Positions 1 through 64,000 of a stretch of DNA of 64,000 bases are shown piece by piece. The notes below the pieces were generated by a model, which had not been told where the DNA came from, ran no database searches, and saw nothing but the letters and a program-made list of their open reading frames with translations. A program made the translations under genes and the position numbers. Within the stretch, counting starts at the first letter, position 1. Each line of letters opens with the position of its first letter. Location: assembly GCA_965237415.1 (NCBI GenBank), contig CBDEFM010000002.1, positions 1,728,001-1,792,000 of the forward strand. The letters run 5' to 3'. The DNA is from Alphaproteobacteria bacterium. GTDB taxonomy: Bacteria > Pseudomonadota > Alphaproteobacteria > UBA828.

Positions 1-13
1 GGGAGATTGGCTG

Positions 14-970
14 ATGAGCGGATCGGACAGGGCGGTCAGCGTGCGCACCATTCACGCCGGCCATCAGCACATGACCTGGGACAATGCCCGCGAGCCGGCG
101 GCGACCGTTGCGCCGGGGGAGACCGTTGCGTTCGCGGAGGTCGACGCAGTGTGCGGCCAGATCGCGCCCGATTCCGGCGTGGAGGCGATCGCCAATCTCG
201 ACTTCGACCGGGTCAACCCCATCGCCGGGCCGATCTACGTCGACGGTGCAGAGCCCGGCGACACCATCAAGGCGACCCTGGTCGACCTCACGCCGTCGGG
301 CTGGGCATGGACCGCTATCGTCCCGGGCTTCGGCCTGCTGGCGGAGGATTTTCCGGAGCCTTCGCTCCACATCTGGTCCTACGACACGAGCTTCCGCACG
401 CCTGCGGCCTATTCCAGCATCGCACGCGTGCCGCTCAAACCCTTCTGCGGCACGATCGGCCTCGCCCGCGCGGAACCCGGTGGATTCAGCACCGTCCCGC
501 CCTATGAGAGCGGCGGCAACATGGACATCCGCGACCTCACCATCGGCGTCGATCTCTATCTGCCGGTGCAGGTTCCGGGCGGGCTCTTCTCCATCGGCGA
601 CCCGCATTGCGCCCAGGGCGATGGCGAGGTCTGCGGCACGGCGATCGAATCGCCGATGGCGCCGGCGGTCCGGCTCGACCTGATCAAGGGGGAGGGGTTG
701 CGCTTCCCGCGCTTCGAGACGCCGGGCCCGGTCTCGCGCCATCTCGATGCCAGGGGCTACGAGGTCACCACGGGGATCGGCCCGGACCTGATGGAGGCAG
801 CGCAGAACGCGGTGCGCGGCATGATCGACCGGCTCGGCGCCTCGCGCGGAATGGCGGCAGCCGACGCCTACATGCTGTGCAGCGTCTGCGCCGATCTGCG
901 CATCAGCGAGATCGTCGACCGGCCCAACTGGGTCGTCTCCTGCTACCTGCCGCGCATCGTGTTCGAGTAA
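14..970 (+). CDS. Acetamidase/formamidase family protein
   Basis: 318-aa ORF with family motifs NPIAGPIYVDGAEPGD, GGNMD, GDPHCAQGDGEVCGTAIE; GGGAG upstream. Confidence 0.9.
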   Translation: MSGSDRAVSVRTIHAGHQHMTWDNAREPAATVAPGETVAFAEVDAVCGQIAPDSGVEAIANLDFDRVNPIAGPIYVDGAEPGDTIKATLVDLTPSGWAWTAIVPGFGLLAEDFPEPSLHIWSYDTSFRTPAAYSSIARVPLKPFCGTIGLARAEPGGFSTVPPYESGGNMDIRDLTIGVDLYLPVQVPGGLFSIGDPHCAQGDGEVCGTAIESPMAPAVRLDLIKGEGLRFPRFETPGPVSRHLDARGYEVTTGIGPDLMEAAQNAVRGMIDRLGASRGMAAADAYMLCSVCADLRISEIVDRPNWVVSCYLPRIVFE

Positions 971-980
971 GCCGAAGCTA

Positions 981-1412
<432 letters not shown>

Positions 1413-1573
1413 TTAGATCCTCTGCCCACACATAGGCGCAGTCTGGCCGTTTTCGGTCGCAATTCCGATAGTGCAGCGAACGCCGCGCGCCCACCCTTTC
1501 CCGAAGGGTGCGGCCGCGGGCAAACAACGATAGATTCCCAGCCATGGCAGCAGGTTCAGACGGCGGCGAAACC

Positions 1574-3109
1574 ATGACGAAGCGAGGCGGTCGCCGGGGC
1601 GGCGGGCGGGCGGCACGGCACGCGGAGCGGGTCGGCGGCAAGATCGAGCTTCTGCGTTACATCACACGCAACATTCCCTCGGTCGACCTCCTCAGCGATG
1701 AGGGGCTGGCGCTGATCGAGGAGAACGCGGAAACGATCCTCGAGGAGATCGGGATCGACTTCCGCGAGGATGCGGAGGCGCTCGAGCTCTTCAAGGATGC
1801 CGGCGCCGATATCGACGGTGAGCGGGTGCGCTTCCCGCGCGGGCTCGCGCGTCACCTGGTGTCGACCGCGCCTGCTTCCTTCACGCAGCTCGCACGCAAT
1901 CCCGAGCGATCGGTCGAGATGGGCGGCCGCAATCTCGTCTTCGCGCCGGTCTATGGCCCGCCCTTCATCTACGACATCGAGAAGGGGCGCCGCTACGCCC
2001 AGCTCGAAGACTTCGAGAACATCGTCAAGCTCGCCTACATGACGCCCTCGATGCACCACTCCGGCGGCACGGTGTGCGAGCCGGTCGACGTTCCGGTCAA
2101 CAAGCGCCATCTCGACATGGTCTACGCGCACATGCGCTATTCCGACAAGCCGTTCATGGGGTCGGTCACGCACCCCGAGCGCGCGGCGGATTCGGTCGAG
2201 ATGGCGAAGATCCTCTTCGGCGCAGACGTCGTCGATACCCAGACCGTGATGGTCAGCCTGATCAACGCCAACTCGCCGATGACCTTCGATGCCACCATGC
2301 TGGGTGCGCTCAAGGTCTATGCCCGTGCCAACCAGGGCAACCTCGTCACGCCGTTCATCCTGGCGGGCGCGATGGCGCCGGTCTCCCTTGCCGGCACGAT
2401 GGCGCAAACGCTGGCGGAGGCCCTGGCGGGCATGGCGCTCGTCCAGCTCTGCCGGCCGGGGGCGCCGGTCATCTTCGGCAGCTTCCTCAGCTCGATGTCG
2501 ATGCAGACCGGCGCACCGACCTTCGGCACGCCCGAGGCCACGCTCGCCATCTTCGGCCTCGCGGCGCTGGCCCGCCGGCTCGGCGTCCCGTTTCGCAGCG
2601 GCGGCTCGCTCACCGCATCGAAGTTGCCCGACGCGCAAGCGGCTTATGAAAGCGCCCAGACGCTATTGCCGACCGTACTGGCGGGCGCCAACTTCGTTCT
2701 CCATGGCGCCGGCTGGCTCGAAGGCGGACTGGCCAGCGGCTACGAGAAGTTCATCCTCGATGCGGACCAGATGGGCATGATGCAGGTCCTGGCGCGCGGC
2801 TACGACCTGTCCGCCAACGGCCAGGCGATGGACGCGATCAGAGAGGTCGGCCCGGGCAGCCACTATCTCGGCTGCAGCCATACGCAGGCGAATTTCGAGA
2901 CCGCCTTCTACCGCTCCGCTGTCGCCGACAATTCGAGCTACGAGCAGTGGCAGGCCGACGGCTCCAAGGATGCGACCGCGCGGGCACACGATATCTACAA
3001 GTCGATGCTGGCCAGCTACGAGGCGCCGCCCATCGACCCTGGGGTGGATGAGGCGCTCAAGGAGTTCATCGCCAAGAAGAAAGCGTCGATGCCCGACGCC
3101 TTCGCCTAG
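1574..3109 (+). CDS. mttB: Trimethylamine methyltransferase (MttB) family protein, non-pyrrolysine type
   Basis: Typical N-terminus (RRGGGRAAR), CEPVDVPVNKRHLD, GAPTFGTPE, GWLEGGL; no in-frame TAG. Confidence 0.88.
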   Translation: MTKRGGRRGGGRAARHAERVGGKIELLRYITRNIPSVDLLSDEGLALIEENAETILEEIGIDFREDAEALELFKDAGADIDGERVRFPRGLARHLVSTAPASFTQLARNPERSVEMGGRNLVFAPVYGPPFIYDIEKGRRYAQLEDFENIVKLAYMTPSMHHSGGTVCEPVDVPVNKRHLDMVYAHMRYSDKPFMGSVTHPERAADSVEMAKILFGADVVDTQTVMVSLINANSPMTFDATMLGALKVYARANQGNLVTPFILAGAMAPVSLAGTMAQTLAEALAGMALVQLCRPGAPVIFGSFLSSMSMQTGAPTFGTPEATLAIFGLAALARRLGVPFRSGGSLTASKLPDAQAAYESAQTLLPTVLAGANFVLHGAGWLEGGLASGYEKFILDADQMGMMQVLARGYDLSANGQAMDAIREVGPGSHYLGCSHTQANFETAFYRSAVADNSSYEQWQADGSKDATARAHDIYKSMLASYEAPPIDPGVDEALKEFIAKKKASMPDAFA

Positions 3110-3127
3110 TACGGTCCGGCCGGGCCC

Positions 3128-3498
3128 CCGGACCATGGTGCGGTGCAGGATGCGGGGCTTCTGCGCCAGGATCGCGCCATGCGTCGATTATTTTCCCGCG
3201 CGCGTATCCGCGCATCTTGCTCCCGCGCACGTAGCCGATCAGTTTGCCGCGCGCGTATCCGCGCGACGCAGTGCACGAACGAGCGAGCCGAGCCGGGCGC
3301 GATAGTCCGCAATTCTCACCAGGGTCGCGCCCCGCGCCTGGGGGGCGCGTCCCTTGATTCCGCGCGCACGACCCTGCGGGCGTGCGCGACATCCCACTCA
3401 TCCCACTTAATCCCGCTTAATCCCGGACAAGAATTTGTGTCTCGCCCGACGTGGAGGGGCAGAACCGGGCCGCGACCGTGGCGGGGGGATCGGCGTCA
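3128..3498 (+). repeat. Dispersed cassette copy A (internally deleted): dyad promoter, short ORF remnant, AATCCC array, conserved tail
   Basis: CCGGACCATGGTGCGG 3128-3143; ATG 3179 region closely resembles the reverse complement of about 35430-35540; ATCCCACTC-ATCCCACTTA-ATCCCGCTTA-ATCCCGG 3391-3426; tail alignable to copies B and D. Confidence 0.85.
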
Positions 3499-5502
3499 GG
3501 ACTGACGGCGGCGGCGATTGCGGCGGCGGGCAGCCGATGGCGCTGCCGTCTCTGCATCGGGCAGCGTGACGTGCTGCGGCAGATGGACGTACGCCGCCGT
3601 GCCGTGGGGAATCGCCATGGCATCGACGAAGTGACGCTGGAACGCGGGCTCGACGGCGGTCTCTACTTTCTCGATGGCACGCACCACGGTCTCGATCTCG
3701 TCGCGGGCCGCGCAATCGAGCAGGGCGATCAGCGCGCCCGTGCCCGCGGCGTTGCCCGCAGCAGACACCTTGTCGAGCGGGCAATCCGGGATCATGCCGA
3801 GGACCATGGCGTAGAGCGGGTCGATATGGCTGCCGAAGGCGCCGGTCAGCACGATCCGGTCGACCGTCGCGATCTCGAAGCGGTCCATGAGCAGCCTGGC
3901 GCCGGCCATGAGCGCCGCCTTGGCGAGCTGGATGGCGCGCACGTCGTTCTGATGGACGGAGATCGCAGGCTCGCCGGGGTAGAGCAGATAGCGGAAGGTC
4001 CGCCCCTCCTCCACGATACGCGCGGTGCGTGCCTGGGCACTGCCGGCGATCGTTCCGTCGGCGAGCAGGATGCCGGCGAGGTACATCTCGGCCAGCGCCT
4101 CGATGATCCCCGAGCCGCAGATGCCGGTGACGCCGGTGGCGGCGGTGGCCGCGGCGAACCCCTCCTCGTCGGACCAGAGGTCGCAACCTATCACCCTGAC
4201 CCTGGCCTCCAGCGTGTCCCGGTCGATACGCACCCGCTCGATCGCGCCGGGTGCCGCGCGCTGGCCGGCTTCGATCTGCGCGCCCTCGAAGGCCGGGCCG
4301 GTGGGCGACGACGCGGCCAGCAGCCGCTCCCTGTTGCCGAGCACGATCTCGGCATTGGTGCCGACATCGACGATCAACACCGTCTCCTCGGCCCGGTGCG
4401 GGGCTTCGGACAGAACGACGCCCGCCGCGTCGGCCCCCACGTGGCCGGCGACGCAGGGCAGCACGTAGACCCGCGCGCCGGCGTTGATATCGAGGTCGAT
4501 GTCGCCAGCCCTCAGCGTCAGCCCGTCCGACCGCGCGAGCGCGAAGGGGGCACCGCCCAGCTCGGTCGGGTCGATGCCGAGCAACAGGTGGTGCATGATC
4601 GGATTGCCGACGAAGGTCGCGTTCAGGATGTCGCCCCGCTCTGCGCCCGCCTCGTCCGCGACCTCGCCGATCAGCGCGTTTATCGCGCCACGCACGGCCT
4701 CGGTGAGCTCGGCCTCGCCGCCGGGGTTCATCATCACGTAGGAGACGCGGCTCATGAGGTCCTCGCCAAAGCGGATCTGAGGATTCATGCGCCCGGCGGA
4801 GGCCACGACCTCACCGCTCGAAAGCTCCGCCAGGTGGCAGGCGATGGTGGTCGAGCCGATGTCGAAGGCGGCGCCGAAGGCCCGGTCGCGGAAGCCGGGC
4901 CAGACGGCGACGATGCGCGTAGCCCCATGGACGGCGACCGTTACCGACCACTCGCCATCGCGAAGCGCGCGCTGGAGGCCTTGCAGGACGTGCAGGTCGC
5001 AGGCGAGATCGCTGAGCTCCCATTGGTCGCTGAGCGCATCGGCGAGGCGCTCGAAGTCGCCGCGCGGATTGTGCATGTCGGGCTCGGCGACCTCGACATA
5101 GTGCAGTCGGACGGCGGGATCGATGGTGAAGTCGCGCGCTTCGGCCCGCTTGCGCACGACCTGCTTGTGGACCTGGCTCTCGGGCGGCACGTCGATGACG
5201 AGGTCGCCCTGGATGAGCGCCGAGCAGCCCAGCCGGCGGCCCTCGGCGAGGGTGCGGCGGGAGGCATAGCGCGCCTCCTTCTCACCTGGCGGGCTCAGAT
5301 GGTCTGGCGCGCTCTCGATCCCGAACTTGGCGAAGTGGCCCGTGCCCGCCTCGACCTGACAGCGGCCGCAGAGGCCCCGGCCCCCGCACACCGAATCGAG
5401 ATCGACGCCGATGGAGCGGGCGGCATCGAGAACCGACGTGCCAATCGCGAACCGCCCGCGCTTGCCGGACGGGGTGAAGACGACGAACGCGGGTTCGGTC
5501 AT
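3496..5502 (-). CDS. ASKHA-domain reductive activator of corrinoid proteins (RACE/RamA-like) with N-terminal 2Fe-2S ferredoxin
   Basis: CGGRGLCGRC 2Fe-2S motif, DIGSTT, DVGTNAE, GPAFEG, GICGSG, GAFGS, GNAAG. Confidence 0.9.
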   Translation of the reverse strand: MTEPAFVVFTPSGKRGRFAIGTSVLDAARSIGVDLDSVCGGRGLCGRCQVEAGTGHFAKFGIESAPDHLSPPGEKEARYASRRTLAEGRRLGCSALIQGDLVIDVPPESQVHKQVVRKRAEARDFTIDPAVRLHYVEVAEPDMHNPRGDFERLADALSDQWELSDLACDLHVLQGLQRALRDGEWSVTVAVHGATRIVAVWPGFRDRAFGAAFDIGSTTIACHLAELSSGEVVASAGRMNPQIRFGEDLMSRVSYVMMNPGGEAELTEAVRGAINALIGEVADEAGAERGDILNATFVGNPIMHHLLLGIDPTELGGAPFALARSDGLTLRAGDIDLDINAGARVYVLPCVAGHVGADAAGVVLSEAPHRAEETVLIVDVGTNAEIVLGNRERLLAASSPTGPAFEGAQIEAGQRAAPGAIERVRIDRDTLEARVRVIGCDLWSDEEGFAAATAATGVTGICGSGIIEALAEMYLAGILLADGTIAGSAQARTARIVEEGRTFRYLLYPGEPAISVHQNDVRAIQLAKAALMAGARLLMDRFEIATVDRIVLTGAFGSHIDPLYAMVLGMIPDCPLDKVSAAGNAAGTGALIALLDCAARDEIETVVRAIEKVETAVEPAFQRHFVDAMAIPHGTAAYVHLPQHVTLPDAETAAPSAARRRNRRRRQS

Positions 5503-5506
5503 GCCG

Positions 5507-6430
5507 TCACGCGCTGACGGCGGCGCCCTCCCGCCGGCGCCGGCGCCCCTCGCGCCGGCCGCGCCTGCCCTCGCCGCCCTCGCCCACCGGCTCGCGGAAG
5601 CGGGTGAGCCAGCGCGCGCAGTCGGGATCGTTGCCGTTCATCATGTCGGCGGCCATGACGGCGGCGATCTCCGCCTCGTGCAGCGGGTTCATGATGGCGG
5701 ATGTCAGACCCGAGCGCGCCGCCATACTGAGGAACGCCGCGTTCACGCTCGGCCGGTTGGGCAGCCCGAAGCCAACGTTCGACGCGCCGCAGGTCGAGTT
5801 CACGCCGAGCTCCTCCTTGAGCCGGCGCATGATGGCGAAGGCCTGCACGCCCGCCGTGTTGATCGCACCGATCGGCATGACCAGCGGATCGACCACCACG
5901 TCCTCCTTGGGGATGCCGTGGTCCATGGCGCGTTCGACGATCTTCCTGGCGATCCCGAAGCGGACGTCCGGGTCTTCCGAGATGCCGGTCTCGTCATTGG
6001 AGATGGCGACGACGGCGCAGCCGTACTTCTTCACCAGCGGCAGCACGGATTCCAGCCGTTCCTCCTCGGCGGTGACCGAGTTGAGCAGCGGCTTGCCTTG
6101 ATAGACCGCGAGCCCGGCCTCGAGGGCCGCCACGATCGAGCTGTCGATGGAGAGCGGCAGGTCCACCAGCGACTGCACGAGCTGGATGCAATCGGCGAGG
6201 ATTTTGGGCTCGTCGGCGAGCGGCACGCCCGCGTTGACATCGAGCATGTGCGCGCCGGCCGCGACCTGTGCCAGCGTGTCCCTTTCCACCCGCGAATAGT
6301 CGCCCGCCGCCATCTCGGCCATCAGCAGCTTGCGGCCGGTGGGATTGATCCGCTCCCCGATGATGCAGAAGGGCTCGTCGAAGCCGATCACCACCTCCTT
6401 CGTGGCGGAACTGACGACGGTGCGGGTCAT
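5507..6430 (-). CDS. Methyltetrahydrofolate:corrinoid methyltransferase (pterin-binding domain)
   Basis: IIGERINPTGRK, LDVNAG, LSIDSS, GASNVGFGLP motifs; start overlaps upstream stop. Confidence 0.88.
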   Translation of the reverse strand: MTRTVVSSATKEVVIGFDEPFCIIGERINPTGRKLLMAEMAAGDYSRVERDTLAQVAAGAHMLDVNAGVPLADEPKILADCIQLVQSLVDLPLSIDSSIVAALEAGLAVYQGKPLLNSVTAEEERLESVLPLVKKYGCAVVAISNDETGISEDPDVRFGIARKIVERAMDHGIPKEDVVVDPLVMPIGAINTAGVQAFAIMRRLKEELGVNSTCGASNVGFGLPNRPSVNAAFLSMAARSGLTSAIMNPLHEAEIAAVMAADMMNGNDPDCARWLTRFREPVGEGGEGRRGRREGRRRRREGAAVSA

Positions 6431-7113
6431 GGCGCCTCTCGGTTCTCGCCGGCGGCGGCGGCGGCCTCGATGAAGTCCGCCAGCTCGCCATAGCCGACAT
6501 GACGATGGACATAGTTGAGCCCCAACCGTTCGGCCGCCACGCGGGCCTTGGCTTCGAGCGCCGCGTCGCGGACCTGGGAGATGTAGACGACGTTCGTGTA
6601 GTTGCCGAAATAGTCGTCCCGCAGCTCGGGCCAGCGGTCGAGGCCTAAGCCCTCGATGATCAGCCGGTCGAAGTGGCGCACCATGTAGTCGGTCAGGAAG
6701 AACTGGGTCGGGTCGTCGTCGGTGATGGCGGCGAACGCGTCCTGCCCGGTGTAGAAGGCGTAGCAGTGCGGCCCCTCGATGCGCTCCACACCCTCTTCCT
6801 CGATCACCTTGTCGAGCAGGCCGCCGGTGCCGCAATCGCCGTAGGCCACGAAGATGGCGCGATAGTCGCCCTTATTGGCCTGGATCTTCGCGCGCACCGC
6901 CTCCGGGATCAGGTGCGGCCGGTTATGCAGCTTGGCGGGCAGGCAGGTGATGTCGATGTGTTCGAAGCCATTGGCCGCGCGGAAGTCGACGATCTCGCGC
7001 GCCAAGGCCCCGCAGGCGATGACGAGGGCACGGGCCGGGCCGGCACTCGCGAATGCGGCCTCGTCGTCGACCGAGAGGTCGGCGTGCTCGGGCGGCGCCA
7101 TCCGGGCTGTCAT
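6427..7113 (-). CDS. DUF1638 domain protein (corrinoid methyltransferase-associated)
   Basis: IACGAL, LHNRP, YGDCGTGG, GPHCY, YFGNY motifs and gene context. Confidence 0.8.
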   Translation of the reverse strand: MTARMAPPEHADLSVDDEAAFASAGPARALVIACGALAREIVDFRAANGFEHIDITCLPAKLHNRPHLIPEAVRAKIQANKGDYRAIFVAYGDCGTGGLLDKVIEEEGVERIEGPHCYAFYTGQDAFAAITDDDPTQFFLTDYMVRHFDRLIIEGLGLDRWPELRDDYFGNYTNVVYISQVRDAALEAKARVAAERLGLNYVHRHVGYGELADFIEAAAAAGENREAP

Positions 7114-7122
7114 AGGCAGGGC

Positions 7123-7833
<711 letters not shown>

Positions 7834-8071
7834 CGGTCCCCGTCCTGTCCCGCTCGTGCCTGCGCTGGATACCGAGAGAAGCGTGCGCTCGCCCCCGGCA
7901 CAGCCCGTCTTCCTGGGTCTCGGCTCAACGCCCGAACCCACTTGTCTATTCAATTACAGGCGCGTCTCAAGACTGTTCCAGACTCGACGCCGGCTTGCCG
8001 GTTCACGACAAAGCGTCCGCTGTCGCCAGGCACGGCTGTCGGTCGCGCTTCGTCGCGGGTGGGAAGACGCG

Positions 8072-9085
8072 CTATGCGGGCCCGGATGCCGGCAACGCGT
8101 CGTCGATCGCCCAGGAGGGCGCCGCCATGGCGGTCAAGCGCTTCGTCTCCCGCGGCGCGTGGCCGAAGTGCAGACGATAGGACTTGGAGAAATGCGACGC
8201 GGACACGAACCCGGTCGCCAGCGCCACATTCGTCACCGACATGCAGGTCTGCTGCAGCAGAGCGCGCGCCCTGTTCAGCCGCATCTCCAGGTAATAGCGG
8301 CTCGGCGTGCAGTGCAGGTATTTCAGGAACAATCGCTCGAGCTGCCGGGTCGACAGTCCGATCTCGCTGGCCAATTCGGTCTGACTGAGCGGAGCCTCGA
8401 TATTCTCCGACATGACGCTAATCGTGGAGAGAAGTTTGGGCTGGCTGACCGCAAGACGAAGGCGCAGCGCCATTCTCTGATGGTCCTCTTCGCCCCTGAT
8501 GCGCTCGCAAACCAATGCTTCGGAAACGGACGCGGCGAGCTCGTAACCGTGATGGCGATTGATGAAGCTGAGCATCATGTCCGACGCCGCCATGCCGCCC
8601 GCGCAGGTGTATCGGTTGCGGTCGATGACGAATATGTCCTCTCTCACCTCGATGTCGGGAAAATCCTCGATGAAACCCGGCAAGTTCTCCCAGTGAATCG
8701 TGCAGCGATAACCGTCGAGCAGCCCGAGGCGCGCCAGAATGTGGCTGCCGGTGCAGAGAGAACCGATGTTGGTTCCGCGGCGCTCGATCTGTCGCAGCCA
8801 GCTTGCGAGCCGCTTGTCCTCGAAGAGGTGGGTCTCAATGCCGCCGCATACGAAGACAGTCGAGAGCCGGTCGATCGACGCGATCGACATATCGGCGGTG
8901 ACGCTCACTCCAGCCGATGAGGCCACCGCCTCTCCGTCCATGGAGACGGTACGCCATTCATAGAGTGTCTGACCGCTCATGTAATTCGCGAGCCGGAGCG
9001 GCTCGATCGCACTCGAGAACGCCCCGAGCGAGAATTTCGGGACCATCAGGAATCCGAATTGGCGTCCCGGGTCGGTGGTTCGCAT
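8072..9085 (-). CDS. GlxA/GbdR-family AraC regulator (DJ-1/PfpI plus HTH)
   Basis: AIEPLRLAN, SLCTGS, TIHWEN, C-terminal RQLERLF...GFVSASHFSKSYR. Confidence 0.9.
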   Translation of the reverse strand: MRTTDPGRQFGFLMVPKFSLGAFSSAIEPLRLANYMSGQTLYEWRTVSMDGEAVASSAGVSVTADMSIASIDRLSTVFVCGGIETHLFEDKRLASWLRQIERRGTNIGSLCTGSHILARLGLLDGYRCTIHWENLPGFIEDFPDIEVREDIFVIDRNRYTCAGGMAASDMMLSFINRHHGYELAASVSEALVCERIRGEEDHQRMALRLRLAVSQPKLLSTISVMSENIEAPLSQTELASEIGLSTRQLERLFLKYLHCTPSRYYLEMRLNRARALLQQTCMSVTNVALATGFVSASHFSKSYRLHFGHAPRETKRLTAMAAPSWAIDDALPASGPA

Positions 9086-9316
9086 CGCATCGCCGCCGGT
9101 CAGGCGTCTCCCTGCAACGTCGAGCTCGGCGCAAACGCTATTCTCACATGCCGTCGCCCATTCTCTCCGCCGTGGACAACAAGACTACGACAAGTGAAGT
9201 CCGACCCCCAAGTCCGATCGGCCCGGACGCCAGTCGATCGACTCAGCCCCGGCCGTGGTCGCCAAGGGGCCGTTCTTGGCACCCGACTTCGTGGCCAGCC
9301 AGCTCGGACCCTGCTC

Positions 9317-10444
9317 TCATCGGCGCAGGCGGCCGGGGCCGAGGCGCTCTGCGGTGATACCGTGCGCGGCGACCGCCTCGGGCAGTGGCTCGCCGGTGAC
9401 GAGCGCTGCGGTGACCGCGCCAAGCGCCGGCGCGGTCATGATGCCGGCGCCCCCCTGGCCCGCCAGCCAGAAGAAGCCCTCGGCCGCGATGTCGAAGCCC
9501 GCCACCGGCTGCCGGTCGCGCACGAAGCTCCTGAGACCCGCCCACTTGTTGCGTATGTGGCGGATGTCGAGGGTCGTCGCCTGCATGATGCGGTCGGCGC
9601 CGATGGCGATGTCGAGCTCCTCGGGATAGACGTCGCAGGGTTCCGACGGGGTTTCGTCGGCGGGCGAGCCCAGAATCCGGCCGGCATCGGGCTTGAGGTA
9701 GAAGGCATCGTCGATGTCGTGCACCATCGGCCAGTCGTCGACGCCGCCGTCCGCCGGCCCGTCGAAGATGAACGCGGTCCGGCGTTTCGGTTCAAGACCG
9801 ATGGGCGCGAGGCCCGCAAGTGCAGCCACGGCGTCGCACCAGGCGCCGGCGGCGTTGACCACGACCGGCGCGCAGTAGGCGCCGGCCGGCGTCTCCGCGT
9901 GCCAGAGTCCGCGTGCACGCGCGAGCGCCGTCACCCCCGCCTCCGTCATCAACGTCCCGCCGCGCGCGCGCAGGCCCCGCAGAAAACCTTGATGCAGGGC
10001 AGCGACGTCGATCTCCTCCGCCTCCGGCTCCAGAACCGCGCCGGCGACATAGTCCTCACGCAACGGTACGGGCTGCTCCAGAGCCTGGCTGGCGTCGAGG
10101 CGCGCCAGAGTCGGCACACGTTGCCGGTTCTCCTCGTAGAAGCGATCGAGCATGTCGATCTGATCGGCGTGGCCGACATACAGTACCTGGCGCGGGCTGA
10201 GCAGCGGCGAGGCCGCGAAGCCGGACGGCGGGTCGGTGAGGAATGAGCGGCCCGTCACGGCCAGCCCCTTCGTCAGCGGGCCGCCATAGGTTTCCATGTA
10301 CATGGCGGCGGAGCGCCCGGTCGAGTGGTAGCCCGGCACGTCCTCCTGCTCGAGCACGACGACGCGCCCCCGCTCCGCAAGCCAGAATGCCGCCGAGGCG
10401 CCCGCCATGCCGGCGCCGACGACCAGGAAGTCGCAGCGTTCCAT
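9317..10444 (-). CDS. FAD-dependent oxidoreductase (D-amino acid oxidase/D-arginine dehydrogenase-like)
   Basis: VVGAGMAGAS, GYHSTGRSAA, NAAGAW, WAGLRSF, GQGGAGI; TAGAAT ends 7 nt before the ATG, suggesting a leaderless start. Confidence 0.85.
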   Translation of the reverse strand: MERCDFLVVGAGMAGASAAFWLAERGRVVVLEQEDVPGYHSTGRSAAMYMETYGGPLTKGLAVTGRSFLTDPPSGFAASPLLSPRQVLYVGHADQIDMLDRFYEENRQRVPTLARLDASQALEQPVPLREDYVAGAVLEPEAEEIDVAALHQGFLRGLRARGGTLMTEAGVTALARARGLWHAETPAGAYCAPVVVNAAGAWCDAVAALAGLAPIGLEPKRRTAFIFDGPADGGVDDWPMVHDIDDAFYLKPDAGRILGSPADETPSEPCDVYPEELDIAIGADRIMQATTLDIRHIRNKWAGLRSFVRDRQPVAGFDIAAEGFFWLAGQGGAGIMTAPALGAVTAALVTGEPLPEAVAAHGITAERLGPGRLRR

Positions 10445-10577
10445 CGCGCGCATTCTATGCGGCGCGCCCCCCGGCCGAAACGGCGCGGCTCCGCGTTTGC
10501 GGGTACGCCACCGCCGCTCTCGGCAAGCCGCGCCTGGGCCGCTAGTCTGGCGCCACCGAAGAGAGCGGGAGCGGACC

Positions 10578-11393
10578 ATGGAAATTTTGTGCGAGGGCCG
10601 GCGCGCGGTGGTCACCGCCGGCGGATCGGGGATTGGGCGTGTCATCGCGGAGACGCTGGCGGCCAACGGCGCTGCGGTCTTCACCTGCGACGTCCAGCCC
10701 GGACTGGTCGAGGACGTGCGGAGTGCTGCGATCGGCGCGACCCTGGCCGATGTCGCCGATCCCGCCCAGGTTGACTTGCTGTTCGAGGCCGCGGTGGAGG
10801 CCATGGGCGGCGTCGACATCCTCATCAACAACGCCGGGATCGCCGGACCCACCGCGCATGTGGAGGCGATCGAGCCCGCCGACTGGGACCGCACGATTGC
10901 GGTAAACATCTCCGGCCAGTTCTACTGCGCCCGCCGCGCGGTGCCCCTGATGCGCGCGGCCGGCCGTGGCGCCATCGTCAACATCTCGTCGACCGCAGGC
11001 CGCATGGGTTTCCCGCTCAGGCTCCCCTATGCGACATCGAAGTTCGCCATCACCGGCCTGACCAAGACGCTGGCGCTGGAGCTCGGCCCTGCCCAGATCA
11101 GCGTCAACGCCATTCTGCCGGGCTACATCCTCAACGAGCGGGGCGCGCGCGTGGTCCGCGCCAAGGCCGAGGCCGCCGGCCGTACGGTGGAGGAGATGCA
11201 GGCGATCATCCTCCGCAACATCGCCATGCGCAGCAGCATCGCGGAACAGGAGATCGCGGACCTCGCGCTCTACCTCTGCTCCGACTCCGGCCGCCACATC
11301 TCGGGCCAGCTCTTGGGCGTCGACGGTGCCTTCGACACCTACATGGGCATGGACAATCTCGACGACCCACCGGCGGTAACAGGCGCCTCGTGA
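10578..11393 (+). CDS. Short-chain dehydrogenase/reductase
   Basis: TAGGSGIG, NNAGI, YATSK (YxxxK). Confidence 0.9.
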   Translation: MEILCEGRRAVVTAGGSGIGRVIAETLAANGAAVFTCDVQPGLVEDVRSAAIGATLADVADPAQVDLLFEAAVEAMGGVDILINNAGIAGPTAHVEAIEPADWDRTIAVNISGQFYCARRAVPLMRAAGRGAIVNISSTAGRMGFPLRLPYATSKFAITGLTKTLALELGPAQISVNAILPGYILNERGARVVRAKAEAAGRTVEEMQAIILRNIAMRSSIAEQEIADLALYLCSDSGRHISGQLLGVDGAFDTYMGMDNLDDPPAVTGAS

Positions 11394-12133
11394 TCGTCCT
11401 CTTCACCGATTTCGGGCCGGGCGGGCCCTACACGGGCCAGATGAAGGCCGTGCTCGCGCGCGAGGCGCCGGGCACGCCTGTGATCGACCTCGCGGACGAC
11501 CTGCCCGCCTGCGAGCCCGAGCCCGCCGCCTATCTGCTCGCGGCGTTCGCGCCGGCGTTTCCGCCGGGCGCGGTCTTTGTCTGCGTGGTCGACCCCGGCG
11601 TCGGCAGCGCCAGGGCGCCGGTCGCGCTCAGTGCCGGCGGGCGCTGGTATGTCGGCCCCGACAACGGCCTTCTCGCCATCGTTGCCCGACGCGCCGGCGA
11701 TGCCCAGTGGTTCACCATCACCTGGAGACCGCCCACCCTCTCCGCCTCCTTCCACGGCCGCGATCTCTTCGCACCGGTGGCGGCCCGGTTGGCCCGCGGC
11801 GAAGCGGTGCCGGGAACGGCGATCGAGGGCGCCGCAACGGTCGGTGCCGCATGGCCGGAAGACCGCGCGGCAATCGTCTATATCGACCCCTACGGCAACG
11901 CGATGACGGGGATACGCGCGGCCCAACTGGCGGAGGACACGGTCGTCGTCGCGGGCGCCCGGCGGCTCGGGCGGCTCCGCACGTTCTCCGACGCGGCGCC
12001 GGGGGCGGCCTTCTGGTACGAGAACGCAAACGGGCTCGCCGAAATCGCGGTCAACCAAGGCCGGGCGGATCGGGTGCTGGGGCTCAGGGTGGGAACACCG
12101 GTCAGCATCGAGACGGCGGGTCGCGACGGATGA
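11390..12133 (+). CDS. SAM hydroxide adenosyltransferase (DUF62; chlorinase/fluorinase superfamily)
   Basis: TDFG, VVDPGVGSAR, GPDNG, SFHGRDLFAP, YIDPYGN, EIAVNQG; GTGA overlap with SDR stop. Confidence 0.88.
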   Translation: MIVLFTDFGPGGPYTGQMKAVLAREAPGTPVIDLADDLPACEPEPAAYLLAAFAPAFPPGAVFVCVVDPGVGSARAPVALSAGGRWYVGPDNGLLAIVARRAGDAQWFTITWRPPTLSASFHGRDLFAPVAARLARGEAVPGTAIEGAATVGAAWPEDRAAIVYIDPYGNAMTGIRAAQLAEDTVVVAGARRLGRLRTFSDAAPGAAFWYENANGLAEIAVNQGRADRVLGLRVGTPVSIETAGRDG

Positions 12134-12855
12134 CGGGCTGGCGGCCGAACGGGGACCAGATTCGCGCGGGCGCACTTGCCGGTGCCGACCTCTCGCGCTT
12201 CGACCTGCAGGGCTTTCACTTCCGCCGGGCCGACCTGCGCGGGGCGAGCTTCGCCGGAAGCATCCTTCGCGAGGTCGATCTCTGGTCCGCCGACCTCACC
12301 GGCGCCGACCTCACCGGCGCGAACCTGCGCCTGGCGACGTTCAAGGGCGCAAACCTGCAAGGCGCGCGGCTCGCCGGCGCGGACCTCTGGAGCGCCGATC
12401 TCAAGGTCGCCGACCTGGGCGGCGCCATTCTCTCGGAGTGCAATCTCGCTCAAGCCGAGCTCGCCGGCGCGAAGTGCCGGGGGGCGGACTTCAGCTGCGC
12501 TGAGCTCTACTGCGCCGACCTTCGCCTCGCCGACCTGGAGGACGCCAATCTCGGCCGCGCGGACGGGCGCCTCGCGAAGCTGGAGGAGGCGGTGCTGATC
12601 GGCGCCAACCTGCGCGATGCGAACTTCTCGGGCGCGAGCTTCAAGCGCGCGCGGCTGGCCACGGCCGACCTGGGAGGCGCCAACCTGCGCGAAGCGAATT
12701 TTCGCGAGGCCGACCTGATTCGTGCCGACTTTCGCGGGGCAGAGGTCGCCGACGCCTTCTTCGGCCAAGCCAATCTCGACGGCACCGTGATGCCGGACGG
12801 CACCATCGAATCGACCACCCTGCGTCACTGGGCGCCGCCCGAGGAAGACGCGTAG
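12130..12855 (+). CDS. Pentapeptide repeat protein
   Basis: Long run of A(D/N)LxG-type pentapeptides, ending in MPDG; ATGA overlap with upstream gene. Confidence 0.9.
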   Translation: MTGWRPNGDQIRAGALAGADLSRFDLQGFHFRRADLRGASFAGSILREVDLWSADLTGADLTGANLRLATFKGANLQGARLAGADLWSADLKVADLGGAILSECNLAQAELAGAKCRGADFSCAELYCADLRLADLEDANLGRADGRLAKLEEAVLIGANLRDANFSGASFKRARLATADLGGANLREANFREADLIRADFRGAEVADAFFGQANLDGTVMPDGTIESTTLRHWAPPEEDA

Positions 12856-12866
12856 GCGTCCGAGCC

Positions 12867-12917
12867 CCGCACCATGGTGCGGTGGAGGGCGCAGGCTCGG
12901 CGCGCCAGCATCGCGTC
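12867..12917 (+). promoter_or_regulatory. Putative activator-dependent leaderless promoter: perfect 16-bp palindrome at -51..-36, CAGCAT at -12..-7
   Basis: CCGCACCATGGTGCGG 12867-12882; CAGCAT 12906-12911; ATG 12918; same spacing in three other copies. Confidence 0.65.
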
Positions 12918-13645
12918 ATGCAAAACGAAACCCAAAAGACAACGACAGCCGCGACGTTCGGGCGTTCCTCGATCGCGCGGCTGCCGCCGGAGCTTCGCGA
13001 GGCCGTCGATGCGGCCATCGCAGACGGCGCCACCATCGACGAAATCGCGGATCTCATCCGGGGCGAGGGCGGCGCGTGCTCGCGCTCGGCCGTCGGCCGC
13101 TACACCAAGAACGTCCGCGACCTGATTCGCCAACAGCAGGAGGCCGACCGCGCCAACGAGGCGTGGGTGCGCGCGCTCGGCGAGCGCGCCGAGGGTCGGG
13201 CCGGGCTCATCCTGATCGAGACCCTGCGGACTTTGACGCTCTCCACCCTGGCCGAACTCAGCAAGCGCGAGACGCCGCCGACGCCGGAAGAGCTTGGCCG
13301 TCTCTCGCTGGTCCTCAAGCGCATCGAGGGCACGGACAAGCTCCGCCTCCAGCGGGAGCAGGCGGCGGCGAAGGCAGCCAGGGCCGCGCCCGGCGCGGGG
13401 CAGGCACCGGGGCAGGCACCGCCCAGGAAGGGCCTCTCGCCCGAGGCCGTCGCCGCCATCCGCGAGGTCGTCGAGGGGAGGCCCCGCCCGCCTGGGCGGG
13501 CCGTCTCATCGGCGCCGGTCGACCCGTGGAATCCTTCGGAATCCCACTTAATCCCACTTAAACCCGGCGAATCCCGCACAGGAATTGAGTTTGGCCCGAG
13601 TGGGATGGCGGAGCCGGACAGCGACAGTCGCGAAATTGCGGGCTA
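12867..13645 (+). repeat. Dispersed cassette copy B (carries intact DUF3486-like ORF)
   Basis: Dyad leader; five roughly 10-bp AATCCC-type units 13529-13578; tail to 13645 alignable to copies A and D. Confidence 0.85.
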
Positions 13646-13697
13646 CGCGCCCACGTCGACGATGGCCACCACTGGGCCGCCGCCCTGCGGGCCCTGA
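12918..13697 (+). CDS. DUF3486 / phage Mu gp27-like protein (small-terminase-like), orphan
   Basis: [29 protein letters not shown]...SRSAVGRY...LIETLRTL...[12 protein letters not shown] resembles the Mu gp27 family; 3' end overlaps the convergent gene by 55 bp. Confidence 0.72.
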
Positions 13698-14737
13698 TGC
13701 ATCGCATCGACCGAGACGAACACGGCGGGATCGCCGATCGCCGCCGCCGCGACACCGCCCACGGCGCCCTTGGAATGGCGGTGATGGTGGACGTCGGAAT
13801 CGTCCAGCATGATCTGGCGGCGCCCGCGCAAGCGCGCGGTGCGGTCGGCCTCGCACTTGATGAAGCAGTTGACGAGCTTGTCGCCGAGATCGGCGGCGCG
13901 CGGGCGCTCCGGCAGGTTGAGGCCGGCGTTACGGATGCCGTCGTAGATGCCGTCGATGTCGAGGGCGTCCTGCATCACGCCGTGGCCGATGCGGAAGCGC
14001 CCGCCGGCCCCCGGCGCGTTGCCGAAGAGGACGATCTGCCCGCGGTCGAGCTCGACGCCAGAGGAGCAGGAGGCGACCGAGGAGTAGAGATCAAGATTGC
14101 GGCAGATTTCGTGGGCCGCCGGCATGCCGACTTCGCCGAGCGCGACGGCAATGCCGAGGCCGGTGGTGCCGTTGGAGACCCCCATCGATTCATGGACCTC
14201 GCAGGCCACGGTCTCGCCCCGCCCGTGCGCGTCCTGCACCGTGTCGATGGTGAGCAGCGGCGTCTTGGTCTGCACGTAGTGGACATTCGCAGGGTCGCCG
14301 ATGCCCGCATCGGCCATCGCCGCGCGCACGCTGTCGGCGATCTTCTCCACCATCGCCGGCCGGCCGATGTCCTCGGGCAGGATTGGCGCGCTCATGGCGG
14401 TCCCCATGGCGAGGCGCAGCGTGTCGTCGGGCCCGCTCTCATCGTTGCGGGCGAAGACGGTCGCATGGGGGGTGAGCACGCCATCGCAGCCGCCCGACCA
14501 GACCATGGGGATTTCGCCGACCTCGACTTCGCTGCGCGTGCCGTGCTTGAGGAGGACGCCGCGGAAGGCGCTGTCCGACAGGATGCGGGTGAAGTCGTTG
14601 ACCCCGCCGTTGCCCTCCGTCTTACCGATGACGGCGACGACGGAATCCGCCGCCATGCGGCCCGACGCGATGAGTTCCTCCAGGCCCGAGGCATCCGCGA
14701 CCGATTTGATCTCGATCTTCGCAACGTCGATCGCCAT
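13643..14737 (-). CDS. Ring-opening amidohydrolase of the AtzD/barbiturase family, barbiturase-like
   Basis: [45 protein letters not shown]. Confidence 0.88.
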
Positions 14738-14777
14738 GTCTCTCTCCCCTCCGGCGGCAGAGCGCCGCCCGCCACTC

Positions 14778-16031
14778 TCAGGACCAGGCGGTGCGCCGCT
14801 GGGTCACGGTTTCGGCGACGACGCGGCCGCGCTTGATCACGTGGGTGCGGTCCGCACGCCTGGTCAGCGCTTCCAGCGGGTCGGCCGCGTCGATAACCAC
14901 CAGATCGGCGACGCAGCCGGGCGCGGCGCCATAGTCGGTGAGGCCCATGGCGCGCGCCGCGGCGCCGGTCTGCATGTCGAAGACCGTCTCGATCTCCTGC
15001 GGGCGGCTCATGTGCGCCGCGTGGGTCGCGAGGAACATCACCTCCAGCGGATCCCCGCGCCCGAAGGGGTAGAAGGGATCGCGGATGCAATCCTGGCCAC
15101 AGGAGACGTTGACGCCGGCCTCCAGCAGTTCCTTCACGCGGGTGATGCCGCGCCGCTTCGGCTGCGCGTCGCCGCGACCCTGGAGCATCAGATTGGTCGC
15201 CGGGTTCGCGATCATGTGGATGCCCGCGTCCCTCACGAGGCCGATGACCCGGTTGGCGTAGTCCTCCTCATAGCCCGCGAGCGCGCAGGTGTGGCCGGCG
15301 GTGACGCGCCCCTGCCAGCTCTGCGCCATCGTCTGCTCGGCCAGCACTTCGAGAGTCTTGGCGTCGGGGTCGTCGGTCTCGTCCACGTGCATGTCGATGT
15401 CGGCGTCGTGGTGCGCCGCGATCTCGAAGGCGAGCGCAATGTGGCGCGCGCTGTCCGCCGGCGTCGCCTCGTTGAAGGGCATGCCGCCCACCAGATCGGC
15501 GCCCGCCTCCATCGCCTTCCACATCAGATCGTCGGTGCCCTTGTCCTTGAAGATGCCCTCCTGCGGGAAGGCCACGATCTGAACGTCGGCGATGTCGCGG
15601 GTGCGCTCGCGCGCCTCAAGGACGCCTTCGAGCGGACGCAGGCCGCCGATGCTGTCCACATCGACATGGCTGCGAATTCGCGTGACCCCGTGAGCAACGG
15701 CGGACCGGATGGTGCGCGTCGCCCGCGCGGCGATCTCCTCCACGGTGTAGGCGCGCTTCCGCTCCCAGATGATCTCGATGGCCTCGTCGAGGGTGCCGGA
15801 GCGATTGGGCCTGACATCGTCGTTGATCTGCGCCTTGTCGAGGTGGATATGCGGCTCCAGAAAGCCGGCCACGCAAAGGCGCCCGCCGGCATCGATGGTG
15901 CGCTCGGCCGCGGCCGCACCCCCTGGGGGTGGGGCGACGAAGCGGCCGTCGTGCACGAAAAGGTCGCGCGGCGCTTCCTCCCGCCAGAGATGCGCACCCG
16001 TGATCGCCAGGTCGACCCGATCGTCCGTCAT
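14778..16031 (-). CDS. Metal-dependent amidohydrolase (cytosine deaminase/AtzC-like)
   Basis: [41 protein letters not shown]. Confidence 0.88.
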
Positions 16032-16063
16032 CGTTCGCTCCTCCCTCAGACTCAGGCGCCTGC

Positions 16064-17509
16064 CTATGAGGCGCCGTCTCCCGCCGTGTCCGGCATGGTT
16101 GCCGACGCGACGACGCCCAAGCGGGCCAGCGTCTCCTCCCGGCCCAGCGCAACCATGACGGCGAAGATCCCAGGAGACGCGTGCGCACCCGTCAGTGCTG
16201 CCCGGAGCGGCTGCGCGATGGCGCCGAGCCCGACGTCCTCGTCCTCGACAAAGCCGCGGACGGCGCCTTCGAGAGCCGACTCGTCCCAGGCCGCGTTGTC
16301 CTGCAGGGCGGCTTTCAGACGGCTAAGGCGGGCCCGCGCCTCGCTGCCGCCCTCGCCGAGCAGCCGCGCCGCCTTGGGCGTCATGGCGAGCGGCCGATCG
16401 CACACCAGAAACGACAGATTGTCGGCAAGCTCGGGCAGCGTCTTCGCACGCGCCTTCGCCTCGGGCAGCAGGGCCGCGATGCGCCTGCGCCCTTCGTCCG
16501 TGGCGGCCGCCGGGTGGCGCTCGGCGAGTCGCTGCTCGACGCCGGCCAGCAGTTCAGAATCGGCGCTCTCGCGAATGTAATGGCCGTTGAGGCTCAGCAG
16601 CTTCTCCATGTCGAAGCGCGCAGCGCCGCGGTTCACCGCATCGAGGTCGAACCAGGCGACGGCCTGGGCGGTGTCGATGATCTCGTCGTCGCCGTGACTC
16701 CAGCCGAGCCTGAGCAGCGCGTTGCGCATGGCGGCGGGCAGAACGCCGAGCTCGGCATAGGCGCCGACGGCGACCGCGCCGTGCCGCTTGGAGAGCTTCG
16801 CGCCGTCGGGGCCGTGGATCAGCGGGATATGGGCGTAGGCCGGCGGCTCCCACCCAAGCGCGCGGAAGAGCTGGGTCTGGCGAAAGGCGTTGGTGAGGTG
16901 GTCGTCCCCCCGGATGGCATGGGTGATCCCCATGTCGTGGTCATCGACGACGACCGAGAGCATGTACGTCGGCGTGCCGTCGGCCCGTAGAAGCACCATG
17001 TCGTCGAGAGCGCTATTGTCGATCTGGACATCACGCTGTACCAGATCGGATATGATTAGTTCCCCCTCCTGCGGTGCCCGGAAGCGGATGACAGGGGCGA
17101 CGCCGGGCGGCGCCTCCGCCTCATCGCGGTTGCGCCAGCGCCCGTCGTAGAGCGCGGCCCGGCCCTGGGCGCGTGCCTCGGCGCGCATGACCTCCAGCTC
17201 CTCCGGCGTGCAATAGCAGCGGTAGGCCCCGCCGGCGGCGAGGAGCCCGTGCGCGACCTCGACATGGCGCTGCCTGCGCTCGGACTGGCGCACGATTTCG
17301 CCGTCCCATTCGAGGCCGAGCCAAGTCAGCCCGTCGATGATCGCGGCGATTGCCTCGGGCGTCGAGCGCTTGCGATCAGTGTCCTCCAGCCGAAGCCGAA
17401 ATGTGCCGCCGTGGTGGCGGGCATAGAGCCAGTTGAAGAGGGCGGTCCGCGCGCCACCGAGATGCAGCATGCCGGTTGGCGATGGCGCGAAGCGCGTGAC
17501 GACGCTCAT
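16064..17509 (-). CDS. gltX: Glutamate--tRNA ligase
   Basis: [13 protein letters not shown] (HIGH-like), [15 protein letters not shown] (KMSKS-like). Confidence 0.96.
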
Positions 17510-17638
17510 CTGCGGTCTCACCCCCGGCGGATAGCACTGCGGTTGGCCACGGATCGGAACGGTCGAGCGTTTAGCATATCGCCCGGCTGCAGGCGACCGG
17601 CCGCGGAGGAGGAAAGGCGGTCTCCCCTCTCTACTCCC

Positions 17639-17943
17639 CCGGACCATGGTGCGATGTGCAGTGCCAGGCTCCTGCGTCAGGCTCACGCCATGGAGCGCCA
17701 AACTGGGTTGGTCGCGGTGGGCACGTTGAGCGAGCGGGCGGGAAACGATCTCGCGCTCAACACCCTGCGGGCGTGCGCGACCCGGGTCCGGGCCGCGGCC
17801 GCCAGCAACAACTGTCTGCCGGGCCATCCAGTGGGAGGCTTCGCCGTGAACGCTCCGTCGGGCCGCCGGCACCGGTCCGGCGGAACCCCACTCATCCCGC
17901 CTATCCCACTTAATCCCGCTGAATCCCGCCTCAAATTAACTCA
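17639..17943 (+). repeat. Dispersed cassette copy C (short/degenerate)
   Basis: CCGGACCATGGTGCGA 17639-17654, CAGGCT 17678-17683, ATG 17690; 20-bp ACCCTGCGGGCGTGCGCGAC shared exactly with copy A; ATCCC array about 17883-17930. Confidence 0.82.
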
Positions 17944-18111
17944 AAGGCTTATCCCCTTGCTTCCGGTTCGTCTAGATATTGACCTACGCAATGCAACGGT
18001 TTCAGCCGGCGGACTCAGAAAATCACAGCGCAGCCCGTGCCTTATCCGGGCCTTCCAGCAGTGGGAAGGCACGCAACATCATGCGCTCCCGGAGCCAAGG
18101 GGATAAGCCTT
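17944..18111. mobile_element. MITE, 168 bp, IS1595-family-like ends
   Basis: Perfect 16-bp TIRs AAGGCTTATCCCCTTG (17944-17959) / CAAGGGGATAAGCCTT (18096-18111), extendable to 21/23; flanked by 8-bp direct repeat TTAACTCA (17936-17943, 18112-18119). Confidence 0.85.
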
Positions 18112-18167
18112 TTAACTCATTCCCGCATCGAGCGGGATGCCGGTGGAGCGCCCGCGTGCTGAGGAAC

Positions 18168-20264
18168 GTGGACGGCGTGCGCGCCCATCTCGGCGCGGCA
18201 TGGGCCGCCGAGCGTCAGCGTGTGTTCCTCTGGGTGCCGGTCCTCTTTGGCGCGGGCGGCGGCCTCTATCTCACGCTACCGGTGGAGCCGATCGGATGGA
18301 TCGCGCCGGCCGCCGCGGGGCTCTTCGCGCTCGCGGCGCTGCTGCTGCGCCGACACACTGCTCCGGCTCTCGGACTCGCGGCGCTGGCACTGCTCGCCGC
18401 CGGGGTCGCCGCCGCCGACTGGCGCACCGACCGCGTCAGCGCGCCGGTGCTCGCCGGCCCCATCGGCCCGACCGACGTTTCCGGGCGTGTGGTCTGGGTC
18501 GGTGCCGGCGACGGCCCTCAGCGTTACCTCCTGGATCGCGTGAGCATCGGGGGCCTGGCAGCGGCGGAGACGCCCGCGCGCGTGCGGATCAGCGCTCGCA
18601 GCACGGTCCCGGACGACGTGGGCGTGCCGGGATCGTGGCTCACGGCGCGCGCTTCGCTCAGGCCGCCGCCGGCACCGGCCGAACCCGGGGCGTGGGACTT
18701 CGCGCGGCAGGCGTGGTTCCAGCGGATCGGCGCCGTCGGCTTCGTTTACGGTGCGCCGACGCCGATGGCCGCGCCTGAGGGTGAAGGCGGCGGCTTGCTC
18801 TCGCTGCTGTCGCAAGCCCGCCACTGGGTCTCCGCGCGGATTCTCGCTCACACCGCACCGTCGGCCGGGCCGTTCGCGACGGCGCTACTCACCGGCGATC
18901 GGAGTTCCATCGAGAAGAAGACGCTGAGCGCGATGCGGGATTCCGGCCTCGCCCATCTTCTGGCGATCTCGGGGCTTCATGTCGGCCTCGTCGCCGGGTT
19001 CATCTTCTTCGCCGCACGCGGCCTGCTGGCGCTGATCGAGCCGGTCGCGCTCAGGATGCCGATCAAAAAATGGGCGGCGGGATGCGCACTGCTCGGCGCT
19101 GCGGCCTATCTGCTGCTATCCGGCATGAGCGTGCCGACACAGCGGGCGTTCCTCATGGTTTCTGTCGTGCTGCTCGCGATCATGCTGGACCGCGCGAGCC
19201 TTTCAATGCGCCTGATCGCCTGGGCGGCGCTCCTGGTGCTTGCGATCGCGCCCGAGAGCATGCTCGGGCCGAGCTTCCAGATGTCCTTCGCTGCGGCGAC
19301 TGCGCTGATCGCGACCTACGAAGCGGCGCGTGGCACCTTCGCCCGCCTGGCGGCGCGCGGCGGTCTCGCGCTCCGCCCCCTCGTCTACGCGGCAGGCGTG
19401 TTGCTCACCTCCCTGGTCGCTGGCATCGCCACCGGCCCGTTCGCGGTCTACCACTTCAACCGTATCGCCGACTACGGCCTCCTCGCCAATCTGGGCGCGG
19501 TGCCGATCACCGGTTTCTGGATCATGCCCTGGGGGCTGGTTGCGCTTCTGCTCATGCCGTTCGGGCTCGAAGGGATAGCGCTCGCTCCGATGGGGTGGGG
19601 AATCGACGCGGTGGTGTGGATCGCCCGCCAGGTGGCCGCGCAGCCGGGGGCGGTCACGCTCGTACCGGCGATGCCGGCGGCGGCCCTGCTTGCGATCGCG
19701 GTGGGCGGCCTGTGGCTCTGCCTCTGGCGAAGCCGCTGGCGCTTTCTCGGCATCGCAGTCATTGGCTGCGGGATGGTGATCGCGGGCCTGGAACGCCGGC
19801 CAGACATCTTGGTCGACGGAGACGCAAAGGTGATGGCGGTGCGCGGCGAGGACGGGGAGCTTTGGCTCTCCACCCGTCAACGGGGGCGCTTCGTGAGCAA
19901 CGTCTGGCTCAGGCGGGACGGGCAGGCGGAGACACCGACCTGGCCGCGAGACGGCGAAGGCGCGCCTGCTGCCGGCCTTCGCTGCGATACGCTCGGGTGC
20001 ATTCAGCGGCGCGGGGAGAGAACCATCGCGTTCGTGCGCGATCCGCGCGCTTTCGACGAAGACTGCAGCCAAGCCGATCTCGTCGTCAGCACCGTCCCGG
20101 CCTGGAACCTTTGCCCCGGTCCCGAGACGGTGGTGGACCGATTCGACCTTTGGCGCGGCGGCAGCCACGCGATATGGCTCGCGCCGGACGGGGTCCGTGT
20201 GGAAAGCGTGGCTGAGTCGCGCGGGAAGCGGCCGTGGGTCGCCCGCCGCGGTTCGCCTCAGTAG
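18168..20264 (+). CDS. comEC: ComEC/Rec2 competence membrane protein (start uncertain)
   Basis: [26 protein letters not shown] motifs; multiple transmembrane segments; located between gltX and lexA. Confidence 0.9.
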
Positions 20265-20965
20265 CGGCGAAGGATGCCCTTGAGCTGCCCCTGAACCTTG
20301 ACCCGGCCGGGGCCGAAGATTCGCGTCTCGAAGCGCTTGTTCGCGGGCTCCAGCGCGATCGACTCGCCCTTCCGGCGCAGCCGCTTGAGCGTCACCTCGC
20401 TGTCGTCGACCAGGGCCACGACGATGGCACCGTTCTCGGCTGTCTCGCACCGCTCGATCACGGCGGTATCGCCATCGAGAATTCCGGCTTCGATCATCGA
20501 ATCGCCATCGACTTCCAGCGCGTAATGCTCACCCGCGCCCAGCATCGTGCCGGGGACATCGGTATGGTTGGTCTCGTCGCGCAATGCCTCGATGGGCGTA
20601 CCGGCAGCGATGCGGCCATAGAGCGGTAGCGCCACGCTGGCCCGATCGTCGGACGGGCGCTCGGTCCCCCGCCCGGAGCGGAAATCGCCCTTGATGACGC
20701 TCGGCCGAAAGCGCCGGCCCGGCTGCCGCTCCGGCCCGCTGGCGGCTCGCGACGGCGGCGGCCGCAATACCTCCAGCGCCCGCGCCCGATGCGGCAACCG
20801 TCGCAGGAACCCACGCTCCTCAAGCGCCTTGACGAGCCGGTGGATGCCGGATTTGGACTTGAGGTTGACCGCTTCCTTCATCTCTTCGAACGAGGGTGCG
20901 ATCCCCCGGCTGTCGAGATAGGAATCAATGAACAGCAGGAGCTCTTTCTGTTTCTTGGTCAGCAT
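20258..20965 (-). CDS. lexA: SOS repressor LexA
   Basis: [25 protein letters not shown] cleavage site, GDSM, VTLKR. Confidence 0.96.
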
Positions 20966-21010
20966 CGCAAGATCTCCATAGGCCGAACAAAGGGGCAACT
21001 GGCGCTTTTT

Positions 21011-21025
21011 GTTCTAGTTTGGTTC
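21011..21025. promoter_or_regulatory. Alphaproteobacterial SOS box upstream of lexA
   Basis: GTTC-TAGTTTG-GTTC (GTTC-N7-GTTC); second degenerate GAAC-N7-CAAC at 20985-20999. Confidence 0.85.
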
Positions 21026-21182
21026 GCCAGCCATGTCAAGAGGCGTGCCTGACCGTTCTCCCACAGGGCCAACTCCATCGACAGAAGCGGTCAATCAATG
21101 CGCTACCAAGACGACCCAATGCACTTGCTGGCGACAGTCCGGTCAGCCCGGAATGCCCGCCAGGATCATGATCCGCAAGGAA

Positions 21183-21686
21183 TTATCTCTGCCAGGTGCA
21201 GTCGGCGATCATGACGACCCAGTTGTCAGGCAAGTAGTCGACGTCGTAGGTGCAACTTCCGCTGATGCCCTCATAGGCACCGGTGCCGCCCAGAATCTCC
21301 ATTGTGCCCGGGCCGCCGCTGCCTGCTTCGACGTCGCCCTCGCGCCGCTTCGAGAGCGTGTACCACTTGTCGCCCGACGGGGCGGTCGTCTCGCACGGCA
21401 CCTCCAGCTCGAAACCCGCCTCCGAGCGCTTGATGTTGACCACGCAGGTCGCGCGGTCGTGCGTGCCCTCGACGAAGGGCTCGCCGCTGCTCTGGAGGAT
21501 GGTGACCGCGCCCTCCAGGGCGCCGCCGGTGACGCGTACGCCGCCATGGTCGATCGTGGTGTAGTCCTGGACGTAGGTGCGAATGATGCGGAGGGCTCCG
21601 CTCTCCTCGGCTGTGGCCGTGTGCGCCACGCACATGATCCCTGCCCCGACGACCAGCGCTGCGGCCGCTTTCTTCGCCGAAACCAT
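21183..21686 (-). CDS. Hypothetical exported protein, probable beta-barrel
   Basis: Signal peptide (KKAAAALVVGAG...ATA), alternating beta-strand pattern, GGTGAYEGISG, four Cys in the mature part; GAGG upstream. Confidence 0.7.
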   Translation of the reverse strand: MVSAKKAAAALVVGAGIMCVAHTATAEESGALRIIRTYVQDYTTIDHGGVRVTGGALEGAVTILQSSGEPFVEGTHDRATCVVNIKRSEAGFELEVPCETTAPSGDKWYTLSKRREGDVEAGSGGPGTMEILGGTGAYEGISGSCTYDVDYLPDNWVVMIADCTWQR

Positions 21687-21833
21687 CCTGGTCCTCGCCT
21701 GACGGATGATGAGTGGCGGAATGGCATGAGCGTGCGCGCCACCGGCGCAACCGCAACCGGAGGTGGCGGCGGGTGCAGGCTGAGCGGCGGCGCATGTCGC
21801 GCGTCCACGCGGGCAGGGGCGCGCAATGCGCCG

Positions 21834-22451
21834 TCAGCCGTCGTCCGCAGACTTTCGGGGGCGACCGCTCAGGGCATCGAGCTGAGCCTGCATCTTGTCG
21901 AGCCTGTCGAGGACGGCGCCGACATCGGCCTCATCCTCGCCGCCCGTCTCGGGCTTCGGCTCCGTCCGCCGCTCGCCGGGGGGAACGCCCGCGAACATCT
22001 CCATGGTGCGCTGCATCAACGCAATATTGCGCTCGGCCATGGCCTCGAATTCGTCGACCGGGAATATGCCGCCGAAGGTCTCGTTCATCCGCTCGCGGAT
22101 GTCGCCCCGATTGCGGACGAAGGTCTCCATGGCGACTTCGAGATAGCGGGGAACGAACGCCTGGACGTTATCGCCGTAGAGCTGGATCAGCTGCCGAAGG
22201 AAGCTGAGCGGGAGCATATTCTGCCCCTTGGCCTCCTGCTCGACGATGATCTGGGTGAGCACCTGGCGGGTGATGTCGTCGCCGGTCCTCGCGTCGCGGA
22301 CGACGAAATCCTCGCCGCTCCGCACCATGTCGCAGAGCTTGTCGAGGGTCACATAGCTGCTGGTGGCGGTGTTGTAGAGCCGCCGATTGGCGTACTTCTT
22401 GATGGTGACGATTTCGGGGGCAGCCTCGCCCGCTCCGTCGCTCTCAGCCAT
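21834..22451 (-). CDS. phaR: Polyhydroxyalkanoate synthesis repressor PhaR
   Basis: IKKYANRRLYNTATSSYVTL, DITRQVLTQII, LRQLIQLYG. Confidence 0.93.
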   Translation of the reverse strand: MAESDGAGEAAPEIVTIKKYANRRLYNTATSSYVTLDKLCDMVRSGEDFVVRDARTGDDITRQVLTQIIVEQEAKGQNMLPLSFLRQLIQLYGDNVQAFVPRYLEVAMETFVRNRGDIRERMNETFGGIFPVDEFEAMAERNIALMQRTMEMFAGVPPGERRTEPKPETGGEDEADVGAVLDRLDKMQAQLDALSGRPRKSADDG

Positions 22452-22471
22452 CTCGCTCGCCCTCGCTCGGG

Positions 22472-24211
22472 CTATTCCGCAGCCTCCGGCAGCGGCGCGT
22501 CCTCGCCGTAGCGCGCAACCCAGGACGGCTCGTAGCCGTAGTCTCGCGCCGCAGCCTCGGCGCTGACATAGCCCTCCAGCACGTCCTCGACCACTGCACG
22601 CGGGTCGCGCTCGCGCGGCTCGCCGTAGCCGCCTCCGCCCGGCGCCTTGACCGAGACCCGCTCGCCGGGGCGGATTGGCACATTCGAGTACTTGCTGGTG
22701 GAGATCTTGCCAAACGCCGCGCCGACCGTGGTCCAGCGGTTGGCGCCTTCCTCCCGGTAGAGGGTGGCGCCCGGAATGCCGGAACCGCCCCCGTAGAGGC
22801 CCCAGGCGACCTTTTTGTGCTTGTTGGTCATCTGGCTGATCGTCACCTCGCCGGTGCAGAGCATGGTCTTGGAGATGCTCAAGCCCCCTCGATGCGCTCC
22901 GGCGCCGCCCGAATCCGGACGCAGCGCATATTCCTCGACGATCCACGGGAACCGCGTCTCGAACACCTCGGTCGGCGTGTTGGCACAATTGCCGTTGATC
23001 GAATCCGTGGCGTCGTTGCCATCGGCAAAGCTGCGCCCGCCATAGCCGACATAGGAGAAATCGAAGGCGCCGATGGGCTCGTCGTTGCGCTTGTCGTAGC
23101 CGCCGAAGACAAAGCAGCCGTGGGTGGTGCCTTCCGAGGCCATTACGCGGTCGGGCGCCGCCGGCGCCATGGCGCCCAGGATGATGGCGACGATGAGCGG
23201 ATGGGTCTCGGTATTGCCGCCCACCTCGGAGCCGGGATAGTTCACGTTCATCACGGAGCCGGCCGGTGCAATCACCCGGATCGGGCGGAAGCACCCCGAG
23301 TTCTTCGGAATTGTCTGGTCGGTGAGGTGCAGCATGGCGTTGTAGGAGGCCGACCAGGCGACGCCGAGGGTGGCGTTGATCGGCCCCAGTGCCTGCGCCG
23401 AGGAGCCGGTGTAGTCGATCACGACTTCGTCGCCCTGGACGTGAACGGCGCAGCGGATGGTGAACTCCTTGTCCTCAATGCCGTCATCCTCCAGCCCGTC
23501 CTCGAAGCGGTAGCAGCCGTCGGGGAAGGCCCCGATCTCGGCCCGCATGCGAGATTCGGAATAGTCCATGAGGTCGATGACGGTGCGGCGGAAGGTCTCG
23601 CGGCCGTACTTGCCGATCAGCTCCTTCATCCGCGCCTCGCCGAGATCGACGGCGGAGATCAGCGCCCGGATGTCGCCATAGTTCTGGCGCGGGGTGCGGA
23701 CGTTGGCGAGCATCAGCTTCCAGACCTCGACCACGTCCTCGCCGCGCTTCTTGATCTTGACCGGGGGCACGCGCAGCCCCTCGTGGAAGATCTCGGTGGC
23801 CTCGCCGGGGAAGCCGCCGGGCACCATTCCGCCGGTCTCGACGAAGTGGCCGATGGCGACGGCGAAGCCCATTGGCTCGCCGTCGACGAAGATCGCCTTG
23901 AACATAGTGTGCTCGGGCGTATGCAGGCCGCCCCGGTAAGGATCGTTGTGGACGATCACGTCGCCCTCGTCGATCTCGGAGAGCGAAATCTCCTTCACCA
24001 TCGAGCGCACGAGCAGGGGCACGCCGCCGATCTGCGCGGGGCAGAATTCGGCTACGGCGATCATCTCGCCTTCGGTGTTGGCCAGCGCGCAGGTGAAATC
24101 TTCGGCTTCGGAGAAGATCGTGGAATAGGCGGTCTTCTGCACGTTGACGCCCATCTCGCGGCAAATCGCGACCATGGCGGATTCGATGATGTTCATCGTG
24201 ACCATGTCCAT
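22472..24211 (-). CDS. Hydantoinase B/oxoprolinase family protein
   Basis: NDPYRGGLHTPE, GGMVPGG, EGLRVPPVK, SGGAGAHRGG, PGGGGYG. Confidence 0.9.
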   Translation of the reverse strand: MDMVTMNIIESAMVAICREMGVNVQKTAYSTIFSEAEDFTCALANTEGEMIAVAEFCPAQIGGVPLLVRSMVKEISLSEIDEGDVIVHNDPYRGGLHTPEHTMFKAIFVDGEPMGFAVAIGHFVETGGMVPGGFPGEATEIFHEGLRVPPVKIKKRGEDVVEVWKLMLANVRTPRQNYGDIRALISAVDLGEARMKELIGKYGRETFRRTVIDLMDYSESRMRAEIGAFPDGCYRFEDGLEDDGIEDKEFTIRCAVHVQGDEVVIDYTGSSAQALGPINATLGVAWSASYNAMLHLTDQTIPKNSGCFRPIRVIAPAGSVMNVNYPGSEVGGNTETHPLIVAIILGAMAPAAPDRVMASEGTTHGCFVFGGYDKRNDEPIGAFDFSYVGYGGRSFADGNDATDSINGNCANTPTEVFETRFPWIVEEYALRPDSGGAGAHRGGLSISKTMLCTGEVTISQMTNKHKKVAWGLYGGGSGIPGATLYREEGANRWTTVGAAFGKISTSKYSNVPIRPGERVSVKAPGGGGYGEPRERDPRAVVEDVLEGYVSAEAAARDYGYEPSWVARYGEDAPLPEAAE

Positions 24212-24253
24212 GACGGGTTCCTTTCCCTCCCGCGCGTGGGCCTGGATCGGGGC

Positions 24254-26293
24254 TCAGGCCTGGCGCGCGATCTCGCCGATCAGGATGTTACCGTAACGAT
24301 CGATCCATACCGGCTGGCCGGGGCGGACGACGGTGACCGAGGCGGGCTCCTCGATCAGCGCAGGGCCCTCGAAGCTGTGCCCCTCGCGGAGCGCGGCACG
24401 ATCATGGATCGGGGTCTCCACCCAGCCCTCCTCAAAGAGCACCCGCCGCCTGCTCGCCGGCGACGGCTCGCCCTCGGCCGGGCCGACTTCGGCAAGCCGC
24501 GGCTTATCGGTCACCGAGACGGCCGTGACCTTGACCGATGTCATCTCGATTTTCTCACCCGGAATATCGAAATTGAAGCGATCCCGGTGCGCCCGATGGA
24601 AGGCCTCCCATAGCCCCGGCAACGTGGTCTCGTCGAAGCGGTCGAAGGCGATGGGCACGTCGAGCTCGTGGTTCTGCCCGAGATAGCGCATCTCCAACGA
24701 CCGGAGGATCTCGATGTTCTCGGTGTAGCCCTGTTGCTCGAGCGCGGCGATGCCTTCGCGGATCAGGTCCGAGAGCACGCGATTGGCATGGTCCTCGTCG
24801 AAGGCGGCCGAGGTCATCTGCGCTGTCCGCTCCAGGTCGACCCGCGCGTCGGTCATCAGAAAACCGAAGGCCGAGAACTGGCCAGGATGGTTGGGCACGA
24901 TGCCGCTCGGAATGTTGGCGTGGACCATGAGGTCAGCGACGTGGACCGGCCCCGCGCCGCCGAATGCCAGAAGCGTGAAGTCGCGCGGGTCGAGGCCACG
25001 CTCGGTCAGCACCGAGCGCAGCGCGCCGATCATGTTGTTGTTGGCGATCTGCACCATGGCGAGCGCGGTCTCTTCGACCGGCTTGTCGATGGCGCTTGCG
25101 ACCACAGCGATCGCCGACTCTGCGGCATCCGGGTCGAGCGCCATGGCACCGCCGAGAAAGTTCGCAGGATTGATGCGGCCGAGTGCGAGGTTGGCGTCGG
25201 TCGCGGTCGCCTGGGTGCCGCCGAGGCCGTAGCAGGCGGGCCCCGGGTTGGCGCCGGCGCTTTCCGGCCCCATGCGCAGCATGCCGCCCTTGTCGATCCA
25301 GGCGAGCGAGCCGCCGCCCGCGCCCATGGTGCGGATATCGATCATGGGGATCTGGATCGGCAGGCCGAACTCGATCTCAAAGCTCGTGGTAAAGCTCTCC
25401 TGGCCGCCCACCACGGTGGAAACGTCGGTGGACGTGCCGCCCATGTCGAGGGTGACCAGGTGATCGACGCCGACGCTGCGGGCGATCTGCTTGGCGCCCA
25501 CAACGCCCCCGGTGGGGCCGGAGAGGGTCATCTGAATGGGGTGGCGGGCGGCCTCCTCCAGAGTCATCTCGCCGCCGTTGGACTTGATCGCGGCGACCTG
25601 ACGGGTGATGCCCTTCTCGTCGAGCCGCGACCGCATGGTGCCGAGATGGCGGCCCACGACGGGCTTGATGTAGGCGTCGGTGATGGTGGTGGAGGAGCGT
25701 TCGAACTCCTTCCACTTGGGCAACACCTCGTAGGAAATGCTGACCGGCAGGCCCGGACATTCCTCGGCGAAGATCGCTTGAGCGGCGCGTTCATGGTCGG
25801 GCGTCACGAAGGAGAAGAGGAAGTTGATGGCGACCGCCTCGACACGGCCATGGGCCTTGATCTCGCGCGCGATGGCGCGCACCCGGTCGGTATCCAGCGC
25901 ACGATAGACCTCGCCCCTGGCCAGGATCCGCTCATCCACTTCGTAGCAGTGGCGCCGCTTCACCAGCGGCTTGGCCTTGACCCAGGTGATGTCGTAGTGG
26001 CTCTTGCGCTTGCCCCGCTGGATGAAGGGCACGTCGCGAAACCCGGTCGTGGTCAGGTAGGCGACCGTGGCGCCCTTGCGCTCGAGGATCGCGTTGGTGG
26101 CGATTGTCGTGCCGAAGCGGATGTTGCCGATGGCGCCCACATCGCCGGAGCGATCGAGGCCGTCGACGATGCCGTCCATCGGGTCGGCCGGTGTGGAAAG
26201 GGTTTTCCAGACGTCGACTGCCTGGGTTTCAGGGTCGTAGCGGACGAAATCCGTGAAGGTTCCGCCCACATCGATCCCGACCAGATCGCTCAT
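24254..26293 (-). CDS. Hydantoinase A/oxoprolinase family protein (ATP-binding)
   Basis: GIDVGGTFTD, SGPTGG, DMGGTSTD, GAGGGS, GPESAGANPGPACY, FGGAGP. Confidence 0.9.
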   Translation of the reverse strand: MSDLVGIDVGGTFTDFVRYDPETQAVDVWKTLSTPADPMDGIVDGLDRSGDVGAIGNIRFGTTIATNAILERKGATVAYLTTTGFRDVPFIQRGKRKSHYDITWVKAKPLVKRRHCYEVDERILARGEVYRALDTDRVRAIAREIKAHGRVEAVAINFLFSFVTPDHERAAQAIFAEECPGLPVSISYEVLPKWKEFERSSTTITDAYIKPVVGRHLGTMRSRLDEKGITRQVAAIKSNGGEMTLEEAARHPIQMTLSGPTGGVVGAKQIARSVGVDHLVTLDMGGTSTDVSTVVGGQESFTTSFEIEFGLPIQIPMIDIRTMGAGGGSLAWIDKGGMLRMGPESAGANPGPACYGLGGTQATATDANLALGRINPANFLGGAMALDPDAAESAIAVVASAIDKPVEETALAMVQIANNNMIGALRSVLTERGLDPRDFTLLAFGGAGPVHVADLMVHANIPSGIVPNHPGQFSAFGFLMTDARVDLERTAQMTSAAFDEDHANRVLSDLIREGIAALEQQGYTENIEILRSLEMRYLGQNHELDVPIAFDRFDETTLPGLWEAFHRAHRDRFNFDIPGEKIEMTSVKVTAVSVTDKPRLAEVGPAEGEPSPASRRRVLFEEGWVETPIHDRAALREGHSFEGPALIEEPASVTVVRPGQPVWIDRYGNILIGEIARQA

Positions 26294-26350
26294 GGTGCCC
26301 CGCCCCGTCGGCCGCTCGGTTGATCGGATGCGTGGAGCGGCGGTGCGCGC

Positions 26351-26566
26351 TCAGCCGGTCTCGTGGATGCCCTGCTTCGGCAGCGGTATGCGGGGCTGCT
26401 CGACACCGTCGGCCCGCGCCGTGAACCATTGGATGCACCAATCGGAGCAGAAGAGCTGATCGTTGCCCTTTACAGCGGCGGAGATGCCCTCGTCATAGAT
26501 GAGCACGCCGCAGTTGTCGCACTTCACATAGCGCTCGATGTAATACCCATTGTCTGAAAAGCGCAT
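26351..26566 (-). CDS. Small Cys-rich protein (CxxC...FCSxxC), putative metal-binding
   Basis: 71 aa MRFSDNGYYIERYVKCDNCG...LFCSDWC; GAGGGG RBS-like sequence upstream; first gene before hydantoinase A/B. Confidence 0.7.
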   Translation of the reverse strand: MRFSDNGYYIERYVKCDNCGVLIYDEGISAAVKGNDQLFCSDWCIQWFTARADGVEQPRIPLPKQGIHETG

Positions 26567-26714
26567 GCCACACCCCTCCCCGTCCGGCTCTCTCCGCCGG
26601 CCCTCAGCAAGCGCCCGGAGTGTGGAGACGATGGCCGCGCGAGTCAACGTTGCGAGGAGCGCTCCCGGCGGTGACGGTCGGCGTGTTGCAGCGCGGCGGA
26701 ACCGGACTGCAGCG

Positions 26715-29700
26715 TCACTCCGCCGCTTCGTCCGCGCCGGGCTTGTAGCCGTAGTCCCGCGCCGCCTCGGCCTCAGTGAGATAACCGCGGCTGAGGTCGG
26801 CGGCGACGCGCTGTCGGGAGCGTTCGCGCGGATCGCCCAGGCCGCCGCCGCCGGGGGTCCGCACCTGCACCGTGTCGCCCGGCGCCAGATGATAGCCCTC
26901 GCCCTTCGAGAGATGCGGCGGCTCCTCCACTTGGTTGCCGCGGCGGACCTCGATGCGGTTGACCGCGCCGGGCAGACCGCCCGCGAGGCCATGCGGGCCG
27001 GTGCGCCCGTGGTCCATCATGAACGACGCCTTCGCCTCGCCCCGTAGCAGGCGGACGCGGTAGCTCACCCCGAAGCCGCCCCGGTGCCGCCCGGCGCCGC
27101 CCGAGCCCTCCCTCAGCGCATATTCCTCGAACAGGATCGGGTAGTGCTGTTCCAGGATCTCCGCCGGCTGGGTCTTGGAGATGCCGACGGACGAGCAGCC
27201 GTTGGTGAGGCCGTCGTCTTCCCACCAGCCGCCGTAGCCGCCGCCGGAGAAGATGTACATCACGTAGCGGCGTCCCTCCTCCGGGTCGTCGCCGCCGAGG
27301 CTGAAATTGCCGCTGGTCCCGGCGGGGGCCGCGAACATGCGCTCCGGCATGGCCTGGCCCAAAGCGCCGAACACCGCCTCCATGATCCGTTGCGCCGTCT
27401 CGGCCGCGCAGCCCGAGACCGGCCTTGGGTACTCGGCATAGAGGAAGGTGTCGTGGGGCGGCGTCACGGTGATCGGGCGGAAGCAACCAGCGTTGATCGG
27501 CACGTCCGGGAAGATGTGCTTGATCGCGCAATAGACCGAGGCCAGCGTCGTCGCCCAGACCGAGTTGACCGGCCCGCGGCAGGGTGGGCTGGAGCCCTCG
27601 AAGTCGACGGAGAGGTTGCTGCCCTCCACCGTGACCCGCACACGAACCTCGAGGGGCTTATCGTCGACACCGTCGGAATCCATGTAGCTGGAGAAGACGT
27701 ACGCTCCGTCGGGAATGGACGCGATGTGAGCGCGCATCCGGCGCTCGGAACGCTCCTTGAGCACCTCGATGGCGGCGTTGACTGTCGCCTCGCCGTGCTT
27801 GTCGAGGAGTTGGGTCAGCCGCCGCTCGCCGACCGAGAGCGCTCCGATCTGGGCGCGGATGTCGCCGATGCGTTCCTCCGGCACCCGGATATTGGCGAGC
27901 ACGATCTGCAAGATGTCATCGTCGAGCACGCCGCGCCGGTGCAGCTTGACCGGCGGCAGCCTGAGCCCCTCCTGCTGGATCTCGGTCGCCTGGGAGGGGA
28001 AGCCGCCCGGCACCATGCCGCCGGTATCGGGCCAGTGGCCGGTGTTTGAGAGATAGGCCCAGAGCCGACCCTTGTAGAAGAAGGGCCGCACCATCTTCAC
28101 ATCCATCAGGTGGGTGCCGCCAAAATAGGGGTCGTTGACCAGCACGATGTCGCCGGGCTCCAGGTCGTCCCGCGCCTCGATCACCGCCTGTGTGGTGGAT
28201 TGCATGACACCGAGGAAGATCGGCAGACCGAGCTCGCCTTGCGCGATGATCTGGCCCGTGTCGGGCGCATAAATTCCGTTGGAGCGGTCGTAGGCCTCCG
28301 AGATCACCGGCGAGAACGAGGTGCGCTGATGCACCAGGTCCATCTCGCTCGCGACCTGCTCGAGGCCGCTCTCGATCACCGCAAGGGTGACCGGGTCGAG
28401 ATCGCGCTCGCCACCCTCTCCCGCCTCTTCGGCAGCCCGCGGCACAGTCAGCACGAGGTTGCCGAGGGCGTCGGCACGGGCCTCGGAGCCCGGCTCCACC
28501 AGGATCGTGGTGTCGAGCTGCTGGATGACGGCGGGGCCTGCGATCGTCGCATCGCCGGGCAATGCCTCGCGCCGGTAGATCGGCGTCTCCGCCCAGACGC
28601 CCTCGAAATAGACCGGCCGCGTCTCGATCAGAGCCGCTTCCAGCGTCGCCCCGCCGTCCTCTGGCGCGAGCGTGAGGTCGAGCGGCGGGCGGATACCGCG
28701 CACGGTGGTCCGCAGGTTGACCAGGATGGGCTGCATCTCCGGCAGCACGATGTCGAACCGCTCGCGGTAGAGCGCCGCGAAGGCATCGCGGACGGTTATC
28801 GCCCTGAAGCCCTCGTCGCCCACCGGCACGCGGAACACATGACTCTGGCCGCGGTAGAAGAGGTCCGCCTCGTGCTCGACCTCCACCCTATCGACCGTGA
28901 CTCCCTCTTCTGCGAGCAGCGCCCGGCCCTCCGCCGCCTGGTCCGCCAGGATGCTGTCGGCCGCCCCCGCGTCCACGTCCTCCAGCGGCTGATGCAGGGT
29001 GCGGACGAAGTCGTGGCGCACGTCCGCGAGCACGCAGCCGAGTGCCGACGTGATGCCGGGGAAGCGCGGCACCAAGACGTGAGGCACGCCGAGCTCGCGG
29101 GCGATGGCAGTGGCGTGCATCGGCCCCGCGCCGCCGAAGGCGAAGAGGGCGAAGTCGCGGGGGTCGTGCCCCTTGTCCACCGAGACGAGCCGCGCCGCGC
29201 CCGCCATCTGATGGTCCACCACCTTGAGGATCGCGGCGGCGGCCTCCGCCTCGTCGAGGCCCAGCGGCGCGCCGATCCGTTCGCGGACGATCCGGCGCAC
29301 ATCGTCGATATCAGGCGGGCTGTCGAGGCCGCCAATGGCGCGTGCATCGATGCGGCCCAGCAGCAGGTTGGCATCGGTCACCGTGGGCTCGCGCCCGCCC
29401 TTGCCGTAGCAAATCGGACCCGGCGCCGCGCCGGCACTCTCGGGCCCGACGCGCAGGATGCCGCCTTCGTCGACCCGTGCGATGCTGCCGCCGCCGGCGC
29501 CGATGGTCTGGATGTCCACCATGGGCACGCGGAGCGGCATGCCGTAGGCGATGTCCTTCTCCGTCGTCGTGGCCGGCACCCCACCCCGCACGATGGCGAT
29601 ATCGAAGCTGGTGCCGCCCATGTCGCAGCTGATGAGGTTGGGGAAGCCGGCGGTGGCGCCCAAACGCGCGGCGGCGATGACGCCCGCGGCCGGCCCCGAC

Positions 29701-30482
29701 ATGACCGTCTGCACCGCCTTCTCGCCCGCGATGCCGGCGGTCATCATGCCGCCGTTGCCCTGCATCACCAGCAGCTCGGACTCGACCGCGCCTGCCTTGA
29801 GCCGGGCCGCGATGCGGTCGAGATAGCGGGTCATGATGGGCTGGATGTAGCCGTTGAGCGCGGCGGTGCTGCCGCGCTCGAACTCGCGCACCTCGCGCAG
29901 GATGTCGGAGCCCAGCGTGATCGGGATTTCAGGCCACACTTCGCGGGCGATGTCGCCGACGCGGCGCTCGTGGTCGGGATTGAGATAGGCGTGGATGAAG
30001 TGGATGACGAGCGCTTCGGCGCCAGCCGCGCGCGCCGCCTGGACCGCCGCCCTCACCTCCTCCTCGTCGAGCGCTGTCACCACCGCGCCCGAGGCGTCGA
30101 TCCGTTCCGTTACCTCGAAGCGTCTCTCGCGCGGCACGATGGGCTCGAAGCTGCCGAACATGCCCCACGGGTTGGGCCGTGTGCGCCGGCCGAGCTCCAG
30201 CGTATCGCGGAAGCCCTGGGTGGTGATGAGCGCGCAGCGCACGCCCTTGCGCTCCAGCACGGCGTTGGTGCCGACCGTGGTGCCGTGGACGACCGTCTCG
30301 AATCCATCCGCCGCCTCGCCGAGAACGGCGAGGCCCGCCATGAACCCGTCCGACTGATCCGCAGGCGTCGACGGCACCTTGGCGATGCGCATGGCGCCGG
30401 AGGCTTGATCCACCAGCAGCAGGTCGGTGAAGGTGCCGCCGACATCGACTCCGAGCCGGCCACGCGCGCGGGGCTCGCTCAT
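26715..30482 (-). CDS. Fused hydantoinase A/B, ATP-dependent 5-oxoprolinase-like protein (about 1255 aa)
   Basis: GVDVGGTFTD...DMGGTSFD...then NDPYFGGTHLMD, GGMVPGG, PGGGG in one frame; start overlaps upstream stop. Confidence 0.9.
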   Translation of the reverse strand: MSEPRARGRLGVDVGGTFTDLLLVDQASGAMRIAKVPSTPADQSDGFMAGLAVLGEAADGFETVVHGTTVGTNAVLERKGVRCALITTQGFRDTLELGRRTRPNPWGMFGSFEPIVPRERRFEVTERIDASGAVVTALDEEEVRAAVQAARAAGAEALVIHFIHAYLNPDHERRVGDIAREVWPEIPITLGSDILREVREFERGSTAALNGYIQPIMTRYLDRIAARLKAGAVESELLVMQGNGGMMTAGIAGEKAVQTVMSGPAAGVIAAARLGATAGFPNLISCDMGGTSFDIAIVRGGVPATTTEKDIAYGMPLRVPMVDIQTIGAGGGSIARVDEGGILRVGPESAGAAPGPICYGKGGREPTVTDANLLLGRIDARAIGGLDSPPDIDDVRRIVRERIGAPLGLDEAEAAAAILKVVDHQMAGAARLVSVDKGHDPRDFALFAFGGAGPMHATAIARELGVPHVLVPRFPGITSALGCVLADVRHDFVRTLHQPLEDVDAGAADSILADQAAEGRALLAEEGVTVDRVEVEHEADLFYRGQSHVFRVPVGDEGFRAITVRDAFAALYRERFDIVLPEMQPILVNLRTTVRGIRPPLDLTLAPEDGGATLEAALIETRPVYFEGVWAETPIYRREALPGDATIAGPAVIQQLDTTILVEPGSEARADALGNLVLTVPRAAEEAGEGGERDLDPVTLAVIESGLEQVASEMDLVHQRTSFSPVISEAYDRSNGIYAPDTGQIIAQGELGLPIFLGVMQSTTQAVIEARDDLEPGDIVLVNDPYFGGTHLMDVKMVRPFFYKGRLWAYLSNTGHWPDTGGMVPGGFPSQATEIQQEGLRLPPVKLHRRGVLDDDILQIVLANIRVPEERIGDIRAQIGALSVGERRLTQLLDKHGEATVNAAIEVLKERSERRMRAHIASIPDGAYVFSSYMDSDGVDDKPLEVRVRVTVEGSNLSVDFEGSSPPCRGPVNSVWATTLASVYCAIKHIFPDVPINAGCFRPITVTPPHDTFLYAEYPRPVSGCAAETAQRIMEAVFGALGQAMPERMFAAPAGTSGNFSLGGDDPEEGRRYVMYIFSGGGYGGWWEDDGLTNGCSSVGISKTQPAEILEQHYPILFEEYALREGSGGAGRHRGGFGVSYRVRLLRGEAKASFMMDHGRTGPHGLAGGLPGAVNRIEVRRGNQVEEPPHLSKGEGYHLAPGDTVQVRTPGGGGLGDPRERSRQRVAADLSRGYLTEAEAARDYGYKPGADEAAE

Positions 30483-31435
30483 GGGCTGCCGTCTGCGCCG
30501 GCATCGGGCGCGGGCAACCCCAGGCCCTCCAGCGCGTCGCGCATCAGCTCCAACGCCATTCGCAGGAGGCGGGCGGAGGCCTCCGCGGTCATGAAGGCTG
30601 CGTGGGGCGTCAGCGTCGCGTTCTCCAACGCCGCCAGGGGATGGTCCCCGTCGATCGGCTCGTCGGCGAAGACATCGAGACCCGCTGCCCGAATCGTGCC
30701 GCCCTTCAGCGCCTCGACCAGGGCCGGCTCGTCGATGATTGCGCCGCGCGCGGTGTTGATCAGCATCGCGCCCCGGCGCATCAGGGCGAGGCGGCGCGCG
30801 TCGATGATGCCCCTGGTCTCGTCGTTGAGGCCGAGATGGAGCGACACCACATTGGCCTCGCCGAGCAGTGCGTCGAGGGTCTCGGCCGGGGTACAGGGGA
30901 GGTCGGACGGCACGCCGCTCCGGTTCCAGGCAATGACGTTCATGCCGATCCCGTTGCCGAGGCGCACCATCTCGCGGCCGACGCCGCCGGTGCCGACCAC
31001 CCCGAGGGTCTTGCCCGCGAACTCCACGCCATCGAGCGTGCGCCACGAGCCGGCGCGCAGCGCGCGGTCCATCCGCGCGGTCTGGCGGCCGCAGTCGAAC
31101 ATCAGCGCGAGCGCGTGCTCGGCAACCGTGACGTCGCCATAGCCCTTGATGGTGCGCACCTCGATGCCGAGCCGCTCCGCCGCCGCCACGTCGATGTAGC
31201 TCGACGCGCCGGTGCCCATGAAAACGATCACCTTGAGGGCGCGGCAGGCGGCAAGCACCTCCTCCGGCATGTAGGTGTGGTCGTTGATGACCCCGACCGC
31301 ATCGCCGACGTAGGCCGCCGCGTCGTCGCCCGGCACGTCGTCGACGGTCATGGCGAGGTCGGGAACGATCGCTCGGAGCTCGTCGTCGTAAAGCTCGGCC
31401 AGAAATGACGGACAGTCGAAGAAGATCGCGCGCAC
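30479..31435 (-). CDS. D-isomer-specific 2-hydroxyacid dehydrogenase family protein
   Basis: VAEHAL, GVVGTGGVG, INTARG, AGLDVF, TPHAA. Confidence 0.9.
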   Translation of the reverse strand: MRAIFFDCPSFLAELYDDELRAIVPDLAMTVDDVPGDDAAAYVGDAVGVINDHTYMPEEVLAACRALKVIVFMGTGASSYIDVAAAERLGIEVRTIKGYGDVTVAEHALALMFDCGRQTARMDRALRAGSWRTLDGVEFAGKTLGVVGTGGVGREMVRLGNGIGMNVIAWNRSGVPSDLPCTPAETLDALLGEANVVSLHLGLNDETRGIIDARRLALMRRGAMLINTARGAIIDEPALVEALKGGTIRAAGLDVFADEPIDGDHPLAALENATLTPHAAFMTAEASARLLRMALELMRDALEGLGLPAPDAGADGSP

Positions 31436-31512
31436 CGTTTGCCTCCGGATTGGCTATGGGTTACCGATTGTAGCAGGCGCCGCCGCCGGCGCGCCGGAAC
31501 CTTCAGCGCGGG

Positions 31513-32526
31513 TCACGAGCCGCCGTCCGCACCGCGGGAGGCGGCGGCCGTGCGGCGCCGGGCGCCGGTGTTGACCAGCCAGAGGCCGACGACCATGCAG
31601 GCAAGAGCCGCCCATACCCAGAGGCCGAGCGTCTCGTCGAAGATCAGCAGCGCCCAGAAGATGCCGGCTGCGACCACCAGATAGTTGAACTGTGCGAAGA
31701 AGACCGCGCCGGCGCGCCGTGTGACCTCCTGGAAACAATAGAAGGTGACGCAGTGGATCGCCGCAGCCCAGGCCATGCCGGCGATACCTTGCCATCCCGC
31801 GTCCGCGAAGAGATAGGGGCCGTCCGCCACCAGCATCACCGGCAGCATGACGGCGGCGGCGGCGAGCAGAATGCCGCAGGCGAGCGCGAGCGATTGCGTC
31901 TGCGGCGGCCTGTAGGCGGCGGCGACAACATTTGAGCCGGCGGCCGCGACCGCGGCCACCAGCGCCACCAGCATCCACACCCAGGCGCCGGCATCGGGCA
32001 GGCCCTGATCGGGCAGCACGATCAGCAGCACGCCGCCCGCGCCGAGAGCCAATCCCGCGAGGCTCAGCGCCTCGAAGCGCTCCAGCCGCATGGCAAAGGA
32101 CATCAGATACGTGAGCCCCGGCACCAGGGTGAGCACAAGGGTGACAACGCCGGCCGGAAGCTCGCGCGCGGCAATGGCGGTCGCCAGCACCGGCAGCATC
32201 ACCGCCAGCAAGGCGAGGCGGAGGTATTGCAGGAGGTGCGCGCGGCTCACCGGCGGCAGCGTGCCGGCGACGGCGCCCACGATCAGCAGCGCGAGGCCGG
32301 CGAAGAGCGCGATCCAGAAGGTATAGGCGAAGACCGGGAAGGAAACGCCGGCGGCGAGCTTGTTGGCCGAGAAGATGCCGCCATACGAAATGCCGCCGAG
32401 GAGCAGCAGCAATGTCGGGACGATGAGCGCGCGCCCGCGCAGGCGCTCCCCGCCGGCCGCGTCAGTTGCCGGGGCGCCGCCGCTGGCCGTTTTCTCTTCT
32501 CGCGGTGCCGCCGGCATCGCCGTCAC
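31513..32526 (-). CDS. DMT/EamA family transporter
   Basis: About 10 hydrophobic helices in two EamA-like repeats. Confidence 0.82.
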   Translation of the reverse strand: MTAMPAAPREEKTASGGAPATDAAGGERLRGRALIVPTLLLLLGGISYGGIFSANKLAAGVSFPVFAYTFWIALFAGLALLIVGAVAGTLPPVSRAHLLQYLRLALLAVMLPVLATAIAARELPAGVVTLVLTLVPGLTYLMSFAMRLERFEALSLAGLALGAGGVLLIVLPDQGLPDAGAWVWMLVALVAAVAAAGSNVVAAAYRPPQTQSLALACGILLAAAAVMLPVMLVADGPYLFADAGWQGIAGMAWAAAIHCVTFYCFQEVTRRAGAVFFAQFNYLVVAAGIFWALLIFDETLGLWVWAALACMVVGLWLVNTGARRRTAAASRGADGGS

Positions 32527-32601
32527 GGTAGCGGCGGGATGTGGGCGAGGTCCAGTGCCGGCGGCGCAATGCCGCCGACGTTCCGCTGCGTCAGCGGGAC
32601 T

Positions 32602-33747
32602 CTACAAACACGCCTCCAGCAGCTTCCGCGTGTTCTCCTTAGTCATGGGCACCGGGTTTCCGCCGGCCGTCGGATCGCCCAGCGCCATGACGGTGAGGTC
32701 GTCCAGGCGGTCTTGCGTCACTCCCATCGCGCCGAGAGTCTTGGGGATGCCCAAGGTCTCGCGCAACTCCAACACCCGGTCGTAGAAGGCCGTGTAGCCG
32801 CCCTTGAGGCCGAGATAGGCGGCGGCATGCGTGAGGCGCTCTTCCACCGCCGGCCGGTTCATGTCGAGCACGTAGGGCATGACGCAGGCGTTCGTCGTGC
32901 CGTGGTGGGTGTCAAACACCGCACCCACCGGGTGGCTCAGAGCATGGATCGCGCCGAGGCCCTTCTGGAATGCCGTGGCCCCCATGGAGGCAGCGGCCAT
33001 CATGTGGGCGCGCGCCTCCAGATCGTTGCCGTCGGCGTAGGCGCGGCAGAGGTTCTCATGCACGAGGCGCATCCCCTCCAGCGCGATGCCCTGCCCCATG
33101 GGGTGATAGAAGGGCGAACAGTAGGCCTCCAGGCAGTGGGCCAGGGCGTCCATCCCCGTGCCTGCCGTGATCGGCTTCGGCATGCCGACGGTGAGCTCGG
33201 GGTCGGCGATCACCACCGTCGGCAGCACCTTGGGGTGGAAGATGATCTTCTTCACATGCGTGGCGGAGTTGGTGATGACGCTGGCGCGGCCGACCTCCGA
33301 CCCGGTGCCGGCGGTGGTGGGGACGGCGACCGTGGGCGCGATGGCGTCCGCATCGGCGCGGGTCCACCAGTCGCCCACGTCCTCGAAGTCCCAGACCGGG
33401 CGGGTCTGGCCGGCCATGAAGGCAACCATCTTGCCGAGGTCGAGCGCCGACCCGCCGCCGAAGGCAACGACGCCGTCATGATCGCCCGCCCGGTAGGCGG
33501 CAACGCCGGCATCGAGGTTCTTCTCGGTGGGATTGGAGTCGACCTCGGCGAAGACGGCGCGGCCGAGCCCGCCCGCCTCCAGGATGTCGAGCGCGGCCTG
33601 CGTCATCGGTAGCTGGGCCAAGCCGCGGTCGGTCACGAGCAGGGGCCGCTGAATGTCGGCGGCGGCGCACGCGACGGGTAGTTCCGCGACGCGGCCCGCA
33701 CCGAAGCGGATGGCGGTGGGATAGGACCAGTTGGCGGTGAGCGTCAT
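32602..33747 (-). CDS. Iron-containing alcohol dehydrogenase
   Basis: GGGSALD, PTTAGTGSE, DALAHCLE, HALSH, HHG. Confidence 0.92.
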   Translation of the reverse strand: MTLTANWSYPTAIRFGAGRVAELPVACAAADIQRPLLVTDRGLAQLPMTQAALDILEAGGLGRAVFAEVDSNPTEKNLDAGVAAYRAGDHDGVVAFGGGSALDLGKMVAFMAGQTRPVWDFEDVGDWWTRADADAIAPTVAVPTTAGTGSEVGRASVITNSATHVKKIIFHPKVLPTVVIADPELTVGMPKPITAGTGMDALAHCLEAYCSPFYHPMGQGIALEGMRLVHENLCRAYADGNDLEARAHMMAAASMGATAFQKGLGAIHALSHPVGAVFDTHHGTTNACVMPYVLDMNRPAVEERLTHAAAYLGLKGGYTAFYDRVLELRETLGIPKTLGAMGVTQDRLDDLTVMALGDPTAGGNPVPMTKENTRKLLEACL

Positions 33748-33887
33748 GGTGCGACCTTCCTGACGTGAAGGGGCTCGGGGCTAGACGTACACGGATCATC
33801 AGGCGTCCGACGAGGAACCTCCATACAGCGCCCGGGCGACGACGGCGAGGGGGAGTATGAGCCTGAGCGGACCCGAGTACGGTCCGC

Positions 33888-34229
33888 CTATTGGCCTATG
33901 GTTATCGGCTGGCGCCTTCTGCCCCAGCGGCCCGGCGGGCCGTCGAAGACCCCGGCGGTCTGTGTGCCGCATGCGGTACAGGCTCCTCGGCCATCGAGCC
34001 GCCAGTCGGAGAGCTTGTACCAGTCGCGGCCGATGGTGCGCGTGCCGCACACGTGGCAGTAGGTCGATTGCCGGCCGAGGTCGTGGACATTGCCGGTATA
34101 GGCGTAGCGCACGCCGTTCCGCAGCGCGACGCGCCGCGCCATCGCCAGCGTGTCTGCCGGGGTGCGCGGCTTGTCGAGCATCCGGTAGTCGGGATGAAAG
34201 GCGCTGAAGTGCATCGGCACGTGCGCGCC
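33888..34229 (-). pseudogene. amrS: C-terminal fragment of an AmmeMemoRadiSam-type radical SAM enzyme
   Basis: VPMHFSAFHPDYRM...YAYTGNVHD...TYCHVCG...CTACG; N-terminal radical SAM CxxxCxxC core absent, replaced by cassette copy D. Confidence 0.75.
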
Positions 34230-34492
34230 CTCTAACCCGCACGTCTCGCCACGGTCGCGGCCTGGCTCCCCGTCCCACCTCGGGCAGAATTCAATCTTGA
34301 GGCGGGATTCGGTGGGATTAAGTGGGATAAGTGGGATTCCGTGAGACAAGGTCGCCCGTGCCTGAGTCGCGCAAGCCCGAGTCGCCCGCGCCTGAAAGGT
34401 CGCGGGCGCGCCAGATAGGGTCGTGCACGCGGAATAGGATCCCGCAAGCACCCCCGTCGCGCTCGCCGCGGCCCGTTCGCTCTTGCGCTGTA

Positions 34493-34508
34493 TGGCACGG
34501 CAATTGCG
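34493..34508 (+). promoter_or_regulatory. Sigma-54 (-24/-12) consensus match
   Basis: TGGCACGGCAATTGCG with GG-N10-GC spacing. Confidence 0.45.
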
Positions 34509-34604
34509 CCGGCGGCGCGCAGACCGCGGCCGCGGTGAGACATCCGGGCCCCACGATGAGCCGGGCGCGCGTGTTCGGTTGCGGCGGATGCGGAGCCCCC
34601 GGCC

Positions 34605-35489
34605 TCACCCCGGTCCGCTCCATTCCGCAGGGCAGAAGGGAGGGTCGGTCGGCCAGAGTCGGCCTTCCGCCTCGCGCCGTCTCAGCTCGGCATCGCGCGC
34701 CCCGTGCGCGTCCCATGCATCGTCTGCTTGCGCGCGTGGACGCGCGACGCGCACCCCACGCGCGTCCGCATCCTGCGCCCCGTCGGCGGTAGGCGGATCG
34801 GGCGCCGGCTTCGGCAGGGTGACGGGAGAGTCCTCGGCAGAGGCCGCGGCCCACCCGGATGCCGGCGGTGGCGGCTCTGTGCGCCCAGGGAAGACGTGCC
34901 CCTCGAGAGCCCGGCGGACGGTCTCGACCCGTTCGGCATGCGTCATACTGGCCGCGCGCGCGGCCGGTCCGGCGTGCGCGGCGGCGGCATCGGCCGCCGC
35001 CTGCTCGCGCTCGATGCGGAGCTTGTCCGCGCTTTCGATACGGTAGAGCGCGAGGGCGAGGCGGGCGAGGTCCTCCGTCGGCACAGGCTCCGTGCGCTGG
35101 CTGAGCTCGGCCATCGTGCGGAGCGCCAGCGTTCGCAGGGTCTCGATCGCGATGAGGGCGCTAAGCCCCTCGGCGCGGGGGTCGCGCGTGCGCTCCCATT
35201 CCTCGGCAAAGCGAACGGTCTCGCGCTGCAGGCAGATCAGGCCGTCCATGCGCTCGGCCCAGCGGCCCTCGGCGGGTCGCGCCCGCGCGCAGCGTCGTGC
35301 GCGCGGGATCAAATCCGAACTCTCGCCGTCGCCCGCGCGGACGCGCGCCACGATCTCGTCCATGGTGGCGCCGCCCTCGATCGCTGCGGCGACGGCGTCC
35401 TGGATTGCGGCCGGCAGCGGCTCGTCCGGCGAGCGCTCGCTCTCGCACTGCGTCGCGCGGATACGCGCGCGGGAAGATGATCGACGCAT
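34605..35489 (-). CDS. DUF3486 / Mu gp27-like protein, diverged paralog of 12918..13697
   Basis: LPAAIQDAVAAAIEGGATMDEI...RAEG...IETLRTLAL...AELS...LARLALALYRIESADKLRIEREQAAA aligns with the copy B protein. Confidence 0.65.
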   Translation of the reverse strand: MRRSSSRARIRATQCESERSPDEPLPAAIQDAVAAAIEGGATMDEIVARVRAGDGESSDLIPRARRCARARPAEGRWAERMDGLICLQRETVRFAEEWERTRDPRAEGLSALIAIETLRTLALRTMAELSQRTEPVPTEDLARLALALYRIESADKLRIEREQAAADAAAAHAGPAARAASMTHAERVETVRRALEGHVFPGRTEPPPPASGWAAASAEDSPVTLPKPAPDPPTADGAQDADARGVRVARPRAQADDAWDAHGARDAELRRREAEGRLWPTDPPFCPAEWSGPG

Positions 35490-35720
35490 GGCGCAAGTCT
35501 GACGCGGACGCTGCGCACCATGCACCGCACCATGGTCCGGAGTCGCCCGCGCCCGAAGGGTCGGGGGCACAGCATAAAGAGTCGCGCGACCCTGAGTCGC
35601 ACGCGCCCGAAGGGTCGCGGGCGCGGAACCAAGGTCGTGCGCGCGGCGAATTAGGGTACGCGCGCGTCACATAATGTCGTGCGCGCGGAACGAGACAGTG
35701 GCAGGAATTCCGAGTTAGGG

Positions 35721-35751
35721 ACGGCTGCCTCGGATCGCTGGAGGCAGCCGT
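35721..35751. other. Intergenic stem-loop
   Basis: ACGGCTGCCTC-N9-GAGGCAGCCGT 11-bp perfect stem just outside cassette D. Confidence 0.5.
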
Positions 35752-36062
35752 CTCCCCTCGCTGGGCCCGCGTACCGGTCGGGGCCCGGACCGTCGAAATT
35801 GCTTACCCTTGGAACGCGCGTTTCTCGGCGACGAAATCGATTGACGTGAAGTCCTGCAACCTGAAGGGGCCTCCCCCACAGGAGCCGAGGTCGTTCACGG
35901 TAGCCTCCCCTCGGCCCGCCCTGATCGTTGCTGTGCCAGGGCGCTGACCACGCGATGCCTGCCTCGCTCCGACGATTATTCTAAGGCCGCATTCTTTGGC
36001 GGCGCCCAACCACGCGGCCGACAGTGCCTCCCTGCGATAACCGCGTCCAATAAGGAATTCTC

Positions 36063-36090
36063 ATAAAGGGCATAAGCGCCCCTTATGCCC
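36063..36090 (-). terminator. Probable intrinsic terminator of the type I secretion genes
   Basis: GGGCATAAG-N5-CTTATGCCC stem followed by TTTAT on the minus strand, about 70 bp after the stop. Confidence 0.55.
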
Positions 36091-36159
36091 GGGCGGCATG
36101 GAATTGGCGTGAGAGACGTGTCGGGAATGGGTGCGCAGTACGCCTGCCGGGTGCCCCGG

Positions 36160-37524
36160 CTAATCCTCGCGCAGGGAGCGGTAGAAGAAGTCCGTCACGG
36201 GCTTGACCAGGAAGCTCATGACCGAGCGCTCCTCGGTGCGGATATGGGCTTCCACCGGCATGCCGGGCGTCAGCACCAGATTGCCGGCCACTCGGTTCGA
36301 GCCGCGCGCGGCCCCGGTCTCTTCCGCGTTTCCCGCCGCCGGGCCGGTGCCGTCAGGCCCGTCCAGCGCAAGCTCGACCTCGTACCAGGAGACTCCGCTC
36401 TCCGCATCGCGTACCGCATCAGGCGAGACCCGCACCACGTGCCCGTCGAATTCCGGCGTCACGCGCGCGGGAAAGGCGGAGAAGCGGAGTTTCGCATCCT
36501 GCCCGGGATAGACCTGATCCACGTTGATCGGATTGAGCCGCGCCGTCACCACCAGCCCGGCATCCTCCGGCACGATCTGCAGGATCGGCTCGCCCGGCCT
36601 CACCACCTCCTGCGGCGCGAGTACCGTGAGCCCGAACACCTCGCCCGAGACCGGCGCCCGCACCTCCAGGCGGCCAAGGCTGCGTTGGACCGAGGCGAGA
36701 CGCTCCTTGACCTCGTTCTCCCGCGCCTGGATATCGCGCGCCTGCTCTTCCGCCTCCTCGATGCGCCGCGCGTCGATCTGGAGAATCTGAATCTTCAGCT
36801 CTGCAATCTTGCCGCGGGCGCGGGCGATGGAGGCGGCGATGGCGCCCGAGCGCCCCTCCAGGTCCGCGGCGGCGCGCTCGATGGCCATCAGCCGGTCGAG
36901 CCGCGTGAGCCCCTTGTCGAACAGCGTCCGTTGCGCCGCGAGTTCGCGGTCGATCAGCACGGCCTGATCCTTCAACGAGGCCGCCTGCGCTTCCAGACCC
37001 GCGATCTCCTCGCGCGCCTGCCCGATCCGCTCGCGAATCTGCGCCACCTCGCCGGCCCGCGCCGCCTCCCGCGCCCGGAACAGCCGCTCCTGGCCGTCGA
37101 GGATCTGTTGCACCTGCGGGTCCGCCGCCGCCATGGTCAGAAGCTCTTCGTCCCAGACGATGGCCTCCGCACTCAGGAACTCCGCCTCCAGCCGGTTTCG
37201 CCAGGCCGCGAGCTCGGCGAACTGCGCCTTGAGGATCGCTTCGTCCGATCGCATTTGCCCGTCGCTGAAGCGCAGCAGCACGTCGCCCCGAGTAACGCGG
37301 TCGCCGTCTCGCACCAGGATTTCGCTCACCGTGCCGCCGTCTATGTGCTCGACAACCTGATTGCCGCTTTCGACCTCCACGAGCCCCGCCGCGATCACCG
37401 CGCCCGAGATGGAGGCGAACATGCTCCAACCGAGGAAGCCGCCGAAAAGGACCGCCACGCCCCCGAACCCAAGCACCAGCGCCCTCCCGGCCGAGGAGCG
37501 CCCGTGGGCCGTTCGCGCCGTCAC
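36160..37524 (-). CDS. HlyD/PrsE-family type I secretion membrane fusion protein
   Basis: N-terminal TM, VEHIDGGTV, coiled coil, RAPVSG, PGMPVE; GTGA overlap with the ATPase stop. Confidence 0.9.
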   Translation of the reverse strand: MTARTAHGRSSAGRALVLGFGGVAVLFGGFLGWSMFASISGAVIAAGLVEVESGNQVVEHIDGGTVSEILVRDGDRVTRGDVLLRFSDGQMRSDEAILKAQFAELAAWRNRLEAEFLSAEAIVWDEELLTMAAADPQVQQILDGQERLFRAREAARAGEVAQIRERIGQAREEIAGLEAQAASLKDQAVLIDRELAAQRTLFDKGLTRLDRLMAIERAAADLEGRSGAIAASIARARGKIAELKIQILQIDARRIEEAEEQARDIQARENEVKERLASVQRSLGRLEVRAPVSGEVFGLTVLAPQEVVRPGEPILQIVPEDAGLVVTARLNPINVDQVYPGQDAKLRFSAFPARVTPEFDGHVVRVSPDAVRDAESGVSWYEVELALDGPDGTGPAAGNAEETGAARGSNRVAGNLVLTPGMPVEAHIRTEERSVMSFLVKPVTDFFYRSLRED

Positions 37525-39353
37525 GGTGCGCTCTCCTGTGCGAGCCGGACGCCGCCGGCGACGATTTGCGCCTCGCGTCTGGGCACCGCAGGCCGGATCG
37601 TCTCGATCTCTTGCTGGGGAAGCGACACGACCTCTTCGTCGCGCGCCTGCCGCGCGCTCCGCTGCACGCCTGCCTGCAAACGACGCACCTGGGCCTCGCG
37701 GCGGCGCGCAGCAGGCACCGGACGCCCGGCCTCCATCACATACACCTGATCGCATTGGGCAAAGGCGCCGTGCCGGTGGGCCACGATCACCGCCGCGCCG
37801 CCGCGTGTCTTGTGCCCCTCCACCGCGCGGGCGAGCGCCATCGTCCCTTCGGCATCCAGGTTGGAGTCGGGCTCGTCCATGATCACCAGCACGGGCGAGC
37901 CGTAGAAGGCGCGGGCCAGCGCGATGCGCTGACGCTGCCCGCCGGAGAGCGCAGCGCCCCCAGCCGAGACCTGAAAGTCGTAGCCGCCGGGGAGTTTCAG
38001 GATCATCTCGTGCGCCCCGGTGCGCTTCGCCGCATCGACGACATCTTCGTCCCGGGCGGTGGGCGACATGCGGGCGATGTTCTCGGCCACGCTGCCCTCG
38101 AACAGCACCACCTCCTGCAGCAGATAGCCGATGTGCTGCCCCAGCGTTTGCCCGTACTGCTCGAGCTCCGCGCCATCGAGCCGCACCGAGCCGCCCGCCG
38201 GCCGCCAGACGCCGGCGAGCGCGCGGGCGAGGGTGGACTTGCCGGAGGCGGAAGGCCCCGCGATGCCCGCCGCCTGGCCGGGCTCGAGGCGGAACGATGC
38301 GCCGCGCACCGCCGGCACCTTCGCGCCGGGAGCCGCGACCGTGAGGCCCTGCGCCTCCAGGATCGCGCGGGGTGTAGGCAACGAAGTGCGCGCCTGCTCC
38401 GGCGGCGTCTGCTCCAGAAGCTCCGCCAGCGAGCGCCGCGCAGCCCGCACACGCTGCAGCTGCGGCCATTGCGCCACCGCCTGATCGATCGGCGCGAGCG
38501 CCCGGCCCAGCAGGATCGAGGCCGCGATCATCACCCCAAAACTCGCTTGGCCGTGGATCGCGAGCCAGGCACCCAGCCCCAGCATCATCGACTGGAGGAA
38601 GAGTCTCAGCGTCTTCGAGGTCACCAAGAAGAACCCGCCCCGATCGGAGACTGCGAGCGAGCGATCGAGCATTTCGTCCCTGAGCTCGCCCGACCGCGCG
38701 ATCACCGCGTCCTGCATGCCGAGCCCGGCCACGGTCTCGCTACCGGCCCGCATCTCCTCGACGAAGTGTGCGGAGCGGTTGTGCGCATCGCCGACCTCCC
38801 GCTGGAGCTTCGCCGTCCGCGCCTGGTTGAGCAGGGCGAGGAGAAGCAGCAGGGCACCAGAGAACACGGCCAGCACGCCCAGCATCCAGTGGAACATGAA
38901 GAGCACGCAGAGGAAGACCGGCGTCCACGGCGCGTCGAAGAACGCGAAGGGGCCTGAGCCGGAGAGGAAGCGCTGGATCGCCTCCAGATCGCGCACGCCG
39001 GTGGCCGGCCGCGCCCGCTCCGCAGGCACGATCGCGCGGATCAGGATCGCCCGCAGGACACGTGAATCGAGCCTCGCCTGGAGCCTGGCGCCGGCGCGGG
39101 CGAGCACCCGGCCGCGCGCGTGATCCAGAATGCCCATCATCAGGAAGAGGAAGGCCACGATGCCGATGAGCGTGACCAGGGTTGCCTCCGAGCGCGACGT
39201 CAGCACCCGGTCGTAGACCTGGAGCATGAAGAGCGGCCCGGTCAGCATCAAGATGTTGACGAAGATGCTGAAGAGGCCGACCGAAACGAAGAGGTGGCGG
39301 CTCTCGGACAGTGCCGCTCGAATCTCCCGATCGCCGTTTCGGCTTTCCGTCAT
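37521..39353 (-). CDS. PrsD/PrtD-family type I secretion ABC permease/ATPase
   Basis: MLQVYDRVL, FFDAPW, GPSASGKST, LSGGQRQRIALARA, MDEP. Confidence 0.92.
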   Translation of the reverse strand: MTESRNGDREIRAALSESRHLFVSVGLFSIFVNILMLTGPLFMLQVYDRVLTSRSEATLVTLIGIVAFLFLMMGILDHARGRVLARAGARLQARLDSRVLRAILIRAIVPAERARPATGVRDLEAIQRFLSGSGPFAFFDAPWTPVFLCVLFMFHWMLGVLAVFSGALLLLLALLNQARTAKLQREVGDAHNRSAHFVEEMRAGSETVAGLGMQDAVIARSGELRDEMLDRSLAVSDRGGFFLVTSKTLRLFLQSMMLGLGAWLAIHGQASFGVMIAASILLGRALAPIDQAVAQWPQLQRVRAARRSLAELLEQTPPEQARTSLPTPRAILEAQGLTVAAPGAKVPAVRGASFRLEPGQAAGIAGPSASGKSTLARALAGVWRPAGGSVRLDGAELEQYGQTLGQHIGYLLQEVVLFEGSVAENIARMSPTARDEDVVDAAKRTGAHEMILKLPGGYDFQVSAGGAALSGGQRQRIALARAFYGSPVLVIMDEPDSNLDAEGTMALARAVEGHKTRGGAAVIVAHRHGAFAQCDQVYVMEAGRPVPAARRREAQVRRLQAGVQRSARQARDEEVVSLPQQEIETIRPAVPRREAQIVAGGVRLAQESAP

Positions 39354-39755
39354 CGCTCCGCTCTCCTACGAAGTCACCATCCGTATCGTCGTTCTCGGCG
39401 CTCCCGACCGATGTCTCTGCGCCGGTTCGCCCGGCTGATCGAGTGCTGTCCTGTTTAGAGTTGGCACCGGCGAGCGCGCCTTCAACGCCGGCTCCCGAAT
39501 TATAAAGTTATGGGTGACCAAATATGCTCTAACGGCAGTCCCAGGCCGGCCCGTTTCCTCAGTCGATGCAGTTCCTTGCCAATGAGGACTGTTGCTTCGC
39601 CTGTGCAAATGACCGCACATGCGGACAATTCGTGGCTGTGTCGCAATCGAGGGACAGACGCGCCTCGCGTCTCGTTGCGGCGGGGCCAGGGCATGAGCAG
39701 AATGGCCCGATCGGGCCGGAACGGGCCATTTCGGGTAGGGAACGGGGAGCCTCTC

Positions 39756-40985
39756 ATGGCGGGTGTAACGATCGATATCCCTGTCGCCGACGGCGGCGGG
39801 TTCAGCGGCTATCTGGCGGTGCCGGAAGAGGGCCAGGGGCCCGGCCTGCTGATCGAGCAGGAGATTTTCGGGGTCAATGCGAGCCTGCGCGCCGTCGCCG
39901 ATCTCCATGCCGAGGAAGGCTATGTCTGCCTCGTGCCCGATCTCTTCTGGCGCATGGAGCCCGGCGTGGACCTCGGCTACGACGAGGACGATTTCGCCAA
40001 GGCCTTCGATTTCTACCAGCGCTTCGACGTGGACCAGGCTCTCGTCGACATCGGGGCGGCGCTCGATGCGCTCAGGACGCGGCCCGAGTGCACCGGCAAG
40101 GCTGCCGCCATGGGCTTCTGCCTCGGCGGCAAGCTCGCCTACCTCACCGCCACACGCCACGATATCGATGCGGCGGTCTCGTTCTATGGCGTGGGGATCG
40201 AGGAGGCGCTCGACGAATCCGGCGGTATCGCCTGCCCCATGCTGATGCACTTCGCCGGCGAAGACTCATTCGTTCCGCAAGACGCCGTGAACGCGATATC
40301 CACCCATTTCGAGGCGCGCCCGGAGGTGCGGATTCACGTCTATCCCGGCGTCGATCACGCCTTCTATAACCACGCGCGGAGCGAGGTTTACCACCGGCCC
40401 TCGGCCATGGTCGCCCATTCGCGCACCATCGCGCTGCTGCGCCGCGCGATCGGCCCTACTTACGACCTGGAATCGCTCTGGGAGCATCACCTGCACCACG
40501 AATTCACGGGGCGCAACACGGCGGCAACTATGGCCACCATGGTGGCCGAGCCCTACGTCAACCACATCCCGACCATGACCGGCGGCACCGGCGCGGACGC
40601 GCTGATCCGCTTCTACGCCGAGCACTTCATCCCGAAGATGCCGAAGGACACGACGCTCACCCCGCTGTCCCGCACCGTGGGCGCCGACCGGGTGGTGGAC
40701 GAGATGATCTTCAGCTTCACCCACAACGAGGAGATCGACTGGATGCTCCCGGGTGTCGCGCCCACGGGCAAGACGGTAAGCGTGCCGTTGGTGGCGATCG
40801 TGGCCTTCCGCGGCAACAAGCTCTATCACGAGCACATATACTGGGATCAGGCCTCAGTGCTCGTCCAAGTCGGCCTGCTGGAGCCGCAAGGGCTGCCGGT
40901 CGCCGGCGCCGAGACCGCGCGCAAGGCCGTAGACGAGACGCTGCCGTCGAACCGCCTGATCCCCGGCTGGTCGGATAACGGTTAA
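39756..40985 (+). CDS. Dienelactone hydrolase fused to a SnoaL-like domain
   Basis: QEIFG, PDLFWR, GFCLGG nucleophile, GVDHAF; C-terminal WEHH...YVNHIPT...EHIYWDQ domain. Confidence 0.88.
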   Translation: MAGVTIDIPVADGGGFSGYLAVPEEGQGPGLLIEQEIFGVNASLRAVADLHAEEGYVCLVPDLFWRMEPGVDLGYDEDDFAKAFDFYQRFDVDQALVDIGAALDALRTRPECTGKAAAMGFCLGGKLAYLTATRHDIDAAVSFYGVGIEEALDESGGIACPMLMHFAGEDSFVPQDAVNAISTHFEARPEVRIHVYPGVDHAFYNHARSEVYHRPSAMVAHSRTIALLRRAIGPTYDLESLWEHHLHHEFTGRNTAATMATMVAEPYVNHIPTMTGGTGADALIRFYAEHFIPKMPKDTTLTPLSRTVGADRVVDEMIFSFTHNEEIDWMLPGVAPTGKTVSVPLVAIVAFRGNKLYHEHIYWDQASVLVQVGLLEPQGLPVAGAETARKAVDETLPSNRLIPGWSDNG

Positions 40986-41022
40986 GGCTGAGGCCAATGG
41001 GGCCGTTGGCGCCTGGAAGCCC

Positions 41023-43458
41023 ATGAGCGCGGACGGCCCGTCGCTGGGCAAAGCGCTGGAGCGCGTCGAGGACGCAGCCCTCCTCATGGGCTGCGGCCGC
41101 TACATCGACGACCTGCCGGTGGCGCCCGGCACCGGCCACGCTGCCATCCTGCGCTCGCCCCACCCCCACGCCCGCCTGCTCGGCATCGATGCGGCGGCGG
41201 CGCTGGCACTGCCGGGCGTCCACGCCGTGGTCACAGGCCGGGATGCGCGAGCCTGGTCTACGCCGTTCATCGTCGGCGTGCGCCAGCCGATGGAGCATTG
41301 GTGCATCGCCACCGACCGCGTCCGCTACGCCGGCGAGCCCGTCGCCATCGTCGTGGCCGAGGACCGCTACCGGGCAGAGGACGCGCTCGCGCTCATCGAC
41401 GTGCGCTACGAGCCGCTGCCCGCCATCGTCGATCCCGAGGCCACCCTCGAGGCGGGCGCGCCGGTGCTGCACGAGGCCGTCGGAAGCAACCTCATCAGCG
41501 AGCGCGCGTTCCGCTACGGCGAGCCGGATGCGGCGTTCGCCGAGGCCGCGCACACGGTCGAGACAACTGTGCGCTACCCGCGCAATTCCTGCACGCCCAT
41601 CGAGTGCCTCGGCCTGATCGCCGCCTACGACCCCGGCGAGGGCGTCTACGACGTGCTTTCCCACTTCCAGGGGCCGATGACGCTGCATCCGGTCATGGCG
41701 CGGGCGCTCAAGGTGCCGGGGCCGCGGCTCAGGCTGCGCTCCGTGCCCGATTCGGGCGGCAGCTTCGGCGTCAAGCAGGCGATCTTCCCGCTCATCGTCG
41801 CGATGGCGCTCGCGGCGCGGAAGGCCGCGCGCCCGGTCAAGTGGATCGAGGACCGGCTGGAGCATCTGCTGGCGGCAAACGCCGCGACCAACCGGGTGAC
41901 TCGGATCGAGGCGGCGGTGGAGGCCGACGGCCGGGTCACGGCGCTCCGCCTCGACCAGCTGGAGGATTGCGGCGCCTATCTGAAGGCGCCGGAGCCCGCG
42001 ACGCTCTACCGCAACCACGGTAATCTCACCGGTCCTTATCACATCGTCCATCTTGCGGTGACGAACCGCGTGGTCGTCACCAACAAGACGCCGACCGGGC
42101 TCAATCGCGGCTTCGGCGGGCCGCAGCTCTACTACGCGCTGGAGCGCCTGATGCAGCGCGTAGCCGCGACCCTCGACCTCGACCCGCTGGCGGTGATCCG
42201 GCGCAACCTGGTGCCGGCGGATGCCATGCCTTACCGCGCCGCCGCGGGCGCCGTGCTCGATTCCGGCGATTTTTGCGCCACCGTGGCTCACGGCGCGGTT
42301 GAAGGGGCGCTCGACGCATTGCGCGCGAAACGCGAGGCGGCACGGGCGGCGGGCCGGCTCTACGGCATCGGCTTCGCCGCAGCGGTGGAGCCCAGCATCT
42401 CCAATATGGGCTACATCACCACCGTGCTCAGCGCCGAAGAGCGGCGCAAGGCGGGGCCCAAGGACGGCGCCGTCTCCCACGCCACGGTGGCGGTAGACCC
42501 CCTCGGCGCCGTCACGGTGACTGCCGACTCGCTCCCCCAGGGTCAAGGGCACCGCACGGTGCTGGCGCAGGTTGTGAGCGACGCGCTGGGCCTCGCACCC
42601 GAACAGATTACGGTCGCGCTGGAGCACGACTCGCAGCGGGACCCCTGGTCGATTGCCGCCGGCAACTATTCGAGCCGCTTCTCCGGCGCCGTCGCGGGCG
42701 CGGCGCACCTCGCGGCGCTGCGGGTGCGGGAGCGCCTCGCCCGGATCGCGAGCCAGAGGCTCAACAGCCCGCCGGAGGAGGTGCGCTTCGAGAGCGGCCG
42801 CATCTTCGCTGCCGACAATCCGGACAACAGTCTCGACTTCCGCCGGGTGGCATCGCTCCCCCACTGGTCGCCGGGCAGCCTGCCCGACGGCGTGCCGCCG
42901 GCGCTACGCGAGACCGCGCGCTGGACTCCGCCCGAACTCACGCCGCCGGACGACGACGACCGTGTCAACAGCTCGGCCGCTTACGGCTTCATCTTCGATT
43001 TCTGCGGGGTCGAGGTCGACCGCCTCACCGGCGCCGTCGCCATCGACCGCTACGTCACCACCCACGATGCCGGCCGCCGCCTCAATCCAGCGCTGGTTGA
43101 CGGCCAGATCCGCGGCGCCTTCGCCCATGCCGTGGGTGCGGCGCTTTACGAAGAGCTCGCCTATTCCGAGGACGGGAGCTTCCTCTCCGGCACGTTCGCC
43201 GACTACCTGGTGCCGACCGCGTGCGAGGTGCCCGATCCGCTCATCCTCCTCCGCGACTCCCTAAGCCCGGTGACGCCGCTCGGCGCCAAGGGTGTGGGCG
43301 AAGGCAACTGCATGACCACGCCCGTCTGCATCGCCAATGCGGTCGCCGATGCGCTGGGGGCCGACAGCCTCGACCTTCCGCTGACGCCGGCCCGCATCGG
43401 CGATCTCATTCACGGGCCGGAGGACGAACCGCCCACCGAGACCCCGCCCGATCGATGA
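41023..43458 (+). CDS. hmfA: Molybdopterin-binding large subunit, 2-furoyl-CoA dehydrogenase-like
   Basis: Xanthine dehydrogenase-family motifs GGSFG, RGFGGPQ, QGQGH, AGNYSSR, KGVGEG; followed by B/C/D/E homologs in hmf order. Confidence 0.75.
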   Translation: MSADGPSLGKALERVEDAALLMGCGRYIDDLPVAPGTGHAAILRSPHPHARLLGIDAAAALALPGVHAVVTGRDARAWSTPFIVGVRQPMEHWCIATDRVRYAGEPVAIVVAEDRYRAEDALALIDVRYEPLPAIVDPEATLEAGAPVLHEAVGSNLISERAFRYGEPDAAFAEAAHTVETTVRYPRNSCTPIECLGLIAAYDPGEGVYDVLSHFQGPMTLHPVMARALKVPGPRLRLRSVPDSGGSFGVKQAIFPLIVAMALAARKAARPVKWIEDRLEHLLAANAATNRVTRIEAAVEADGRVTALRLDQLEDCGAYLKAPEPATLYRNHGNLTGPYHIVHLAVTNRVVVTNKTPTGLNRGFGGPQLYYALERLMQRVAATLDLDPLAVIRRNLVPADAMPYRAAAGAVLDSGDFCATVAHGAVEGALDALRAKREAARAAGRLYGIGFAAAVEPSISNMGYITTVLSAEERRKAGPKDGAVSHATVAVDPLGAVTVTADSLPQGQGHRTVLAQVVSDALGLAPEQITVALEHDSQRDPWSIAAGNYSSRFSGAVAGAAHLAALRVRERLARIASQRLNSPPEEVRFESGRIFAADNPDNSLDFRRVASLPHWSPGSLPDGVPPALRETARWTPPELTPPDDDDRVNSSAAYGFIFDFCGVEVDRLTGAVAIDRYVTTHDAGRRLNPALVDGQIRGAFAHAVGAALYEELAYSEDGSFLSGTFADYLVPTACEVPDPLILLRDSLSPVTPLGAKGVGEGNCMTTPVCIANAVADALGADSLDLPLTPARIGDLIHGPEDEPPTETPPDR

Positions 43459-44282
43459 AGCCTGCGCCCTTCGACTACCTGCGTGCGGACGACGAGGACG
43501 AAGCGCTGGAGGCCCTTGCCGAGGCGGGGGACGACGCGCGCCTGCTCGCCGGCGGCCAGACGCTGATGCCGATGCTCAACATGCGGTTGGTGGAGCCCGC
43601 GGTGCTCATCGACATCTCGCGGCTGCCGGGGCGCGGAGAAATCAGCGACGACGGCGCCGTCATCGAGGTCGGTGCGGCTGCGACCCAAGCCGACTTGGAG
43701 GCCTGGCCCTCACTCGCGCGGCGCGCACCCCTGCTGGCCCAGGCGCTCCCCCTGCTCGGCCATGTCCAGACGCGGAGCCGCGGCACGGTCTGCGGTTCCA
43801 TCGCCTTCGCGGACCCGAGCGCGGAACTGCCGCTCTGCTTGGCTGCGCTGGGAGGCGAGGCGGTGCTGCGCTCGCGCACCGGCAAACGGACGCTCGCGGC
43901 CAGCGAGTTTCAGACCGGGATGCTGTCGACCGCCTGCCGGGAGGACGAGATGGTGACGGCGGTGCGCTTCCCCACCGCCGAGCCGGACGCGGGCTACGCC
44001 TTCACCGAGTTCGCGCGGCGCCACGGCGACTTCGCCATCGTCGCCATCGCCGCCATCGCCCGGGCGAACGGCGTGCGCGTCGGTGTCGGCGGCGTCGCCG
44101 AGCAGCCGGTCGTCCAGGACTGGCCACTCCTGGACGGCAGCGCGCTCGACGACGCGCTCAACGCGCTGGCGTGGTCGCTCGATGCCGCCGACGACGCCCA
44201 GGCCAGCGCCCGCTACCGGCGCGAGCTGGTACGCGGCCTCGGCAAGCGAACGGTCCGCGCAGCGGAGGACGCGCGGCCATGA
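43455..44282 (+). CDS. hmfB: FAD-binding medium subunit
   Basis: MKPAPFDY, LAGGQTL, RGTVCGS, RRHGDFA. Confidence 0.75.
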   Translation: MKPAPFDYLRADDEDEALEALAEAGDDARLLAGGQTLMPMLNMRLVEPAVLIDISRLPGRGEISDDGAVIEVGAAATQADLEAWPSLARRAPLLAQALPLLGHVQTRSRGTVCGSIAFADPSAELPLCLAALGGEAVLRSRTGKRTLAASEFQTGMLSTACREDEMVTAVRFPTAEPDAGYAFTEFARRHGDFAIVAIAAIARANGVRVGVGGVAEQPVVQDWPLLDGSALDDALNALAWSLDAADDAQASARYRRELVRGLGKRTVRAAEDARP

Positions 44283-44779
44283 AGCGGATCCGTGCGGAGA
44301 GCCGCCACAGGGTGGGCCTCACCCTCAACGGCCGCGAGGCGGGCGGCTGGGCCGAGCCCCGCATGCTATTGAGCGATTTTTTGCGCCACGAGCTCGGCGC
44401 CACGGGTACTCACGTGGGTTGCGAGCACGGGGTCTGCGGCGCCTGCACGGTGCGCCTCGACGGCGCTCCGGTGCGCGCCTGCCTGACGCTGGCGGTCCAG
44501 GCCGAGGGCCGGCGCGTGGACACGGTTGAGGGCCTCGCGCCCGAGGGCGAGCTGAACGACCTGCAGAAGGCGTTCCGCCGCCATCACGCGCTGCAATGCG
44601 GCTTCTGCACGCCCGGCATCCTGATGTCGCTCGACGCCTATCTCGAAACCAAGCCTGAGCCGGACGAGGGGGCGATCCGCGCGCTGCTCAGCGGCCATCT
44701 CTGCCGCTGCACCGGCTATTCGGGCATCGTAGCGGCTGCGCTCGAGGCCGCGGAGGCGCGGTGGAGCGAGGATGACTGA
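44279..44779 (+). CDS. hmfC: 2Fe-2S small subunit
   Basis: GCEHGVCGAC, QCGFC, CRC. Confidence 0.78.
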   Translation: MKRIRAESRHRVGLTLNGREAGGWAEPRMLLSDFLRHELGATGTHVGCEHGVCGACTVRLDGAPVRACLTLAVQAEGRRVDTVEGLAPEGELNDLQKAFRRHHALQCGFCTPGILMSLDAYLETKPEPDEGAIRALLSGHLCRCTGYSGIVAAALEAAEARWSEDD

Positions 44780-46331
44780 CCTCGGCCGTGTGCTGATTGC
44801 GGCGGCCGAGCGGAATCCGCACGCGCTTGCCGTCGTCGATGGCGAGAGGCGCTTCGATTACGCCGCGTGGTTCGACACCGTTTCGCGCGTCGCGGGCGGC
44901 ATCGGCGCGCTCGGGCTCCGGCCGGGAGACCGTCTCGCCGTCATCATGCAGAACTGCTGGGAGATGGCGGCGCTCCACTGGGCCTGCCAGCTTGCCGGCG
45001 TCGTCGCGGTGCCGCTCAACTGGCGAAGCAGCGCCGACGAGTTGGATTACTTCCTCACGGATTCCGGCGCCGCGGCGCTGGCCTTCGACGGGTCCGCCGC
45101 TGCGGCGATGGCTGACTCCGCCTGTGCCGCGCGGCTCCGCCGTATCGGGGCCGGCGGCGCGTCCGAGGGCACGGTGCCATTCGCAGACCTGCTGGCGGCG
45201 CCGGCCGAAGCCGCGCCCCGTGCCGGCGAAGACGACCTCTCGCTCATGCTCTACACGTCCGGGACCACCGGTCGCGGCAAGGGCGTGCCCCGCAGCCACC
45301 GCGCCGAGCGTGCGGCTGCCCTCGCCCACATCGCGCAGAACTGCTACCGCACCGGCGAGCGCACCCTCGGCGTCATGCCGCTCTACCACACCATGGGCGT
45401 GCGCTCGCTGCTCGCCATGGCGTCGATCAATGGCACCTTCGTGTGCCAGCCGCGCTTCGAGGCGCGAGGCGCGCTCCGCCTGATCGAGGCCGAGCGGATC
45501 ACGGCCCTCTACCTGGTGCCGACGCTCTATTACGACCTGCTCGGAAGCCCGGGGTTTGCCGCCGCAGACACCTCCTCGGTGCGCAAATTGGGTTTCGCCG
45601 GTGCGCCGATGGCCGAAGGCTTGCTCCGCCGGGTCGAAAGCGCCTTCCGGCCCGAACTCTTCGTCAACCATTACGGCTCGTCGGAGATCTACACCTTCAC
45701 CATCGATCAGGACGCCGCCGCCAAGCCCGGCTCGGCGGGCAAGGCCGGCATCAACCAGCGCATCCGGGTGGTGGAGATCGGCGCGGGCGATCCCGACCGC
45801 ACCGTCCCCGCCGGCACGGAAGGCGAGGTGATCGCGAGCCTGGAGAGCGAGGAAGCCTTCGCCGGCTATTGGCAGCGGCCGGACGCCGACGCCAGGGCAC
45901 TGAAGCAGGGTTGGTATTTCACCGGCGATGTCGGCTATTGCGACGCCGATGGCGACCTCTTCGTGACGGGCCGGGTCGACGACATGATCATCAGCGGCGG
46001 CGAGAACGTGCTGCCAGCCGAGATCGAAAGCGTGCTCTCGGTCCACCCAGCGGTGGCGGAGACGGCGGTGGCGGGCCTTGCGGACGAGCGCTGGGGGCAG
46101 AAGGTGGCCGCCTTCGTCGTGCGCGCAGGCCCGGTGGACGCAGCGGCGCTCGACGCCCACTGCCGTGCGTCGGCGCTGGCCGATTTCAAGCGCCCACGGA
46201 CGTACGTCTTCGTCCGCGCGATCCCGAAGTCCCCGGTGGGCAAGGTCCTGCGGCGCCTGCTGATCGCGGGCGAATACGAAGAGGACGACGAAGGCGCCGG
46301 CGCCGAGGCCGGCGGCCGGAGAGGTGCATGA
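44772..46331 (+). CDS. hmfD: AMP-dependent CoA ligase, 2-furoate--CoA ligase-like
   Basis: YTSGTTGRGKG, YGSSE, TGD, GRVDDMIISGGEN, GK. Confidence 0.78.
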   Translation: MTDLGRVLIAAAERNPHALAVVDGERRFDYAAWFDTVSRVAGGIGALGLRPGDRLAVIMQNCWEMAALHWACQLAGVVAVPLNWRSSADELDYFLTDSGAAALAFDGSAAAAMADSACAARLRRIGAGGASEGTVPFADLLAAPAEAAPRAGEDDLSLMLYTSGTTGRGKGVPRSHRAERAAALAHIAQNCYRTGERTLGVMPLYHTMGVRSLLAMASINGTFVCQPRFEARGALRLIEAERITALYLVPTLYYDLLGSPGFAAADTSSVRKLGFAGAPMAEGLLRRVESAFRPELFVNHYGSSEIYTFTIDQDAAAKPGSAGKAGINQRIRVVEIGAGDPDRTVPAGTEGEVIASLESEEAFAGYWQRPDADARALKQGWYFTGDVGYCDADGDLFVTGRVDDMIISGGENVLPAEIESVLSVHPAVAETAVAGLADERWGQKVAAFVVRAGPVDAAALDAHCRASALADFKRPRTYVFVRAIPKSPVGKVLRRLLIAGEYEEDDEGAGAEAGGRRGA

Positions 46332-47119
46332 CGACGAGCGGCCCCTTCGACGGTCTCGACGGCTTCCGCGTGGAGGTCGATCGCGCGGCGGCGCGGGCCG
46401 ACATCGTGCTCGACCGCCCGCCGCTTAATGTCGTCAGCATGCCGCAGCGGGACCAGCTCGCCGCCGCCTTCGCCGCGCTCGATGCCGACGAGGGCGTGCG
46501 CGTGATCGTGCTCCGCGCAGACGGGAAGCATTTTTCGAGCGGCGGCGACATCCCCGGTTTCATGACACGCGCGCCGGAGCAGCTCGCGGTGCTGGCGCGC
46601 AACGTCGCCGCGCCCGAGCGCTGCCGCCAGCCGGTGATCGCTGCCATTCACGGCTACTGCTTCGGCGTCGCCTTCGAGTTGTCGCTCGCCTGCGACTTCC
46701 GCATCGTCACGGAGGGCGCGCGGCTCGGCCTGCCGGAACAGCGCATCGGCATGGTTCCCGGCTCCGGCGGCTCGGCGCGGCTCGCCCGGATGATCGGCAT
46801 CGGCCGCACCAAGGACATGGTCATGCGGGCACGGCGCCTCCCCGGCGCGGAGGCTCACGCCTGGGGCATCGCGCTCGACTGCGTGCCGGAAGACGAGCTC
46901 GCGGCCGCGACCGGCGCGCTGGTGGACGAGCTCAAGACCTTCTCACCGCTCGCCCAGCGCACCGCCAAGAAGCTTCTCAACGAGGCCGAGGACGCGCCGC
47001 TGCACGTCGCCATCGCCCTCGAAGGCGAAGCCTATGGTAGGCTGCGCTCATCGGCCGACTTCGCCGAGGGCGTTGCCTCCTTTACGGAGAAGCGCAAGCC
47101 GGTCTTCAAGGGAGAGTAG
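46328..47119 (+). CDS. hmfE: Crotonase-fold protein, 2-oxoglutaroyl-CoA hydrolase-like
   Basis: DGFRVE, DRPPLNV, MPQRDQL, HFSSGGDI, PGSGGSARL, FSPLAQRTAKKLLN. Confidence 0.8.
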   Translation: MTTSGPFDGLDGFRVEVDRAAARADIVLDRPPLNVVSMPQRDQLAAAFAALDADEGVRVIVLRADGKHFSSGGDIPGFMTRAPEQLAVLARNVAAPERCRQPVIAAIHGYCFGVAFELSLACDFRIVTEGARLGLPEQRIGMVPGSGGSARLARMIGIGRTKDMVMRARRLPGAEAHAWGIALDCVPEDELAAATGALVDELKTFSPLAQRTAKKLLNEAEDAPLHVAIALEGEAYGRLRSSADFAEGVASFTEKRKPVFKGE

Positions 47120-47126
47120 CGGTCGC

Positions 47127-48395
47127 ATGGACGACGCTTCGCCCCCCATAGCGACGGACGCGGACACGGACGAAGCGGAGGGTTCGGCGCCGGGCGACCG
47201 TCTCCCCCGCTTTCACCTCGATCCGGTCGGCGGGATTGCCGGCGACATGTTTGCCGCGGCGCTGCTCGATGCCCGCCCGGACCTTGCCGACGGGCTGCTT
47301 GCAACCATCGATGCGCTCGGGCTTCCGCCCTCGCTGACCATCGCCATCGCCCCGCTCCGGGACACGGCGCTGGCGGGCACCCGGTTCAAGGTCTGCGGAC
47401 CCGCAGACGAGGGCCACGGCCATGTGCGCCTCGCCGACGTGAGCAAGCGGCTGGAGGCCGCCCGCATCGCGCCCGCCGTGCGCACGCGCGCGCTCGCGAT
47501 CTTCACACTGCTCGCCGAGGCCGAGGGCGCGGTGCACGGCACGGACCCGGCGGAGGTCACGTTCCACGAGGTGGGCGCCTGGGATTCGACGGTCGATATC
47601 GTGGCCGCCGCCTATCTGATCGAGGCGCTCGGCCCCGCTCGCTGGTCCTGCGGCGCCATCCCCTTGGGCTCGGGTCGGGTGCGCTGCGCCCACGGCCTGC
47701 TGCCGGTGCCGGCACCTGCCGTGGTTCAACTTTTGCGGGGGCTGGCCACCCACGACGACGGGATCGGCGGGGAGCGGGTCACGCCCACCGGCGCGGCCAT
47801 CCTGAAGCACCTCGCGCCGGACCAGGCGCCGGCCCGAGAGTCGGAGACGCTGGTGGGCGTCGGCACAGGCTTCGGCAGCCGCGCTCTGCCTGACCTGAGC
47901 AACGTATTGCGCGTCCTGGAATTCGCGCCTGTCGCCCCGGCCGCGTTGCAGGAAGCGGTCGCAATGCTTCGTTTCGAGATCGACGACCAGACGCCGGAAG
48001 ACCTCGCGCTCGGCCTCGACCGCCTGCGCGCGCGGCCGGGCATCCTCGATGTCGTGCAATGGCCGGTCTACGGCAAGAAGGGGCGCATGCTGGCTGCCGT
48101 GCAGGTGCTGGCCGAGTCGGCATCATTGGACGCGGCGCTCGCAGCGGTCTTCGACGAGACCACCACGCTCGGCGTGCGCTGGTCGCACGTCTCTCGCAAT
48201 GCCCTTGGGCGGGATTCGGCCACTCATGTCGACGCGCTCGGCACGGTCCGGGTGAAGCGCGCGCGCCGGCCAGCGGGTACCGTGACCGCCAAGGCGGAAC
48301 TCGACGACCTCGCTGGCAGCGCCGGCCACGCGGGGCGCGAAGAGCGGCGCCGCAGAGCCGAGGCGGCGACGCTCACGCGAGGCGGGAATGGCTGA
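47127..48395 (+). CDS. larC: Nickel insertase of nickel-pincer cofactor biosynthesis
   Basis: GIAGDM, FHEVGAWDS, PVPAPA, TPTGAAIL, KKGR, ETTTLGVR. Confidence 0.88.
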   Translation: MDDASPPIATDADTDEAEGSAPGDRLPRFHLDPVGGIAGDMFAAALLDARPDLADGLLATIDALGLPPSLTIAIAPLRDTALAGTRFKVCGPADEGHGHVRLADVSKRLEAARIAPAVRTRALAIFTLLAEAEGAVHGTDPAEVTFHEVGAWDSTVDIVAAAYLIEALGPARWSCGAIPLGSGRVRCAHGLLPVPAPAVVQLLRGLATHDDGIGGERVTPTGAAILKHLAPDQAPARESETLVGVGTGFGSRALPDLSNVLRVLEFAPVAPAALQEAVAMLRFEIDDQTPEDLALGLDRLRARPGILDVVQWPVYGKKGRMLAAVQVLAESASLDAALAAVFDETTTLGVRWSHVSRNALGRDSATHVDALGTVRVKRARRPAGTVTAKAELDDLAGSAGHAGREERRRRAEAATLTRGGNG

Positions 48396-49209
48396 ACCGG
48401 TGCCCGCCTCCGTAAGCGCACTGAACGCCGTCCTGGACGACATCGGCCGGGCCGCGGTCGCGGTGAGCGGCGGTGTCGACAGCATGACGCTTGCCTTGCT
48501 CGCCGGGCGCAGGTTGGGGGCGGACTGTGCGATGTTCCACGCCGTCTCGCCTGCCGTGCCGGCGGAAGCGACCGCGCGCGTGCAAGAGTATGCCGTGCGG
48601 GAAGGGTGGCGGCTTACCGTGCTCGATGCGGGCGAGTTCGACGACCCCGCCTATCGCGCCAACCCGGCGAACCGCTGCTTCTACTGCAAGACCAACCTCT
48701 ACGGCGCGTTGGCTGCACGCACGGACGCGACCCTGCTCTCCGGCACGAACGTGGACGATCTCGGGGACTGGCGGCCGGGGCTGAAGGCCGCCGAAGAGCA
48801 CGGCGTTCGCCACCCCTTCGTCGAGGCAGGAATCGACAAGGCCACCGTGCGCGTCCTCGCGGCGGGATTGGGTTTCGACGACCTGTCGCGGCTTCCGGCC
48901 GCGCCCTGCCTCTCGAGCCGCATCGAGACCGGGCTCCGTGTGGAGGCGGACGATCTCGCCTCGGTCCACGCCGCCGAGCGCTATCTCGCAAGGCAGTTGC
49001 GGCCGGAGACGGTGCGCTGCCGCCGGCGCAAGGCCGGCATCGTCATCGAGCTCGACGAAACCACTCTCGGTGCGCTGAGCGCGAGCCGACGCGCGGCGCT
49101 CGGCGCCGCCGTCGCCGGCATGTTCGCGACGAGCGCTCGCACCCGGCCTGTCAGCTTCGCGCCCTACCGGACCGGCAGCGCCTTTCTCAGGCCCGCGCAT
49201 CCGGCGTGA
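48388..49209 (+). CDS. larE: ATP-dependent sulfur transferase of nickel-pincer cofactor biosynthesis
   Basis: PP-loop SGGVDS, NRCFYCK, GTNVDDLGDWRPG, PCLSSRI. Confidence 0.88.
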   Translation: MAEPVPASVSALNAVLDDIGRAAVAVSGGVDSMTLALLAGRRLGADCAMFHAVSPAVPAEATARVQEYAVREGWRLTVLDAGEFDDPAYRANPANRCFYCKTNLYGALAARTDATLLSGTNVDDLGDWRPGLKAAEEHGVRHPFVEAGIDKATVRVLAAGLGFDDLSRLPAAPCLSSRIETGLRVEADDLASVHAAERYLARQLRPETVRCRRRKAGIVIELDETTLGALSASRRAALGAAVAGMFATSARTRPVSFAPYRTGSAFLRPAHPA

Positions 49210-49877
49210 GCGCGCCCACCGCCATCACCCTCGACCTCGAACGCCGCGCGCGCATCGGCATCGAGGAGGCCGTGCTCTGCGAGAGCAAGACGCCCGAGCA
49301 GCTGGCGGAAATCCTCCGCCGCGCCGACGAGGCAGGGCGGAGTCTGCTGTTGACCCGCCTCGATGCGGTCCACCGCGACGCCTTGCCCGCCGCCCTCGCG
49401 GAGCGCATCGACTACGAGGCGCTGTCGCGCACCGGCGTCTTCGGCACCGTCACCGCCCCCTCGGGCGCGGCCCGCGTCGCGATCGTCTCCGCCGGGACCT
49501 CGGACCAGCCGGTGAGCCGCGAGGCCGCGCGCACCCTCGCCTATCACGGCCACCCTTCGGTGGAGATCGGCGATGTGGGTGTCGCCGGCCTGTGGCGGCT
49601 GATGGACCGGATCGACGAGATTCGCGCCTTCCCGGTCGTCATCGTCGCCGCCGGCATGGACGCCGCGCTGCCCTCGGTGCTGGGCGGCCTCGTGCCGGGC
49701 ATGGTGATCGCGGTGCCCACGTCCACCGGCTACGGCATCGCCAAGGGCGGGGCCACGGCGATGATGGCCATGCTCGCCTCCTGCGCGCCGGGGGTGGCCG
49801 TGGTGAATATCGACAACGGCTACGGCGCCGCCTGCGCCGCGCTGCGCGCGCTTCCGTTGCTCGCCCCGCAGGCTTAG
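49206..49877 (+). CDS. larB: Nickel-pincer cofactor biosynthesis carboxylase/hydrolase
   Basis: AGTSD, DVGVAGL, AGMDAALPS, PTSTGYG, VVNIDNGYGAA. Confidence 0.9.
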   Translation: MSAPTAITLDLERRARIGIEEAVLCESKTPEQLAEILRRADEAGRSLLLTRLDAVHRDALPAALAERIDYEALSRTGVFGTVTAPSGAARVAIVSAGTSDQPVSREAARTLAYHGHPSVEIGDVGVAGLWRLMDRIDEIRAFPVVIVAAGMDAALPSVLGGLVPGMVIAVPTSTGYGIAKGGATAMMAMLASCAPGVAVVNIDNGYGAACAALRALPLLAPQA

Positions 49878-50665
49878 CCGGCGAGGGCGCGTGCGGCTGC
49901 GGTGCGCTCGTGCAGCCCGCGCAGCGCGGCCAACTCGTCGTCGGTCGGCGCGGGAGTCACGGAGAGGTCATCGGCAATCGCGAGCGGCCAGCCGGTGGCG
50001 GCCAGCACGTCGTCCACCGCTACGCCCGGATGAGTGTGGATGAGGGTGAGCTCGCGGCTCTCCGGATGGGGTTCCAGAATGCCGAGATCGGTGATGACCG
50101 TGGTGGGCCCGCGGCCGGGGAGACCTTCGCGCTCGCGCCAGTCGCCGCCGGTCAAGTGGCCGGCTGAGGTCACGAATTCCACCTGCTCGACGAAGCCGCG
50201 CCGCGACTGGCGCATGATGACGAAGACCTCGCCGGCCAGCGCCGCTATTTCAGGCGCGCCGCCGGCGCCGGGAAGCCGGGTCTTGGGTTGCGCGTAGTCA
50301 CCGATCACGGTCGTGTTGATGTTGCCGAAGCGGTCGATCTGCGCGGCACCCAGGAAGCCCACCGTGATGCGCCCGCCTTGGAGCCAGTAGCGAAAGACTT
50401 CGGCAGTGGAGACCACGAAGTCGGCGGTCTCGGCGAGCTCGCTGTCGCCGATGGAGAGCGGCAGAACCGTTGGCTTCGCCCCGATGGTGCCGGACTCGTA
50501 AATCAACACCGCATCCGGCGCGTGGGAGGCGCGGGCGAGATTGGCGGCGGCGCTCGGCAGGCCGATGCCGACGAAGCAGACCGTACCGCTATCGATGAGC
50601 CGCGCCGCGGCGACGGTCATCATCTCGTCGGCGGTGAAGCCCTGTTCGCTCATGGAGTCAGTCAT
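49874..50665 (-). CDS. Family I CoA-transferase beta subunit (GctB/CatJ-like)
   Basis: CFVGIGLP, LIYESG, GAAQIDRFGNIN, LPGAGGAPEIA, TDLG. Confidence 0.88.
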   Translation of the reverse strand: MTDSMSEQGFTADEMMTVAAARLIDSGTVCFVGIGLPSAAANLARASHAPDAVLIYESGTIGAKPTVLPLSIGDSELAETADFVVSTAEVFRYWLQGGRITVGFLGAAQIDRFGNINTTVIGDYAQPKTRLPGAGGAPEIAALAGEVFVIMRQSRRGFVEQVEFVTSAGHLTGGDWREREGLPGRGPTTVITDLGILEPHPESRELTLIHTHPGVAVDDVLAATGWPLAIADDLSVTPAPTDDELAALRGLHERTAAARALAG

Positions 50666-50821
50666 GGACACTCTCATAGCCGCATCGACCCGGCCGATGA
50701 AAGAGCAAGCCGGAGGCCACCGTCCCCGCGCCGGTGCCGCCCTTGCCCGCGCCGCGCGGTTACGATAGGGAGGCAGCGCAGCGGCGAAGCGGGCGCGCCG
50801 CCGACGGCAGGACGAGGGGCG

Positions 50822-51802
50822 GTGGCGCTGCTCACGGTCGAGAACCTGACCAAGATCTTCACGGTCGGCAAGGGCGAGGAGTTGATCGCGGTCAACAACG
50901 TCTCGTTCACGCTGGAGCGCGGGGAGACGCTGGGCCTGGTCGGCGAGAGCGGCTCCGGCAAGACCACGGTCGGCCGCTGCGTGCTCAGGCTGATCGAGCC
51001 CACCGAGGGGCGGATCGCGCTCGGCGACCAGGAGATCAGCGAACTCGATCCGGCCGGGCTCCGGGCGCTCAGGGCGCGGATGCAGCTGGTCTTCCAGGAC
51101 CCCTTCGGCTCGCTGAACCCCAGGCTCACCGTCTACCAGACGGTGGACGAGCCGCTCGCGCTGCACGGCAAGGGGCGCGCCGAGCGCAGGCCCCGCGTCG
51201 GCGCCATGCTGGAGCGTGTAGGCCTCTCGACCGACGTCTTCAACTACTATCCGGCGGACCTGACGGCGAGCGAGCAGCAGCGGGTCGGTATCGCCCGCGC
51301 GCTCGTCACCGAGCCCGAGTTCGTGGTGCTCGACGAGCCGACCTCCATGCTCGACCCCTCGGCGCGGGCCGAGATTCTGGACCTCCTGAAGGCGATCCAG
51401 GGCGAGACGAACACCGCCTACATCTTCATCTCTCACGACCTGACCTCGGTCGCGAAGATCAGTCATCGCATCGCGATCATGTATCTCGGCCATATCGTCG
51501 AACACGCACCGACCGACATCATCATGGAGAGCCAGCGCCATCCCTATAGCCGCGCCCTGCTCTCTGCGGTGCTGTTCCCGGACCCGAAGCGCCGCCCGGA
51601 TCCCTACGTCATCGAAGGCGAGATCCCGACGGCGATCAATCCGAAGCCCGAATGCCCCCTCTACGGCCGCTGCCCGATCCGCGAAGACGCCTGCCAGGAG
51701 GCGGTGCCGCCGCTGGTGGAGGTGGAAGCAGTGCATTATTCAGCCTGCCGGCGCTGGGACGACGTCGCCGCGTCGATGGCGGACGCGCGTGCGACGGCGT
51801 AG
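50822..51802 (+). CDS. Oligopeptide/dipeptide-type ABC transporter ATP-binding protein
   Basis: GESGSGKT, FQDP, LDEPT, HPYS and C-terminal Cys motif; signature degenerate (LTASEQQR). Confidence 0.88.
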   Translation: MALLTVENLTKIFTVGKGEELIAVNNVSFTLERGETLGLVGESGSGKTTVGRCVLRLIEPTEGRIALGDQEISELDPAGLRALRARMQLVFQDPFGSLNPRLTVYQTVDEPLALHGKGRAERRPRVGAMLERVGLSTDVFNYYPADLTASEQQRVGIARALVTEPEFVVLDEPTSMLDPSARAEILDLLKAIQGETNTAYIFISHDLTSVAKISHRIAIMYLGHIVEHAPTDIIMESQRHPYSRALLSAVLFPDPKRRPDPYVIEGEIPTAINPKPECPLYGRCPIREDACQEAVPPLVEVEAVHYSACRRWDDVAASMADARATA

Positions 51803-51859
51803 CCAAGCGTCGCGTCCGGTGCGGCGCCCGACAACAGGAAACGGCCTTCGCTGAAATTT

Positions 51860-51875
51860 GAACGAGCGCTTGTTC
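51860..51875. promoter_or_regulatory. Putative operator (imperfect palindrome) upstream of the substrate-binding protein gene
   Basis: GAACGAGCGCTTGTTC, 14/16 self-complementary, in an AT-richer intergenic patch. Confidence 0.4.
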
Positions 51876-51970
51876 TAGTTTTCTTCTAATATCCGGCCGC
51901 GTGCGGCGACGCGCGCACTTGCGCGCGCCGGCCGGTCCTGCGGCGCAATGGGAGACTGAGGAGAGACGAC

Positions 51971-53638
51971 ATGACATTGGGTGACATCACGAGACGCGGC
52001 CTCGCGGTCGCGGCCACGGCAGCGCTCGCCGCGCTGGTGGCAGCGGCGCCGCCGAAGCCGGCATCCGCCAATCAGGACACGATGGTAATCGCCATCGGCG
52101 CCCTGCCGCAGGGCATCGACCTCGACAAGCATGTGAGCCCCCAGACCTGGAGCATGGGTGCACAGGTGCTCGAGGACGGCATGAACTGGGAGTCGATCGA
52201 CTTCCCCTTCTCGACCGGCGACGCCTGGGATCCGTCCACCATCCCCGGCTTCATGTATCCCGACTACATGGGCCAGAAGACCCTGGTGCCGGGCATCATG
52301 GAGAAGTGCGAGATGGACGAGGACGGCCTGCGCGCCGTCTACCACCTGCGCAAGGGCGTGATCTCGCCCTGGGGTAACGAGTTCACCGCCGACGACGTGC
52401 TCTGGCGGATCGAACGCGGCAAGGCCACGCAAGCAATCAACAATTTCCTCGAGTTCCTGCTCAGCATGCCGGGCCAGACCATCGACCCGCCCGAGAGCGG
52501 CGGCTACGCCAAGATCGACGATTATACCGTCGAGCTCACCTCTTCGCGGCCCATGCCGCTCGCCTGCAAGGGGCTGACCAACTACTACAACGCCTGGCTC
52601 GACTCGACCGAGATCATGAAGAACGCCACGGAGGAAGACCCCTGGGGCGACAAGTGGGTCGCGACCAACGGCGGCGGCTTCGGCGGCTACCGGGTGACCG
52701 AATGGACCGCCGGCAAGCGGGTCGTTATGGAGGCCAACGAGAACTACTGGCGCGGTGCGCCGGAGATCAAGCGCATCATTTATCTGGTGGTGCCGGAATC
52801 GGCCAACCGCGTGGCGCTGCTCAAGCAGAGCAAGGTGCACATGGCCGAGGGGCTGTCGCCGGACGAGATCGTGGCGCTTGCGGATGATGCGAACGCCCGC
52901 GGCGTTGCGGTACGCGGCAACCAATCCATGTGGATAATGATCAACAATACGCTGCCGCCCTACGACAACGTGAAGGTGCGTCAGGCGATGAATCACCTCA
53001 TCAACCAGGAGGCGATCATCCGCGACATCTACCACGGCATGATGAACCGCTGGCAGGGCGTAATGCCGAGCACCTATCCGGGCTACGAGCAGCACCTCAA
53101 GTACGATTTTAACCCGGAGAAGGCGAAGGCGCTCCTCGCCGAGGCAGGCTTCCCCGACGGCTTCGACGCCGAGCTCTCGTTCGACGCGGCCGTGGCGGCG
53201 ATGGAATCGATCGGCGTCCTGTTGCAGAGCGACTTCAGGAAGGCCGGTATCAACCTCTCGCTGAGGAAGCTGCCGACCGCCGCGAACTCGGACAATGTGA
53301 TGAGCAAGCAGGGCTCGCTCGCGCTGTGGACGGACATGCCCATTCAGCCCGACGTCAACTACGCGTTGAAGCTGGTGTGGCCGACCAACGCTCTCGTCAA
53401 CTACCACAACTTCTCCGACCCAAAGGTCGACCAGGTGCTGCAGGACGGCCAGGGCGTGGTGGACCCGGAGGCGCGCATCGCCGCCCATGCCGGCATCCAG
53501 GAGCATATCCACGACCTGGCACCGCTGGGCTGGATCGGCGAGCACTATTTCGCCGTCGGCCTCTCGCGGAAGGTCAGCAACTTCCGCTGGTACACGACGC
53601 AGTACTACCATGTGGCGGAAATGAGCATCGCCGACTGA
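51971..53638 (+). CDS. ABC transporter substrate-binding protein, family 5, Tat-like signal
   Basis: ITRRGL twin-arginine leader; LRKGV...GNEFTADDV, KVRQAM motifs. Confidence 0.9.
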   Translation: MTLGDITRRGLAVAATAALAALVAAAPPKPASANQDTMVIAIGALPQGIDLDKHVSPQTWSMGAQVLEDGMNWESIDFPFSTGDAWDPSTIPGFMYPDYMGQKTLVPGIMEKCEMDEDGLRAVYHLRKGVISPWGNEFTADDVLWRIERGKATQAINNFLEFLLSMPGQTIDPPESGGYAKIDDYTVELTSSRPMPLACKGLTNYYNAWLDSTEIMKNATEEDPWGDKWVATNGGGFGGYRVTEWTAGKRVVMEANENYWRGAPEIKRIIYLVVPESANRVALLKQSKVHMAEGLSPDEIVALADDANARGVAVRGNQSMWIMINNTLPPYDNVKVRQAMNHLINQEAIIRDIYHGMMNRWQGVMPSTYPGYEQHLKYDFNPEKAKALLAEAGFPDGFDAELSFDAAVAAMESIGVLLQSDFRKAGINLSLRKLPTAANSDNVMSKQGSLALWTDMPIQPDVNYALKLVWPTNALVNYHNFSDPKVDQVLQDGQGVVDPEARIAAHAGIQEHIHDLAPLGWIGEHYFAVGLSRKVSNFRWYTTQYYHVAEMSIAD

Positions 53639-53688
53639 CGGCGCCACACCCGAGCATCCCTCGGGACGAGCGCGCATGAAGGCGCTTG

Positions 53689-53727
53689 GCCGGGGCGGCG
53701 GATTTTCCCCGCCGCCCCGGCTTTCTT
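53689..53727 (+). terminator. Intra-operon stem-loop (terminator or mRNA stabiliser) after the substrate-binding protein gene
   Basis: 13-bp stem GCCGGGGCGGCGG/CCGCCGCCCCGGC followed by TTTCTT. Confidence 0.65.
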
Positions 53728-53807
53728 CCCCATTTGCCGCCCCGGCCGCGGCGCGTCCGTCCGTCCGGCACGCCCGTCGCGGCACGGCCGGCTGATCGGG
53801 CGCACCG

Positions 53808-54863
53808 ATGCGTCTTACACTCTATATCGGGCGCCGCTTTCTCTTCCTGATTCCCCAGGTCTTTCTGATCTCGTTCATCACCTTCGTGCTGGTGCGCCTG
53901 CTGCCGGGCGACCCCGCGCGCCTCTCGCTGGGGCCGCTCGCGCCCGAATCCTCGGTCGAGACGCTGCGCGCCAAGATGTATCTGGACCGGCCGATCCCCG
54001 AGCAATATGTGATCTGGCTGGAGAACGCCTTTCAGGGCGATCTCGGCGAGTCCTGGGTCAACAACACGCAGGTGATCGACGATCTGGTCCAACGCATTCC
54101 GGTGACGCTGGAGCTCATCTTCCTCTCGCTGTTCGTCGTCTTCCTGGTGCTGGTTCCGCTCGCCATCATCACCGCGAGCCGCACCCGGAACTTGATCGTT
54201 CGGATGTTCCAGAACATCACCTTCGGCTACGGCATGTTGGCCGGCGCCCTGCCGGACTTCCTGCTCGGCCTGGTGCTGATCTTCTTCCTCTTCGCGGGTG
54301 CGGCGGGGCTGATGCCGGCGGAGATTCTGCCTGGGCCGGAGGGGCGGCTCGGCATCCTCGACTTCGACCCGCCCTTCGTGACCGGCTCGATCCTGATCGA
54401 CTCGCTGATCGCGGGCGACTTCGAGATTTTCTGGTCGGGCTTCATGCATCTGATCATGCCGGTCTTCACCCTCTCCTTCGTCTACGGCGCGCCCATCTTC
54501 AAGATGCTGCGGAGCCAGATGGAAGGCGCGCTCAAGGCCGACTACACAACCTATGCGGAGGCCGTGGGACTCGCGCCCAGCATCGTGCTCACACGCGCCG
54601 CCAGGGTCGCCGCGGGCCCGACGCTGGTCATCACCGGCGTCGTGGTGATGTTCCTGCTCGGCGGCGCTGTGCTGGTGGAACGGGTGTTCAACTACGTCGG
54701 GCTCGGCCAGTACGCGATCAACGGCATCGTCACCGCCGACTATGCACCGATCCAGGGCTTCGTCTGCTTCGCCGCGATCTTCACGATGCTGGTCTATCTC
54801 GCCGTGGACCTGATCCACTTCGCGATGGACCCCCGCATCAAGATCGGCGGAACTCAGGCCTAG
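53808..54863 (+). CDS. ABC transporter permease (DppB-like)
   Basis: LPGDPA, GDLGES, EAA-like region, DPRI. Confidence 0.9.
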   Translation: MRLTLYIGRRFLFLIPQVFLISFITFVLVRLLPGDPARLSLGPLAPESSVETLRAKMYLDRPIPEQYVIWLENAFQGDLGESWVNNTQVIDDLVQRIPVTLELIFLSLFVVFLVLVPLAIITASRTRNLIVRMFQNITFGYGMLAGALPDFLLGLVLIFFLFAGAAGLMPAEILPGPEGRLGILDFDPPFVTGSILIDSLIAGDFEIFWSGFMHLIMPVFTLSFVYGAPIFKMLRSQMEGALKADYTTYAEAVGLAPSIVLTRAARVAAGPTLVITGVVVMFLLGGAVLVERVFNYVGLGQYAINGIVTADYAPIQGFVCFAAIFTMLVYLAVDLIHFAMDPRIKIGGTQA

Positions 54864-54878
54864 AGGCGGCGCACGGGT

Positions 54879-56609
54879 ATGGTCTGGCTCCGCATCAAGC
54901 GCACGCTCCGGGCGCTGCCGAAATGGCAGCTTGCCGTGCTGGCGATGTTCTTCGGATGGCTCTTCCTCACCATCTTCGGCCCCTATCTCGCGCCCTTCCC
55001 AACCGAGGTCGCCGAACCGACCACCCGCCTGCTGCCGCCCAGCGGTACGTACCCGTTCGGCACCGACGAGAACGGGATCGATATCTTCTCCCGCGTGTTG
55101 GCGGCGCCCCGCACCGATGTGGTGATCGGCGTCGTCGCCACCGCGATCTCGGTCCTGCTGGGCGCGCCGCTCGGCGTCATCGTCGCCCTCTACGAGAGCC
55201 GGGGCGGGGCGGGCTCGACCGCGTTCGCCGAGACCTTCATGCGCGTGCTGGAGGTCATCCAGTCCTTCCCCGTATTCGTCTTCGCGATGGTCCTGGTTGC
55301 GGTCTTCGGCGGCAGCGTCACCAACATCATCATCGCCATCGCCTTCGTGAACACGCCGGTCTTCGTGCGCATCGTGCGCTCTGACGTGCTCACGCTGGTG
55401 CAGCGCCCCTTCGCCGAGGCCGCGCGTGCCGTCGGCAACCGCGAGGTGCGCATCGGCTTCCGCCACGTGCTGCCCAACGCGCTGCCGACCGTCCTCGTGC
55501 AGGTCTCGGTCACGGTGGGCTTCGCCATCCTGCTCACCGCGGGCCTGAGCTTCGTCGGCGCCGGGGTCAAGCCGCCGACGCCCGAGCTCGGCGCCATGAT
55601 CGCCTCTGGCGCCAAGTACCTGGAGCTCGGGCAGTGGTGGGCCGCGTTCTTCCCCGGCGTCACGCTCGGCCTGATCGTCTTCTCCTTCGGCATCTTCGGC
55701 GAGATCATGACCCGGGTGATGGAGCCACGCGCGGTGAGACGAGACACCGACCGCCGCCGCGAAGCCGCGCTGGAGACGGGCGGTGACGAGCCCGAGGTGC
55801 CGGAGGCCCCTGACCTCGCGCTCACACGTATGAGCGAGCCGGTGCTCGCGGTCGAGCATTTGGGCGTCGCCGCCGTCGACACGGGCCAGCCGCTGCTGAG
55901 TGAAATCCATCTCGCTCTCGAAGCCGGCCACAGCATGGGGATCGTCGGCGAATCGGGCTCCGGCAAGTCGGTGCTGGTGAAGACACTCCTGCAGCTCCTG
56001 CCGCCGGAGCTTGCCGTCACCTCGGGCTCCGTGCGCTACCTCGACCACGACCTGCTCACGATAGACAAGCGTTCGATGCGGGCGATGCGCACGACGCAGA
56101 TCGCGGCGATCCTGCCCAATGCGAAGTCGGCGCTGAACCCGCTCACCACCGTCGGCGACATGCTGCGCAGCGCGCTACAGGCGCACGAGAAGATCAGCGC
56201 GAAGGACGCCGAGGTGCGCGCAATCCAGCTCTTGGAGATGGTGGGCATCGCCGATCCGGCGCAGCGCCTGAGTGCCTTCCCCCACGAGCTGAGCGGCGGC
56301 ATGGCCCAGCGGGTGTGCCTCGCCATGGCGCTGATGTACCGGCCCAAGCTGCTCATCGCGGACGAGCCGACGGCAGGGCTCGACGTGACCATCCAGCGCC
56401 AGGTGCTCGACCTCACCCGCGCGCTGGCCGAGGATGCCGGCACGGCGCGCCTCCTCATCACAGGGGACCTCGGTATCGCCGCGCACTACTGCGACACGGT
56501 GGCAGTGATGCAGGCGGGGCGGATCGTCGAGATCAACGAGACCGACCGCCTGTTCGACGACCCCCGTCATCCCTACACCCGCCACCTGCTGGAGTGCGTC
56601 CAGGTTTGA
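54879..56609 (+). CDS. Fused ABC permease (DppC-like) and ATP-binding (DppD-like) protein
   Basis: FGTDENGIDIFSR, AEAARAVG, then GESGSGKS, LSGGMAQR, ADEPT, HPYT in one frame. Confidence 0.88.
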   Translation: MVWLRIKRTLRALPKWQLAVLAMFFGWLFLTIFGPYLAPFPTEVAEPTTRLLPPSGTYPFGTDENGIDIFSRVLAAPRTDVVIGVVATAISVLLGAPLGVIVALYESRGGAGSTAFAETFMRVLEVIQSFPVFVFAMVLVAVFGGSVTNIIIAIAFVNTPVFVRIVRSDVLTLVQRPFAEAARAVGNREVRIGFRHVLPNALPTVLVQVSVTVGFAILLTAGLSFVGAGVKPPTPELGAMIASGAKYLELGQWWAAFFPGVTLGLIVFSFGIFGEIMTRVMEPRAVRRDTDRRREAALETGGDEPEVPEAPDLALTRMSEPVLAVEHLGVAAVDTGQPLLSEIHLALEAGHSMGIVGESGSGKSVLVKTLLQLLPPELAVTSGSVRYLDHDLLTIDKRSMRAMRTTQIAAILPNAKSALNPLTTVGDMLRSALQAHEKISAKDAEVRAIQLLEMVGIADPAQRLSAFPHELSGGMAQRVCLAMALMYRPKLLIADEPTAGLDVTIQRQVLDLTRALAEDAGTARLLITGDLGIAAHYCDTVAVMQAGRIVEINETDRLFDDPRHPYTRHLLECVQV

Positions 56610-56657
56610 TCCGGCGAGGACGGCGGCAAGACGACAACCCAAGCGAATGAGACGACC

Positions 56658-57851
56658 ATGACGCGGCATGTGGAGATCGCAGGGGGCGGCTTTACCGGGC
56701 TCACCATGGGCACGGCGCTCGCCCAGACCGGCTGGACGGCGCGGGTGCATGAGCGCTCGGCGGAGATCCGCGCCTTCGGCGCCGGCATCTGGATCTGGGA
56801 CAACGGCGTGCGCGTGCTCAAGGCGATCGGCGCGGCCGACGATGCGCTCGAAGGCTGCACGGAGGCGCCGACCTATATCAGCCGCGACGCCAACGGCCGC
56901 TTCATCGACGAGGTGCCGTTCGCGCCCATCACCAGCACCGATCGCTCGCGCATGTTCTGCATCACCCGCCAGCAGCTCCTGAGCGCGATTCTCGGCGCAG
57001 CGGAGCGGGCCGGGGTGGAGATCGTCACCGAATCGACCGCGACCGGCGCACGGCCCGACGGCACGCTGCTGATGGAAGATGGGCGGGAATGGCCGGCGGA
57101 CCTTGTCATCGCCGCCGACGGAATCAACTCCAAGGTGCGCGATTCGCTCGGCCTGCTGAAGAGCCGCAAGCCCCATGTCGATGGCGCCGTTCGAGTCCTG
57201 GTGCCGCACGAGCCGGGCTACGCCGACACCGAGGAGGGCCGCACCATCCGCGAGTGGTGGAACGGCTACCGGCGGGTGCTCTACACGCCGTGCACCAGCG
57301 AGGTCTTTTATCTCTGCTTCACCATGCTCGCGCGGGACGCAGAGGCGTCCCAGATTCCCCTGCCGCGGGCGATCTGGACCGAATCCTTCCCGCACCTCCA
57401 ATCGATGATCGGCCGGGTACCGGACGAAGGGCGCTACGACCGCTTCGAGACGATCAAGCTCAAGGCGTGGAGTAAGGGCCGGGTGGCGATCGTGGGCGAT
57501 TCGGCCCACGCCATGTCGCCGGGGCTCGGCCAGGGCTGCGGCACGGCAATCTCGAACGCCCTCTCGCTCTCCAACATGCTGCAGGAATCCGACGACATCG
57601 ACCGGGTGCTGAGGCGCTGGGAGACCCGCCAGCGGCCGATCTCCGAGCACACACAGCTCTGGTCGACGATCACCTGGCCGCTCACGCTCTGGCCTCACTG
57701 GGCGGCGCGGCTCTACTACAACCTGCCGATCTTGCACCCCTGGATGTTGAAACAACGGCGCAAGCCGTCCGAATTCTACGCCTACGGCACCGAGAAGCAG
57801 GTGCGCTGGATGCCGCCCCACATGCGCACCGAGGCCGAGGCAGCCGCGTAA
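56658..57851 (+). CDS. FAD-dependent monooxygenase, MHPCO (2-methyl-3-hydroxypyridine-5-carboxylate oxygenase)-like
   Basis: EIAGGGFTGL, RAFGAGI, ADGINSKVRDS, RVLYTPC, RYDRFETIKL, GDSAHAM; motif-level resemblance to MHPCO. Confidence 0.8.
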   Translation: MTRHVEIAGGGFTGLTMGTALAQTGWTARVHERSAEIRAFGAGIWIWDNGVRVLKAIGAADDALEGCTEAPTYISRDANGRFIDEVPFAPITSTDRSRMFCITRQQLLSAILGAAERAGVEIVTESTATGARPDGTLLMEDGREWPADLVIAADGINSKVRDSLGLLKSRKPHVDGAVRVLVPHEPGYADTEEGRTIREWWNGYRRVLYTPCTSEVFYLCFTMLARDAEASQIPLPRAIWTESFPHLQSMIGRVPDEGRYDRFETIKLKAWSKGRVAIVGDSAHAMSPGLGQGCGTAISNALSLSNMLQESDDIDRVLRRWETRQRPISEHTQLWSTITWPLTLWPHWAARLYYNLPILHPWMLKQRRKPSEFYAYGTEKQVRWMPPHMRTEAEAAA

Positions 57852-57924
57852 GGCACGCCGCACGCAGGCACCGCAGCGCAGGCCGGTCCGTAGCGGCAGG
57901 GCATGAGCGGCGGATGAGGCGAGC

Positions 57925-59118
57925 ATGACACGACATGCAGAGATCGCCGGCGGCGGATTCACCGGGCTCACGATGGGCGCGGCGCTCGCCCAGGCAGGCT
58001 GGACGGTGCGCGTCCACGAGCGCACGCCGGAGATCCGCGCCTTCGGCGCCGGCATCTGGATCTGGGACAACGGCGTGCGCGTCCTCAAAGCAATCGGCGC
58101 GGCGGACGACGCGCTCGAAGACTGCACCGAGGCGCCGACCTACATCAGCCGGGACGCCAAGGGCCGCTTCATCGACGAGGTGCCCTTCGCGCCCATCACC
58201 AGCACCGATCGCTCACGCATGTTCTGCATCACCCGCCAGCAACTCCTGAGCGCGATTCTCGGCGCAGCGGAGCGGGCCGGTGTGGAAATCGTTATCAGTT
58301 CTTCGGCGACCGGCGCGCGGCCCGACGGCACGCTCATTACCGAGGACGGACGCGAATGGCCGGCTGACCTCGTCATCGCCGCCGACGGGATCAACTCCAA
58401 TGTGCGGGACTCGCTCGGCCTCATGAAGAGCCGCAAGCCCCACGTGGATGGCGCCATCCGCGTCCTCGTACCGCACGAGCCGGGCGACGCCGATACCGAA
58501 GAGGGTCGCACCATCCGCGAGTGGTAGAACGGCCACCGGCGGGTGCTCTACACGCCGTGCACCAGCGAGGTCTTCTATCTCGCCTTCACCATGCTCGCGA
58601 GCGACAGGGAGGCGTCGCAGCTGCCGCTCCCACGGGCGCTCTGGATCGAGGCCTTCCCGCACTTGGAATCGATGATCAACCGGGTGCCGGACGAGGGGCG
58701 CTACGACCGCTTCGAGACGATCAAGCTCAAGGCGTGGAGTAAGGGCCGGGTGGCGATCGTGGGCGATTCGGCCCACGCCATGTCGCCGGGGCTGGGCCAG
58801 GGCTGCGGCACGGCGATCTCGAACGCCCTCTCGCTCTCAAACATGTTGCAGGAATCCGACGACATCGACCGGGTGCTGAGGCGCTGGGAGACCCGCCAGC
58901 GGCCGATCTCCGAGCACACACAGCTCTGGTCGACGATCACCTGGCCGCTCACGCTCTGGCCTCACTGGGCGGCGCGGCTCTACTACAACCTGCCGATCCT
59001 GCACCCCTGGATGCTGAAGCAGCGGCGCAAGCCGTCCGAATTCTTCGCCTACGGCACCGAGAAGCAGGTGCGCTGGATGCCGCCCCACATGCGCGCCGAG
59101 GCGGGAGCGGCGGCGTAG
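57925..59118 (+). pseudogene. Tandem duplicate of the monooxygenase, interrupted by in-frame TAG at 58525-58527
   Basis: Collinear with 56658..57851; GAG TGG TAG AAC versus GAG TGG TGG AAC in the first copy; frame continues to the same C-terminus. Confidence 0.85.
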
Positions 59119-59154
59119 GACACGCCGCGCGCAGCCCAGCATGGTTGCGCCCAT

Positions 59155-59189
59155 TTGCGGCGTATAGCGCCACACGCTACAATATCTCC
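59155..59189 (+). promoter_or_regulatory. Sigma-70 leaderless promoter with internal operator for higBA
   Basis: TTGCGG-N17-TACAAT, 6 nt before GTG 59190; inverted repeat TAGCG-N5-CGCTA 59165-59179. Confidence 0.7.
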
Positions 59190-59462
59190 GTGAGGATCAG
59201 GCACAAGGGTCTGCGAGCGTTGCACCAACGGGACGATCCGTCTCGATTGCCCGCACACCTGGTCCCACGGCTTCGGCGCATCCTCTTCCGGCTGCAAGAG
59301 GCATCTCATCCGCGCAGCGCCGACGCGCCCGGCTTCCGGTTGCATCCTTTGACGGGCGACCGGGCAGGCCAATGGAGCGTGCGCGCCTCCGGCAACTGGC
59401 GCGTGGTGTTCCGCTTCGAGGATGGCGAGGCCGTTGATGTCGACCTGATCGATTACCACTGA
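59190..59462 (+). CDS. higB: HigB/RelE-family toxin
   Basis: RHKGL, PGFRLHPLTGD, WSVRASGNWRVVFRF, DYH. Confidence 0.9.
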   Translation: MRIRHKGLRALHQRDDPSRLPAHLVPRLRRILFRLQEASHPRSADAPGFRLHPLTGDRAGQWSVRASGNWRVVFRFEDGEAVDVDLIDYH

Positions 59463-59481
59463 TCGGAAGGAGCATCGACCG

Positions 59482-59796
59482 ATGAGCGACGACGATAGTG
59501 ATCGTGTGGGGGCAATGCTGAACCCGCCGCACCTGGGCGAGCTGATTCGCGAGAGCATGGAAGAGGTCGGCTGGAACGTCACCGGGACGGCCGGCCGCCT
59601 GGGCTGCGAGCGCGGCACGCTGTCGCGACTGCTGAATGGTAGAGCCGGCGTCTCGGCGACCATGGCACTGGCGCTGGAAGACATCGGCTGGGGCACCGCC
59701 GAGCACTGGATACGCATGCAGGCGAGCTACGAACTGGCTCAAGCGCGACGGGAACGTGTAGCCGCGGTTCAGGCGGCAAGGGGCGGGGTTTCCTGA
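59482..59796 (+). CDS. higA: HigA-family antitoxin (Xre HTH)
   Basis: PPHLGELI, LSRLLNG, MALAL, WIRMQASYEL; toxin-first order. Confidence 0.9.
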   Translation: MSDDDSDRVGAMLNPPHLGELIRESMEEVGWNVTGTAGRLGCERGTLSRLLNGRAGVSATMALALEDIGWGTAEHWIRMQASYELAQARRERVAAVQAARGGVS

Positions 59797-59869
59797 AACG
59801 GCCGTGAGCACATCTCTAAGGTAGTTCCGCGTGCGGCGCTGAGGGAGCGCCGCGCCCGCTGAGGTTGGA

Positions 59870-62236
59870 TCAGACGCGGCGCCGGGCGCGGTCGACGCAG
59901 GCGAGCGCCGCCATATCGAGGATGGCGTCGGTATCGATCCGGTGCTTGGCGTAGAGCGCCGGGATATCGCCTGATTCGCCAAAGCCCGTGACGCCGAGCG
60001 GATAGGCGCGGTGGCCCGCGACCGTGCCGAGCCAGGAGAGTGCGGCCGGGTGGCCATCGAGCACGGTGACCAGCGCGGCGTCGGGCGGCAACCGGCTGAG
60101 CAGCGTCTCGGCATGGGCCGCCGGCACCGCCTCGCCGCGCGCGCGGGCCTCGGAGGCGGTGAGAAGATCGGCATAGAGGCGGTCGGCCGAGGTGACGGCG
60201 AGCAGGCCGATGCCGGGAATTTCCTCCGCGAGCGCCTCGTGGGCAGACTGCACCTCGGGCGCGATGGCGCCAGAAAAGACCAGCGCGATCTGCGCGTCGG
60301 GCGCAGGCTCCACGAGCCAATAGCCGCCGGCCAGAAGATCGTGCCTCAGTGCCGAGTCGATCTCGCGCGCGGGCTGGTCGATCGTGCGGGTGGAAAGGCG
60401 ACAATAGAGAGAGCCGCCGTCAGGTTCCTGCACGTGCCCGAAGCCCCACAGCATGATCTCGGCGAACTCGTCGGCGAAGGCAGGCTCGAAGGAGGTGAGC
60501 CCCGGCTGGCCCATGCCGAGAAGCGGCGTGCCGACCGACTGGTGCGCGCCGCCCTCGGGCGCGAGCGTAATGCCGGACGGCGTGCCGGCCAGCAGGAAGC
60601 GCGCGTCCTGGTAGCAGGCGTAGGTGAGCGCATCGAGGCCGCGGGCGATGAAGGGGTCGTAGACCGTACCCACCGGCAGGAGCCGGGTGCCGAAGAAGCC
60701 GTCGCTCAGCCCGAGCGCCGCGAGCAGCAGGAAGAGGTTGTTCTCCGCGATCCCGAGCTCGATGTGCTGGCCGTTCCGGCTCAGCGACCACTTCTGCATC
60801 GAGACCACCTTCTCGGAGCGGAAGACATCCTCCCGATCGGCGCGGTCGAAGATGCCGCGCTGGTTCACCCAGCCGCCGAGATTGGTGGAGACCGTGACAT
60901 CGGGCGAGGTGGTGACGATGCGCTCGGCGAGCGGACTCTCGCCCTTGCCGAGCTCGTTCAGGATGCGGCCGAAGGCCTCCTGCGTGGACATGCGGGGGCC
61001 CGGGCGGAAGGGCAGCGCGTCCGGCAGCGGCACGGCAGGCGCCGAAAGCTGGCCCGGCTTGCGGTTGAAGGGCGCCGCCGCGATGAACTCCTTCAACGTC
61101 TTCTCGTCGAGCCCGAGGCCGGCGAAGCGCGACCACTCGGCGCCTTCGTCCACGTCCATCGCGGTGCGGAAATCGGCCATCTGCTCTTCGGTCATGATGC
61201 CGGCATGGTTGTCCTTGTGGCCGGCGAAGGGCAGCCCGAAGCCCTTGATGGTGTACGCGATGAAGCAGTGGGGAACGTCGGAATCGACCTCGCGCAGCGC
61301 CTCCAGCACCGCCTCCATGTCGTGGCCCGCGAGATTGGTCATCAGGTCCTGCAGGCCGTCGTCGTCGTAGCCGGCCAGCAGCGTCTTCATGCCCGCGACG
61401 TGGCCGATGTCCTGGGTGAGCCGCTCGCGCCACGCAGTGCCGCCCTTGAAGGTGAGCGCGCAGTAGAGTTCGTTCGGGCAGTCGTCGATCCACTGGCGGA
61501 GCGCCTCGCCGCCGGGCTTCGCGAACGCGGCCTCCTGGCGGCGGCCATGTTTCAGGATCACCACCTTCCAGCCGACCGCCTGGAAGAAGTCCTTGATCTT
61601 CTGGAACAGCCTGTCCGAGACAACCCGATCGAGGCTCTGGCGGTTATAGTCGATGATCCACCAGAGGTTGCGTACATCGTGCTTCCAGCCCTCCAGCAGC
61701 GCCTCGAAGACGTTGCCCTCGTCGAGCTCCGCATCGCCCATGATCGCGATCATGCGGCCGGGGGGGCGCGTCTCCGGCGTGAGCTTGTGGAAGCGCACGT
61801 AGTCCTGGACCATGGAGGCGAAGAGCGTCATGCCCACCCCGAGCCCGACGGAGCCGGTCGAGATGTCCACGTCGTCGCTGTCCTTGGTGCGCGACGGATA
61901 GCTCTGCGCCCCGCCGAAGGCCCGAAAACCCTCCAGCTTGGCCTTCGTCTGGTTGCCGAAGAGGTACTGGATCGCGTGGAACACCGGGCTCGCGTGGGGC
62001 TTAACGGCGACCCGGTCGTTCGGCTCCAGCACGTCGAAGTAGAGCGCCGTCATCAGCGTCGCCACCGAGGCGCAGGAGGCCTGATGGCCGCCCACCTTGA
62101 GCCCGTCCCGCGCCGGGCGGAGATGGTTCGCGTTGTGGACCATCCACGAAGACAGCCACAGCACCTTGCGCTCGAGTGCGTTGAGGCAGGCGAGCGTCTC
62201 CGGCGCGACGGCCGGTTCGTTCACGAGCTGGCTCAT
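59870..62236 (-). CDS. Thiamine diphosphate-dependent enzyme, homodimeric pyruvate dehydrogenase E1/transketolase-like
   Basis: KVGGHQAS, STGSVGLG, GDAELDEGN, NRQSLD, ELGIAENN, EGGAHQS. Confidence 0.85.
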   Translation of the reverse strand: MSQLVNEPAVAPETLACLNALERKVLWLSSWMVHNANHLRPARDGLKVGGHQASCASVATLMTALYFDVLEPNDRVAVKPHASPVFHAIQYLFGNQTKAKLEGFRAFGGAQSYPSRTKDSDDVDISTGSVGLGVGMTLFASMVQDYVRFHKLTPETRPPGRMIAIMGDAELDEGNVFEALLEGWKHDVRNLWWIIDYNRQSLDRVVSDRLFQKIKDFFQAVGWKVVILKHGRRQEAAFAKPGGEALRQWIDDCPNELYCALTFKGGTAWRERLTQDIGHVAGMKTLLAGYDDDGLQDLMTNLAGHDMEAVLEALREVDSDVPHCFIAYTIKGFGLPFAGHKDNHAGIMTEEQMADFRTAMDVDEGAEWSRFAGLGLDEKTLKEFIAAAPFNRKPGQLSAPAVPLPDALPFRPGPRMSTQEAFGRILNELGKGESPLAERIVTTSPDVTVSTNLGGWVNQRGIFDRADREDVFRSEKVVSMQKWSLSRNGQHIELGIAENNLFLLLAALGLSDGFFGTRLLPVGTVYDPFIARGLDALTYACYQDARFLLAGTPSGITLAPEGGAHQSVGTPLLGMGQPGLTSFEPAFADEFAEIMLWGFGHVQEPDGGSLYCRLSTRTIDQPAREIDSALRHDLLAGGYWLVEPAPDAQIALVFSGAIAPEVQSAHEALAEEIPGIGLLAVTSADRLYADLLTASEARARGEAVPAAHAETLLSRLPPDAALVTVLDGHPAALSWLGTVAGHRAYPLGVTGFGESGDIPALYAKHRIDTDAILDMAALACVDRARRRV

Positions 62237-62304
62237 GCGGCCTCCCTTGCAACAAGTCTAGCGCAGACGCGCCGTTGCAGCCATCGCGGCGCCGAGGCCG
62301 CCAG

Positions 62305-62955
62305 ATGAGCCCGCCCGCGCGGGGCGACGACGCGGCGGCGCACGAGGCCGCCGCTATTACGCTCGCCGAATACGACCGCATGTCGGAGGCATACCGTCAC
62401 GGCACGGCCGACCACGACGTGAGCCAGAACATCGCGGCCCTGCTCGATGCCATCGAGGGCGCGCCGCCCCATGTCATCCTCGACCTCGGCTGCGGGCCGG
62501 GCCGCGACCTGCACGCCTTCACAGCCCTCGGGCACGAGGTCGTGGGGCTCGAGGGCGCGGCCGGGCTGGTGGCGCTCGCGCGTGCGGAGACTGACTGCCC
62601 GGTGCTCCACCAGGATTTCCTGGCCCTGGACCTGCCGCTCGCGCGCTTCGACGGGATCTTCGCCAACGCCTCGCTCTTCCACGTGCCGAGCAGTCAGATC
62701 GCGCGCGTGCTCGCCGAGCTCGCCGCTGCGCTGAAACCCAGGGGCGCGCTCTTCTGCTCGAACCCGCGCGGCGACAACCAGGAAGGTTGGGTCGGCGGGC
62801 GCTACGGCTGCTTCTACGACCTGGAGACCTGGCGCGCCTTCGCCACCGGCGCGGGCTTCACCGAGCTTCGCCACTACTACCGGCCGCCCGGCCGCCCGCG
62901 CCACGAGCAGCCCTGGCTCGCCACGGTCTGGCGCAAGTGCGACGAACGCCGGTAG
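62305..62955 (+). CDS. Class I SAM-dependent methyltransferase
   Basis: ILDLGCGPGRD, FDGIFANASLFH. Confidence 0.88.
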   Translation: MSPPARGDDAAAHEAAAITLAEYDRMSEAYRHGTADHDVSQNIAALLDAIEGAPPHVILDLGCGPGRDLHAFTALGHEVVGLEGAAGLVALARAETDCPVLHQDFLALDLPLARFDGIFANASLFHVPSSQIARVLAELAAALKPRGALFCSNPRGDNQEGWVGGRYGCFYDLETWRAFATGAGFTELRHYYRPPGRPRHEQPWLATVWRKCDERR

Positions 62956-63048
62956 CACAGGCCCGTGCGGGCAGCCGCTCCCCGGTGGCCCGAGGGTGTG
63001 GCGAGGCTCTACAATGGGGCTGAAGACTAAGGCGGCAGATGACGGACG

Positions 63049-64000
63049 ATGATCTTTCGCCAGCTCTACCACATGCCCTCGGGCACCTATACCTACCTGC
63101 TGGGCGGCCGCGCGGGCGGCGAGGCGCTCATCATCGACCCGGTGCAGGAGCAGGTGGAGCGCTACCTCACACTGCTCGACGAGCTGGGGCTTACCCTCGC
63201 CAAGGTCGTCGATACCCATGTCCATGCCGATCACATCAGCGGCATGGCGGAACTCCGCGACCGGACCAAGTGCGTCACCGTGATGGGCCGGGAGGCGCCG
63301 GTGGACGTGGTCTCGATGCGCGTCGGCGACGGCGATCCGGTCGAGATCGAGGGCGTCAGCCTGCGTGCGCTGCACACGCCGGGCCACACCGCCGAGTCGT
63401 ACAGCTTCGCGATGGAGGACCGCGTCTTCACCGGCGATACGCTGCTGATCCGGGGCACCGGCCGCACCGACTTCCAAAACGGCGACCCGCTCCAGCAGTA
63501 CGACTCGCTCTTCAACAGGCTTCTCACGCTGCCCGACGAGACGCTGGTCTACCCCGGCCACGACTACAAGGGCGACACGGTCAGCACCATCGGCGAAGAG
63601 AAGCGCTTCAACCCCCGCCTCCAGGTCTCCTCGCCCGCCGACTATGCGGCGCTGATGAACGGCCTCAACCTCGCCAACCCCAAGATGATGGACGTGGCCG
63701 TGCCGGCGAACCTGAGCGTGGGGCGCGGCCAGGCGGACGAGGCCCACCCCGAATGCGCGATGACCGCAGAGGAGGTCATGCACGACGAGCGGCCCGGCGA
63801 CATCCTCGTCGACCTGCGGGAGGAAGGGGAGCGCATGCGGGAGGGCGCGATCCCGAATTCCATCCACGCCCCCTACGGTCAGCTGACCGGCATGATCGGC
63901 CCGGGCGGGGCGTTGCGCGCGCTTGCTTCGCGCCCCGGGCAACGGCTCGTCTACTACTGCGCCTTCGGCGAGCGCTCGGCGATGGCGGTCGATGCCTCGC
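63049..64000 (+). CDS. Persulfide dioxygenase (ETHE1-like MBL fold) fused to rhodanese; runs off the window end
   Basis: Read from sequence: MIFRQL..TYTYLL, THVHADH, TPGHT, FTGDTL, GRTDF, YPGHDY, then VDLRE...YCAFGERS. Confidence 0.88.
   Translation, partial: MIFRQLYHMPSGTYTYLLGGRAGGEALIIDPVQEQVERYLTLLDELGLTLAKVVDTHVHADHISGMAELRDRTKCVTVMGREAPVDVVSMRVGDGDPVEIEGVSLRALHTPGHTAESYSFAMEDRVFTGDTLLIRGTGRTDFQNGDPLQQYDSLFNRLLTLPDETLVYPGHDYKGDTVSTIGEEKRFNPRLQVSSPADYAALMNGLNLANPKMMDVAVPANLSVGRGQADEAHPECAMTAEEVMHDERPGDILVDLREEGERMREGAIPNSIHAPYGQLTGMIGPGGALRALASRPGQRLVYYCAFGERSAMAVDAS

What the first reader, a model, noticed from the sequence alone, without database searches (positions are those of the whole stretch)
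3128..35700. Dispersed four-copy cassette family: dyad promoter, Mu gp27-like ORF and AATCCC repeat array, with no phage or transposase
Seen: four related intergenic units in 64 kb (A 3128-3498 +, B 12867-13645 +, C 17639-17943 +, D 34232-35700 -). All share the order 16-bp dyad, hexamer, ATG, variable body, roughly 10-bp AATCCC array. B and D encode DUF3486-like proteins. A looks like an internally deleted relative of D (shared CGCCATGCGTCGATnATnTTCCCGCGCGCGTATCCGCGC) and C is a short remnant. Established: DUF3486 is the family of phage Mu gp27, annotated as a probable small terminase subunit. Inference: this is an amplified phage-derived module that I cannot match to a described element. Candidate roles are a non-autonomous mobile repeat, a set of dispersed packaging cassettes, or a phage-triggered decoy terminase defence.
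Basis: partly seen in the sequence, partly recalled or inferred. Interest (0 to 1): 0.92.

Follow-up and report, generated by a model that had tools for sequence, protein, structure and literature searches.

The report
Scattered phage promoter-and-packaging-signal cassettes
The four units belong to a family of about 70 small inserted DNA cassettes per genome, each carrying a Mu-phage-type late promoter and a repeat array that looks like phage Mu's packaging signal, so they could mark many start points for packing host DNA into phage-like capsids.

Summary
The four units exist as described, but the family is much larger. This genome holds 77 leaders, and 67 are paired with an ATCCC array. The family is confined to one uncultured alphaproteobacterial genus.

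All four window units are insertions. Relatives have only 2-33 bp at the A, B and C sites, and D's ends coincide with homology breakpoints.

- **Leader.** It also precedes Mu-type portal, protease-scaffold-capsid and other phage genes elsewhere in the genome. Its 16-bp dyad lies 43.5 bp before the ATG in 62 of 69 copies. This matches the geometry of the Mor-dependent Mu promoter. A Mor-family gene is present.
- **Protein.** The gp27-like small-terminase gene occurs only on these cassettes. It co-occurs with the conserved portal across the genus.
- **Array.** The 10-bp-phased array aligns with phased GGGAT repeats at the left end of phage Mu and of Mu-like viral contigs.
- **Ends.** Many cassettes end in a terminal repeat shared with a MITE family that duplicates TA.

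Best reading: a phage small-terminase, packaging-signal and late-promoter module amplified as non-autonomous mobile DNA. A packaging role is inferred, not shown.

The parts
3110..3495 (+). Unit A: short D-type derivative. Left end is truncated; it lies between an MttB-family gene and a RACo gene.
   Evidence: Seven relatives have only 13-33 bp at this site.
3128..3143 (+). A: 16-bp dyad CCGGACCATGGTGCGG
3167..3172 (+). A: CAGGAT hexamer at -12..-7 from the ATG at 3179-3181
3302..3330 (+). A: internal copy of the MITE-type terminal repeat, in left orientation
   Evidence: hit at C2:1731302, - strand
3362..3390 (+). A: REP-like hairpin module
3391..3424 (+). A: ATCCC array of 4 units at 9-10 bp, followed by an AT-rich patch at 3427-3441 and a degenerate tail running to 3495
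12865..13643 (+). Unit B: intact B-type cassette. Its last C plus the TA at 13644-13645 forms the stop codon of the convergent AtzD/TrzD-family gene.
   Evidence: Nine relatives have 2-32 bp at this site.
12867..12882 (+). B: dyad CCGCACCATGGTGCGG. The CAGCAT hexamer is at 12906-12911.
12918..13697 (+). B: gp27-like small-terminase ORF. The conserved core runs to about 13530, and the frame reads on through the array.
13530..13577 (+). B: array of 5 units at 10 bp. An AT-rich patch follows at 13578-13593.
13594..13643 (+). B: tail ending in a degenerate MITE-type terminal repeat
17604..18148 (+). Unit C: short cassette, shared only with the nearest relative G043. It is interrupted by a foreign MITE.
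17639..17654 (+). C: dyad. The CAGGCT hexamer is at 17678-17683 and the ATG at 17690.
17884..17927 (+). C: array
34233..35716 (-). Unit D: full-length D-type cassette with both terminal repeats (left about 35690-35716, right about 34235-34263) and flanking TA.
   Evidence: Homology with relatives breaks at about 34231 and 35715.
35525..35540 (-). D: dyad. The hexamer is at 35496-35501 and the ATG at 35489.
34605..35489 (-). D: degenerate gp27-like ORF. A REP-like hairpin at 35276-35304 replaces the recognition helix.
34304..34338 (-). D: array

Best explanation
**Shown**
- The units are members of a genus-restricted family of about 67-77 small cassettes per genome.
- All four window units are insertions compared with related genomes.
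- Each cassette starts with a leader that also heads Mu-type portal, protease-scaffold-capsid and other phage genes in this genome.
- Each cassette ends with ATCCC repeats phased at 10 bp, followed by an AT-rich patch.
- Only four copies (B-type) carry an intact Mu gp27-family small-terminase gene. Six (D-type) carry a damaged one. The rest are internal deletions.
- These ten are the only gp27 genes in the genome.
- The genus also keeps single, well-conserved copies of a Mu-type large terminase, portal, major capsid protein and a Mor-family activator.

**Inferred**
- The leader is a Mor/C-type activated promoter. A 16-bp dyad sits 43.5 bp before the ATG, a CAnnAT -10 hexamer is present, and there is no -35 element. 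The transcript would therefore be leaderless or nearly so.
- The array is the recognition site of the gp27-type small terminase, that is, a pac-type site. It matches the phased GGGAT repeats in the left end of phage Mu and of Mu-like viral contigs.
- The module (late promoter, small-terminase gene, pac-like array) was amplified as non-autonomous mobile DNA. Part of the spread used terminal repeats shared with a TA-duplicating MITE family, moved by a transposase supplied in trans that I did not find.
- When the activator is made, all copies would fire, the intact copies would supply small terminase, and the arrays would offer about 70 packaging entry points.
For: **Census**
- 77 leaders; 67 are paired with an array and 10 are not. 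Cassette length is 171-1313 bp.
- The array pattern occurs in 14 of 20 other genomes of the genus and 0 of 23 in other genera of the family.

**Insertions**
- A. B. C. D.

**Leader on phage genes**
- Portal_Mu at 292 bits, a cement protein and a capsid protein.
- Protease, scaffold, major head, large terminase, Gam and late activator by PHROGs.
- Pfam gives Mor at 26.5 bits (cut-off 24.9), GemA, and an S24 repressor.
- The dyad upstream of the portal is kept in all 9 relatives examined.

**Promoter geometry**
- The ATG lies 43.5 bp from the dyad centre in 62 of 69 leaders that have an ATG nearby.
- A at -11 and T at -7 each occur in 62 of 69.
- For Mu, Mor binds a 16-bp element centred at -43.5 (PMC4390567, abstract seen in the listing). 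Mu late promoters have -10 hexamers but no typical -35 hexamers (PMC2582627, same listing).

**Small-terminase gene**
- All 10 PF11985 matches in the genome lie in cassettes.
- PF11985 is present in 17 of 20 genus genomes. It is absent from G033, G039 and G042. Two of these lack the portal entirely and G039 has only a 41% partial match.
- Median dN/dS is 0.43 over 378 pairs.
- In true prophages of relatives, the gp27 gene sits directly before the large terminase.

**Conserved head and packaging genes in the genus**
- Major capsid: 16 of 20. Large terminase: 16 of 20. Mor-like: 15 of 20.

**Array**
- Copies at 62-68% protein identity keep the dyad and the phased ATCCC.
- G024 has 31 arrays with different spacers but the same ATCCC phase.
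- Mu AF083977.1 positions 53-67 read ATCCCATCAGATCCC on the - strand.
- In IMG/VR, 11 of 80 hits lie within 150 bp of a contig end, against 1.63 expected.
- The 6 non-tandem end hits all point inward as in Mu. Four of these six have repressor, GemA/Mor or Mu F genes within 2 kb; L190 has only a Mu F-like gene, and L226 gave no Pfam hit.
- Cassettes, those contigs and Mu attL align over four phased GGGA units.

**Mobility**
- 28 of 77 copies have the right terminal repeat, and 17 of those are followed by TA. 7 of 77 have the left repeat.
- 33 repeat-bounded elements: 17 have TA on both sides, and the two flanking bases match in 18.
Against: - No experiment or usable transcript data exist. The transcription start is unknown, and laying contigs of RNA runs could not show expression.
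- No binding of gp27-type proteins to GGGAT repeats is documented in anything I read. The mapped position of Mu pac is recalled, not read.
- True Mu-like prophages of relatives have no array at the junction between the small- and large-terminase genes. None was found in the stretches I fetched either.
- Only 4 of 77 copies have both terminal repeats.
- B-type copies share homology only from the dyad to about 25 bp past the array, so how they spread is unresolved.
- No transposase flanked by these repeats was found: 0 of 11 DDE_3 genes here and 0 of 30 sampled in the genus.
- No sheath, Mu F or intact MuA gene was found, so it is unknown whether particles form.
- A, B and C are shared at most with the closest relative. 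This looks like recent selfish spread rather than conserved function.
- The IMG/VR pattern count overall is near what chance would give. This is my own estimate and was not computed.
- In L180 the array sits beside Mor, not beside a repressor.
Confidence: 0.55

Rival explanations
1. The family is a purely selfish MITE or mobile-insertion-cassette family. A TA-targeting transposon end captured a fragment of a decaying Mu-like prophage. Leader and array persist only because they lie close to the ends or are needed for transposition. They have no packaging or regulatory role today.
For: - The terminal repeats are shared with 33 repeat-bounded MITEs that have TA flanks.
- The insertions are recent and not conserved.
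- Most copies are internal deletions.
- D-type genes are damaged.
- Other MITEs insert into the AT-rich patch.
Against: - Only 28 of 77 copies have the right repeat and 7 of 77 the left.
- B-type units share no repeat-bounded homology.
- The ATCCC phase is kept while spacers drift, across species and across copies at 62-68% protein identity.
- dN/dS is below 1.
- The gp27 gene co-occurs with the conserved portal.
- The array matches the Mu left end.
Confidence: 0.2
2. The system is domesticated and resembles a gene transfer agent. The genus keeps a Mu-derived head-and-packaging gene set under Mor-type control. Spread of the small-terminase/pac cassettes is selected because it seeds many packaging start sites, so host DNA from the whole chromosome is packaged.
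For: - Portal, large terminase, capsid and Mor-like genes are single-copy at 77-98% identity in 15-16 of 20 genus genomes. The large-terminase and portal genes lie adjacent in several relatives, and the gene upstream of the large terminase is shared across them.
- No transposase A/B genes lie between the repressor and gam.
- The late genes are split over at least four loci, each with the dyad.
- The small-terminase gene is found only on cassettes.
- Median spacing between leaders on the large contig is 34 kb.
Against: - No tail genes were found, though I searched only two families plus the neighbouring genes.
- Cassette positions are not conserved between species.
- Copy number ranges from 0 to about 100 among genomes that keep the head genes.
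- Orientation relative to replication is only weakly biased, 44 against 28.
- No particle data exist.
Confidence: 0.15
3. The cassettes are an anti-phage decoy or act like a satellite. They respond to the Mor/C activator of an infecting Mu-like phage. They then either divert its terminase to host arrays, which would be a defence, or get themselves packaged for horizontal spread.
For: - True Mu-like prophages in relatives carry perfect GGACCATGGTCC dyads, so the cassette promoters could answer to them.
- Intact cassette small-terminase genes exist alongside phage ones.
Against: - There are no PADLOC hits.
- No toxin or effector is present.
- The resident conserved activator and head genes make an internal regulon the simpler reading.
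- Nothing tested here bears on phage resistance.
Confidence: 0.05
4. The cassettes encode a family of small RNAs or peptides. The leader drives a short transcript, and the repeat region acts as RNA.
For: - A conserved ATG follows the promoter.
- Short upstream ORFs overlap the start codons of the large terminase and the portal.
Against: - There is no Rfam match.
- The leader hairpin is not kept in distant copies (read by eye).
- The bodies are highly variable.
- A 10-bp phase fits a DNA-binding protein better than RNA.
Confidence: 0.03

Closest known systems
Phage Mu packaging signal region (left end, attL) with gp27, the probable small terminase
   Same: - The protein family is the same, PF11985.
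- Phased GGGAT/ATCCC units at 10 bp align between the cassettes and Mu positions 32-67.
- Mu packages by headful from attL (PMC2837660, passages read).
   Different: - In Mu the repeats lie about 12 kb from gene 27, next to the transposase-binding end, and occur once per genome.
- Here they lie at the 3' end of the small-terminase gene, in about 70 copies.
- In this genome the small-terminase gene is not next to the large terminase.
Mu middle and late promoters activated by Mor and C
   Same: - A 16-bp dyad, a -10-like hexamer and no -35 element.
- The dyad centre lies 43.5 bp before the ATG, against -43.5 from the start site in Pm (PMC4390567 abstract).
- A Mor-family gene is present.
   Different: - The dyad sequence differs.
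- The start site is unmapped; if it coincides with the ATG, the transcripts are leaderless.
- About 70 promoter copies sit on repeats rather than 4-5 in a phage.
MITEs and mobile insertion cassettes of the TA-duplicating (IS630/Tc1-mariner-like) kind
   Same: - Terminal inverted repeats of about 29 bp.
- TA duplication in a YTAR target.
- No transposase inside, size 170-1500 bp, many deletion derivatives, empty sites in relatives.
   Different: - Only a minority of copies carry the repeats.
- The conserved parts are an internal promoter and a repeat array.
- No matching autonomous element was found.
- That IS630 targets CTAG and duplicates TA is recalled, not read.
Gene transfer agents such as RcGTA
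   Same: Phage-derived head and packaging genes are inherited vertically, split over several loci and under a common regulator.
   Different: - The ancestry is Mu-type.
- No tail genes were found.
- The RcGTA small terminase was described in connection with packaging of any DNA (PMC6854486, abstract seen in the listing). Here a sequence-specific pac-like array is multiplied instead.
Pseudo-pac sites in generalized transduction (P22)
   Same: Host-genome sequences that resemble pac start packaging of host DNA (PMC10996546, abstract seen in the listing).
   Different: Those sites are chance look-alikes. Here the sites sit on an amplified mobile cassette with its own promoter and small-terminase gene.

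Membership tests
Phage_Mu_Gp27 (PF11985, formerly DUF3486) | Score above the Pfam gathering cut-off of 28 bits | tested here: met
   B scores 85.3 bits and D scores 29.4 bits, which is marginal. PHROG 426 'terminase small subunit' matches at 4.9e-28 and 1e-06.
Phage_Mu_Gp27 (PF11985, formerly DUF3486) | Intact N-terminal helix-turn-helix with the conserved S-R-S-A..R-Y helix | tested here: met
   Met for B: residues S55, R56, S57, A58, R61 and Y62 are at least 90% conserved in 53 sequences, and helices are modelled at 18-49. Not met for D-type copies: a REP-like insert or deletion replaces this helix.
Small terminase subunit | Gene lies directly upstream of the large terminase | tested here: not met
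   In this genome the large terminase has its own dyad and a host gene upstream. The feature is met in true prophages of relatives, with an ATGA overlap.
Small terminase subunit | Fold and ring oligomer like solved small terminases; binds pac DNA | tested here: inconclusive
   The AlphaFold2 model has pLDDT 77. Foldseek against the PDB gave no match at E<=0.001; small terminases appear only at E about 2.7-3.9. Binding cannot be tested with these tools.
Mor/C-activated Mu-type promoter | 16-bp dyad centred at -43.5, a -10 hexamer, no -35, and an activator gene present | tested here: inconclusive
   Distance to the ATG is 43.5 bp in 62 of 69 leaders, and the CAnnAT hexamer is conserved. Mor scores 26.5 bits against a cut-off of 24.9. 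The transcription start is not known.
TA-duplicating MITE (IS630/Tc1-mariner-like) | Terminal inverted repeats at both ends | tested here: not met
   Both repeats are present in only 4 of 77 copies; 28 have the right repeat and 7 the left. Unit D has both.
TA-duplicating MITE (IS630/Tc1-mariner-like) | 2-bp TA target duplication | tested here: met
   17 of 28 cassette right ends are followed by TA. Among 33 repeat-bounded elements, 17 have TA on both sides; the two flanking bases are identical in 18 of 33, and no 3-9 bp duplication was seen in any.
TA-duplicating MITE (IS630/Tc1-mariner-like) | Autonomous partner with the same terminal repeats | tested here: not met
   0 of 11 DDE_3 genes in this genome and 0 of 30 sampled in the genus are flanked by the repeats.
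Mu-type transposition | 5-bp target duplication and a MuA transposase | tested here: not met
   0 of 33 elements have a 5-bp duplication. The only Mu-transpos_C match is a fragment in an unrelated island.
Gene transfer agent | Vertically inherited head and packaging genes | tested here: met
   The portal is full-length at 84-96% identity in 15 of 20 genus genomes, plus one broken copy. Capsid is found in 16 of 20, large terminase in 16 of 20 and Mor-like in 15 of 20.
Gene transfer agent | Tail genes and particle production | tested here: inconclusive
   There is no match to the sheath family PF04984 or the Mu F family PF04233, and no phage families in the neighbouring genes. Other tail types were not searched, and particle production is not testable here.
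Known anti-phage defence systems (PADLOC) | Match to a PADLOC model | tested here: not met
   0 hits for the B and D proteins and for three leader-driven phage proteins.
Rfam RNA families | Match to a curated covariance model | tested here: not met
   No cassette match at gathering scores over the window, nor at E<=0.1 over 17600-18200.

The most novel reading that the evidence does not exclude
An uncultured alphaproteobacterial genus has domesticated the head and packaging half of a Mu-like phage. It has also turned the phage's small-terminase gene and pac signal into a self-spreading cassette. About 70 activator-controlled packaging entry points are therefore scattered over the chromosome. 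This would be a gene-transfer-agent-like system that gains genome-wide coverage by multiplying a specific pac site, rather than by losing pac specificity.
Probability: 0.18. Interest if true: 0.85.

Novelty: new variant of a known kind. Interest (0 to 1): 0.62.

Why it matters
**If the arrays are working pac sites.** This would be a new way for a cell or a phage remnant to choose which DNA enters capsids. Instead of one pac site per phage, or none as proposed for gene transfer agents, a specific site is copied across the chromosome by a mobile cassette. That bears on how generalized and lateral transduction evolve.

**The Mu question.** The finding also gives a testable candidate for the DNA motif read by the poorly studied Mu gp27 small-terminase family. 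Phased GGGAT repeats occur in the Mu left end itself.

**If the cassettes are only selfish.** They would still be a clear case of a phage late promoter multiplied about 70-fold. Induction of one activator could then disturb transcription at many host loci.

**Literature.** I found no paper that joins MITEs with small terminase or pac sites (search: none of the 10 listed held the MITE term). I found none describing a Mu-derived domesticated packaging system (search: 3 papers, none on this). DUF3486 appears in a single held paper.

Tried and rejected
- **Rfam:** no family matches the cassettes.
- **Structure:** the AlphaFold2 model of the B protein searched with Foldseek against the PDB gave nothing significant.
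- **Phage collection:** tblastn of the B protein found only two distant DUF3486 genes and no context of use.
- **Sequencing runs:** only assembled contigs were available. Depth at the array bin is raised about 100-fold in both RNA and DNA libraries. That shows a repeat, not expression; no starts, ends or joined empty forms were reported.
- **Transposase partner:** IS630-type DDE_3 genes were checked and none carries the repeats. The single nearby repeat at C1:408726 is a lone end beside an unrelated IS.
- **Cassette tail as the region upstream of the large terminase:** rejected, because the resemblance is not kept in relatives.
- **Cassette terminal repeat as a Mu-type att end:** rejected by the lack of a 5-bp duplication. 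The resemblance to the first bases of contig L155 stays unexplained.
- **'Repeat X'** (a GC-rich repeat that flanks some B-type copies, 9 core hits): it lies on either side and is not a consistent border.
- **Left ends of true prophages in G032:** the three loci share no upstream homology, and no arrays were found in the stretches fetched.
- **Orientation relative to replication:** 44 against 28, which is weak, and the origin was only guessed from GC skew.
- **L106 gene cluster as tail genes:** rejected, no phage families.
- **NCBIfam and PADLOC:** no hits.
- **Complex prediction:** not attempted.

Full report
**1. The observation**

Units A-D are present with the described order of parts.
- The dyads are at 3128-3143, 12867-12882, 17639-17654 and, on the - strand, 35525-35540.
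- In every unit the A of an ATG lies 43.5 bp from the dyad centre, and a CAnnAT-like hexamer sits at -12..-7.
- Each unit ends with ATCCC repeats spaced 9-10 bp apart.
- B and D encode Phage_Mu_Gp27 (PF11985) proteins: 85.3 and 29.4 bits against a cut-off of 28. Both match PHROG 426 'terminase small subunit'.
- The string that A shares with D is present in both.

**2. Size and range of the family**

The family is far larger than four copies.
- A first motif scan found 66 leader-array pairs.
- nhmmer profiles found 77 leaders. 67 are followed by an array-plus-tail hit on the same strand within 2 kb, spanning 171-1313 bp. 10 are unpaired.
- The array pattern occurs in 14 of 20 other genomes of the same genus and in 0 of 23 genomes of nine other genera of the family. 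The backwards-read control gave 0 everywhere.
- Copy numbers range from 0 to about 100.
- The organisms are uncultured MAGs titled 'Alphaproteobacteria bacterium' or 'Rhodospirillales bacterium'.

**3. The units are insertions**

- **A.** Seven relatives have 13-33 bp between the two convergent genes. G029 has a different repeat-bounded MITE at the same CTA(G/A) site.
- **B.** Nine relatives have 2-32 bp. In the window, the stop codon of the right-hand gene is built from the cassette's last C plus TA.
- **C.** 19 of 20 relatives have about 27-33 bp at the site. Only G043, the closest relative, shares the unit. Here the unit also carries a later 169-bp MITE.
- **D.** Homology with relatives breaks at about 34231 and 35715, exactly at its two terminal repeats.
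- In G043 the flanks of A, B and D lie 20-66 kb apart, each next to cassette sequence. This suggests rearrangements between copies.

**4. What the leader is**

Four of the ten unpaired leaders head phage genes:
- a Mu-type portal (PF06074, 292 bits);
- two copies of a protease, scaffold/cement and major-capsid module;
- an operon of DUF5675 and two PHROG families of unknown function.

Next to that operon lie an S24 repressor, Gam, GemA and a Mor-family activator, with no transposase A/B genes between them. The large terminase has a weaker dyad of its own.

The portal's dyad is kept in all nine relatives examined.

Across the 77 leaders, 69 have an ATG in range. In 62 of these it lies 43.5 bp from the dyad centre, and A-11 and T-7 are each present in 62 of 69.

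For phage Mu, a Mor dimer binds a 16-bp element centred at -43.5 (PMC4390567, abstract in the listing). The late promoters have -10 but no typical -35 hexamers (PMC2582627, same listing).

I therefore read the leader as a Mor/C-type promoter whose transcript starts at or near the ATG. This is an inference from geometry. No start site was mapped.

At the portal and the large terminase, the leader ATG opens a 17- or 15-codon upstream ORF. Its stop codon overlaps the gene's start codon.

**5. The protein**

- All ten PF11985 matches in this genome lie in cassettes: four B-type, five D-type, and one D-type split by an insertion.
- B-type proteins keep the family's near-invariant S-R-S-A..R-Y helix. 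The model shows an N-terminal helix-turn-helix, three long helices and a disordered tail.
- In D-type proteins a REP-like hairpin or a deletion replaces that helix. They are probably inactive.
- There are hundreds of close B-type homologues in public assemblies, several per genome.
- Over 28 intact copies the median dN/dS is 0.43, with a range of 0.14-0.76 across 378 pairs. Two copies with a frameshift or stop were left out.
- PF11985 is present in 17 of 20 genus genomes. It is missing from G033, G039 and G042. G033 and G042 have no portal match, and G039 has only a 41% partial.
- The major capsid protein (16 of 20, 92-98% identity), large terminase (16 of 20) and Mor-like gene (15 of 20) are conserved in the same way.
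- In true Mu-like prophages of relatives, the gp27 gene overlaps the start of the large terminase. This supports its role as the small terminase.

**6. The array**

- Copies at only 62-68% protein identity keep both the dyad and a 10-bp-phased ATCCC array. The reading frame runs through the array, so one DNA motif is read in three frames. That argues for selection on the DNA.
- G024 has 31 arrays with its own spacer sequences and the same ATCCC phase.
- True prophages of relatives have no array after gp27.
- Phage Mu's left end carries ATCCCATCAGATCCC at 53-67 on the - strand, flanked by weaker units. Mu packages by headful from that end (PMC2837660, passages).
- That pac maps to roughly positions 30-60 is my recollection of older papers that I did not see.
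- I scanned IMG/VR for three phased ATCCC units. In the 80 loci examined, 11 hits lay within 150 bp of a contig end, against 1.63 expected. Four of these are plain tandem repeats, and a fifth (L169) was also set aside.
- The other six all have GGGAT reading inward from the end, as in Mu. Their neighbours are repressors (L155, L186, L207), GemA and Mor (L180), or Mu F (L190). L226 gave no Pfam hit.
- Cassettes, these contigs and Mu attL align over four phased GGGA units.
- This makes 'small-terminase recognition site' the best available reading of the array. It is still only a resemblance.

**7. How the cassettes spread**

- The last 29 bp of many cassettes match 143 places in the genome.
- 33 inverted pairs bound elements of 123-450 bp, 15 of them 264-266 bp long. 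17 have TA on both sides and 30 on at least one side. No 3-9 bp duplication occurs in any.
- This is the TA-duplicating MITE pattern and not Mu-type transposition.
- Only 28 of 77 cassettes have the right repeat, 7 have the left, and 4 have both.
- B-type copies share homology only from the dyad to about 25 bp past the array.
- No transposase flanked by the repeats was found.
- A REP-like hairpin is tied to the family: 72 of its 75 hits lie within 1.5 kb of a leader.
- The spread is therefore only partly explained.

**8. Verdict**

The finding is real and phage-derived. It is best described as a small-terminase, pac-like array and late-promoter module of a Mu-type packaging system, amplified as non-autonomous mobile DNA.

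It is a new variant built from known kinds: a MITE or mobile insertion cassette, a Mu late promoter and a Mu pac region. Any role in packaging or gene transfer remains to be tested.

Noticed in passing
window 2609-2711 (+): Rfam PYLIS_3 (pyrrolysine insertion sequence, mttB) matches at 48.7 bits, above the gathering score of 38. The match lies inside the MttB-family gene at 1508-3109, which has no in-frame stop there.
   Followed up: no
window 17943-18111: A 169-bp MITE with perfect 16-bp terminal inverted repeats sits in the AT-rich patch of unit C. Folding gives z = -4.5. Three other copies at 97-100% identity are in this genome. It is absent from this site in G043.
   Followed up: partly
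G000 C2, e.g. 588864-589128 and 1792161-1792425 (just past the window end): A homogeneous MITE family of about 265 bp has 29-bp terminal repeats and TA duplication. It has neither leader nor array. 15 copies are 264-266 bp long.
   Followed up: partly
window 3362-3390, 17753-17781, 34381-34409, 35276-35304, 35596-35624: A REP-like GC-rich hairpin module is found almost only beside or inside cassettes (72 of 75 hits). It also lies directly upstream of the portal dyad in G000 and G043 but not in 7 other relatives, as if it homes to the dyad edge.
   Followed up: partly
L105 (G000:C2:1216000-1235999) 10400-10500 and 13540-13645: Short upstream ORFs of 15 and 17 codons start at the leader ATG and end overlapping the start codons of the large terminase and the portal. 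This pattern is conserved in relatives.
   Followed up: partly
L105 12075-13424: A 450-aa ORF rich in GGxGxD-like repeats lies between the large terminase and the portal in G000 and apparently G043. In most relatives the two genes are about 145 bp apart.
   Followed up: no
G043:C1 around 2316000-2413000: In the closest relative, the flanks of units A, B and D are separated by 20-66 kb, each next to cassette sequence. This suggests inversions or other rearrangements between cassette copies.
   Followed up: no
G000:C2:24622 and C2:1133186: The leader and the start of the protease-scaffold-capsid module occur twice with identical sequence over at least 400 bp. Only one full major-capsid match was reported.
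   Followed up: no
L119 (G000:C2:3583000-3600999): This is an island with two tyrosine integrases, a DruA (Druantia) gene, an IS66 fragment and a fragment of an rve/Mu-transpos_C transposase.
   Followed up: no
downstream of B-type copies at G000:C2:2013400 and 3852000; upstream of C2:1398611: A further GC-rich repeat ('Repeat X', at least 9 core copies) lies on either side of B-type cassettes, both here and in distant relatives.
   Followed up: partly

Follow-up and report, generated by a model that had tools for sequence, protein, structure and literature searches.

A 54-nt block at positions 12867-12920 of a 64-kb window, the whole stretch of alphaproteobacterial DNA analysed here, ends in a start codon and recurs at three other sites in the window. 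This raises the questions of whether the block is a promoter and what its conserved dyad is for. A preliminary description of the four sites took them for activator-dependent leaderless promoters, possibly switched on by a Mu-like phage activator.

Four copies of a dispersed cassette

Direct reading of the letters confirmed the layout given in that description. All four sites (4/4) carry the dyad CCGSACCATGGTGCGR at -51 to -36 from the ATG, at positions 3128-3143, 12867-12882, 17639-17654, and, on the minus strand, 35525-35540. The first dyad base lies 51 nt upstream of the ATG in each case (ATGs at 3179, 12918, 17690, and 35489 on the minus strand). A search of the window for the dyad returned 8 matches, the four sites on both strands, against 0.52 expected, and 8 matches were reached in none of 100 shuffles. 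All four sites also have a hexamer of the form CAGNNT at -12 to -7, 6 nt from the ATG: CAGGAT (3167-3172), CAGCAT (12906-12911), CAGGCT (17678-17683), and CAGACT (35496-35501, minus strand). As described, a Shine-Dalgarno sequence is missing, with no GGAGG-like motif within 20 nt of any of the four ATGs; the sole such motif nearby is TGGAGG at -35 to -30. The similar layout noted for higB, a comparator outside the element, was also found (59155-59192, plus strand), with TTGCGG (59155-59160), 17 nt, TACAAT (59178-59183), 6 nt, and GTG (59190). HigB and HigA were identified by Pfam.

By sequence comparison, the four sites are paralogous, being the left (5') ends of copies of a single repeat family; common descent of the copies would by itself give them equal spacing. 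Copies of the repeat were found at many unrelated intergenic sites in both orientations, flanked by housekeeping genes and embedded in mosaics of other repeats, and internally deleted copies retain both ends. Similarity between the flanks of the copies collapses upstream of -53. Membership of the sites in a repeat family had not been noted in the preliminary description.

The intact copy in the window, copy 2, spans 12867 to about 13620, its right edge being approximate. The left edge of the repeat is a perfect 16-bp dyad, CCGCACCATGGTGCGG (12867-12882), a putative regulator site centred at -43.5 from the ATG. On the plus strand it is followed by a weak -35-like hexamer, TGGAGG (12883-12888), a 17-nt spacer (12889-12905), and the -10-like hexamer CAGCAT (12906-12911) 6 nt ahead of the ATG; other copies have TGCACA, TGCAGG, and similar hexamers at the -35-like position. 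The ORF (12918-13697, plus strand) is conserved to about 13577, and its frame enters the 3' end of a convergent atzD-like gene (13643-14737, minus strand) because it has no stop of its own. The right end carries an array of ATCCC units (13530-13576, plus strand), that is, GGGAT(T) on the opposite strand, in 10-bp phase at 13531, 13541, 13551, 13561 (degenerate), and 13571. Beyond it, a tail (13577-13622, plus strand; …GGAATTGAGTTTGGCCCGAGTGGGATGGCGGAGCCGG…) is common to copies 1 and 4 and to loci L004, L012, and L014 of the other genomes.

The other three copies in the window are reduced or degraded. Copy 1 (3128-3485, plus strand) is an ORF-less derivative of about 360 bp between the convergent stops of an mttB-family gene (3109) and RACo (3496), with its dyad at 3128-3143, TGCAGG at 3144-3149, CAGGAT at 3167-3172, the ATG at 3179, a GC-rich REP-like segment at 3354-3390, and ATCCC units at 3391-3425. 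Copy 3 (17639-17934, plus strand), ORF-less and about 300 bp long, lies between gltX (minus strand) and comEC (plus strand) and contains the dyad (17639-17654), TGTGCA (17655-17660), CAGGCT (17678-17683), the ATG (17690), and ATCCC units (17893-17928). Copy 4 (34297-35540, minus strand; about 1.24 kb) has a degraded Gp27-like ORF (35489-34605) that still matches Pfam PF11985 at E 1.3e-6 and is interrupted by a REP-like insertion; its parts are the dyad at 35525-35540, CAGACT at 35496-35501, the ATG at 35487-35489, and ATCCC units at 34303-34337. Copies 1 and 2 lie 12-20 nt past the stops of unrelated upstream genes.

The sole gene of the cassette is an orphan. On the evidence of its sequence, the copy 2 ORF is a full-length homologue of the Phage_Mu_Gp27/DUF3486 small terminases above the curated cut-off, matching Pfam PF11985 at E 8.3e-24 and 85.3 bits (cut-off 28) over profile positions 1-171 of 173. 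Its product falls into PHROG 426 'terminase small subunit' (E 3e-28) and is 27% identical to Mu gp27 (E 9e-8). The AF2 model (pLDDT 81.6) has a helix-turn-helix (HTH) plus long helices, and in BFVD its best fold match (E 1.6e-4) was a DUF3486 protein; in the PDB, Foldseek found nothing at E <= 0.001, small terminases appearing only at E 1.6-2.4. With tblastn, the cassette protein had two weak DUF3486 matches in phages and none in plasmids, and a 185-aa relative, P0157, had none in phages. PADLOC and NCBIfam returned nothing relevant to the cassettes, and Rfam, run over the whole window, gave nothing at the elements (its only match was PYLIS_3 in the mttB-family gene). In Mu and YPCBV-1, gp27, TerL, and portal genes lie in a row. 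Large terminase and portal neighbours are absent from the homologue at the 29 loci of the other genomes and the 4 window copies, and genes for large terminase, portal, capsid, integrase, or replication functions were all missing within 3 kb at 29/29 loci.

Across the 26 intact copies, dN/dS of the ORF was about 0.2-0.47, with a median of 0.42. This substitution pattern shows that the cassette protein is under purifying selection and that the ORF is functional, and the ORF therefore needs a promoter.

The promoter-like block across 35 copies

We compared 35 copies, the 4 in the window and 31 from 8 related uncultured alphaproteobacterial assemblies (9 genomes in all). The proteins of the 8 other assemblies are only 62-92% identical, and the hosts are uncultured Alphaproteobacteria, apparently associated with sponges and the environment. 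Far fewer than 35 of these observations are independent, since the copies share descent and several loci have orthologues in more than one genome. The composite pattern used for the search was fitted to variation already seen and demands A at position 2 and T at position 6 of the hexamer. It missed the second unit of locus L029 solely through its dyad start CTGG; by eye, this unit has CACGAT, 6 nt, and ATG.

The hexamer, the 6 nt, and the ATG were retained in 35/35 copies. The ATG, present in every copy, keeps its distance from the hexamer despite 12 extra codons after the ATG in one lineage and unrelated N-termini in other copies. The geometry called invariant in the preliminary description is so only within the window; across the 35 copies the dyad and hexamer are 23 nt apart in 25 and 24 nt apart in 10. 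The spacer after the -35-like hexamer is accordingly 17 nt in 25/35 copies and 18 nt in 10/35, and the dyad centre lies at -43.5 in 25/35 and at -44.5 in 10/35, counted from the ATG as a +1 that is itself only predicted. Of the two spacings, then, that between hexamer and ATG stood up in the additional copies, and that between dyad and hexamer did so only to within a 1-nt indel. This indel means that the stretch is non-coding and, read as sequence, shows that a 17- or 18-nt spacer is tolerated.

Conservation is concentrated in the dyad, the -10-like hexamer, and the ATG. Mean pairwise divergence over the 35 copies was 0.061 for the dyad, 0.106 for the -10 hexamer, and 0 for the ATG, compared with 0.31 for the -35 hexamer and 0.35 for both the spacer and the discriminator. 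The bases in between thus diverge, as had been described, the dyad and hexamer varying 3-6x less than they do. The dyad and hexamer also diverge 3-6x less than synonymous sites of the adjacent ORF, where synonymous differences (pS) were 0.12-0.42 and the median dS was 0.31 (325 pairs from the 26 intact copies). CAGCAT is found in 28/35 copies, and A2 and T6 in all, both being required by the search pattern. The changes in the 7 variant copies are confined to positions 3-5 and never affect positions 1, 2, or 6.

The module had also been described as kept intact where the ORF has decayed. The layout is kept, but the hexamer is altered, at positions 3-5, in 7/7 ORF-poor copies and in 1/28 ORF-bearing copies, the ORF-poor copies being those matched by the composite pattern. 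Short ORF-less second units at loci L019, L022, L023, and L029 of other genomes likewise keep the dyad, 17 nt, CACGAT or CACAAT, 6 nt, and ATG. ORF-less copies keep the module without anything obvious to express, which is a point against its being a promoter.

On balance we favour, as somewhat probable, the reading of the block as a promoter with a weak -35 that depends on an activator or other regulator, has a Mor/C-like geometry, and is predicted to yield a leaderless mRNA. The 54-nt block would form the 5' regulatory module of a dispersed, roughly 0.7-kb cassette that has the orphan Mu small-terminase homologue as its only gene and the 10-bp-phased GGGAT(T) array as its 3' end. The module would act as a sigma-70-type promoter, with the conserved -10-like CAGCAT exactly 6 nt before the invariant ATG, a spacer of 17 or 18 nt, and a poor, variable -35 position abutted by the conserved imperfect 16-bp dyad (centre -43.5 or -44.5). 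Transcription would start at or beside the A of the ATG. The dyad would bind a dimeric regulator that touches RNA polymerase, as at Mor/C-dependent promoters.

The proposal of activator-dependent leaderless promoters, possibly under a Mu-like activator, gained from conservation of the kind expected under selection, from the ATG at 6 nt, and from the lack of a Shine-Dalgarno sequence. It lost on two counts: no Mor/C gene was found among the window and flank ORFs examined, and the dyad does not resemble the Mu Pm and Plys sites. A consensus scan of 12700-13800 at E. coli-like thresholds returned 0 sigma-70 promoters and 0 terminators; CAGCAT agrees with TATAAT at just 3/6 positions. The assignment to the leaderless class rests on sequence prerequisites: the ATG in 35/35 copies, no Shine-Dalgarno sequence, and a hexamer ending at -7. 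These are features of leaderless mRNAs in Alphaproteobacteria, which likewise have an AUG start, no Shine-Dalgarno sequence, and a -10-like hexamer separated from the A by 6 nt. The ATG in all copies fits the AUG requirement of such mRNAs. Leaderless mRNAs described in Sinorhizobium (S. meliloti) number 171, all with AUG in the account given there (PMC3616915), and 375 are described in Caulobacter (PMC4117421).

Candidate binders and other possible roles of the dyad

By analogy with known promoters, a dimeric regulator contacting RNA polymerase would most probably bind at the dyad. In a rough split, a Mor/C-type phage activator and the cassette's own HTH protein are each unlikely as the binder, and the rest falls to some other host or phage factor.

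A Mu-like phage or prophage might supply a Mor/C-family activator, with the cassettes silent until the middle or late phase of the phage; we regard this as possible but unlikely. The published geometry was quoted correctly in the preliminary description: Mor and C are each described as binding an imperfect 16-bp dyad whose centre is at -43.5, and the promoters concerned have a -10 that can be recognised but a poor -35 (PMC2582627, PMC4390567). The module shares the recognisable -10 and poor or absent -35, and, counted from the predicted start at the ATG, resembles the Mu promoters Pm, Plys, PI, PP, and Pmom in the 16-bp imperfect dyad at -43.5 immediately upstream of or overlapping the -35. 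The gene it would control has its Mu homologue in a late operon, since Mu gp27, annotated 'terminase small subunit', belongs to the C-activated Plys operon, and the opposite end of the cassette resembles the Mu packaging end. However, the dyad sequence is unrelated: half-sites that align with CCGSACCA|TGGTGCGG are absent from the Pm and Plys regions of the Mu record. In 10/35 copies the centre falls at -44.5, and many dimeric regulators use similar positions. PF08765 (Mor/C) was absent from the 70 window ORFs and from 64 of the 131 flank ORFs (3-kb flanks, 29 loci), and neither the window nor the 3-kb flanks of the 29 loci showed a Mu-like prophage. A search of known contigs with the Mu C protein found 21 relatives, all enterobacterial, which has no bearing on the cassette genomes. 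Two further differences are that the Mu record annotates ribosome-binding sites whereas the cassette start would be leaderless, and that gp27 sits 1.85 kb into the Plys operon whereas the cassette promoter would stand directly on the terminase gene. Of the suggested Mu-like activator, the Mor/C-like geometry relative to the ATG stands, and neither a PF08765 protein in the window or flank ORFs nor a resemblance of the dyad to Pm or Plys was found; the activation step itself is conjecture.

Alternatively, the Gp27 homologue may bind the dyad with its own HTH and regulate its own gene, in the manner of transposases acting on promoters within IS ends. This seems doubtful. It would suit a unit whose only gene encodes a predicted HTH DNA-binding protein, with the dyad at its very edge beside the promoter, and across the cassettes the dyad hardly varies, nor does the HTH motif SRSxxxRY. 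However, SRSxxxRY also occurs in phage gp27 proteins, the likely target of which is the phased GGGAT; the dyad contains neither GGGAT nor ATCCC. A position upstream of the -35 is more typical for activators, and ORF-less copies would rely on the protein in trans.

Since the dyad is the exact left edge of the repeat, its conservation could serve spread or packaging of the element instead of transcription. The dyad would then chiefly mark, in cis, one end of a mobile or packaged element for a recombinase, transposase, or packaging enzyme to recognise, and the promoter-like spacing would be incidental in a compact element. It is the first conserved block of the repeat, both ends survive in internally deleted copies, and copies sit at many unrelated intergenic sites in either orientation. 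We nevertheless judge this improbable. Terminal inverted repeats were not found beyond GC-rich noise, nor were target-site duplications (mean longest shared word 5.68, the same as the 5.68 of mismatched pairs, with an uncertain right boundary), and the 3-kb flanks hold no recurrent transposase or integrase. Such a role would also leave unexplained the equally strong conservation of the hexamer and ATG 23-35 nt away, and the pattern of hexamer changes.

A role for the palindrome as a hairpin in RNA or single-stranded DNA is very unlikely, whether it were to terminate or insulate the upstream gene or to mark a processing site. In copy 2 the perfect palindrome has a folding energy of -12.9 kcal/mol (z -2.0), and copies 1 and 2 lie just past stop codons, but for the other three window copies folding was no stronger than in shuffles (z +1.3, +1.5, 0.0). 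The commonest form of the dyad carries a G·G mismatch, its 5 variable positions show 0 compensating partner changes, the T-run is absent, and no terminator was called in 12700-13800. Comparison of the sequences likewise disfavours, as highly improbable, a layout that has no function and is merely the inherited similarity of young repeat copies: the four window sites are paralogues, but neighbouring non-coding and synonymous sites have diverged 3-6x more than the dyad, hexamer, and ATG, and the layout persists in the 8 other assemblies at 62-92% protein identity.

The phased right end and a possible link to packaging

In 34 copies, the spacing of ATCCC units was exactly 10 in 78/114 cases and a multiple of 10 in 97/114. 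All 7 phased GGGAT pairs of the window fall in the 4 copies. The left end of Mu has GGAT, GGGAT, and GGGAT at nt 44, 53, and 63, a stretch that we take to be the mapped Mu pac site; a 1985 study by Groenen and van de Putte is reportedly the one cited in connection with that site. The triple is the only one of its kind in 36.7 kb, and one like it was present in 2/500 shuffles. We inspected the left ends of 12 Mu-like phage records, several of which are partial or lack a Mu-type end at their start. GGGA(T/A) at multiples of 10 bp was found in 4/12, namely Mu, Vibrio 1.142.O, Pseudomonas JBD25, and Pasteurella AFS-2018a (the last read by eye). In JD18 and PM105 a cluster rich in GGGA lacks the 10-bp phase, and ZX4290, MuM16-2, YPCBV-1, martha 12B12, HS6, and CF5a showed no GGGA pattern at the record starts. 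By its phased GGGAT motifs, the right end of the cassette is thus like a Mu-type pac site and a candidate for one. Mu is described as packaging headful from its left end (PMC2837660).

The cassette shares features with several known systems. Like the TerS genes of headful phages, its gene encodes, in the AF2 model, an N-terminal HTH and a long helical hairpin, falls into PHROG 426, and, as at terS/pac of P22 and SPP1, adjoins helically phased repeats; an account of TerS proteins gives this architecture and places pac in or by terS in both phages (PMC9611059). Unlike headful phages and satellites, the cassette is about 0.7 kb, multi-copy (4 in the 64-kb window), and has none of the phage genes named above within 3 kb. 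The likeness to satellite TerS comes from the biology of SaPI and PICMI elements. The integrase, replication, and regulation genes of PICI-like satellites are absent from the unit, a single 0.7-kb ORF with housekeeping flanks. Correia elements and REP/BIME mosaics are MITE-like intergenic repeats that carry promoters, and the cassette resembles them in being multi-copy and intergenic, in its deleted derivatives with both ends, and in its repeat mosaics. It differs from them in that terminal inverted repeats and target duplications were not found in the copies, nor a cognate transposase in their 3-kb flanks, and in that the protein encoded by its full-length form is under selection and is no transposase.

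A more speculative proposal, which we hold only tentatively and consider rather doubtful, is that the cassettes hitch-hike, as minimal units, on Mu-like phages or phage-derived particles, each with a helper-inducible terS-like gene and a Mu-type pac-like site. The helper's late activator would fire the dyad promoter, and the orphan TerS would bind the phased GGGAT and recruit the helper's large terminase, so that headful packaging would start at each cassette. Surrounding host genes could then become high-frequency transduced DNA, or the packaging motor of the phage could be diverted as a form of sabotage, with ORF-less copies serving in trans as pac decoys. If the reading of the block favoured above holds, a phage packaging protein would have been freed from its phage, multiplied as a 0.7-kb unit, and kept under selection with a compact regulated promoter, and chromosomal pac sites that steer gene transfer or phage defence would become a possibility. 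The module would also offer a testable leaderless activator-type promoter in a lineage lacking genetics. We found no description of such cassettes in the full-text literature, where DUF3486 led to a Chromohalobacter phage and the gp27 terminase of Mu-like phages led to work on unrelated phages. The phased GGGAT would be a sequence-level candidate for recognition by DUF3486 small terminases, and recognition of DNA by TerS is described as unresolved in the account cited above (PMC9611059). The Gp27-homologous ORF and the phased GGGAT repeats resembling the Mu left end extend the link to Mu beyond the preliminary description.

Four copies of one repeat family

The preliminary description had reported a dyad, a hexamer and an ATG in fixed geometry at four sites of the window, and direct reading of the sites together with a dyad search showed that its coordinates were correct. 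The dyad (CCGSACCATGGTGCGR) lies at 3128-3143, 12867-12882 and 17639-17654 on the forward strand and at 35525-35540 on the reverse strand. The search returned eight matches on the two strands versus 0.52 expected, and 0 of 100 shuffles had as many as eight. Counting offsets from the ATG, a CAGNNT hexamer was read at -12 to -7 and the ATG at +1 at each site. A repeat search and a four-way alignment revealed that the sites are the left ends of copies of one repeat family, and that an array of ATCCC units forms the right end of each copy. The equal spacing at the four sites is thus inherited and does not constitute independent evidence.

All four copies lie between unrelated housekeeping genes. 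Copy 2 (12867 to ~13620, forward; between pentapeptide protein and AtzD/TrzD-type amidohydrolase genes) is the intact form. Copy 1 (3128 to ~3485, forward; MttB-family gene and RACo) and copy 3 (17639-17934, forward; GltX and ComEC) are ORF-less derivatives of ~300-360 bp in which both ends are retained. Copy 4 (35540-34297, reverse; HlyD-type and Fe-ADH) spans 1.24 kb and has a damaged ORF. The MttB-family ORF beside copy 1 (1508-3109) has no in-frame stop under table 11 and contains a match to Rfam PYLIS_3, the pyrrolysine insertion element of mttB (2609-2711, 48.7 bits).

A genome scan identified 29 loci of the cassette, a ~0.7-kb unit, in 8 assemblies of uncultured Alphaproteobacteria/Rhodospirillales, with 2-6 loci each. 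Their flanks hold varied housekeeping genes and sporadic unrelated IS or integrase genes.

An orphan small-terminase homologue

The ORF of copy 2 (12918-13697) matched Pfam Phage_Mu_Gp27 (PF11985) end to end (E 8.3e-24) and PHROG 426, 'terminase small subunit' (E 3e-28). Its protein is 27% identical to Mu gp27 (E 9e-8) and shares with it the motif SRSxxxRY, which is at least 90% conserved in the family alignment (n=51 sequences). In the AlphaFold model (pLDDT 81.6), an HTH at the N-terminus is combined with long helices, in agreement with the TerS plan in the accessible part of PMC9611059; a fold search gave significant matches to DUF3486 proteins only. In the Mu record, gp27 is the small terminase (gene D) in the C-activated Plys operon; the large terminase and portal come next, an order also found in Chromohalobacter phage YPCBV-1. 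The Gp27-homologue gene of the cassettes is always an orphan: Pfam detected no large terminase, portal or Mor/C protein (the Mu activator family, PF08765) among 64 of the 131 composition-filtered flank ORFs of related loci, a set omitting Gp27 ORFs and overlapping or orthologous duplicates.

A word-indexed search found 789 relatives of the protein among 8000 candidates scored, the best 120 of which were 71-100% identical and 210-435 aa long. At E <= 0.001, an exhaustive search gave 725 cluster representatives, of which many are fragments. Across 325 pairs of 26 intact copies, a set without L004, L015 and L028 (disrupted), L029 (partial) and window copies 1, 3 and 4, dN/dS was 0.2-0.47 (median 0.42), which indicates that the protein is under selection. 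Window-type copies have no stop of their own and their frame continues into the flank; in copy 2, 13643-13697 is antisense to the final 55 nt of the amidohydrolase gene, which converges on it. In a distant lineage, the ORF instead closes with a conserved tail, …ESWTEIAPRVFRTSPTSILSLGPE and a stop.

The block from dyad to ATG

We compared the block in 35 copies (28 loci, three second units and the four window copies). The layout was confirmed in the window and extends to the related assemblies: the hexamer stands 6 nt from the ATG in 35/35 copies, which were found with a pattern fitted to known variation and, being related, amount to an effective sample below 35. Mean pairwise divergence was 0.061 in the dyad, 0.31 in the -35 hexamer, 0.35 in the spacer, 0.106 in the -10 hexamer, 0.35 in the discriminator and 0 in the ATG, and similarity between flanks disappears upstream of about -53. 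Downstream of the -35 position, 25 copies have a 17-nt spacer and the other 10 have one of 18 nt. The hexamer reads CAGCAT in all but seven of the copies (28/35): L017 has GAGCAT, and six copies that are decayed or lack the ORF have CAGGAT, CAGGCT, CAGACT, CACAAT and, twice, CACGAT, the changes in these six being confined to positions 3-5. The same layout, with an ATCCC-type right end, was seen in four short ORF-less units ~3.4 kb downstream of the cassettes L019, L022, L023 and L029, past SDR and glutamine-synthetase-like genes. In the more distant lineage, 12 extra codons separate the conserved ATG from MQNE, the start of the window protein. Hence the ATG is tied to the hexamer and not to the protein's N-terminus.

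A strongly conserved dyad upstream of a weak, variable -35, followed by a 17/18-nt spacer and a conserved -10-like hexamer, would make the footprint of a regulator-dependent promoter, and with the invariant ATG 6 nt past the hexamer such a promoter would yield a leaderless mRNA. On balance we regard a predicted promoter with a leaderless start as probable, and as the best-supported reading of the block. Against it, an E. coli-style promoter scan of the region gave zero calls. Leaderless mRNAs with an AUG start are described as common in Alphaproteobacteria in the accessible parts of PMC3616915 and PMC4117421. The higB gene, cited in the preliminary description as a comparator, does have the layout ascribed to it (TTGCGG, 17 nt, TACAAT, 6 nt, GTG at 59190), suggesting a leaderless start on GTG in this higB-higA toxin-antitoxin pair (59145-59796; by Pfam, HigB at 59145-59462 and HigA at 59482-59796).

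The resemblance to Mor/C-activated promoters proposed earlier is real as geometry, since Mor and C sites are 16-bp imperfect dyads centred at -43.5 in promoters with a -10 and a poor -35, as far as the accessible text of PMC4390567, PMC2582627 and 10.1101/2025.05.02.651988 goes. That the dyad is served by Mor/C or another Mu activator is nevertheless unlikely: two further Mu links, the Gp27 gene and a GGGAT end, make it more attractive, but the dyad sequence is unlike that of the Mu sites and the data examined contain no Mor/C protein. The dyad fails as a hairpin, being better than shuffles at only one of the four window sites and having five variable positions without compensating change.

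Phased right ends and surrounding repeats

The ATCCC units are GGGAT(T) on the opposite strand. Across 34 copies, successive units were spaced by exactly 10 bp in 78 of 114 cases and by multiples of 10 in 97, and all seven phased GGGAT pairs of the window lie inside the four copies. In the left end of Mu, GGAT stands at nt 44 and GGGAT at nt 53 and 63; no other triple of this kind occurs in the 36.7 kb of Mu, and 2 of 500 shuffles contained one. The Mu pac signal was reportedly mapped to roughly nt 32-58 by Groenen and van de Putte in 1985 and in later work. GGGAT also occurs at 40, 60 and 70 in Vibrio phage 1.142.O and at 45, 65 and 75 in Pseudomonas phage JBD25, and GGGAA, GGGAT and GGGAA were read by eye at 9, 29 and 49 in Pasteurella phage AFS-2018a. 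Eight other Mu-like phage records had no such phasing, several of them without a Mu-type end at the record start. Mu packages by headful from its left end, according to the accessible part of PMC2837660. With a terS homologue and a phased GGGAT end like that of Mu, the cassette looks like a Mu-type terS gene joined to a Mu-type pac-like site, a lead from sequence and not a demonstration. The boldest reading, that the cassettes are helper-inducible terS-pac mini-cassettes that would initiate the packaging of chromosomal DNA or draw a phage's motor away, we consider quite improbable.

Neither terminal inverted repeats nor a target duplication signal was found at the copies, and Pfam detected no associated recombinase among the 64 flank ORFs. 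Some loci are orthologous between assemblies, such as sites flanked by DUF3179 and MetK; a copy can therefore be both old and stable. A different repeat, GC-rich and REP-like (…CCGCGCGCACGACCCTGCGGGCGTGCGCGAC…), lies inside the three decayed copies and clusters upstream of copy 4 (3354-3390, 17747-17781, 35276-35312 on the reverse strand, 34364-34410 and 35541-35710), and may have disrupted element ORFs; the motif also occurs 5' of the dyad in L001-L003 and L027. A second module (…TTAATCATTTCCCTCAACGGCGGGCGCTCGCTCCGCTCGCTTGCCTACGCGCC…) turns up repeatedly to either side of cassettes in related genomes (L001, L003, L005-L007, L010, L011, L015, L017, L019, L022-L024 and L027-L029), so that cassettes often sit within mosaics of intergenic repeats. 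Upstream of comEC, a pair of 33-nt inverted repeats (17934-17966 and 18089-18121; 82% complementary, with 122 nt between them) abuts copy 3 at its right end and resembles a small, separate MITE-like insertion. L001 and L028 (OZ253557.1) lie ~10 kb apart in opposite orientation, each downstream of a SlipAM-family gene, which suggests an inverted segmental duplication including a cassette.

Paralogous genes also adjoin in the window. Tandem FAD-monooxygenase genes (56658-57851 and 57925-59118) share a 300-nt repeat (89% identity); the second gene falls into two ORFs, at 57925-58527 and 58543-59118, and is therefore probably a frameshifted pseudogene. Two hydantoinase/oxoprolinase A+B sets (22472-26293 and 26715-31046) are offset by ~4.2 kb, the second being called as a single fused frame of 1443 aa.
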